Assembly: GCA_963528875.1 (NCBI GenBank) | Contig: CAURWT010000001.1 | Span: forward strand, 210,001 to 242,000 | Reading direction: 5' to 3' | Length of the DNA: 32,000 nt | Source of the DNA: an uncultured Candidatus Saccharimonas sp. | GTDB lineage: Bacteria > Patescibacteriota > Saccharimonadia > Saccharimonadales > Saccharimonadaceae | Shown: positions 1 to 32,000 of the stretch, piece after piece | How the letters are laid out: the number at the start of each line of letters is the position of its first letter | Numbering within the stretch: the stretch's first letter is position 1 | The notes under the pieces: model-generated | Seen by the model: the letters and a program-made list of their open reading frames with translations, nothing else | Databases searched by the model: none | Told to the model about the DNA's origin: nothing | Made by a program: the position numbers and the translations under genes

Positions 1-293
1 AAGAATAATACTAACTCCCAGAATATGTCTTTATAAAAAATGTCAATGCTATCATAGTCTATTTCAAAAATGGTAATTGGGAAATTCTTGGATATATCGT
101 TATGAAATTTTGAAATTAGATGTTTGAAGTTATAAAATTGATTTTCTTTTTTAATTAATTTCAGGATTAAATAGGTTTCTATTAAATTATTAATTTCAGC
201 CGAAGGTCTATAAGCTTTAATGCAGTTTAGAGCTATATCATATTGGTATGGCTCTATTACATTGTTAGGAGTATGAAATCTTTTATGTTGCAT
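1..293 (-). CDS. hypothetical protein, N-terminal part only (ORF runs off the left edge)
   Basis: The minus-strand frame is open from 392 down to position 3. ATG at 293-291 is preceded by GAAGGA about 10 nt upstream. It is absent from the ORF track because it has no stop inside the window. It lies on the same strand, 78 nt downstream of the MmeI-like gene. No domain recognised. Confidence 0.4.
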   Translation of the reverse strand, partial: MQHKRFHTPNNVIEPYQYDIALNCIKAYRPSAEINNLIETYLILKLIKKENQFYNFKHLISKFHNDISKNFPITIFEIDYDSIDIFYKDIFWELVLF

Positions 294-370
294 ATCTGTG
301 ATATCCTTCTTAAATTTGTGCGTTTCTATGTGATGCTTAAAGTAATTGAGTTTATCTTGAAGACTTTTTA

Positions 371-2959
371 TTATTTGGTTTTTGTTATATCTTCATACAT
401 CTCAAACAATCTTGCTACTGTTTCACTTTCGGTTAACCAAGTTTTCTTGCCATCAATATTTTTTTGCATACCATAAGCTTCCATAACCGCTTTATCGTTA
501 GCTTGGTGGGCTTGACGAAGTTCAGCAGGCATGGTTAACTCATCATAGAGATCTGCCAAGGAGCTATCGGGATATAGCGCACGTGCATCAAGAATAGCTT
601 GGGCAGTTTTAGAAATCTTCTCTTTTTGAGCTTCGGTCACTTCTGGCCAAGGGAAGTTGTTGTAAACTATCTTAGCTGAATAACGATAATCTGATTTAAG
701 ACGACCAGCAACCGTACGCATCCAAGCCATATGGACATTAGAAGTTAAAATACTAAAGTCATAAAGAGTAGCATTTGGAATAATTTGTACAGCATCACTT
801 GAAATTATTTGACCATCGATAAAACCAATCGGTATATATCTTCTGTTTTCTGAAGATACCCTTGGAATTAGTAAATAATCATTATCATTATGTCTTATCT
901 CTTGGAATTCCATGGCTCTTTCAGCGCTATCTTGAGTTTGTTTTTTAGGACTATTTTGTCGAAACTCTTTTACTAATTGTATCCTATTTAGAATTGGCGG
1001 AATATTCCGTAAAGTACTAGGATTTTGTCCTACTAACCATAAGCAATATCTTTCTTTATTGTTTATAAATTCTGAAGCTCCATATACTTGCCGTATCATT
1101 AAGTCAGCTTGTGGATATTTCTTAATAAGTTCGTTCTTTTCTTGCAATGTTAAGAAAAGATATCCCCCATCAGTTGGTTTACTGCCATAAACCATTGGTA
1201 AGACTTTGCATATTGGCTTGCTTCTGCTATCAATGAAAATTAGGTCTCCATCGATTAAATATGGATTAATTTGTTGAACAATTATTTTTGTTTCGTTATC
1301 ATAAATAACTTTGTTTTTTGAATTATCCAATACAGAAAATCCAATTATTACACAGTGAACAGCTGCTTTATCTTTTGCTTCACTATTCCACTTAAATGTT
1401 CTGTATGCAAAGTCTATATGGATTCCAAATCGTTCGTAAAGTGGTTTCCAGACACTAGACACTTGCTCTCCCTGAGTTATTGAATTTGTTGATACTAGAG
1501 CAGTTCGTATAGAACTTCCTTGCATTAGGAGGCTCGCTTTAAAATACCATGCTGAAACAAAATCAATTTTGCCAGCTGTTTTATATGGTTTACTGTTCTC
1601 ATCAACATAGACACTCAATAAATCAGCTTTTTGCTTAGGTGATTGGAGTGAATACCCCAAAAATGGTGGATTACCAATAATATAGCTCAACTTATGTTTA
1701 GGAACCACTGTCTCCCAATCAATCTCTAAAGCATTCCCTTCAACAATATTTGTATAAGACTTAAGAGGTAGAAAATCAATGTTTGTATATACAATATCTT
1801 TAGTCTCTTCCAACATTTGGCTTTCTGCAATCCAAAGTGCGGTTTTAGCTACAGAAACGGCAAAGTTATTAATCTCAATGCCATAAAATTGATTCAGTTG
1901 GACTTTGATAAGTTCTTGTCCGACGTCAAGCGCAACAGTGTCTCCCACATAGAGCTTAATGGCTTCATTCTCTAAGCGTCGAAGAGAAACGTATGTTTCC
2001 GTTAAGAAATTCCCAGAACCACAAGCAGGATCAAAGAATATCAAACTCGCTAATTTTGTTTGGAACTGTTTGGCTTTTTGTTCAACTGTTCTAGGTTGCT
2101 TAAATTGACGTATTTCATTTAACTCTTCTTTTAGCTCATCCAAGAATAACGGATCGATAACTTTATGGATATTTTCAATAGAAGTATAGTGCATTCCCCC
2201 GCTTCGACGTGTTTCTGGGTTAAGAGTTGATTCAAACACAGCACCAAAAATAGTTGGGCTGATTTCTGACCAGTCAAAACTAGAGGACGCATACTCTAAA
2301 ATTAGTTCACGAAGTTCATCAGTGAAATTAGGGATTTCTAGATTATTCTCTGCAAACATCCCTCCATTAACATAGGGAAAAGCAAGGATATCATCATCTA
2401 AATAAGGATTATGTTCTTCAATTGGCGTATCTAGTACGGAAAAGAGGTCGATTAAAGCACGTCTAAAATCACGACTACTAAAACGGGCAAGATAATCATG
2501 AAACACCATGTGATGGCCGAAAATACCAGCATCTTCAGCATATAGACAAAATACTAGACGCACGATAAGTTGGTTGATAGCATGTAGACTATCTGGATTG
2601 TCTGGATTGACATATTGTTTTAGTAATCCGTCATAGATTTCACCTACGATTTGCCCAGCCTCCATTGAGACTTTCATTTCGCGTTCTAGGTGCTCATTAG
2701 TTTTGTCAATTAAAAATTCTAAACGATAGGCTTCTTTATCCAAATCAGTAAGTTTAATGACTTTAGGTTCGCCGTTTGGTTGCTCCATATCATAAACATA
2801 GAACTCTTTAAAATTACAAGTCACAATCCAACGTGGACGTTGAGGGTATGGCAAGTTAGCAGAATATCGTTTAGCTTGTTGAAAAGGTGTAAGATAAGTA
2901 CCATCGGACTGTCTAATAGCTTTATTGAGGTCTTTGTTTGCCCCTTTTTGTTCAATCAT
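371..2959 (-). CDS. MmeI-family Type IIL/IIG restriction-modification enzyme (gamma-class N6-adenine DNA methyltransferase plus target-recognition domain); as an ATG-initiated ORF it lacks the nuclease N-terminus
   Basis: Near-colinear similarity to MmeI as recalled: HYTSIENI, motif I FFDPACGSGNFL, motif IV GNPPFLG, FVSTNSITQGEQV, AAVHCVIIGF, SSENRRYIPIGF, YRYSAKIVYNNFPWP, LADLYD..MPAELRQAH. The first Met falls inside the PD-(D/E)XK motif (FIDGFIDKTKV-M-IEQK). Confidence 0.88.
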   Translation of the reverse strand: MIEQKGANKDLNKAIRQSDGTYLTPFQQAKRYSANLPYPQRPRWIVTCNFKEFYVYDMEQPNGEPKVIKLTDLDKEAYRLEFLIDKTNEHLEREMKVSMEAGQIVGEIYDGLLKQYVNPDNPDSLHAINQLIVRLVFCLYAEDAGIFGHHMVFHDYLARFSSRDFRRALIDLFSVLDTPIEEHNPYLDDDILAFPYVNGGMFAENNLEIPNFTDELRELILEYASSSFDWSEISPTIFGAVFESTLNPETRRSGGMHYTSIENIHKVIDPLFLDELKEELNEIRQFKQPRTVEQKAKQFQTKLASLIFFDPACGSGNFLTETYVSLRRLENEAIKLYVGDTVALDVGQELIKVQLNQFYGIEINNFAVSVAKTALWIAESQMLEETKDIVYTNIDFLPLKSYTNIVEGNALEIDWETVVPKHKLSYIIGNPPFLGYSLQSPKQKADLLSVYVDENSKPYKTAGKIDFVSAWYFKASLLMQGSSIRTALVSTNSITQGEQVSSVWKPLYERFGIHIDFAYRTFKWNSEAKDKAAVHCVIIGFSVLDNSKNKVIYDNETKIIVQQINPYLIDGDLIFIDSRSKPICKVLPMVYGSKPTDGGYLFLTLQEKNELIKKYPQADLMIRQVYGASEFINNKERYCLWLVGQNPSTLRNIPPILNRIQLVKEFRQNSPKKQTQDSAERAMEFQEIRHNDNDYLLIPRVSSENRRYIPIGFIDGQIISSDAVQIIPNATLYDFSILTSNVHMAWMRTVAGRLKSDYRYSAKIVYNNFPWPEVTEAQKEKISKTAQAILDARALYPDSSLADLYDELTMPAELRQAHQANDKAVMEAYGMQKNIDGKKTWLTESETVARLFEMYEDITKTK

Positions 2960-3196
2960 AACCTTTGTTTTATCGATGAAACCATCGATGAAGCTAGTGT
3001 GATCTAACGCTACTGTATTTTCAAAACTAATATATTCTGTTGGGTTTTCAATCCTATAAACAGATTGAAGTAAGTCTAACCAGAAAGACTGACTATCTTG
3101 CCTTTCGTTTCCTCTATTTTTCCAGCGTTTAATAAATGCTTTAGCTTGCTTTCTTTACTCTCGGATATTATTCACTTTATGCTCTCCAACTACCAT
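2960..3196 (-). pseudogene. 5' remnant of the same RM reading frame: ATG at 3196, 13 codons, in-frame TAA at 3157-3155, then 65 sense codons encoding the conserved N-terminal nuclease region
   Basis: Hand translation in frame with 371..2959 gives MVVGEHKVNNIRE*RKQAKAFIKRWKNRGNERQDSQSFWLDLLQSVYRIENPTEYISFENTVALDHTSFIDGFIDKTKV-MIEQK. No ATG/GTG/TTG lies between the TAA and the Met at 2959. Confidence 0.65.
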
Positions 3197-3207
3197 ATTA
3201 TTTTGAT

Positions 3208-3330
3208 TTATTTATGTAATAAATCCTTTAAAGTTTTAATAATTTTATTTTTATCTGTTTCTGATAATTCATACTCTCTTAATAAACTAACATTTTCTTC
3301 TAGTCCTGCATTTAGTCGGACTTTTTTCAT
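3208..3330 (-). CDS. possible 40-aa small ORF immediately upstream of the RM frame
   Basis: Hand translation gives MKKVRLNAGLEENVSLLREYELSETDKNKIIKTLKDLLHK*. The stop lies 11 nt before the ATG at 3196. The SD is weak, no homology is recognised, and it could be chance. Confidence 0.2.
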   Translation of the reverse strand: MKKVRLNAGLEENVSLLREYELSETDKNKIIKTLKDLLHK

Positions 3331-3369
3331 ATTTTCCAACTATTTGAAACTTGATGGTGGTTTTTAAAA

Positions 3370-4413
3370 TTATTTTACTAATTCAACTTTAAGCTTTTCA
3401 ATTAATTCTACAGGTGTTGGATCTACATTATTTAAGATAGCAAGATAAATACTAACAAAATCTGCTAGAATCGATCCCCAAAGCACTTGCTCGAGATAAG
3501 TTGAACCTTTTAGCTCAATATTTCGTGCTGCTGGGCGTTTTCCGCTTAAAAGCCTATCTGATATCTCAAATCGTTTTTGAACGCGTGGATGGTCAAAATT
3601 GCTGCGTAGATTAAATATTGCGAAAAGTTTTTCGACTGGGTGTGAGCTCCAACCGATAAATTCATTATGATTAAATTCCGGATATTCATTAAAGAAGCTA
3701 ATATTCTTAGCATTTTCATTCCAAGAAATTTTCCATTTATAAGCTAGCGGTGAAAATTCACTCGAACTCAAAAATACTGCACTTCGCCCTGCTGAATAAA
3801 GCGCTAATTGTTTGGCATAATTCCGCTCATTCGAAACACTTGCTGCCCAAGATTCGCTTTCTTTTCGCAAAAAATCGGCGTAATGTTCAATTTCTTCGTG
3901 TTTTTCATTCGAAATAATCCCAAAATTTACCAAAATTTTAGTTAAAGCTCTAAAATTATAAACTACCGCCATTCGAGGTTGAAGACCTGTTGGTAATTTA
4001 ACATGAGCAATTTCATTTTTACGAGCAATTTCTTCCATCTTTCCGTGCGAAGAAACTGTGGCAACTTGTGCGCCAATTTCAATTGCTTGATTTAATGCTG
4101 AAATTGACTCTTCTGTATTTCCAGAATACGAGCTTGCGATCACTAAAGTATTTTTCGAAACACTTTTTGGTAAATTATAATTTCGAATAATTTCGATTGG
4201 CAAAGTTATCTCATTTTCGAGCCATTTTTTCACAATTAAACCAGCTAAAGCTGAGCCACCCATTCCTGTAATAACAATATTTTTGATTTCACGGCCATCA
4301 TTTTCTGGTGAAATAACTTCAGCTTGAAAAAGCGCCTGTTTCCACTGCTCGCTAGCGACTAAAAGCGCATTTTGCGGGTCGCGCTGAACCAATAAATTAA
4401 AATCATCTAACAT
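3370..4413 (-). CDS. bifunctional phosphoglucose/phosphomannose isomerase (SIS-domain PGI/PMI family)
   Basis: SIS-domain motifs GMGGSALAG and SSYSGNTEE. Length of 347 aa is typical of the small PGI/PMI family. SD AAGGGTGG lies upstream of the ATG. Confidence 0.8.
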   Translation of the reverse strand: MLDDFNLLVQRDPQNALLVASEQWKQALFQAEVISPENDGREIKNIVITGMGGSALAGLIVKKWLENEITLPIEIIRNYNLPKSVSKNTLVIASSYSGNTEESISALNQAIEIGAQVATVSSHGKMEEIARKNEIAHVKLPTGLQPRMAVVYNFRALTKILVNFGIISNEKHEEIEHYADFLRKESESWAASVSNERNYAKQLALYSAGRSAVFLSSSEFSPLAYKWKISWNENAKNISFFNEYPEFNHNEFIGWSSHPVEKLFAIFNLRSNFDHPRVQKRFEISDRLLSGKRPAARNIELKGSTYLEQVLWGSILADFVSIYLAILNNVDPTPVELIEKLKVELVK

Positions 4414-4511
4414 TTTCCACCCTTTCGAAAAAAATAATCTTGATTATGCTTTAATTCTATGATACAATATAACTAATAAAAAGTAAAGTCAATTAAATAT
4501 AAAGGTGGGTT

Positions 4512-4973
4512 ATGGAAATTGATATGAACCAAACAAGTAAAATGCCAGTTAGCGACGATCCAGAGCTCGCTAAGATTCTTTCTGGTGTTAGCGGTTCTTC
4601 AGATGATTCTGATGATAATCAAAGCACTGATGAACTCCAATATGAAGATTTAAACCAAGTTGAGGTTCCAGTTACTGAAGAAGTTCAACCAGTTGTTGAA
4701 CAAACTCAGTCAACTGTAATGCCAAGTTTTGGTGGTTTAGATTTAGATACAATTAAAGGTCATGCTCTTGAAGATTTACGACCATTAGTTGATAAATTAA
4801 CAGTTTCGAATGAAGAAAAATTTGATATTTATCTTTTACTTCTCCGCTCAAGTGATGATAATACTTTAATTGAACCAGCTTATAATGCTGCTCGAATGAT
4901 TGAAGATGAGACAAAGCGTGCAAACGCGCTTCTCGATGTGATTAAAGAGATTGATTACTTTAAATCAAAATAA
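4512..4973 (+). CDS. acidic hypothetical protein
   Basis: 153-aa ORF with a D/E/S-rich N-terminal half. AAAGGTGGG lies upstream and a strong terminator follows. No domain recognised. Confidence 0.6.
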   Translation: MEIDMNQTSKMPVSDDPELAKILSGVSGSSDDSDDNQSTDELQYEDLNQVEVPVTEEVQPVVEQTQSTVMPSFGGLDLDTIKGHALEDLRPLVDKLTVSNEEKFDIYLLLLRSSDDNTLIEPAYNAARMIEDETKRANALLDVIKEIDYFKSK

Positions 4974-4979
4974 TTATAA

Positions 4980-5020
4980 AAACTGCGATAGATTTTAAAC
5001 TATCGCAGTTTTTATATTTT
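4980..5020 (+). terminator. Rho-independent terminator
   Basis: A 12-bp perfect stem, AAACTGCGATAG (4980-4991) / CTATCGCAGTTT (5000-5011), runs into TTTTTATATTTT. Confidence 0.75.
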
Positions 5021-5114
5021 CTGAAATCTTAAATTGAACTCAGGATTTTATAAAAATACCTAGAAATCAATAAAAATAGACCCTAAGTTCAGAGCCTATT
5101 TTTCTTTTTCGAAA

Positions 5115-7538
5115 TTAGATTTTTTTCGAATTTTTCTTTAATTTTTTAGCAAAGAATACAATTATTGGTGTGAAAATTGCAGCGACTAAACTAATCAAAA
5201 CTAATATAGTAGTGTTGTCTTGTTGGTTTTGTTTTTCGCGTAAATATCCAGTTTCTGGAGAATTTAAGCGTTGCTTTGCAATTTCCTCATTGCGTTTTTT
5301 AATAGCTTCTGCAAGCTTATCTGCTTCAATTTGAGATTCTTTTTGCTTGATAGAATTTTTAATTTCTTGCAATTTTTCGCTTAATTCTTGGCGTTTTTTC
5401 TCATCTTTAACTTTCGAAATTAAATTCTCAATATTTTCGATATCAACAGCCGGAAGCTCATTTTTCTTCGTTTTGTTATCTTCAACGATTTTTTCAACTT
5501 CTTTTAGTTTATCTTCAGATGATTTTTGGCGCTCGCTTTCTGCTTTTTTAGCTTTTTCGATAGCCGACTTCAATTCATCTTCCGCTTTTTTAATTTCTTC
5601 GAAAGTTGGATTATCTGCTTTTTGAACTTCTTTAGCTTTATCGGCTTCAGTTTTAACTTCATCTTTCAGCCATTTTTGTGAGTCTTCGAAATATTTAATT
5701 TGTGAATTTAGGGCTGTTTTATCAGCTCGCAAACCATTCAAAGCGCTTTCAAGTTCATTGATTGCTTCTAAGATTTCACTCTCTGAGGCAAGGTTTTCGG
5801 TTGAATTTTTTATCGCCTCGGCAGTTTTAAGTTGGCTTGAAATATTTAAGTTTGACGCCGCATTTACAACTTCTTGCAACTGTGCTAAAGTTTCCTTAGA
5901 AAAATTATTAAGATTTTTTAAATTAGCAATTTTGTCTAAAGTTTGTTCCAACTTTTTGGTATTTTTATTATAGCGTTCAGCAATTTTCTCTAACTCTTTA
6001 AGATTTGCTTGTTTCGCTACAGGGTCAAGAATCTTATCATTTTCATTCATGACATCCTTAAAATCGGCGATATATTCAATCACTTTCTTTAATTCGTTGA
6101 TCGCGTTTGAAATATCAGTTTTACGCTCATTTTCTAGAGCTACGATTTCAGCAATTTTATTATTTAAAGAATCTGCTGCATTTTTAACGTCATCGTTGGT
6201 TATTCCTAAAGGTTGTGTTGCAGTACGTTTAACCTCAGTTAATAAATTAGCAGGGATTGCATTTTTAATATAATCTGGCTGTTTTTCGAAATTTTCAAGA
6301 GCTTTTTTAGCTGGCTCACGAGAAGCGAAAGTAGTCAAAAGCCTAAATTGAGCGGTCGTGGTATTTCCATATTTATTTGTAGCCTTAGCTGTAATCAAAT
6401 AATCGCCATTTATTTGGTTTTCTTTATTGCTGAATACCTCTTCGGCATCAGTTGTGAAAGAAGTAATATATGATGTTGGGCTAGTTGCTGTAAAGAAATT
6501 TCCGCCAGCTTGGGGGCTATAATTCTTCTTAAAAGATTCTATTATAGCATCATTAATTGTAGAATTATTTTGTCTTGGCTTGTCCCAAACTAATGGCGAG
6601 CCTTCTTTCAATGGAATACTGTTACCCTGAATATTGAAATTAATTTCTGGTTTTTCGTTTAAGTTAAAGTTTATATTTTCTACTGTTACATTAGACGTAT
6701 TATAGTCATCACTTTGATTATCTATAGCATTTCCATTAGGTAGAGTATATTTTTTATTTATAACGCTAAAAGTATCTGTGCCTGTAAATTTATCTAAGTT
6801 AACCTTAATATATCCACCATCTTGTTGTGGATTTCCATTTTTATCTGTATTTATAAAAGTTTGATTATTTTCTATTGGCATAATCGTGCCATCAAAGTTA
6901 ATAAAAGGATTTTTAAAAATTCTTTGGCCTGCTGAAAGATTTATCGTTACATTTTCGCTTGCAATTCCATAAACTTTTGCTTTCGGCAAATCTTTAAGTG
7001 GCGAAAAATCTGTTGCTTTAGTATGGTGAATCCATAGCAACTCAACCTTTTTCCAGTTTTTAACATATGAAATATCGCTAACGCTGTTCATTCCAACATA
7101 AGCTGTCTCTATATTCTGGAGACCCGCTGCAGCAGACATGTCCTTTAACGACCAGATTGTATGAACATGAATTAATTTTAAGTTTGTGAAATACTGAATA
7201 CCTTCCATATTCTCAAAATTTCGATACGCATCTTCTGGCCAAAACTCTGTCATTGTTTTAGCTACACCAGCTGTAATTGGACTATCCAGTGTTCGGCTTG
7301 GATCACTTTTCATTAAAACCGAATTTAATGCACGCTTAAAATTCACATCTGTAAATTTAATTTCATAACTATCCGGAGCATTGCTTGGATCAACGGGGTT
7401 CACCGCTGAAGTATAAGCTGATGCTTTCGAAAAAATATTTTGTTTGCTGACAATTTGTGTTCCATAGTACCCACCACCGAGTGCTAGAACCGCTACCGTC
7501 ATTGCTGGTAATAAAATTCTATTATTCTTTACTTTCAT
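5115..7538 (-). CDS. large surface protein: signal/anchor, leucine-rich repeats, long coiled coil, LPXTG-like C-terminal sorting signal
   Basis: N-terminal hydrophobic LLPAMTVAVLALGG. Internalin-like LRR segment at about aa 95-200. K/E-rich heptad region at about aa 400-760. The C-terminus is SPETG, 13 polar aa, a 21-aa hydrophobic segment, then KKLKKNSKKI. SD AAGGAAAG lies upstream. Confidence 0.8.
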   Translation of the reverse strand: MKVKNNRILLPAMTVAVLALGGGYYGTQIVSKQNIFSKASAYTSAVNPVDPSNAPDSYEIKFTDVNFKRALNSVLMKSDPSRTLDSPITAGVAKTMTEFWPEDAYRNFENMEGIQYFTNLKLIHVHTIWSLKDMSAAAGLQNIETAYVGMNSVSDISYVKNWKKVELLWIHHTKATDFSPLKDLPKAKVYGIASENVTINLSAGQRIFKNPFINFDGTIMPIENNQTFINTDKNGNPQQDGGYIKVNLDKFTGTDTFSVINKKYTLPNGNAIDNQSDDYNTSNVTVENINFNLNEKPEINFNIQGNSIPLKEGSPLVWDKPRQNNSTINDAIIESFKKNYSPQAGGNFFTATSPTSYITSFTTDAEEVFSNKENQINGDYLITAKATNKYGNTTTAQFRLLTTFASREPAKKALENFEKQPDYIKNAIPANLLTEVKRTATQPLGITNDDVKNAADSLNNKIAEIVALENERKTDISNAINELKKVIEYIADFKDVMNENDKILDPVAKQANLKELEKIAERYNKNTKKLEQTLDKIANLKNLNNFSKETLAQLQEVVNAASNLNISSQLKTAEAIKNSTENLASESEILEAINELESALNGLRADKTALNSQIKYFEDSQKWLKDEVKTEADKAKEVQKADNPTFEEIKKAEDELKSAIEKAKKAESERQKSSEDKLKEVEKIVEDNKTKKNELPAVDIENIENLISKVKDEKKRQELSEKLQEIKNSIKQKESQIEADKLAEAIKKRNEEIAKQRLNSPETGYLREKQNQQDNTTILVLISLVAAIFTPIIVFFAKKLKKNSKKI

Positions 7539-7586
7539 TTAATCTTTCCTTGAATATATTTATGCTTATTCTATTTTACTAAATAT

Positions 7587-7615
7587 TTGCAAAAAAATCA
7601 ATAGTGTGCTAAAAT
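7587..7615 (+). promoter_or_regulatory. sigma70-type promoter (TTGCAA-17-TGcTAAAAT)
   Basis: -35 TTGCAA at 7587-7592, 17-nt spacer, extended -10 TGcTAAAAT ending at 7615. It is followed by a short leader with SD GGGGTGG. Confidence 0.55.
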
Positions 7616-7645
7616 TTAAATACTTTTCGAAAAGGGGTGGAAGAA

Positions 7646-7981
7646 ATGAAAAAAGTACATTTGCACAGGTTCGGTAAAACTGATATATTTTTTTCGATAG
7701 CTGTTACTCTGTCTACTGAAAGAGTTAAAGAGCCTGAAAAATCCTATTTGCTTAAAGATCAGTCTAATTTTAGGGAATTAATCCTTGAGATTGAGACTAA
7801 AGAGCCAACTGGGATCTTTCAAAAAAGGAATTTCTTTTTTGGATTAGATGAAGAAAATCTTGAAGAAGCTAAATTTGCATTTCATAATAATGAAATTGCA
7901 AATTGGTATATTCGAAGAATTAAATCTTCAGATGTTAACTTCAGCTCGTTCATCGATCGGTTAGATAGCCAAACCATTTAA
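7646..7981 (+). CDS. hypothetical protein
   Basis: The ORF-track frame 7637..7981 begins with GTG. ATG at 7646 sits 5 nt after GGGGTGG and is the more likely start. No domain recognised. Confidence 0.55.
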   Translation: MKKVHLHRFGKTDIFFSIAVTLSTERVKEPEKSYLLKDQSNFRELILEIETKEPTGIFQKRNFFFGLDEENLEEAKFAFHNNEIANWYIRRIKSSDVNFSSFIDRLDSQTI

Positions 7982-7987
7982 ATTTAA

Positions 7988-8018
7988 GCCGTTCGAAAGA
8001 ACGGTTTTTATTTTTTTT
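7988..8018 (+). terminator. Rho-independent terminator with GAAA tetraloop
   Basis: CCGTTC-GAAA-GAACGG (7989-8004) is followed by TTTTTATTTTTTTT. The stem-loop itself contains a TTCGAA copy. Confidence 0.6.
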
Positions 8019-8026
8019 CGAAAACT

Positions 8027-8052
8027 AAAATCGCCCGAAAATGAGCGATTTT
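8027..8052 (-). terminator. candidate terminator of murE
   Basis: AAAATCGC (8027-8034) pairs with GCGATTTT (8045-8052), starting 4 nt after the murE stop. The A/T-rich stem ends supply the U-tract. Confidence 0.4.
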
Positions 8053-8055
8053 TTG

Positions 8056-9366
8056 CTATTTTTTGAAGATTTCTTTTGTGATTTTTTGCACAATCTCTGT
8101 GTCATTCCAAGGTGTTTTTTTGCCATCAATTACGCGGTAAACTTCATGTCCTAAACCTGTAATTAACACAATATCGCCCTTGCCTGCAATTTGTAAAGCT
8201 TTTCGAATTGCTTCTTCACGATCTGGAATTTCTTGAATATTTGCTGGCAATTTTTCACCTTTTTTCGAAATTCCCGCAATAATTTCTTCACGAATTTGCT
8301 TAGCATCTTCAGTGTAGTTTTCTTCATCGGTAATAATAATTCGGTTAGCTAAATCTTGAGCGATTTTTCCCATAATTGGGCGTTTTTCACGATCGCGGTC
8401 GCCGCAAGCACCAAAAACTAAAATCGTGCGCTCTTTAGTGATTTTTTTTGAAGCTTTAAGGAGTTTTTCAAGCGCGTCTGGTGTGTGAGCGTAGTCTACA
8501 ACCACGTCAAAAGGTAAATTCGAAACAGCATATTCAAACCTTCCTGAAACTCCTTCAAGATTAGCGATTCCCTCTTGAATATCTTCGAGCGAAATTCCCA
8601 AAAGATAAGCGCCGGCCGCCGCCGCAGTCATGTTGTAAACATTAAATTCGCCTGGTAGATTTGTGGCGATTTCAAGTGTAACGTTATTATCAATTCGTAA
8701 ATTAGCTTCGCTTCCTTTTTTGTAAAGTTTGAAATTTTCAATTTTGACTTCTGCAGAATCACTTTCGCCATAAGTTATTTTTTGCTCGCCAGCTTCAAAT
8801 TTATTGAAAAATTCGAAATAAGCGTCATCAGTATTTAAAACAATAAATCGTGGTTGCATTTCGAAAAGTTTTGCTTTAGCGTTAGCGTAGTTTTCCATTG
8901 TTTTATGATAATCAAGATGATCTTGCGTAAGATTGGTCATAATTGCCATCTCAATAGGAACTCCAGCAAATTTGTATTGATCAAGCGCGTGCGAAGTTGC
9001 CTCAATTAACGCAAATTCAACACCAGCTTTTTTTGCATCAGAGAAAAATTTTTGTAATTTCGAAACTGTTGCGGTTGTAGAATTGGTGTCATTCACTGTT
9101 TGAATACCCGCAATCTCAATATTTGCGGTTGAAAACATCGCAGTTTTATATCCAGCTTCTTTTAAGATTTCATTAAGAAAATTAACAGTGGTGGTTTTAC
9201 CGTTCGTACCTGTTACAGCAATCACTCGCAAGTCGCGCGCGGGGTTGCCATAACGCGTGGCAATAACTTTTGCACGAGATTTTCGATAAGTTTTTTCCAG
9301 CCCAACAAGCGCCGATTTTGGCAAGACTTTGCGAGCAGTTTTTGTTAAATTATTCTTAATGCTCAT
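8056..9366 (-). CDS. murE: UDP-N-acetylmuramoyl-L-alanyl-D-glutamate--diamino acid ligase (MurE-type Mur ligase), short form
   Basis: P-loop VTGTNGKTTT, then IEATSHAL, TNLTQDHLDYH and GACGDRDREKRPIMG. At 436 aa it has a reduced N-terminal domain. The position of the DNPR (meso-DAP) motif reads DEEN. Confidence 0.8.
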   Translation of the reverse strand: MSIKNNLTKTARKVLPKSALVGLEKTYRKSRAKVIATRYGNPARDLRVIAVTGTNGKTTTVNFLNEILKEAGYKTAMFSTANIEIAGIQTVNDTNSTTATVSKLQKFFSDAKKAGVEFALIEATSHALDQYKFAGVPIEMAIMTNLTQDHLDYHKTMENYANAKAKLFEMQPRFIVLNTDDAYFEFFNKFEAGEQKITYGESDSAEVKIENFKLYKKGSEANLRIDNNVTLEIATNLPGEFNVYNMTAAAAGAYLLGISLEDIQEGIANLEGVSGRFEYAVSNLPFDVVVDYAHTPDALEKLLKASKKITKERTILVFGACGDRDREKRPIMGKIAQDLANRIIITDEENYTEDAKQIREEIIAGISKKGEKLPANIQEIPDREEAIRKALQIAGKGDIVLITGLGHEVYRVIDGKKTPWNDTEIVQKITKEIFKK

Positions 9367-9372
9367 TCTTAA

Positions 9373-9401
9373 ATTATATCACTTTTTAGATTTTCAGGCA
9401 A
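9373..9401 (-). promoter_or_regulatory. murE promoter, leaderless geometry (TTGCCT-17-TGaTATAAT-6 nt-ATG)
   Basis: The reverse complement of 9373-9378 is TATAAT and of 9396-9401 is TTGCCT. Only 6 nt separate the -10 box from the ATG at 9366, and there is no SD. Confidence 0.55.
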
Positions 9402-9569
9402 ATTTTTAAAAGAAAGAACCGCCCCTTTTTAGGTGCGGAAATCTTCGGGAATTATTTTAAATCTTTCGAAACAATATTTCGCTGAATATAAACCATTCGG
9501 TTATATTCTTTTTATGTATTCTTCTGATATTTTTTAAACATTTAGAATTGATTTGTATTTAAATCAATT

Positions 9570-9998
9570 CTAAAATAATTTAATTCCATTCAACATTCCC
9601 CCAGCAGAAAATATACCAGAAATTAAATATAATACAAAAATGCCAATTTGAAGTGTTAATAAAATTTCTGCCCAGATTTTTGCCTTTGATTTTCGCCCAG
9701 TTTCAATTTCAAATTTATTTGCAGCCTTAAGTGAATAACTAACAGCTATAACTGAAAGCAGACTAAAACCATAGTTAATAATTGGAGCTGGCAAAGGAGC
9801 TGGGAATAAGCTTAAAAATCCCAATATCGCAGCAATTTGAATTGGTATAAAATCTTCGCTTTTACCTTTTCGAATAGCTTTATATTCTTCAAGAATAAAT
9901 TCATTGTTTTGAGCTTCTTGCGATTTTTCTTGGTTTTCTTTTGGTTTTTCTTGCAGTGTTGGATAAATATCTTCTGGCTTATATTTTTTAACTTCCAT
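9570..9998 (-). CDS. small integral membrane protein, unknown function
   Basis: 142 aa with a polar N-terminus and about 3 hydrophobic helices. TGaTATAAT (reverse complement of 10006-10014) lies 7 nt upstream of the ATG. Confidence 0.6.
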   Translation of the reverse strand: MEVKKYKPEDIYPTLQEKPKENQEKSQEAQNNEFILEEYKAIRKGKSEDFIPIQIAAILGFLSLFPAPLPAPIINYGFSLLSVIAVSYSLKAANKFEIETGRKSKAKIWAEILLTLQIGIFVLYLISGIFSAGGMLNGIKLF

Positions 9999-10022
9999 AT
10001 TTCAAATTATATCACGATTCAA

Positions 10023-10051
10023 TTGAAAATTTCGAAAAAATAAAGTAAAAT
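10023..10051 (+). promoter_or_regulatory. tRNA-Ser promoter (TTGAAA-17-TAAAAT)
   Basis: -35 at 10023-10028 and -10 at 10046-10051. The mature tRNA 5' end lies 9 nt downstream. The spacer contains TTTCGAAA (10030-10037). Confidence 0.6.
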
Positions 10052-10059
10052 ATTTTTAT

Positions 10060-10147
10060 GGAGAGATGGCCGAGTGGTTTAAGGCGCACGCCTGGAACGC
10101 GTGTTGGGCGCAAGCTCTCGCAGGTTCGAATCCTGTTCTCTCCGCCA
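10060..10147 (+). tRNA. tRNA-Ser (anticodon GGA)
   Basis: Acceptor GGAGAGA pairs with TCTCTCC. Anticodon stem CACGC/GCGTG has loop CTGGAAC. It has a long variable arm, T-loop GGTTCGAATCC, and an encoded CCA. Confidence 0.92.
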
Positions 10148-10172
10148 AAACCAATATTTTTTTGAAAAATCC

Positions 10173-10201
10173 TTGACTTTTCGAAAAATATCAGTTAAAA
10201 T
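10173..10201 (+). promoter_or_regulatory. tRNA-Leu promoter (TTGACT-17-TAAAAT)
   Basis: -35 at 10173-10178 and -10 at 10196-10201. The spacer starts with TTTCGAAA (10179-10186). The tRNA starts at 10216. Confidence 0.65.
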
Positions 10202-10215
10202 AGTAAAGTAATTTT

Positions 10216-10300
10216 GCACGAGTGGTGGAATTGGTAGACACGCTAGTCTTAGGAACTAGTGCCAATTGGCGTGAAGGTTCAAGTCCTTTCTCGTGTACCA
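10216..10300 (+). tRNA. tRNA-Leu (anticodon TAG)
   Basis: Acceptor GCACGAG pairs with CTCGTGT (G1-U72 wobble). Anticodon stem CTAGT/ACTAG has loop CTTAGGA. It has a long variable arm, T-loop GGTTCAAGTCC, and an encoded CCA. Confidence 0.9.
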
Positions 10301-10415
10301 GAAATTATTTAGAAAATCTCCCGAGAATTTGGGAGTTTTTCTTTTACTATTTTTTTAAAAATTTAAGATTTTTCTAAGCTGAATGTGCTAAAATATAAAT
10401 AGAAAAGAGGTAAAT

Positions 10416-11720
10416 ATGAAAACTAAACTTGTAATCTTTGGCTTAACTGGCGATTTAGGGCGCCGCAAGCTTTTGCCTGCACTCGATTCTCTGCTTGAAA
10501 AAAATGAGATTTCTCCAGATGATCTTGAAGTTATTGGCGTTTCTCGGCGGCAAATTCAGCCTTTCGAAATTCTTGAAAGTTCGCTCGGTCTTTCGCGCGC
10601 TGAAAATTCTAAACTTTCGCAAATTTTAAGTTTTTTCGAAATGAATTTAGCGGATGAAACAGAATACAAAAAGCTTAAAAAATACCTTCAAGATGAAAAT
10701 GAAGAATTACAAATTTTGTTGTATCTTTCAGTTCCGCCAGCAAGTGCTGCACAGATTTCAACATTAGCTGGAAAAGCTGGTTTAAATGGTAAAAATGTTA
10801 AAATTCTTTTCGAAAAACCTTTCGGAATTGATCTAAAATCGGCGCAAGAATTTATTTCTCGAACATCGGAATTTTTTAGTGAAAAGCAGATTTTTCGAAT
10901 CGACCATTATTTAGCAAAAGAGATGGCGCAAAATTTACTAATTTTGCGGCACAAAAACGCATTATTTTCGCAAATTTGGAGCGGAAAATCCATTTCGAAA
11001 GTGCAAATTATCGCCAGCGAACAGATTGGAATTGAAGGTCGCGGCACTTTTTATGAACAAAGTGGCGCTTTGCGTGATTTTATTCAAAGTCATTTAATTC
11101 AGATTTTAGCATTATTTTTGGCAGATTTTCCAAAGAGTTGGAACGATTTACCTGAAGCTCGCTTTAAAGCATTAGAACAGATTGAAAAATTACAAAATCC
11201 TGAAGAAAATGCAATTCGTGGCCAATATCAAACTTATCGTGAAGAAGTTGAAAATCCAAAATCTTGCGTTGAAACTTTTGCAAAAATTCGACTATTTTCG
11301 AAAGATGAAAATTGGAAAAATGTGCCTTTCGAACTAATTTCTGGCAAAAACTTGAGCAAAAAACGCAGCGAAATTTGCATTCATTTGCGCAAAACTGAAG
11401 AAAAACAAGCCAATTTAATTCAGATTTCGCTTGATGATTCGGCGAGCGTGAAAATTGAACTTGCAACGAAAATTCCAGGTTTGAATCGTCGCACAGAAAT
11501 TCGAAATTTGAGCTTTTCTTATGATGAAAATGCTCAGCCTGCCGAAGCTTATGAAAAAGTTTTGGCTGAAGCGATTCGGAATGAAAAAGCGTTTTTTGCC
11601 GAGAGCGATGAAATTTTGCGTGCGTGGGAAATTCTTCAGCCCGCTTTGGATTTTTGGCAAAATTCGAACGAAGAAACTTTGCGATTTTATAAAAAAGGAA
11701 CAGATTGGAGCGAAATTTAA
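10416..11720 (+). CDS. zwf: glucose-6-phosphate 1-dehydrogenase
   Basis: NADP-binding FGLTGDLGRRKLLPAL and active-site RIDHYLAKE motifs. SD AAAGAGG lies upstream. Confidence 0.88.
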   Translation: MKTKLVIFGLTGDLGRRKLLPALDSLLEKNEISPDDLEVIGVSRRQIQPFEILESSLGLSRAENSKLSQILSFFEMNLADETEYKKLKKYLQDENEELQILLYLSVPPASAAQISTLAGKAGLNGKNVKILFEKPFGIDLKSAQEFISRTSEFFSEKQIFRIDHYLAKEMAQNLLILRHKNALFSQIWSGKSISKVQIIASEQIGIEGRGTFYEQSGALRDFIQSHLIQILALFLADFPKSWNDLPEARFKALEQIEKLQNPEENAIRGQYQTYREEVENPKSCVETFAKIRLFSKDENWKNVPFELISGKNLSKKRSEICIHLRKTEEKQANLIQISLDDSASVKIELATKIPGLNRRTEIRNLSFSYDENAQPAEAYEKVLAEAIRNEKAFFAESDEILRAWEILQPALDFWQNSNEETLRFYKKGTDWSEI

Positions 11721-12121
11721 TGCAAGAAAAATCAATTTTTACACGAATTATTGAGGGTGAAATCCCCTGCCACAAGATTTATGAAGATAAAAGAGTTTTT
11801 GCAATGCTTGATATTGAGCCGCTTTCGAACGGCCATGTTTTAGTTATTCCAAAAAAGCAAGTTGATTTAATTTGGGATTTAGATCAAAGTGATTATAATT
11901 ATCTGTGGCAAATTGCTAAAAAAATTGCCAAGAAAATTCAAGCTGAAATGAAGCCGATTCGCGTGGGTGTTGTGGTTGAAGGTTTTGGTGTGCCACACGC
12001 GCACATTCACCTTGTACCGCTTTATGATAAAAATGTTTTACAGCTCCACCACGGCTACCCCGCTGAAACTACTCCTGAAGAATTAACGAAAATTGCTAAA
12101 AAAATTGCTTTCGAAAAATAA
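11720..12121 (+). CDS. HIT-family (histidine triad) nucleotide hydrolase/transferase
   Basis: Histidine triad HAHIHLVP. The ATG overlaps the zwf stop (TAATG at 11718-11722). The track start at 11705 is a TTG inside zwf. Confidence 0.8.
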   Translation: MQEKSIFTRIIEGEIPCHKIYEDKRVFAMLDIEPLSNGHVLVIPKKQVDLIWDLDQSDYNYLWQIAKKIAKKIQAEMKPIRVGVVVEGFGVPHAHIHLVPLYDKNVLQLHHGYPAETTPEELTKIAKKIAFEK

Positions 12122-12143
12122 AAAATCCCCACAATTTTGTGGG
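12113..12143 (-). terminator. terminator of the 12156..12563 gene (hairpin shared with the end of the HIT gene)
   Basis: CCCACA-ATTT-TGTGGG lies at 12128-12143. On the minus strand it is followed by GATTTTTATTTTT. Confidence 0.55.
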
Positions 12144-12155
12144 AACTAAAATAAG

Positions 12156-12563
12156 TTAATATCGCTGCAGGAATTTGTTATTGATTATTCTAAGTATATA
12201 ACCAATAGAATCAATATTATTTTTTACTGTATCGATCTTAGATAATATCGATGAATCCAGTTTGTGATGAAGATATAAACCTTTCTCCATTAACTGATTT
12301 TCTGGTTTAATATCTTTGAAAATATCATTGTAGAGACCTTTTTCTGCCAGCTCATTTATACGGTCTTTGTTATCATTTATAAAATTTTCGATTTCTTTGC
12401 GGCTGTCCGCAAAGACAGGTATGATATGATTGTCTATTGAGGCCAAGAAAATTTTATCAGTTTCATCGACAAGTTTATCATTCTGATCGAAAATTTTTAT
12501 TTTTCTTGATTCGAAAATGGCTCTGAGTAAATACACTTTTACATACGCAATACTATTTGTCAT
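12156..12563 (-). CDS. hypothetical protein (135 aa)
   Basis: The ORF has SD GGAGAAG upstream, a consensus promoter about 160 nt upstream, and a terminator downstream. No domain recognised. Confidence 0.6.
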   Translation of the reverse strand: MTNSIAYVKVYLLRAIFESRKIKIFDQNDKLVDETDKIFLASIDNHIIPVFADSRKEIENFINDNKDRINELAEKGLYNDIFKDIKPENQLMEKGLYLHHKLDSSILSKIDTVKNNIDSIGYILRIINNKFLQRY

Positions 12564-12728
12564 TTATCTTCTCCGCGTTTAAAGCCCGCCCGGCTATTAT
12601 TTTTTTCGAAGTTTTCAGCTTCGAAAGCTAAGTTTAATTTTTAAACTCAATTTTCGAAACTGAAAATTCGGAAAAGCTAGCCAGATTCCTACTTTCGAAA
12701 TGTTCTCTCGCTCTACACAAGCCTTTAG

Positions 12729-12757
12729 ATTATATCACAAAATAATAAAAAAGTCAA
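12729..12757 (-). promoter_or_regulatory. consensus promoter TTGACT-17-TGaTATAAT driving a ~160-nt leader
   Basis: The reverse complement of 12752-12757 is TTGACT and of 12729-12734 is TATAAT, with an extended TG. The leader (12564-12722) carries four TTCGAA copies and a small GC hairpin next to the SD. Confidence 0.65.
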
Positions 12758-12765
12758 GAGCTATA

Positions 12766-12802
12766 ACACAAAAAAGAAAAAGCCTCGCAAAAAGCAAGGC
12801 TT
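12766..12802 (-). terminator. Rho-independent terminator of the 12822..13163 gene
   Basis: The minus strand reads AGCCTTGC-TTTTT-GCGAGGCT followed by TTTTTCTTTTTTGTG. Confidence 0.75.
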
Positions 12803-12821
12803 GGAGTTGTATAGAACTGAG

Positions 12822-13163
12822 CTATTCAAATATGCACAATGATTGACAGCCAATAATTTGACCTTTGTCATTTCTCACCGTTTTACCAGTGACAAATAAA
12901 TCTCTAGTGGTTCGACCACTTAATCTTGCAGCTTCTGCGGTTATAACGCTGACGATGTAAAATACGCGATCACTGACTGTCGGCAAACCAACTGGCTCAC
13001 CGAAAGTCATTTTAATGATTGGAATACCTTCAACCGTTCCAATCTCAACTTCATCTTGAGTAGCTCTCGCTTCTCCATCAGATGGAAAGGTTTTAACTAC
13101 TTTTCCTTCTTTATTGATAATGTTGATTTCGTGTGGAGTCAAATTAATAATTTTAATTTCCAT
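12822..13163 (-). CDS. small conserved-looking hypothetical protein (113 aa from MEIKIINLTPHE...)
   Basis: ATG at 13163 is preceded by GAGAGGT. The track start at 13208 is a TTG. The sequence has a LTPHxI...GxPxxxxxFGExxGLP...YIVS...GR.DL...G..VR...G.IIGC pattern. No function known to me. Confidence 0.6.
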   Translation of the reverse strand: MEIKIINLTPHEINIINKEGKVVKTFPSDGEARATQDEVEIGTVEGIPIIKMTFGEPVGLPTVSDRVFYIVSVITAEAARLSGRTTRDLFVTGKTVRNDKGQIIGCQSLCIFE

Positions 13164-13348
13164 TTTATTTACCTCTCTTTTTGAGATCTTTCTATTATTT
13201 TTTACCAAGTTTTACTACTTAGCAAGAAATCTTTAAATGATCTTAAAAACTTATTGCTAAGCAGTAAAAAGATAATAAAATGGATAATATTTTTTAGCTC
13301 AATTCTGATAATGTTCCATCGTTAGTTACCTAGCTAACGAATAATATT

Positions 13349-13377
13349 ATTATAGCATAATAATAGTAATAAGTCAA
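13349..13377 (-). promoter_or_regulatory. consensus promoter TTGACT-17-TATAAT driving a ~180-nt structured leader
   Basis: The reverse complement of 13372-13377 is TTGACT and of 13349-13354 is TATAAT. The leader contains hairpins TCGTTAG/CTAACGA (13320-13340) and a 13-bp arm pair at 13214-13226 / 13251-13263 (plus-strand TACTACTTAGCAA / TTGCTAAGCAGTA), with one G-U pair in the transcribed minus-strand RNA. Confidence 0.65.
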
Positions 13378-13395
13378 GTATTTAATCGAAAATAG

Positions 13396-13424
13396 TTTGA
13401 AAAATCCTGTAAAAATGGTAAAAT
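13396..13424 (+). promoter_or_regulatory. rlmH promoter, leaderless geometry (TTTGAA-17-TGgTAAAAT-6 nt-ATG)
   Basis: -10 TAAAAT lies at 13419-13424 with an upstream TG. The ATG is at 13431 and there is no SD. Confidence 0.55.
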
Positions 13425-13430
13425 CTAATT

Positions 13431-13883
13431 ATGAAAATTATCGCGATTGGCAAAAAGCACGAAAAGTGGGTTTCGAATGGAATCGAACTTTTCGAAAAAC
13501 GGCTCAAAAAACCGTTTAATTTGGGCTGGGATATTTTGCCGCATTCGAATTTTGCTGAAGAAAAAGCGCGCGAAGAAGAAACTCAGCGGATTTTGGCAAA
13601 AATTAAACCGAGCGATTTTGTGATTTTGCTGGATGAGCGTGGTAAAAATATTTCTAGCCCAGAGCTCGCCGAAATGCTTTCGAACGGATTTGTGAATTCG
13701 CAGAATTTTGTGATTGTGATTGGTGGAGCTTTTGGCGTGTCTGAGGAGCTTCGCCAGCGAGCGAATTTTGTTTGGAGCCTTTCGAAATTAGTTTTTCCGC
13801 ATCAAATTGTGCGCTTAATTTTGGTTGAACAAATTTATCGCGCGCAAGAAATTTCTTCTGGCGGAAAATATCACCACGAATAA
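13431..13883 (+). CDS. rlmH: 23S rRNA (pseudouridine1915-N3)-methyltransferase RlmH (SPOUT family)
   Basis: 150 aa, with the typical RlmH layout and a C-terminal IGGAFGVSEE...LS...FPHQ knot region. Confidence 0.8.
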   Translation: MKIIAIGKKHEKWVSNGIELFEKRLKKPFNLGWDILPHSNFAEEKAREEETQRILAKIKPSDFVILLDERGKNISSPELAEMLSNGFVNSQNFVIVIGGAFGVSEELRQRANFVWSLSKLVFPHQIVRLILVEQIYRAQEISSGGKYHHE

Positions 13884-13986
13884 ATTATTTTTTGTGGAAA
13901 AAGCTGTGGAAACTCCTTGAAAATTCGAAAAAACTCGCCTGAAAGCATTTGCGAAAAATGGTGAAAAAATATATAATAGAATTAGT

Positions 13987-14787
13987 ATGGCGGAAAATGA
14001 AAAAGAGATTGTTAGACTTCGAAATTTGAAAAAGCGTTTCGGTGTTGGTGATGCTGAAAATTATGCCTTAAACGGTGTAAATTTAAGTATCAAACAGGGT
14101 GAATTTATTATAATCATGGGGCCTTCTGGCTGCGGAAAAACCACACTTTTAAACACAATTGGCCTTCTTGATCGTGCGACTGAGGGAGATTATGTTCTTG
14201 ATGGGCAGAATATTGCACGAATGTCGCGCCGCAACCAAGCGAAAATTCGAAGTGAAAAAATTGGTTTTATTTTTCAAAATTTTAATTTAATTCCCCGCCT
14301 AACCGTAATTGAAAATGTGGCTTTACCACTGGTTTATAAAGGAATTGGAAAAGTTAAACGGCTCGAAAAAGCTTCAGAAGTTTTAAAACAATTTCATCTT
14401 GGTGAGCGTGAATTTTATATGCCGTGGCAACTTTCTGGTGGGCAAACTCAGCGCGTAGCAATTGCGCGGGCGCTCGTGAATAAGCCTTCAATTATTCTTG
14501 CTGATGAGCCAACGGGAAATCTTGATTCGAAAAGTTCACACATTATTATGGAAGAGCTTGCTGAAGTTCATAAAAAAGGCAACACAATTATTATGGTAAC
14601 GCATAATCCAGATTTAATGGCTTATGCAACACGAATTATTACAATGTTCGATGGCAAAATTGATACAGATGTTAAGAAAAAACCTGCAAAGAAATCTTCG
14701 AAAAAAGATGAAAAGCTAAATACGCTCGATAAAATTGAAAAAGTTGAAGAAAAAATTGATGAAATTAAAGAAGAATTGGGAGTTTAA
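13987..14787 (+). CDS. ABC transporter ATP-binding protein (MacB/LolD type) with K/E-rich C-terminal tail
   Basis: Walker A GPSGCGKTT, signature LSGGQTQRVAIARAL, Walker B ILADEPTGNLD, and H-loop VTHN. TATAAT (13972-13977) lies 9 nt before the ATG. Confidence 0.9.
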   Translation: MAENEKEIVRLRNLKKRFGVGDAENYALNGVNLSIKQGEFIIIMGPSGCGKTTLLNTIGLLDRATEGDYVLDGQNIARMSRRNQAKIRSEKIGFIFQNFNLIPRLTVIENVALPLVYKGIGKVKRLEKASEVLKQFHLGEREFYMPWQLSGGQTQRVAIARALVNKPSIILADEPTGNLDSKSSHIIMEELAEVHKKGNTIIMVTHNPDLMAYATRIITMFDGKIDTDVKKKPAKKSSKKDEKLNTLDKIEKVEEKIDEIKEELGV

Positions 14788-16020
14788 ATGAGTTTGCGAG
14801 TTTTAAAAACTAATATTGAAAATGCATTCGAATCGTTGCATGCCAACCGTTTGCGAACTTTTCTTACAATGCTTGGTGTAATGATTGGGATTTCTAGCGT
14901 TGTGATAATTTTTTCACTTTCGGGTGGTGTTAGCTCAGTGATTTCGAACCAAATTATAGCCGAGGGTGAATCTTTGGCGGTGGTTCGACCAAAAGAATTA
15001 ACTACAAATAATAAAAATGTTATTACAAATTTGGCAACTTCTCGAAATTTTACACAGAGTTCAATCAAAAATGAAGATTTAGGCTTGATTTCGAAAGTAA
15101 AAGATGTTTTAGCTGTAGCACCGCTTGCGAATTTTTCAGCAAAAGTTAAGGGCGATGGAGATGAAAAATATGCAAACTTGCTGGCAACCAGTCCAAACCT
15201 TGATCAAACTGTGGGTTTGAAAGTCCGTGAAGGTCAATTTATTGCAGAAAGCGCTAATGCAAACACTGTTGTAATTGGCAATCAAATGGCCATTGATTTG
15301 TTTGGAACAACTCAGGCTTTAGGAAAAGAAATTACAATGAAAGGCGAAAAATTCATTGTGATTGGTGTTTTAGCCCATCAAAGTTCATCAATTAACTTTA
15401 GTAATGTTGATTTTAACAATACGGCAATTATTCCATATGTGACTGCAAAACGAATTATTGGTGAAAATCTCCAGATTCAGCAAGTGAATATTCGTGTGAA
15501 AAGTGTTAATAATTTGAATCAAGTTCAGCAAGAAATTGAAAAAGGAATGCTAAAAAACCACAATGGCGAAAAAGATTTCGAAGTTTTGACTGGTAAAAAT
15601 ATTTCGCATCCATCAGATAAATTTATTGAGCTTTCGACATTTATTTTGGCAATTGTGGCAAGTATTTCACTAGTTGTTGGTGGAATTGGCATTATGAATA
15701 TTATGCTCGTGAATGTGAGTGAGCGAACGAGAGAAATTGGTATTCGAAAAGCACTTGGTGCAAATAATCGGCATATTTTGTTTCAATTTTTAACAGAATC
15801 AATGATAATTTCATTAAGTGGTGGATTTTTTGGTTATCTAATTGGCTATGCATTTTCTTTTGGAGTGAGCGTGTTTCTACCGTTTAGTCCAGTTATTTCT
15901 TGGCAAATTGCTGTTTTGGTTTGTGGAATTTCGGTGTTGGTTGGTGTAATTTTTGGCCTTTACCCTGCCTTCCGTGCAGCCCGAAAAGACCCGATCATTA
16001 GTTTACGTCAATATTTATAA
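14788..16020 (+). CDS. ABC transporter permease (MacB-like, FtsX domain)
   Basis: The start abuts the ATPase stop (TAAATG). It has an N-terminal TM, a large extracytoplasmic domain, and a C-terminal FtsX-type helix bundle (ERTREIGIRKALGA). Confidence 0.88.
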   Translation: MSLRVLKTNIENAFESLHANRLRTFLTMLGVMIGISSVVIIFSLSGGVSSVISNQIIAEGESLAVVRPKELTTNNKNVITNLATSRNFTQSSIKNEDLGLISKVKDVLAVAPLANFSAKVKGDGDEKYANLLATSPNLDQTVGLKVREGQFIAESANANTVVIGNQMAIDLFGTTQALGKEITMKGEKFIVIGVLAHQSSSINFSNVDFNNTAIIPYVTAKRIIGENLQIQQVNIRVKSVNNLNQVQQEIEKGMLKNHNGEKDFEVLTGKNISHPSDKFIELSTFILAIVASISLVVGGIGIMNIMLVNVSERTREIGIRKALGANNRHILFQFLTESMIISLSGGFFGYLIGYAFSFGVSVFLPFSPVISWQIAVLVCGISVLVGVIFGLYPAFRAARKDPIISLRQYL

Positions 16021-16031
16021 GAATAGAAAAA

Positions 16032-16062
16032 AGAAAAAAAGTCGCTTATAAGGCGACTTTTT
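16032..16062. terminator. bidirectional terminator between convergent permease and pilin genes
   Basis: GTCGC-TTATAAG-GCGAC (16041-16057) is flanked by an A-run upstream and TTTTT downstream. Confidence 0.6.
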
Positions 16063-16073
16063 AGTTTCAAAAA

Positions 16074-16541
16074 TTAAACATTTGTTGGAGGAATACCGTT
16101 AGCTCCGTTTGAGCCACTGCCGAAACCAGTTCCGGCTCCTCCTAAGAATAAGCTAATAATGAAGTTGATGATCGCATAAGAAAGCATTGCGATAATTAAG
16201 CCAATGATCGCATAAAGAATTGTATTTTTTGCAGCATCAACCTTTTTCGAATCACCGTTTGATAGTATATATCGTAAACCGCCATAAATCAACATTATAA
16301 CGCTTAAAATTCCAACTGCAAAAAGCATCATATTCACCATCTGGGTGAAAATTCCAGTGTTGCCTTCACCAAAAAGTTGAGTTGGAACACCTTCGCCACG
16401 GCCTTTATCAGCTCCGCCTTGAACGCCACCGCTAAATATTCCACCGGTTGCAAAAGCATTTAATGCCAAGAAAGTTGCAGGAAATGTAGAAGATACAAAA
16501 CCGCTGATTGAGATTTTCGAAACTTGTTTAAAATTCTTCAT
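16074..16541 (-). CDS. TrbC/VirB2-like type IV secretion pilin-family protein
   Basis: It has a signal peptide (…ALNAFA). Two hydrophobic helices are separated by a short charged loop (GGLRYILSNGDSKKVDAAKNTILYAIIGL), the layout typical of the VirB2-like pilins abundant in CPR genomes. The C-terminal tail is glycine-rich. Confidence 0.65.
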   Translation of the reverse strand: MKNFKQVSKISISGFVSSTFPATFLALNAFATGGIFSGGVQGGADKGRGEGVPTQLFGEGNTGIFTQMVNMMLFAVGILSVIMLIYGGLRYILSNGDSKKVDAAKNTILYAIIGLIIAMLSYAIINFIISLFLGGAGTGFGSGSNGANGIPPTNV

Positions 16542-16550
16542 AATGGCTAT

Positions 16551-16579
16551 ATTATAGCAAAAAAAGTGATTTTTGTCAA
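16551..16579 (-). promoter_or_regulatory. pilin-gene promoter TTGACA-17-TATAAT, 9 nt from ATG
   Basis: The reverse complement of 16574-16579 is TTGACA and of 16551-16556 is TATAAT. The ATG is at 16541 and there is no SD. Confidence 0.6.
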
Positions 16580-16584
16580 TGCTC

Positions 16585-16613
16585 TTGTGTTTTTTGAAAA
16601 AATTTGATAAAAT
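16585..16613 (+). promoter_or_regulatory. tRNA-Ser(GCU) promoter (TTGTGT-17-TGaTAAAAT)
   Basis: -10 lies at 16608-16613 with an extended TG. The tRNA 5' end is at 16623. Confidence 0.5.
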
Positions 16614-16622
16614 AGAAATATT

Positions 16623-16715
16623 GGAGGATTACCCAAGTGGCTGAAGGGGACGGTTTGCTAAATCGTTAGTCTGGGGAAACCTGGAGCGGGAGTTCGAATC
16701 TCCCATCCTCCGCCA
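16623..16715 (+). tRNA. tRNA-Ser (anticodon GCT)
   Basis: Acceptor GGAGGAT pairs with ATCCTCC. The anticodon loop is TTGCTAA. It has a long variable arm, T-loop AGTTCGAATCT, and an encoded CCA. Confidence 0.9.
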
Positions 16716-16723
16716 GAGAAAAT

Positions 16724-16750
16724 AGTTCGCAATAGCGGACTTTTTTCTTT
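16724..16750 (+). terminator. terminator after tRNA-Ser
   Basis: AGTTCGC-AATA-GCGGACT (one G-U pair) is followed by TTTTTTCTTT. Confidence 0.6.
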
Positions 16751-16771
16751 CAAAAAAATGTAAATTTGATG

Positions 16772-18007
16772 TTATTGAGTATTATCAATCTCATTTTCAA
16801 TATCTGATTTAGCTTTTTGATATTTATCCATTTCTTGGTTACTAATTAGGCCATGCGCGTGCAAGAAAGATGAGAGTTCGGCTGATTTTAATAGCGAATA
16901 ATATTGCATATTTTGTATTTTTTCAAAACATGTATTATTTTCTCGATTATGTCCTTTTTGAGATAGTCTTGATATGACTTTATCAATTTTTTTAGCGATA
17001 TTCATATAATATTCTCGTAAGTTTTCAGTATTTTTTCTGTCTTCTGGTGACTTGAAATATCCTTTGTCTCGGATATCCTTAATAAAACCACTTACAAGCG
17101 GTTCTCGCTCAACGATATTCATTGATAGCGATGCGTATTTCGATAAATTGCCATCTAATTGACCCCAAGTTGGGTCTACATTAGTGATGGCGGTTCCATC
17201 ATGAGTAAAGGTTATGAATTGGTTATATTTATGACCTACAGCAGATTTAGACTTGAAGGGGTTTACGGCATCCCACGGGGATTCACCAACAATTTCTCGA
17301 CAATAGGTGTTGGCAAGGCGAGTTGTTTCTGGATTTTGAACTTTTTTGAGTGCCGTAAAAATGATTTTAGTCATATCGGCATAATTCCTACAAACACCAA
17401 GTGGCGAATCCCCTTCTTTCGATAGGTGCTTCATTATTTCTAAAGTTGACATTCTGTCGGCTTTTCTATGACTGTCAGATACTTCGGAGTTATCATAATT
17501 CTTTAATTTCATAACTATATTCGTACTCAAAAGCATGGCTTGTCGAGGTGATAGCTCTTTCAGATCATTAATATCTTTAATTTCTGATAAATCCATAAGG
17601 TTTTTGTCTGAAGCGCATAATTTTGCTGAAAAATTGGCAACTGCTAAAACAGAATCTCTAGAAATTGAGTTTTGGTATGTTTCTGAGGAGCTGTTGTTGA
17701 ATTTTTCAATCCTATCTTCAGAATAGTCTTTTATTCTCCCTGATAAGATTGTATTTGCGGGTGAATTTTTATAAGCTTCCTTGTGAGCCTCTATTATTGC
17801 CGTATCGGAACGCTCGCCAGGAGTGACCTGCGGGTTAAAATTACTCCTGTTAAAAAATCCATATCTTATGCCATTGTTGAATAGTTCAAGACTTGGCTTA
17901 CTACCAAAGTTGCTAACCTCAATAGATTTATCATTTTCTTGAGAATTATTTTTTGGATTGTCTTCTGCTGACTGAGAAGTTGAGTTTAGATTATTGAAAT
18001 TTTTCAT
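16772..18007 (-). CDS. transglutaminase-like (papain-fold Cys-His-Asp) domain protein, no signal peptide
   Basis: The triad is GVC(206)RNYA...GH(259)KYNQF...VD(278)PTW, which matches the transglutaminase-core pattern G-x-C-x-x-[FY]-A ... H ... D-P-T. The N-terminus is polar and low-complexity. Confidence 0.6.
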   Translation of the reverse strand: MKNFNNLNSTSQSAEDNPKNNSQENDKSIEVSNFGSKPSLELFNNGIRYGFFNRSNFNPQVTPGERSDTAIIEAHKEAYKNSPANTILSGRIKDYSEDRIEKFNNSSSETYQNSISRDSVLAVANFSAKLCASDKNLMDLSEIKDINDLKELSPRQAMLLSTNIVMKLKNYDNSEVSDSHRKADRMSTLEIMKHLSKEGDSPLGVCRNYADMTKIIFTALKKVQNPETTRLANTYCREIVGESPWDAVNPFKSKSAVGHKYNQFITFTHDGTAITNVDPTWGQLDGNLSKYASLSMNIVEREPLVSGFIKDIRDKGYFKSPEDRKNTENLREYYMNIAKKIDKVISRLSQKGHNRENNTCFEKIQNMQYYSLLKSAELSSFLHAHGLISNQEMDKYQKAKSDIENEIDNTQ

Positions 18008-18045
18008 TTTAATATTTTTTGTTTTAACTATTTAATGATAAATTT

Positions 18046-18074
18046 ATTATACTATATAATTGTTAAAAAGTCAA
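18046..18074 (-). promoter_or_regulatory. consensus promoter TTGACT-17-TATAAT for the transglutaminase-like gene
   Basis: The reverse complement of 18069-18074 is TTGACT and of 18046-18051 is TATAAT. The ~38-nt leader is A/T-only with no SD. Confidence 0.6.
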
Positions 18075-18114
18075 TATTATTGTTATGGTTTTTATAAGAA
18101 TATACTCCAAAACC

Positions 18115-18144
18115 AAAAGAGCTCTCATTTTCGAAAGCTCTTTT
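18115..18144 (-). terminator. pnp terminator
   Basis: AAAAGAGCT (18115-18123) pairs with AGCTCTTTT (18136-18144). The loop contains TTCGAA. It lies 7 nt after the pnp stop. Confidence 0.6.
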
Positions 18145-18150
18145 AAAATT

Positions 18151-20277
18151 TTATTGCTTCACGCCTTTCATTGTAAGATTGAGGCGACCTTTTTCATCAA
18201 TTTTATCTAATTTTACCCAAATTTCTTGATCTTGTTTTAAAACATCAGTTACTTTTTCGGTTCGTTTTTCAGATATCTGCGAGATGTGTAGCATTCCGTC
18301 AATTCCCGGCAGGATATTTACGAAAGCGCCAAAATCCTTGATCGAAACCACTTTTCCGCGGTAGATTTTACCGATTTCTGGCTCTTCAACTAAAGATTTA
18401 ATCCAGTTGAGGGCTTTTTCGATTTGCTCGGCATTTGGGCTGGCGATTGTGATTAAGCCATCTTCTTTGATATCAACTTCGGCTCCAGTTTCAGAAGTGA
18501 TTTTATTGATTGTTTCACCACCCTTACCAATAATTGCACCAATTTTATCGGGATTGATTTTAATTTTTTCGATTCGTGGTGCATATGGCGAAAGCTCAGC
18601 TTTTGGCTCAGAAATTACGCTCAGCATATGGCGCAGAATATGTTCGCGGCCTTTGCGAGAAGTTAAAATTGCTTTTTCAAGAACTGAAACTGGTAGGCCA
18701 TGAACTTTCATATCCATTTGTAGCGCGGTAATTCCATTCTTTGAGCCTGTACATTTGAAATCCATATCGCCAGCAAAATCTTCCGCATCGGCAATATCAC
18801 TTAAAATATAAGGTGTTTCACCGTCCATCATTAAGCCCATTGCGATTCCAGAAACAGCATTTTTTATTGGCACACCAGCGCTCATCAAAGCCATGCAGCT
18901 TGAACAAGTTGCTGCCATTGATGTTGAACCGTTCTGGCTCATAATTTCAGTTACGCTACGAATAGCATAAGGGAAATCTTCTTCACTTGGTAAAACCGCT
19001 TCAAGTGCGCGCTGAGCAAGATATCCGTGGCCGATTTCACGTCTACCAGGGCTACCTAATCGACGAGGTTCGCCAACAGTGTATCCAGGAGCATTATAGT
19101 GATGCATATAACGGCGTTCAATTTCATTAAATTCCATTGTATCAACCAGTTGCGAGTATGAAAGTGGTGCAAGTGTCACTATATTCATTGCTTGAGTTAC
19201 ACCACGAGTAAACAAACTCGAACCATGCGCCCGTGGTAGAAAGTCGATTTCGCTTGAAAGCGGGCGGATTTCATCTAAAGCTCGCCCATCTGGTCGTTCA
19301 CCATCTTCCACAATTCCCTTTCGAACGGCTTTATGGACTGCCAAAGTGAAAGCTTCGTCGTAATCTTTTCGGGTTTCTTCATAAGCTTCTTCGCCGAATT
19401 TTTCAAGCATTTCTGTATGGAATTTATTACGAATTTCGGCAATATTTTGGTTATATTTTGGATAAGCTTCACGAATTTCGGAGCCGAATTTTCCTTCTGT
19501 CCAAGCTTCAACTTCTTTTGAGATTTCTTCGTCTGGCAAAATAAGCTCAAATTTTCGTTCTTCAAAATAACCTGCCTCGATATATTTGGCGCGAAGTTCA
19601 TTTTGTAGCTTGATCGCTGGCTGAAAATTATCAAAAGCCCAAGCGAGCCCTGTAATAATTTCTTCTTCAGGAACTTCATTTGCGCCTGCTTCAACCATGG
19701 TAATTCCGCTTTCAATTCCGGCTACAACCAAATCGAGTGAGGAATTTTCGCGCTCCTCAGGATTTAGAAAGGCTTTAAACTCGCCGTTCACTTTACCGAT
19801 TCGAAGTCCGGCTACTGGGCCGTCAAATGGTACACCAGCCAAATTAAGTGCGCTTGAAGCTGCAATCATCGCAATCATATCTGGGCGAAATTCTGGATCG
19901 GCAGAAAGCACGGTTGCAACAACCTGCACTTCTTCACGATATCCTTTTGGAAAGAGCGGCCGAATTGGTCGGTCAATCAAACGTCCGATCAGAATTGCAT
20001 CGTCTGAAGGTCGTCCTTCTCGCTTGATGAATCGTGAGTCAGAAATCCGTCCGCTGGCATACCATTTTTCTTCATAATCAATTGATAGTGGGAAATAATC
20101 CAAAGCCACTGGTTTCGAACCCAGTTGAACTGTTCCCAGAACCACAGTTTCGCCATATTTTGCAATCACGCTCGCAGTTGAACGAAAGCCAACTTTACCA
20201 ACTTCCAGCGTTAATTTTCGCCCCAAAAAATCAGTGCTAACCGAAATTACACTTTTCCCCGTTGGGTTTATAATCAT
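18151..20277 (-). CDS. pnp: polyribonucleotide nucleotidyltransferase (PNPase)
   Basis: It has two RNase PH domains, a KH domain (GKGGETINKI) and an S1 domain (GKIYRGKVVSIKDFGAFV). AAGGAG lies 6 nt upstream of the ATG at 20277. The track start at 20346 adds 23 atypical residues. Confidence 0.93.
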   Translation of the reverse strand: MIINPTGKSVISVSTDFLGRKLTLEVGKVGFRSTASVIAKYGETVVLGTVQLGSKPVALDYFPLSIDYEEKWYASGRISDSRFIKREGRPSDDAILIGRLIDRPIRPLFPKGYREEVQVVATVLSADPEFRPDMIAMIAASSALNLAGVPFDGPVAGLRIGKVNGEFKAFLNPEERENSSLDLVVAGIESGITMVEAGANEVPEEEIITGLAWAFDNFQPAIKLQNELRAKYIEAGYFEERKFELILPDEEISKEVEAWTEGKFGSEIREAYPKYNQNIAEIRNKFHTEMLEKFGEEAYEETRKDYDEAFTLAVHKAVRKGIVEDGERPDGRALDEIRPLSSEIDFLPRAHGSSLFTRGVTQAMNIVTLAPLSYSQLVDTMEFNEIERRYMHHYNAPGYTVGEPRRLGSPGRREIGHGYLAQRALEAVLPSEEDFPYAIRSVTEIMSQNGSTSMAATCSSCMALMSAGVPIKNAVSGIAMGLMMDGETPYILSDIADAEDFAGDMDFKCTGSKNGITALQMDMKVHGLPVSVLEKAILTSRKGREHILRHMLSVISEPKAELSPYAPRIEKIKINPDKIGAIIGKGGETINKITSETGAEVDIKEDGLITIASPNAEQIEKALNWIKSLVEEPEIGKIYRGKVVSIKDFGAFVNILPGIDGMLHISQISEKRTEKVTDVLKQDQEIWVKLDKIDEKGRLNLTMKGVKQ

Positions 20278-20400
20278 ATTTTCTCCTTCTGCCAAATGAG
20301 TTGCAGGAATCTTCTTCGAAAATCTTTCGAAAATAATTTCTACCACACATTCAGCGTTAATTTTACTATTTCATTATAACATTTTTGAGCGAATTTAGCA

Positions 20401-20432
20401 AAAATAAAACCGCCAAGCATTTAAGCGTGGCG
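20401..20432 (-). terminator. rpsO terminator / pnp leader hairpin
   Basis: The minus strand reads CGCCACGC-TTAAAT-GCTTGGCG (one mismatch) followed by GTTTTATTTT. It lies in the rpsO-pnp intergenic region, the site where pnp autoregulatory hairpins sit in other bacteria. Confidence 0.6.
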
Positions 20433-20449
20433 ATTTTACGGTTTTGAAA

Positions 20450-20716
20450 TTATTTTCGCAAACCTAGTTTAGAAACAACAGCTTTGTAGGCTTCAAAATC
20501 TTTTCGTTCAAGATATTTTAGAAGTTTTTTACGGCGACCAACCATTTGCATCAAACCGCGTCGAGCCATGAAGTCGTGCTTGTTTGATTTAAGGTGTTCC
20601 GTCACTTCTTTGATACGAGCCGTCAAGATTGACACTTGTGCCTGTGGCGAACCAACGTCATTCTTTGAAACCTGAGTCAAAGCGATTGCCTTCTCTTTAT
20701 TCTCTTTAGTAATCAT
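20450..20716 (-). CDS. rpsO: 30S ribosomal protein S15
   Basis: The sequence is typical of S15 (SPQAQVSILTARIKEVTEHLKSNKHDFMARRGL). ATG at 20716 gives 88 aa. The track TTG start at 20752 lies inside the -35 box. Confidence 0.92.
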   Translation of the reverse strand: MITKENKEKAIALTQVSKNDVGSPQAQVSILTARIKEVTEHLKSNKHDFMARRGLMQMVGRRKKLLKYLERKDFEAYKAVVSKLGLRK

Positions 20717-20723
20717 CCTGAAT

Positions 20724-20752
20724 ATTCTAACAAATTTTTTTAAAGAAGTCAA
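20724..20752 (-). promoter_or_regulatory. rpsO promoter, leaderless geometry (TTGACT-17-TAGAAT-7 nt-ATG)
   Basis: The reverse complement of 20747-20752 is TTGACT and of 20724-20729 is TAGAAT. The ATG is at 20716. Confidence 0.6.
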
Positions 20753-20777
20753 GCGTTGTATAAAAAATTTTAATTAC

Positions 20778-21047
20778 TTATTTTTTATTAAAAGTTTTTC
20801 GAATAAAATCATCTCGATTTTCTTGATATTGTTTGACTTTTTCTTCACATCTATCCGAAGGATTTTTAATGCATTCTATTTGAGCCTGAGTGAGATTGTT
20901 ATTATGCGTATCTTTCCAAGTTGCAAAATTAACGCCCTCATTCACTCTAAAAAGAAACAAAATAGTTATTATACTAATAATTAAGTTGATAATAATCAAA
21001 ATATTAAAAATTGGTTGCCATTTAATTTTATTAATTTTTTTAGACAT
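20778..21047 (-). CDS. small single-pass membrane protein
   Basis: 89 aa, with an N-terminal TM (WQPIFNILIIINLIISIITILFLF) and two Cys in the ectodomain. SD AGAAAGG lies upstream. Confidence 0.55.
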   Translation of the reverse strand: MSKKINKIKWQPIFNILIIINLIISIITILFLFRVNEGVNFATWKDTHNNNLTQAQIECIKNPSDRCEEKVKQYQENRDDFIRKTFNKK

Positions 21048-21065
21048 AAAAACCTTTCTTGTGAT

Positions 21066-21098
21066 ATATTTAAAAAGAGCAAGTTTGGTGACTTGCTC
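21066..21098 (-). terminator. terminator of the 21118..21489 gene
   Basis: The minus strand reads GAGCAAGT-CACCAA-ACTTGCTC followed by TTTTTAAAT. Confidence 0.7.
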
Positions 21099-21117
21099 AT
21101 GATAAAAGGAGCCAAGA

Positions 21118-21489
21118 TTAGGATATCCAGATTTTATTCCCCCATATCCAATCCCAGTTGGTGCTTACATTTGCTATTGTCCGGCCACCATTAATCCATC
21201 CAGATTTAATGTTGTTTCCCCAGTTTTGACTAGTCCCACCAACACCAACATGCAGTCTATAATCTCTACCTTTGGTGTCGTATCTCCAGCCGGCAATATG
21301 AGGTTCTCTTGTTCTATTTAACTGAGCCCAACCTGAGCCGCCACCTTCGACTTCTACCCATACGCCAACGACCGGTCTTCCGTTACCGTCAACTATTTGA
21401 CCACTAGAAGCTTCTGCTTTTTGTGCTGAAAATGCCAAAGATGCAACTGTTATGCCAGCAAATAATAAACCCTTGAATTTCTTAATCAT
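21118..21489 (-). CDS. small secreted Trp/Gly-rich protein
   Basis: It has a signal peptide with AEA-S cleavage-like site. The mature ~95 aa is rich in W/G/N. SD AAGGAGGA is strong. GC is visibly higher than in the neighbouring genes. Confidence 0.6.
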   Translation of the reverse strand: MIKKFKGLLFAGITVASLAFSAQKAEASSGQIVDGNGRPVVGVWVEVEGGGSGWAQLNRTREPHIAGWRYDTKGRDYRLHVGVGGTSQNWGNNIKSGWINGGRTIANVSTNWDWIWGNKIWIS

Positions 21490-21573
21490 GAGAAATCCTC
21501 CTTAATATAAAAATACTAGTTATATATAAATAACCATAATTATAATATCATATTTATAATTATTTTGTCAATA

Positions 21574-21606
21574 AAAAATCAAGCCAAAACCGCCATTCCC
21601 TGGCGG
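21574..21606 (-). terminator. valS terminator
   Basis: CCGCCA-TTCCC-TGGCGG lies at 21590-21606. On the minus strand it is followed by TTTTGGCTTGATTTTTT. Confidence 0.65.
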
Positions 21607-21614
21607 TGATGCTT

Positions 21615-24173
21615 TTATAAAATTTCGAAAGCTTTTTTAACTTTTTCAAGCTCGGCTTTTTTGTTTGAAAATTCTTCGCGAGTTTCTTCAACCAAATGTG
21701 CTGGTGCTTTTGAAACATAATTTTCATTCGAAAGGCGTTTTTCAAGCAAATTAATTTCGTTCGAAATTTTATTAATTCGTTCGGCGAGTTCGGTTTTATA
21801 TTCAGCCAAAATATCGGTTGGTACATCAAGATAAGCACCTAAACCGCTAGCGGCAAGGCTAAACCCGTGTGGCGCATCTGTTTGGATGATTCCTGGCACG
21901 CGTGAAAGGTGGCGAATAGTTTCAATATTTTTTGCAATTAGTTCATCTTTTTCGAAAACCAAATTATAGCGTTTTTTACCAGGTAGTTCAGCCGTAATCA
22001 GGCGAATTTCACTAACTAAATCTTGGATTCGTTCAAATTGAAGTGCTTCGAATTCGTTAAATTTTAGAGATTCGGCTAGTTTTTCGTTTGCTAAAATTCC
22101 CTCAGTCCAAGGCAGGGTTTGCCAGATAGTTTCAGTCGCAAATGGTGCAAAAGGATGCGTGATTTTAAGACAAGTTTCAAGAACCCAGGCAAGAAGTTCA
22201 GGATTGTCTTGTGTTTTTGAAGCTTCAATATACCAATCGGCTACGGTGCTCCAAATCGTGTGATAAACCGTTTCTGAGGCCTCCGCAAAACGGTAATTTT
22301 GCATATGGTTTTCAATTTCAGCAATGGCCTTATCGAGCTCTCGCACAATCCAGTGATCTGCTGGTGTAAAAGCCTCGGGCTGTTTTGTGCTCTTAATTTC
22401 GCCAACTTTTTCAGAAATAAATCGCGAAATATTCCATAATTTATTACAGAAATTTCGGCCAGCGATAACTTTATTTTTCGAAAATGCCTGATTCTGCCCT
22501 GCCGAACGTGAAGCGATAATTCCAAGGCGGAAAGCGTCGGAGCCAAACTCGGCAATTACGTCCATTGGGTTAATCACATTTCCCTTTGATTTGCTCATTT
22601 TTTGGCCATGCTCATCAAGAACCATTCCGTGTAAGTAAACTTCGCGGAATGGAATTTGCCCTGTGCAGTAAATTCCTAGCATAATCATTCGTGAAATCCA
22701 AGGAAAAATCAAATCATGACCAGTTTCCATTACACTGTTTGGATAGAATTTCGAAAGCTCACCGCCCTCCAAAAAATCGGTTGTAATAAATGGCCATTGA
22801 CCGCTCGAGAACCAAGTATCGAGCGTATCTTCATCACGCTTATAAATTTTGCCGTTAACTTCAATTTGTGATTCATGTACGCGCTCATCAAAAATCCAAT
22901 CAGTTGGATCTTCAATATTTTGAAAAGCCGGAATTGGAATTCCCCAAGGGATTTGACGTGAAATGTTCCAATCGCGAATATTTTTCAAGTATTCCGCTAA
23001 AACATTTTTCTTATTTTCTGGCGTAAATTTAATTTCATTATTCTCAAGAGCTTCAAGAGCTTTTTTTGCTAAAGGTTTAGTTGAAATAAACCACTGCTCT
23101 TTAACAAGCGGCTGAATTGGCTCTCCAGATTTATAATCATATCCAACAACATGAGTAATATCTTCTTCTTTAAACAATGCATTGATTTTTCGAAGATCTT
23201 CAAGAATCTTCTTACGCGCCTCTAACACTTCTAAGCCAGCATATTTACCTGCATTTTCGGTCATTTTTCCGTCAAATCCAATTACTTGAATTTTTGGCAA
23301 GTTGTGGCGATTGCCAACTTCGAAATCATTTGGATCGTGGAATGGTGTAATTTTAACAACGCCAGTTCCAAATTGTGGGTCGGCATATTCATCAGCGATA
23401 ATTTTGATTTCACGATTTATTAAAGGTATGCGAACTTTTTTACCAATCAGATTTTCATATCTTTCATCTTCTGGATTAACCGCAAGAGCTGTGTCGCCGA
23501 GCATTGTTTCAGGGCGGGTTGTTGAAACGAGCATATATTCGCTTATTCCACCAAACTCATCAAGAACTGGGTACGCAATCGTCCAGAGTTTCCCCTTCTC
23601 TTCTTTATAATCTACCTCAATATCAGCATAAGAAGTTTGATATTTTGTTGAATAATTAACAATGCGCTCACCTCTGTAAATCAAGCCATCGTTCCACATT
23701 TTTTCGAAAGTTTTATAAACGCGATTAACTACTTTTTCATCTAATGTAAAAGTGAGGTTTTTCCAGCTAGCACCGGCTCCTAAAGCACGCAATTGGAGTT
23801 CCATATTTCCGCGTTGACTTGCTACGAAATCCCAAACATTTTTATAAAGTTCATCACGAGAATAATCTAAGCGACTCTTCCCTTCAGCGTTCAAAAGGCG
23901 TTCATAAACAACCCAAGTTTCGAAGCCCGCGTGGTCGGCGCCAGGTAAATAAATTGCGTCATAACCCTTCATTTTGTGATAACGCACTAAAATATCTTCA
24001 ACCGCAGCCATTAGCCCGTGGCCGATATGAAGATTTCCATTTGCATTTGGTGGCGGCATTACGATTGAATATTTTGGGCCAACTCCACTGCTTTCGAAAG
24101 CGCCAGATAGCTCCCATAAATTATAAATTTCAGGTTCGTAATTATTCGGTTCGTAAGTCTTTGTAATTTTCAT
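21615..24173 (-). CDS. valS: valine--tRNA ligase
   Basis: HIGH motif PNANGNLHIGH, KMSKS motif KMSKSKGN, an editing-domain insertion, and a C-terminal coiled coil. Confidence 0.95.
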   Translation of the reverse strand: MKITKTYEPNNYEPEIYNLWELSGAFESSGVGPKYSIVMPPPNANGNLHIGHGLMAAVEDILVRYHKMKGYDAIYLPGADHAGFETWVVYERLLNAEGKSRLDYSRDELYKNVWDFVASQRGNMELQLRALGAGASWKNLTFTLDEKVVNRVYKTFEKMWNDGLIYRGERIVNYSTKYQTSYADIEVDYKEEKGKLWTIAYPVLDEFGGISEYMLVSTTRPETMLGDTALAVNPEDERYENLIGKKVRIPLINREIKIIADEYADPQFGTGVVKITPFHDPNDFEVGNRHNLPKIQVIGFDGKMTENAGKYAGLEVLEARKKILEDLRKINALFKEEDITHVVGYDYKSGEPIQPLVKEQWFISTKPLAKKALEALENNEIKFTPENKKNVLAEYLKNIRDWNISRQIPWGIPIPAFQNIEDPTDWIFDERVHESQIEVNGKIYKRDEDTLDTWFSSGQWPFITTDFLEGGELSKFYPNSVMETGHDLIFPWISRMIMLGIYCTGQIPFREVYLHGMVLDEHGQKMSKSKGNVINPMDVIAEFGSDAFRLGIIASRSAGQNQAFSKNKVIAGRNFCNKLWNISRFISEKVGEIKSTKQPEAFTPADHWIVRELDKAIAEIENHMQNYRFAEASETVYHTIWSTVADWYIEASKTQDNPELLAWVLETCLKITHPFAPFATETIWQTLPWTEGILANEKLAESLKFNEFEALQFERIQDLVSEIRLITAELPGKKRYNLVFEKDELIAKNIETIRHLSRVPGIIQTDAPHGFSLAASGLGAYLDVPTDILAEYKTELAERINKISNEINLLEKRLSNENYVSKAPAHLVEETREEFSNKKAELEKVKKAFEIL

Positions 24174-24242
24174 ATTTCCCTTTAAAATCGCATTTATTCA
24201 ACAACATTTCACACGAAAGTTAAACTGTGCGAAATTCTACAT

Positions 24243-24271
24243 TTACAATTATACCACATTCGGTGTATAAT
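24243..24271 (+). promoter_or_regulatory. FemAB-like gene promoter, leaderless geometry (TTACAA-17-TATAAT-6 nt-ATG)
   Basis: -10 lies at 24266-24271. The ATG is at 24278 and there is no SD. Confidence 0.55.
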
Positions 24272-24277
24272 ATAAAT

Positions 24278-25378
24278 ATGCTAAAGATTATCGAAATTAC
24301 TGATAAAAAAGAATGGAATGATTTTATTAACGAGCACGGCGGTCACCCTTTGCAACTTTGGGGTTGGGGTGAGTTAAAATCGCAATCACCAAATTGGCAA
24401 GTTGTGCGAGTTTTTTTGAAAAATGGTGAAGAAAAATACATTGATCGCAAAAAAAATGACCACTCAGATATTGTGGCAGCGGCGCAAATTTTGGTGCGAA
24501 AATTGCCGTTTCCGCTTCGAAATTTTGCATATATTCCGCGCGGTGCTTTGGTGATTTCGAAAAAGCCAATCGAGCGAGCCCGCATTTCGCGTGAAATTGC
24601 TCTTTGGGTTTCGAAGAACATTAAACCAAAGCCAGTTTGTTTAACTATGGAACCAGATTGGAACAGCGGCGAATTTGACTTGCGTGACGGCTGGAGAAGT
24701 TCAAAAAACACAATTTTAATTCCACGAACTTTGATCCTTGATTTAACGCAAAATGAAGATGAATTACTCGCCAAAATGAGTAAAAAAACGCGACAATATA
24801 TTCGAAAAAGTGGTGGAGAAGTGCGAGTTCGGCAGCTGTTTTCGAAAGAAGAAATTGATCGTGCGTTGCAAATTTACACAGAAACTGCTAAAAGGGCAGG
24901 GTTCGCAATTCATTCGAAAGAGTATTATCACGAACTTTATAAAAAAATGGGTGAAAATTCACCAATTTTTGGAGCTTTTATTGAAAAAGAGCAGGGTAAA
25001 TCTATAGAAAAAAATAAAAATACTGAAGATTATATAGCAGAAAAACTTAAAAATCAAGAAATGGTGGCATTTTTGTGGTTTGCTCAAAGTGACGGCGTGG
25101 CATTTGAACTTTATGGTGGAGTAACTGAGGCGGGGCAAAAATCACGCGCAAATTACGTTTTGAAATGGATTGCGATTATTGAAATGAAAAATCGCGGAGT
25201 TAAGCGATATGACTTTAATGGCCTTTTGAACGATGGAATTTCAAGATTTAAAGCTGGTTTTGCAAATCATGAAGATTTATTGGTTGGTACACTAGATTTT
25301 CCGATTTCGAAAACATATTTCATCTGGAATTCATTTTTACCAACTGCTAAAAAAATTGTTCGAAAATTCAAAAAATAG
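24278..25378 (+). CDS. FemAB-family peptidoglycan interpeptide-bridge aminoacyltransferase
   Basis: The N-terminus HPLQLWGWGELK resembles the FLQSxEWGxxK signature of the FemX/FemA/FemB family. Length is ~366 aa. The track start at 24227 is a non-ATG codon upstream of the promoter. Confidence 0.7.
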   Translation: MLKIIEITDKKEWNDFINEHGGHPLQLWGWGELKSQSPNWQVVRVFLKNGEEKYIDRKKNDHSDIVAAAQILVRKLPFPLRNFAYIPRGALVISKKPIERARISREIALWVSKNIKPKPVCLTMEPDWNSGEFDLRDGWRSSKNTILIPRTLILDLTQNEDELLAKMSKKTRQYIRKSGGEVRVRQLFSKEEIDRALQIYTETAKRAGFAIHSKEYYHELYKKMGENSPIFGAFIEKEQGKSIEKNKNTEDYIAEKLKNQEMVAFLWFAQSDGVAFELYGGVTEAGQKSRANYVLKWIAIIEMKNRGVKRYDFNGLLNDGISRFKAGFANHEDLLVGTLDFPISKTYFIWNSFLPTAKKIVRKFKK

Positions 25379-25393
25379 GGAAGTGAGATTATA

Positions 25394-25428
25394 AAAATTC
25401 GCTCAAATCGGGCGAATTTTATTTTTTT
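25394..25428 (+). terminator. Rho-independent terminator
   Basis: AAAATTCGC (25394-25402) pairs with GCGAATTTT (25412-25420), followed by ATTTTTTT. Confidence 0.7.
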
Positions 25429-25461
25429 GAAAATGAAAAAGCCAATAGAGATTTTCGAAAA

Positions 25462-25490
25462 TTGACCAAACTTGTAAAAAGTAGTAAAAT
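25462..25490 (+). promoter_or_regulatory. tsaD promoter, leaderless geometry (TTGACC-17-TAAAAT-7 nt-ATG)
   Basis: -35 lies at 25462-25467 and -10 at 25485-25490. The ATG is at 25498. TTTTCGAAAA sits immediately upstream of the -35. Confidence 0.6.
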
Positions 25491-25497
25491 AGTAGTT

Positions 25498-26586
25498 ATG
25501 AAAATCTTAGGAATTGAAAGCACTTGTGATGAAACTGCGGCAGCTGTGGTGGAGTTTGATGCAAATAGAATTTCGCGTGAAAGCTCACCAAAGCTAAAAC
25601 TGCTTTCAAGCGTAGTTCATTCACAAATTGATATTCATGCGCAATTTGGCGGGGTAATTCCAGAGGTGGCGGCGCGTTCGCATATTGAATATGCTAACCC
25701 TGTTGTGCGAGAAGCGCTTTCGAAAGCGGGAATTTCCTTTAAAGATTTGGATGGAATCGCTGTTTCTTATGCACCTGGTTTGGTGGGTTCGTTGTTAGTT
25801 GGTACGCTTACGGCGCAAACCTACGCTAGAATTTTTAATAAACCATTTTACCCAATTCATCATGTTGAAGCTCATGTTTATGCGAATTTTCTAAACGAGG
25901 AGCCACCAAAATTTCCATTTTTAGCATTAGTGGTTTCAGGCGGTCATTCACAAATTGTATTATTTAAATCACACGGAAATTACCAAATTTTAGGAGAAAC
26001 ACAAGATGATGCAGTTGGCGAAGCTTTCGATAAAGTTTCAAAAATCCTTGGCTTACCGTATCCTGGCGGCCCTGCAATTTCAAAAGCAGCGTTAAGTGGT
26101 AATTCTTCAAAATATAAATTGCCAAAAGCTCGCTTAAAAGGGAAGTATGATTTCAGTTTTTCGGGATTAAAAACAGCAGTTTTGCGTGCAGTTCAAAAAG
26201 AAGTTGGTGTTGATTTTAACTTTCCATCTTTTGAGTTGGCAGCAAAATTAAATGAACAACAGAAAAATGATTTCGCTGCAAGTTTTCAAAAAATAGCTGT
26301 TGAAACTCTGGTTGATAAACTTGAAAAAGCCGTTGAAGATTTTTCGCCAACAACTGTTGTGATTGCGGGCGGTGTAGCAGCGAATTCAGCTTTAAGAGAG
26401 GAATTAATTAAGAGAGTTTTGAAAAAACTGCCAAACCCTGTAATTTTCACTCCGCCAGAACTTTGCACCGATAATGCCGCAATGGTGGCAACTTTAGGTG
26501 CTTTTCAGGCCGTACTGAGCGAATCGCAAAATCCGCTTGAGCTTGAAGTTAAACCATCGCTTTCGATGAGCGATTTAAAATGGTAA
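25498..26586 (+). CDS. tsaD: tRNA N6-adenosine threonylcarbamoyltransferase
   Basis: Kae1/TsaD motifs GIESTCDETAAAV, metal-binding HVEAHV, SGGHS, and GGVAANSALR. Confidence 0.92.
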   Translation: MKILGIESTCDETAAAVVEFDANRISRESSPKLKLLSSVVHSQIDIHAQFGGVIPEVAARSHIEYANPVVREALSKAGISFKDLDGIAVSYAPGLVGSLLVGTLTAQTYARIFNKPFYPIHHVEAHVYANFLNEEPPKFPFLALVVSGGHSQIVLFKSHGNYQILGETQDDAVGEAFDKVSKILGLPYPGGPAISKAALSGNSSKYKLPKARLKGKYDFSFSGLKTAVLRAVQKEVGVDFNFPSFELAAKLNEQQKNDFAASFQKIAVETLVDKLEKAVEDFSPTTVVIAGGVAANSALREELIKRVLKKLPNPVIFTPPELCTDNAAMVATLGAFQAVLSESQNPLELEVKPSLSMSDLKW

Positions 26587-26617
26587 ATAATTTTCAAAAA
26601 ATGTTAGAAATAAAATA

Positions 26618-26647
26618 ACCCGCAAATTTCTGCGGGTTTTGTTTTTT
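26618..26647 (+). terminator. Rho-independent terminator (usable in both directions)
   Basis: ACCCGCA-AATTTC-TGCGGGT is followed by TTTTGTTTTTT. Confidence 0.75.
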
Positions 26648-26657
26648 AATGACCTTT

Positions 26658-26996
26658 CTAAAGAAATACACGAATACCTTTGAATCTACGTTCGGTCGTA
26701 GTGACTGGTTTATTAGGGTCGACACCCTCATAACAACCCGTACCCATGTGGGTATCGATATAGGGAAATTTAGTTGCCGTATATGTGTCATAAGCCTTTT
26801 CGAAATTGATTCCTTCCTGGGTTAGAAAATAACGCACAAATTGGGTTTTGCAATCATTCTCATTGTCAAGGTAGATGAGCACGCTTGATCTACCATCCTT
26901 GGCGGCCTCGACAAGGATGCCTTCAACTTGCTTGGCAATATTTTCATAGGTTAAAGCAGCTTCTTTTTCTGCAGCTAGTCGTTCTTTTAGTGACAT
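26658..26996 (-). CDS. hypothetical protein (112 aa from MSLKERL...)
   Basis: ATG at 26996 lies 7 nt after GGAGG. A consensus promoter lies upstream. No domain recognised. Confidence 0.6.
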   Translation of the reverse strand: MSLKERLAAEKEAALTYENIAKQVEGILVEAAKDGRSSVLIYLDNENDCKTQFVRYFLTQEGINFEKAYDTYTATKFPYIDTHMGTGCYEGVDPNKPVTTTERRFKGIRVFL

Positions 26997-27045
26997 AACT
27001 AAGTCCTCCAAATGTTCTATTTTTACCAAAAGGTAAATCTTTTAA

Positions 27046-27075
27046 ATTATAGCATTTTTAAGTAGAATTGTCAAG
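27046..27075 (-). promoter_or_regulatory. consensus promoter TTGACA-18-TATAAT
   Basis: The reverse complement of 27070-27075 is TTGACA and of 27046-27051 is TATAAT. Confidence 0.6.
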
Positions 27076-27085
27076 TTTTTGAAAA

Positions 27086-27118
27086 AAGAAAAATAAAAAA
27101 CCGCCCAATTTTGAGCGA
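27086..27118 (-). terminator. rpsT terminator
   Basis: The minus strand reads CGCTCA-AAATT-GGGCG (one G-U pair) followed by GTTTTTTATTTTTCTT. Confidence 0.6.
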
Positions 27119-27138
27119 TTTTTGAAAAAAGTATCAAA

Positions 27139-27393
27139 TTAAGCAAGCTTTACGCCAGCTTTTTTTGCAGCAGCGGCAAGAGAAGCTTTTCGGCGAGCAG
27201 CTGTGTTTTTCTTGATAAGACCTTTTTTAACAGCTTTGTCTAATTCGCTTTGTGCTTTCGAAAGACTTTTTGCGCTTGGTTCAGCAACAAAAGCTTTAAC
27301 TGCGCCTTTGATATCTTTTTTAATTCCAACGTTGCGTTCGCGTCGTTTTGCGGTTTGTCGCATTCGCTTTACAGCAGATTTAATAATTGGCAT
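27139..27393 (-). CDS. rpsT: 30S ribosomal protein S20
   Basis: MPIIKSAVKRMRQTAKRRERN is a typical S20 N-terminus. SD GAAGGA lies upstream. Confidence 0.92.
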   Translation of the reverse strand: MPIIKSAVKRMRQTAKRRERNVGIKKDIKGAVKAFVAEPSAKSLSKAQSELDKAVKKGLIKKNTAARRKASLAAAAKKAGVKLA

Positions 27394-27480
27394 TTAATTC
27401 CTTCTTTTAGGTTGTTATTTACAATTCAACATCAATTATATATTATTTCGAAATAAAAAGCAAGTATTTCAAATAAACTG

Positions 27481-27509
27481 TTGACATTTCATTGCGATTA
27501 TGCTAATAT
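27481..27509 (+). promoter_or_regulatory. consensus promoter TTGACA-17-TAATAT
   Basis: -35 lies at 27481-27486 and -10 at 27504-27509. Confidence 0.6.
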
Positions 27510-27549
27510 AGAGCTATAAATTATAAAAATAAACAATAGGATTCAATAA

Positions 27550-29763
27550 ATGTCAAAAAATAATGCTCAAGAGCAGATTATCGCAAAATTGAAAGAATCA
27601 GAAAGCATTTTGATTGCGGTAAATGATAGCCCAAGCGTTGATGAACTTTCTTCAGCATTGGCTTTAACGCTCGCAATTAATAATTCTGGCAAGCATGCAA
27701 CGGCGGTTTCAAGCGGAAAAATGCCCGACGCGCTAGCTTTTTTGCGCCCAGAAAAAACTTTCGAAAATTCGGTAGATTCTTTGCGTGATTTTATTATTGC
27801 TTTAAATAAAGAGAAAGCTGATCATCTTCGTTATAAGCTTGTTGGTGATCATGTGAAAATTTTTATTACGCCATATCGCTCAATTATTTCTGAAAAAGAC
27901 CTCGAATTTGAACAGGGTGATTTTAACATTGATTTTGTGCTAGCTTTAAATGTTGAAAGCCAAGATCGCCTTGATGGGGCTTTAGCGGCGCACGGGCGAA
28001 TTTTTCACGATGCTTCAGTTGGAATTTTAACTGTTGGTGAAAACCAAACGAATCTTAACGGAACTCACTGGCATGCCGAAAACGCCAGTTCTTTGAGTGA
28101 AATTTCTGTTCAAATTATTGAATCCCTTGGAAAGAAAAATCTTACTCAACCAGTCGCAACTGCTCTTTTGACTGGAATTGTTGCTGAAACTGATCGCTTT
28201 TCGAATGCAAAAGCTACGGCTGAAGTTATGAGTCTTGCAGCAAAACTTATTTCATCTGGCGCTGACCAGCAACTTGTAGTTTCAAAAATCCGTGAAGCTG
28301 AAGAAAAAGCGGGCGAATTTGCTGTGCAAAAAAATGCTAAAATGGAAGAAGCTTTAGAAGAAATTTCGAACGAAAAAGAAAAATCGAGCGAAAAATCTTC
28401 TTCAAAGAAAGAGCAAAAGCGTAACGGTGCATTTGTGATTGCGCATGAAGAAGCTAAAAATGAAGCAGAAAAAGCTAATCTTGAAAATTCACAAAATCAA
28501 GCCGAAGACGAACTTGAAGAATCTTTAAATAAACTAAAAAATATTAATAAACCAGAAAATGCTTTTGCTAAACTTGAAGAAGTTGAAGCTCCTGAGCAAA
28601 ATCAAGAACTTGCGCAAGAAAATTCGAACGAAGATATTTTCGAAAATCCAAGCGAAAATCTTGAAAATACACAAGCTCAAAATGAAAATTTAGTTGAAGA
28701 AAATTCGGCACAAAATATATCAGAAAGCCAAGAAGATCTAGCTGAACAAAATATTTCAGTCCCAACTCCCGAAAACACTCAACCACAAACTTTCGAAACT
28801 ATCGAACCTCAAATTGCTCAACCAGAAGTTGCGCCAGTTTTCGAACAACAAAATCCAGCTGAAACTCCTGCCCCTTCAGAATTTAATCAGCCTGAAAATA
28901 CGCAAGGTTTGGTTGAAGCGCCAGTTCAAAATTATGCACCAGAAATCCCAACGCCAAGTGTGCCTTTCGAAAATCCAAATGCATTTATTGCGGAAACTCC
29001 AGTTCAGGAGCAAGTTTTTGAGCCAGCTCGCCAAGTTGATATTTCAGTCCCAACTCCCGAAAACACTCAACCACAAACTTTCGAAACTATCGAACCTCAA
29101 ATTGCTCAACCAGAAGTTGCGCCAGTTTTCGAACAACAAAATCCAGCTGAAACTCCTGCCCCTCAAGAGATTCAAACTCAAAATATTCAGCCAGTGCAAA
29201 ATCAGGGCGATGAATATTATCACCCAGCCGAAAATGCTCAAATTGCAAGTGGTTTGATGGGTGCTCAGCCTTATGAGCCAAGTGGAATTTCTCGTGGAGA
29301 AAACTCTGCAGCAACTTCAAATCCACAAAATAATGATTATGTTTTAAGCCATGGTAAAGTTCAAAATGCGGTTTATGAAGAATCGCAGGCGAATGAGAAT
29401 TTTATTCCTGAAACTCAGCCTTACGCTCAAGCTACACCAATCCAGCCACTTTCAAATTTTGAATCAAGTAATCCGATTTCGAATGAACAATATGCGCAGA
29501 CTTTGCCACAAAATAATTTTGAAAGTCAGCAAACTTACTCGACTGAAAATCCTGCACAAAATTCGAATGATTTTGCAATGCCAATGCCACCAGCTATGCC
29601 AGATTTTAGCTCGATGCCAATGCCGCCAGAAATTCCAGCTTTTGATTTTATTCCAAATCCAGCGGAGCAACCTGCAATGGGTGCTGAAAGTAGCAAAAAT
29701 AAAGTGATGACCGACCAAATTTACCCTAACGATCCTTCAGAATTCAGAATTCCAGGGATGTAA
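27550..29763 (+). CDS. DHH-fold (NrnA-like) domain protein with degenerate catalytic motifs, fused to a ~470-aa Q/P/E-rich low-complexity tail
   Basis: The first ~250 aa are colinear with NrnA-type DHH phosphoesterases, but DxD reads SPS, the motif II D reads N, DHH reads GEN, and GDTGRF reads AETDRF. No DHHA1 GGGH motif is present. The rest is low complexity with a 125-bp duplicated block. Confidence 0.75.
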   Translation: MSKNNAQEQIIAKLKESESILIAVNDSPSVDELSSALALTLAINNSGKHATAVSSGKMPDALAFLRPEKTFENSVDSLRDFIIALNKEKADHLRYKLVGDHVKIFITPYRSIISEKDLEFEQGDFNIDFVLALNVESQDRLDGALAAHGRIFHDASVGILTVGENQTNLNGTHWHAENASSLSEISVQIIESLGKKNLTQPVATALLTGIVAETDRFSNAKATAEVMSLAAKLISSGADQQLVVSKIREAEEKAGEFAVQKNAKMEEALEEISNEKEKSSEKSSSKKEQKRNGAFVIAHEEAKNEAEKANLENSQNQAEDELEESLNKLKNINKPENAFAKLEEVEAPEQNQELAQENSNEDIFENPSENLENTQAQNENLVEENSAQNISESQEDLAEQNISVPTPENTQPQTFETIEPQIAQPEVAPVFEQQNPAETPAPSEFNQPENTQGLVEAPVQNYAPEIPTPSVPFENPNAFIAETPVQEQVFEPARQVDISVPTPENTQPQTFETIEPQIAQPEVAPVFEQQNPAETPAPQEIQTQNIQPVQNQGDEYYHPAENAQIASGLMGAQPYEPSGISRGENSAATSNPQNNDYVLSHGKVQNAVYEESQANENFIPETQPYAQATPIQPLSNFESSNPISNEQYAQTLPQNNFESQQTYSTENPAQNSNDFAMPMPPAMPDFSSMPMPPEIPAFDFIPNPAEQPAMGAESSKNKVMTDQIYPNDPSEFRIPGM
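28751..28875 (+). repeat. 125-bp direct repeat, copy 1 (in-frame, inside CDS)
   Basis: It is identical base for base to 29039-29163 (checked by eye). It encodes ISVPTPENTQPQTFETIEPQIAQPEVAPVFEQQNPAETPAP. Confidence 0.9.
29039..29163 (+). repeat. 125-bp direct repeat, copy 2
   Basis: It is offset exactly 288 bp (96 codons) from copy 1. Confidence 0.9.
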
Positions 29764-29764
29764 A

Positions 29765-30445
29765 ATGGCATTTTTCGAAAACGATAGCGGGCGAATCTTA
29801 ATTGATAAGCCTGCCGGAATTACCAGCTTTGGTGTGGTCGCTAGAATACGCCGCGTTCTTAAAGATGAATTTGGTAAAAAAGTTAAAGTTGGCCACACTG
29901 GCACGCTCGATCCTTTTGCGACTGGGCTTTTAGTTTTACTTTATGGTAAGGAAACTAAAAATGCAATGAGCCTTACTAAGCTTGATAAAGTTTATGAGGC
30001 GGAATTTACACTTGGGCAAATTTCCAGTACGGGCGATCCTGAAGGCGAGATTTCTAAATGCGAGAATTTTGAAATCCCAACTTTTGAACAGATTGAAAAA
30101 GAAATTAAAACTAACTTTTTAGGCAAAATTGAACAAACTCCGCCAGCTTTTAGTGCAATAAAAATTGAGGGCAAGCGTGCCTATGATTTGGCGCGAAAAG
30201 GTGAGGATTTTGAAATTCCTAAACGCACGGTTGAAATTTTTGATTTCGAAATTTTAAGTTATGATTTTCCAAAATTAAAAGTTCGCACACATGTTTCAAG
30301 TGGAACTTACATTCGTTCGCTGGCAGAAGATTTGGGCAAAAATTTGGGTTGCGGTGCGTTTTGTTCGCAACTTCGGCGCACAAAAATTGCCGATTTTGAT
30401 ATTTCGAAAGCTAAAAAGCTTGAAGATTTTGGAATTTTAGATTAG
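29765..30445 (+). CDS. truB: tRNA pseudouridine(55) synthase, short form without PUA domain
   Basis: Catalytic motif GHTGTLDPFATGLL. The start lies 1 nt after the upstream stop (TAAAATG). Confidence 0.9.
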   Translation: MAFFENDSGRILIDKPAGITSFGVVARIRRVLKDEFGKKVKVGHTGTLDPFATGLLVLLYGKETKNAMSLTKLDKVYEAEFTLGQISSTGDPEGEISKCENFEIPTFEQIEKEIKTNFLGKIEQTPPAFSAIKIEGKRAYDLARKGEDFEIPKRTVEIFDFEILSYDFPKLKVRTHVSSGTYIRSLAEDLGKNLGCGAFCSQLRRTKIADFDISKAKKLEDFGILD

Positions 30446-30448
30446 TTT

Positions 30449-30477
30449 TTGCTTATACTGCCAAAAAATGATATAAT
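30449..30477 (+). promoter_or_regulatory. orn promoter, leaderless geometry (TTGCTT-17-TGaTATAAT-7 nt-ATG)
   Basis: -10 lies at 30472-30477 with an extended TG. The ATG is at 30485 and there is no SD. Confidence 0.55.
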
Positions 30478-30484
30478 TTAAATA

Positions 30485-31033
30485 ATGAAAAACGCAAAAA
30501 TTCTTTGGATTGATTTAGAAATGACCGGTCTTGAACCTGAAAAAGACCGAATTTTAGAAGTTGCGGCAATTGCGACAGATTGGGATTTTAATGAAATTGC
30601 CACTTTCGAAAGTGCAGTTAAGGTTGATGAGAAAATTCTCGAAATCCGAATGGTTGGTGATTTTTGGGATACTTTTAGCGAAACGCGTGATGCTTTAAAA
30701 TTGCAAAATTCTTGCGCTACAAAAAATTCACAAGAAGTTGAAGCGGATTTAATTAAATTTGTAGAAGAAAATTTTGCCGAAGAAATTTTGAAAGGCGAGA
30801 AAATTATTTTGGGTGGAAATTCAATTCACCAAGATCGCCGATTTATTCGTGAAGAATGGAAAAAACTTGAAAAAATGCTGCATTATCGAATGTTAGATGT
30901 TTCAGCGTGGAAAGTTGTGATGAGCGCTAAGTTTAAACGGGTGTTTGCTAAGCCTGAAAATCACCGCGCGCTGGATGATATTCGCGGTTCGATTGAAGAG
31001 TTGAAATTTTATTTAAAAAAGGTGAAAAAGTAA
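30485..31033 (+). CDS. orn: oligoribonuclease (DEDDh 3'-5' exonuclease)
   Basis: Motifs WIDLEMTGL, GNSIHQDRRFI, and H..LDDI. Length of 182 aa is typical of Orn. Confidence 0.88.
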   Translation: MKNAKILWIDLEMTGLEPEKDRILEVAAIATDWDFNEIATFESAVKVDEKILEIRMVGDFWDTFSETRDALKLQNSCATKNSQEVEADLIKFVEENFAEEILKGEKIILGGNSIHQDRRFIREEWKKLEKMLHYRMLDVSAWKVVMSAKFKRVFAKPENHRALDDIRGSIEELKFYLKKVKK

Positions 31034-31458
31034 TGGATCAAAGTGAAATTAAAGATTTTTTGCTGAATTTTTACGCAGCGGAAGTTCGAAAAGATGAAGA
31101 AAATAAACTTGAAATTTTTGAAGTTAATTTTGATAAATTAGAAAAAATTTGGCAAGAAAAAATGGCTGGCGAGCTTGGCGATTTTGAGCGTGAGACTGGT
31201 GAAAAGATTCTTTCGAAAATTGCAGAAAGTGAAGAGCCAAAAGCAATTTTTGCAATCATTCACGATGGTTCAAAACCTTTAAAAGTTGAAATGAAAACAG
31301 GCGTGCAGCTTGCTCGAATTTTGCGTGAAAAGGAGAGTGTAGTGCCTTCAAAGTTGATGAGCGAGCGTGAGTGGAATTTGATTATTGGCCAAGGACAAGT
31401 TTCGGCTGAAGAATTGCGAGATTTGTTTCGCTTGAGCTATCGCTTGGTTTGCGAGTAA
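31033..31458 (+). CDS. hypothetical protein (141 aa), translationally coupled to orn
   Basis: The ATG overlaps the orn stop (TAATG at 31031-31035). No domain recognised. Confidence 0.6.
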   Translation: MDQSEIKDFLLNFYAAEVRKDEENKLEIFEVNFDKLEKIWQEKMAGELGDFERETGEKILSKIAESEEPKAIFAIIHDGSKPLKVEMKTGVQLARILREKESVVPSKLMSEREWNLIIGQGQVSAEELRDLFRLSYRLVCE

Positions 31459-31557
31459 AATATATTTTGTAGTTTCTCTTTTAGATAGAAAATAACCTTG
31501 CAAAAGCGGGGTTTTTCTTTGCGAAAAAAACTTTTTTGTGATATAATCATAAGTAAT

Positions 31558-32000
31558 ATGAAACCGAATGAAGATTGGAATCAGGTCGGCCAAAATCAAA
31601 ATTTTGGTGCACCAAATAATTATCCTCAAAATCCTTATCCACCACAACAAAATTACGGTGGTTTTTCGAATAATTTTGCTCAAAATGGTCAATTCCCAAG
31701 TAATCAATTTCCGAATGGACAAAATCCACAGCAACAATTTGGCAGCCAAAATCAAAACTTTGGTGCACAACAGAATTTTCCGCAATATCCAAATAATTAC
31801 CGAAATCAACAACAATTTCCAGTTCAGCCAAATCAACCTGTTCAAAATTCGCAAGTTGCTCCAAATTTAATGCCAGATCAAAATTATTCGCAAGATACTA
31901 CAACTGAAAACCCTTACACAGTTGAGTATCTCAACAAGATTGCGCCCAAAAAAGCCGCTCCGTTTTGGACTAAAGGAAAAATTCTAGGTGCTTCAGCATT
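31558..32000 (+). CDS. Q/N/P-rich protein, N-terminal part (ORF continues past the right edge)
   Basis: Hand translation gives MKPNEDWNQVGQNQNFGAPNNYPQNPYPPQQNYGGFSNNFAQNGQFPSNQFPNGQNPQQQFGSQNQNFGAQQNFPQYPNNYRNQQQFPVQPNQP...TVEYLNKIAPKKAAPFWTKGKILGASA, with no stop before the window end. TGTGATATAAT lies 10 nt upstream. It is absent from the ORF track because it has no stop. Confidence 0.6.
   Translation, partial: MKPNEDWNQVGQNQNFGAPNNYPQNPYPPQQNYGGFSNNFAQNGQFPSNQFPNGQNPQQQFGSQNQNFGAQQNFPQYPNNYRNQQQFPVQPNQPVQNSQVAPNLMPDQNYSQDTTTENPYTVEYLNKIAPKKAAPFWTKGKILGASA

Follow-up and report, generated by a model that had tools for sequence, protein, structure and literature searches.

HIP1 (GCGATCGC) and its alternates (GGCGCC, GCsGC, rCCGGy) are short perfect palindromes that occur far above the frequency expected from composition. 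[quoted passage not shown] Periodicity on a scale of 10-90 kb is a further hallmark of such palindromes.

The hexamer TTCGAA is a highly iterated palindrome specific to one lineage, the Nanogingivalaceae (uncultured oral Saccharibacteria of clade G6, HMT-870-like). It is dense, fills half of its possible sites, is conserved between strains and is missing from imports, and therefore resembles the unexplained cyanobacterial HIP1. The two share the perfect palindromic form, the excess over composition, the occurrence both between genes and within them in all frames, the clade specificity, the conservation between related genomes and a partial palindromic extension past the core. Unlike HIP1, a G+C-rich 8-mer, TTCGAA is an A+T-rich 6-8-mer; its excess of 3-10-fold is well below the 15-300-fold of HIP1, its density is higher (about 3500-4000 per Mb versus 300-2700 per Mb) and its host is a 0.66-Mb episymbiont from a different phylum. 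A first-pass annotation made from the sequence alone had proposed the HIP1-like reading, which is borne out by the codon-aware excess, the enrichment in related genomes and the conserved sites reported below. Its assumption of an episymbiont was also right, the DNA being from Saccharibacteria. Its description of the word as saturating the chromosome was checked on some 55 kb from this genome type, together with relatives.

In the window, as we call the whole 32,000-nt stretch analysed, TTCGAA occurs 113 times, dispersed and without a longer repeat or mobile element (Table 1), a single 130-nt duplication accounting for only two copies. The mean gap is 248 bp, or one copy per about 250 bases, and the density is about 3.5-4.5 per kb. 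Expected counts rise with Markov order from 10.9 (order 0) through 24.2, 39.0 and 59.2 (orders 1, 2 and 3) to 94.4 (maximal order, 4), corresponding to an excess of 10.4-fold at order 0, 4.7-fold at order 1 and 2.9-fold at order 2, in agreement with the earlier estimate of about 110 copies and about 10-fold over-representation. TTCGAA tops the hexamers ranked by z-score and is the sole strongly enriched palindromic one, making it the outstanding over-represented perfect palindrome. Of the two nulls that had been suggested as checks, the codon-aware one sustains the excess, and the maximal-order ratio is only 1.2 because the sub-words of TTCGAA hold the signal; 113 of the 138 TTCGA pentamers lie inside TTCGAA, and we do not read this ratio as a refutation of the enrichment. 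Spacing in the window is Poisson-like (coefficient of variation 0.99), with neither detectable clustering or helical phasing nor any trace of the even intervals that might suit a role in strand discrimination. At each flank, T/A is present in 69% of copies compared with a background of about 42%, and the flanks contribute independently. Both flanks are present, giving TTTCGAAA, in 52 copies (46%), so the claim that most copies extend to TTTCGAAA was overstated, although enrichment at the single flank stands. The longer consensus for which a search had been proposed did not emerge, as nothing is conserved around the window copies beyond +/-1, and TTTCGAAA is the best form of the word.

Table 1. 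Features of the window bearing on TTCGAA; positions are counted from the first nucleotide of the window.
Feature	Position	Strand	Remarks
TTCGAA desert, internal control	1..3829	.	0 copies; about 12-15 expected at native density
MmeI-family type IIL restriction-modification gene	371-3196	-	In-frame stop at codon 15
TTCGAA field, 113 dispersed copies	3830..31670	.	Motif count; first copy at 3830
TTCGAA copies, start positions	3830, 3908, 4154, 4182, 4424, 4805, 5108, 5125, 5413, 5598, 5685, 6285, 7426, 7626, 7911, 7992, 8017, 8202, 8264, 8519, 8812, 8860, 9059, 9465, 9869, 10031, 10125, 10180, 10563, 10635, 10809, 10894, 10994, 11297, 11328, 11500, 11663, 11824, 12110, 12510, 12605, 12620, 12653, 12694, 13472, 13491, 13544, 13679, 13781, 13924, 14018, 14246, 14526, 14697, 14827, 14943, 15090, 15577, 15743, 16246, 16516, 16693, 18130, 19320, 19800, 20114, 20315, 20326, 20798, 21624, 21727, 21760, 21951, 22047, 22477, 22750, 23189, 23319, 23703, 23919, 24093, 24516, 24556, 24610, 24801, 24841, 24913, 25306, 25359, 25454, 25719, 26799, 27257, 27447, 27760, 28200, 28365, 28623, 28639, 28792, 28840, 28966, 29080, 29128, 29478, 29562, 29774, 30245, 30403, 30605, 31085, 31212, 31665		
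Terminator-like hairpin followed by a T run	7986..8007	+	TTCGAA (7992) across stem and loop; -13.7 kcal/mol, z = -5.4
Conserved T-arm GGTTCGAATCC of tRNA-Ser(GGA)	10125..10130	+	TTCGAA copy
zwf (glucose-6-phosphate dehydrogenase)	10416..11720	+	Native gene; 9 TTCGAA, 6.9 per kb, all three phases
Mutual hairpin of a TTCGAA pair	12603..12627	+	Copies 12605 and 12620; folding
T-arm of tRNA-Ser(GCT)	16693		Second T-arm TTCGAA copy
Second motif-free gene, 411 aa, strain-variable	16772..18007	-	0/7 synonymous opportunities used
Terminator-like hairpin 3' of pnp	18112..18146	-	TTTCGAAA (18129) at stem-loop junction; -16.8 kcal/mol, z = -4.6

Coding sequence holds 94 copies, compared with 29.6 +/- 4.5 when synonymous codons are shuffled within each gene (z = 14), 19.8 +/- 4.0 under a null with codon usage taken from motif-free codons and 19.2 under a codon-order shuffle, an excess of 3.2-4.7-fold over these codon-aware nulls. 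The excess is a property of double-stranded DNA, not of proteins, which upholds the earlier call of a DNA-level signal rather than dipeptide bias. Copies are spread over all three codon phases (33, 17 and 44 in phases 0, 1 and 2), as had been stated, and the individual phases quoted for zwf were correct. Synonymously possible sites are filled in 94 of 184 cases (51%), with an occupancy of 60% in phase 0, 41% in phase 1 and 50% in phase 2. The TCG and CGA codons that the motif was said to force are indeed seen: Ser is TCG in 44 of the 70 contexts with a preceding T and a following AA, versus 24 of 258 elsewhere, and Arg is CGA in 17 of the 24 contexts with a preceding TT and a following A. Codon choice is distorted to the extent that most context-matching TCG, CGA and TTC codons are due to the motif.

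Intergenic DNA of the window is denser in TTCGAA than coding DNA, its 3185 bases containing 17 copies against 1.0 (order 0) or 2.4 (order 1) expected. The intergenic presence reported in the first-pass annotation is thereby confirmed, as are the terminator-loop copies, which lie in two terminator-like hairpins (Table 1). A further hairpin joins two neighbouring copies because the word is self-complementary. Elsewhere, -35-like TTGAAA/TTGACT boxes sit just upstream of the copies at 10031, 10180 and 13924. The two tRNA-Ser T-arm copies fall outside the phenomenon.

Comparison with related genomes, which had been called for, shows an order-1 observed/expected ratio of 3.9-5.0 in nine Nanogingivalaceae/HMT-870-like loci (the window and L001-L008), 1.3 in L009 and a median of about 0.43 in 71 other Saccharibacteria loci, one of which (L072) has equal G+C. 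All seven G6 loci tested have TTCGAA at rank 1 or 2, with the overlapping sub-word TCGAAA holding the other rank. Across the 72 tested Saccharibacteria loci with a length of 12 kb or more, no palindrome other than TTCGAA ranks among the top hexamers, and no comparable palindrome appears in other Saccharibacteria clades. The general avoidance of palindromes noted earlier, of the kind expected for restriction sites, is thus seen for TTCGAA in the other 71 loci, whereas in the G6 clade the sign is opposite.

The window also contains DNA from which the word is missing (Table 1). The island with the MmeI-family gene spans about 5 kb with zero TTCGAA, and the gene itself uses none of its 12 synonymous opportunities, versus 51% in native genes (P ~2e-4). 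The encoded protein is 88-90% identical to proteins of Streptococcus australis, S. salivarius and S. parasuis, and the exact protein was found on two contigs only; locus L081 has a TTCGAA desert at 932-6185, a gap of 5.25 kb. This is recently imported Streptococcus DNA without TTCGAA. As with uptake sequences, the word is rare in recently acquired DNA and abundant in native genes. For the second motif-free gene no Pfam family was found, and alignments to L001-L005 and L007 are interrupted at 16722-18150.

Native copies are conserved above background, 59% of those in the window being kept in L007 versus 38% for all hexamers. With control codons drawn from all genes together, and in pooled tests that reuse related genomes, TCG codons are retained in 94% of cases inside the motif versus 68% outside, and the motif shows less synonymous change than identical codons outside it. 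The reduction is clearest at the central CG (observed/expected 0.27-0.53) and at positions 1/6 (0.21-0.56); the ratio is 0.2-1.1 for positions 2/5 and 0.6-0.7 for the flanks. Tested one genome at a time, the outer positions give only marginal values (P = 0.04-0.14). Where a site has been lost, its orthologue reads TTTGAA/TTCAAA more often than any other variant, and third-position CpG transitions are about 3-fold rarer in the motif (3/134) than at other CpGs (38/579). This synonymous-site conservation fits selection and biased transmission alike.

A perfect 6-8 bp palindrome that behaves in this way would be explained most simply as the word that a symmetric reader recognises. We favour, at a little short of even confidence, the view that TTCGAA may be the site of a lineage-specific symmetric reader, most likely a methyltransferase, with the word driven towards saturation. 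Such a sequence-specific reader would be present in this lineage and absent from other Saccharibacteria and, by analogy with HIP1 and its alternates, would probably be a TTCGAA-specific DNA methyltransferase, either an orphan or part of a restriction-modification pair. Marked DNA would gain a weak per-site advantage or transmission bias, estimated at roughly e^1.5 to e^2.3 per site, through self-protection, repair-strand choice or recombination/transformation; this would push long-resident DNA towards TTCGAA saturation, and fresh imports would lack the word until ameliorated. TTCGA(m6A) methylation occurs in nature, and the motif has been reported from a metagenome genome (10.64898/2026.06.24.734251). 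In about 55 kb of sequence from this genome type, neither a methyltransferase nor a restriction enzyme nor any other protein that reads TTCGAA was found, the sole DNA methyltransferase being the MmeI-family enzyme inside the motif-free foreign island. MmeI-family members recognise asymmetric sites. The E. coli Dam site GATC, which serves mismatch repair and SeqA, is a palindromic methylation site found about once per 250 bp with near-random spread. TTCGAA is alike in palindromy, density and spread, its methylation being putative, but GATC is a 4-mer near chance frequency, and a 6-mer at GATC-like density therefore needs the approximately 10-fold enrichment seen.

We consider it rather unlikely that the word is an uptake or self-recognition tag, for which a receptor or recombination filter would prefer TTTCGAAA, the word would accumulate by uptake-biased gene conversion (molecular drive) and the epibiont would be able to prefer DNA of its own species to that of the host. 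Saccharibacteria take up DNA, and molecular drive is the proposed origin of the uptake sequences in Neisseria and the Pasteurellaceae. Like these DUS and USS, TTCGAA is a hyper-abundant short word of a DNA-uptake-capable lineage that occurs in all coding frames, is clade-specific in the manner of uptake-sequence dialects, is rare (here absent) in recently acquired DNA and sometimes lies in terminators; the reduced synonymous change at outer positions as well as CG and the pilin-type genes close by (T4SS_pilin at 16074-16541 and in L081) also speak for a tag. Known uptake sequences, however, are asymmetric words of 9-12 nt with a density of about one per kb, and their reader is a monomeric pilin, whereas TTCGAA is a palindromic 6-mer (6-8 bp with its flanks, about 4 per kb), and a perfect palindrome at 3.5-4 per kb suits a dimeric or methyltransferase-type reader better. 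In favour of a tag, coding-region uptake sequences occur in all codon phases (PMC2817400) and HIP1 itself has recently been proposed as an uptake signal (10.64898/2026.06.24.733823). With similar reserve, TTTCGAAA may be seen as a methylated or directly recognised self-DNA mark, at Dam-like density, of a competent, DNA-scavenging ultrasmall epibiont.

A little less probable again is a nucleoid-associated protein or global regulator, a clade-specific symmetric dimer whose sites would be selected for chromosome organisation. The palindromic form, the reduced synonymous change at outer positions as well as CG, the higher intergenic density and the copies just downstream of -35-like boxes are consistent with such a protein, a role also proposed for HIP1 (PMC5861425), but spacing is random, without detectable clustering or helical phasing, half of the coding opportunities are filled, far beyond the needs of any known regulon, and no candidate protein was identified.

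Neutral repair alone appears improbable. Here a TTCGAA cytosine-5 methyltransferase with Vsr-like T:G patch repair would turn TTTGAA/TTCAAA into TTCGAA with no selection on sites, on the model of E. coli Dcm/Vsr, whose methylation site CCWGG is likewise a palindrome that a process acting on the DNA lifts above expectation. The identity of the commonest variants at lost sites and the rarity of CpG transitions in the motif agree with repair, but the predicted depletion of TTTGAA/TTCAAA is absent, their order-1 observed/expected ratio of 0.83 being the least depleted of nine one-off neighbour classes (0.43-0.78 in the other eight). The reduced change at positions 1/6 (and 2/5), which lie beyond T:G repair at the cytosine, argues against repair on CpG alone, and the TTCGAA excess is far larger than Vsr effects. 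The purely repair-driven version among the earlier hypotheses is disfavoured by the neighbour classes and the outer-position conservation.

A by-product of protein or translation constraint (F-E, S-K/N, codon pairs) or an RNA-level motif is very hard to credit, for although many copies are in phase 0 (TTC-GAA, F-E) or phase 2 (x-Ser-Lys/Asn), it is contradicted by the persistence of the excess in nulls that fix protein sequence and codon usage, by the similar filling of the three phases (41-60%) and by the greater density in intergenic DNA, and an RNA motif offers no reason for a perfect palindrome.

HIP1 has gone some thirty years without explanation and is known mainly from cyanobacteria, and TTCGAA provides an independent, A+T-rich second test case that is much simpler, the genome being one of 0.66 Mb, with few genes for DNA handling, from an unrelated phylum, where a candidate reader would be traceable as a gene that tracks the motif-rich clade. 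The word is a built-in marker of native versus recently imported DNA, exposing here a transfer from Streptococcus to Saccharibacteria, and in oral metagenomes it may be of use for binning G6 sequences or tracking G6 strains. Should the self-mark reading be true, the mark would act during uptake, recombination or repair to tell own from host DNA, and the candidate phyla radiation would thereby gain its first sequence for uptake or self-recognition, and the HIP1 problem a second, simple system.

TTCGAA stands out from every other hexamer in the window, ranking first by z-score and being the sole strongly enriched palindromic one. The 32,000 bases (35.9% G+C) hold 113 copies, together with 52 of TTTCGAAA and 10 of TTTTCGAAAA, and Markov models of order 0, 1, 2 and 3 predict only 10.9, 24.2, 39.0 and 59.2 copies of the hexamer. 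The maximal-order model (order 4) predicts 94.4, a ratio of just 1.2 that we do not count as a refutation because its sub-words themselves arise from the motif; 113 of 138 TTCGA pentamers fall within TTCGAA. Nested words gain an extra 1.13-1.26-fold at each step from four to six letters and 7- and 8-mers gain nothing, placing the cooperative core at six bases. The only longer consensus is a preference for T at -1 and A at +1, each found in 69% of copies (background about 42%) and contributing independently, and the claim of the first-pass annotation that most copies extend to TTTCGAAA was overstated, as both flanks occur together in only 46%. Neither clustering nor regular spacing of copies was found in the window, where intervals are Poisson-like (coefficient of variation 0.99). 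Two copies are accounted for by a 130-nt duplication, a 98% identical direct repeat with its units 288 nt apart, which also doubles a 43-residue segment of a 737-aa Pro/Gln/Glu-rich protein without a Pfam family.

The excess is a DNA-level signal, as the first-pass annotation had proposed. The 28 native coding sequences hold 94 copies spread over all three codon phases (33, 17 and 44 in phases 0, 1 and 2), against 29.6 +/- 4.5 after within-gene synonymous codon shuffling (never above 41 across 300 shuffles; z = 14), 19.8 +/- 4.0 when codons are redrawn from motif-free usage and 19.2 when codon order is shuffled. The predicted forcing of TCG and CGA codons is equally apparent: serine is encoded by TCG in 44 of 70 cases where T precedes and AA follows the codon (24 of 258 elsewhere), arginine by CGA in 17 of 24 cases between TT and A, and Phe-Glu by TTC-GAA in 33 of 54 cases despite TTC being the minor phenylalanine codon. 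Overall, 94 of 184 synonymously permitted positions (51%) are occupied, or 60%, 41% and 50% by phase. Intergenic DNA (3185 bases, 27% G+C) carries 17 copies where 1.0 (order 0) or 2.4 (order 1) are expected, and each of two tRNA-Ser genes adds one copy that is its normal GGTTCGAATCC T-arm. Some copies lie inside terminator-like hairpins, as first noted, and three intergenic copies sit directly 3' of -35-like boxes (TTGAAA/TTGACT), in the spacers of putative promoters.

The window polynucleotide phosphorylase (PNPase) matches proteins from Candidatus Nanogingivalaceae assemblies (Saccharibacteria clade G6, human mouth) at 94-95% identity, and our comparison set comprised 80 Saccharibacteria loci around its gene. 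The window and the closest eight loci (L001-L008; DNA 84-95% identical) carry 2.8-4.5 TTCGAA per kb, or 3.9-5.0 times the order-1 expectation. The enrichment, described in the first pass as saturating the chromosome, also persists in the flanks, at 4.0 per kb across another 10 kb to the right (L082-L087) and picking up again on the left (L081) past the motif-free island, with about 55 kb of this genome type covered in all. One more distant locus, L009 (DNA 73% and PNPase 84% identical), is 5.6-fold enriched under order 0 and only 1.0-1.3-fold under orders 1-2 (1.3 under order 1), and was left as ambiguous. The other 71 loci (L010-L080; 36-57% G+C, with L072 equal to the window in G+C) show mild avoidance, with medians of 0.43-0.49 of the order-1 and order-2 expectations (0.43 under order 1). 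Because the rest of the phylum under-represents TTCGAA, we infer that G6 switched from avoidance to enrichment. A palindrome as top hexamer was absent in the other Saccharibacteria clades tested. CAATTG is 4-5-fold above order 0 (30-35 copies per 22 kb) in Nanosynbacter-like loci (L014, L015, L019-L021, L025-L028), and GCCGGC (L057), CGATCG (L065) and CGCGCG (L036, L038, L041, L009) are raised under order 0; since none is a top word under an order-2 null, the notion that each clade has its own enriched palindrome was rejected and no longer counted towards a link with methyltransferases. Viral contigs scanned for paired TTTCGAAA gave scattered matches and no long stretch of G6 density, a result without bearing on phages of G6.

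Copies are also maintained between strains, with 59% of window TTCGAA retained in L007 (38% for hexamers in general) and 83% in L001 (66%). Where the amino acid is conserved, codons inside the motif persist at higher rates than identical codons outside it (TCG, 94% versus 68% in close and 77% versus 55% in distant relatives; CGA, 95% versus 73% in distant relatives; TTC, 87% versus 67%; GAA, 100% versus 95%), in pooled tests that reuse related genomes and whose control codons were unmatched within each gene. Under the same limits, observed/expected synonymous change is 0.27-0.53 at the central CG, 0.2-1.1 at positions 2/5, 0.21-0.56 at positions 1/6 and 0.6-0.7 in the flanks, so that the reduction reaches past the CpG, most clearly at positions 1/6, with the single-genome tests of outer positions marginal. 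Underpowered polarised spectra, built from the window with six near relatives plus two outgroups, comprised 512 singleton substitutions, with 10 losses and no gains at 44 ancestral neighbours.

The motif is missing from foreign DNA, the pattern expected of a slow, lineage-wide force acting on resident DNA. The island at the 5' end carries an MmeI-family type IIL restriction-modification gene that uses none of its 12 synonymous TTCGAA opportunities (P ~2e-4 at the native 51%). The exact protein was found on only two contigs. It shares 88-90% identity with proteins from Streptococcus australis, S. salivarius and S. parasuis, as well as with one encoded in a complete G6 genome; such identity to oral Streptococcus proteins implies that the gene recently moved between phyla. 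In the window, an in-frame stop at codon 15 of its 941-aa frame (NNIRE*RKQ) cuts the ORF to 862 aa starting at Met80; this shortened ORF may lack the N-terminal nuclease motif and still have the methyltransferase. In L081 the gap spans 5.25 kb, covering this gene and an adjoining 620-aa unknown. A 411-aa gene without TTCGAA (0 of 7 opportunities) or a Pfam family is judged strain-variable because alignments to most relatives break across it, and was probably acquired. The tsaD gene is hypervariable among otherwise 92-95% identical strains, its alleles being just 67-84% identical, up to 46.6% G+C and uniformly TTCGAA-poor (0-3 copies), and is inverted with two extra genes in L082 and L084, a pattern suggesting that its alleles have been replaced repeatedly from sources beyond the clade.

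Coordinates of features in the window and in related loci
Feature	Locus	Position	Strand
TTCGAA-free island	window	1-3829	
First TTCGAA copy	window	3830	
MmeI-family type IIL restriction-modification gene	window	371-3196	minus
MmeI-family gene	L081	1808-4396	
TTCGAA copies in putative promoter spacers (tRNA-Ser, tRNA-Leu, ABC transporter operon)	window	10031, 10180, 13924	
T4SS_pilin (PF18895) genes	window	16074-16541	
T4SS_pilin (PF18895) genes	L081	11298-13121	
411-aa gene	window	16772-18007	minus
Alignment interruption in most relatives	window	16722-18150	
tsaD	window	25462-26586	
tsaD	L001	~600-1720	
tsaD	L082	4251-5339	
737-aa protein gene	window	27550-29763	
130-nt direct repeat	window	28751-28880 / 29039-29168	

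The perfect palindrome points to double-stranded DNA recognised by a symmetric reader. Our leading, still tentative, explanation is that a lineage-specific reader of this kind, most likely a methyltransferase, would recognise TTCGAA, and that a weak advantage at each site, or biased transmission, would favour its copies. The closest framework is HIP1, the highly iterated palindrome of cyanobacteria: high-frequency palindromes are found together with their cognate methyltransferases (PMC4390886), HIP1 sites show conservation (PMC5861425), and recent work ties HIP1 to methylation-dependent transformation (10.1101/2024.09.10.611283; 10.64898/2026.06.24.733823). This framework, together with the natural occurrence of TTCGA(m6A) methylation (10.64898/2026.06.24.734251), is why we favour a TTCGAA-specific reader. 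Among 20 window proteins scanned against Pfam, none was a DNA methyltransferase, a nuclease or an evident DNA-binding candidate, the MmeI-family gene (371-2959) having been recognised independently. That TTCGAA instead serves as an uptake or self-DNA tag seems unlikely; several small T4SS_pilin genes lie in the window and L081 and may bear on how G6 transfers or takes up DNA. A nucleoid-protein site is somewhat less probable again. Purely neutral T:G patch repair is improbable, as TTTGAA and TTCAAA are the least depleted neighbours of TTCGAA, the outer positions are also protected and the excess is large, and no very-short-patch signature was seen around the motif. Cytosine-5 methylation without repair is likewise unlikely because third-position CpG transitions are rarer inside the motif (3 of 134) than at other CpGs (38 of 579). 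Third-position CpG is not depleted in this 36% G+C genome (observed/expected 1.19-1.23, window 3370-32000), yet on terminal branches those other CpGs carry more transitions than the remaining C/G sites do (59 of 2128).

Full-text literature searches returned no prior report of the TTCGAA motif, whether from Saccharibacteria or from other organisms, and it goes unmentioned in the G6 genome papers. It differs from HIP1 in phylum, in its A+T-rich word, in its smaller fold-excess and in its higher density. Raw nanopore data and complete genomes are already available (PMC8354532), among them JB001 (genome CP072208, reads SRX10387815) and JB002/JB003 (CP076101, CP076102), making the key test cheap. 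TTCGAA thereby joins the highly iterated palindromes of HIP1 type as a further case.
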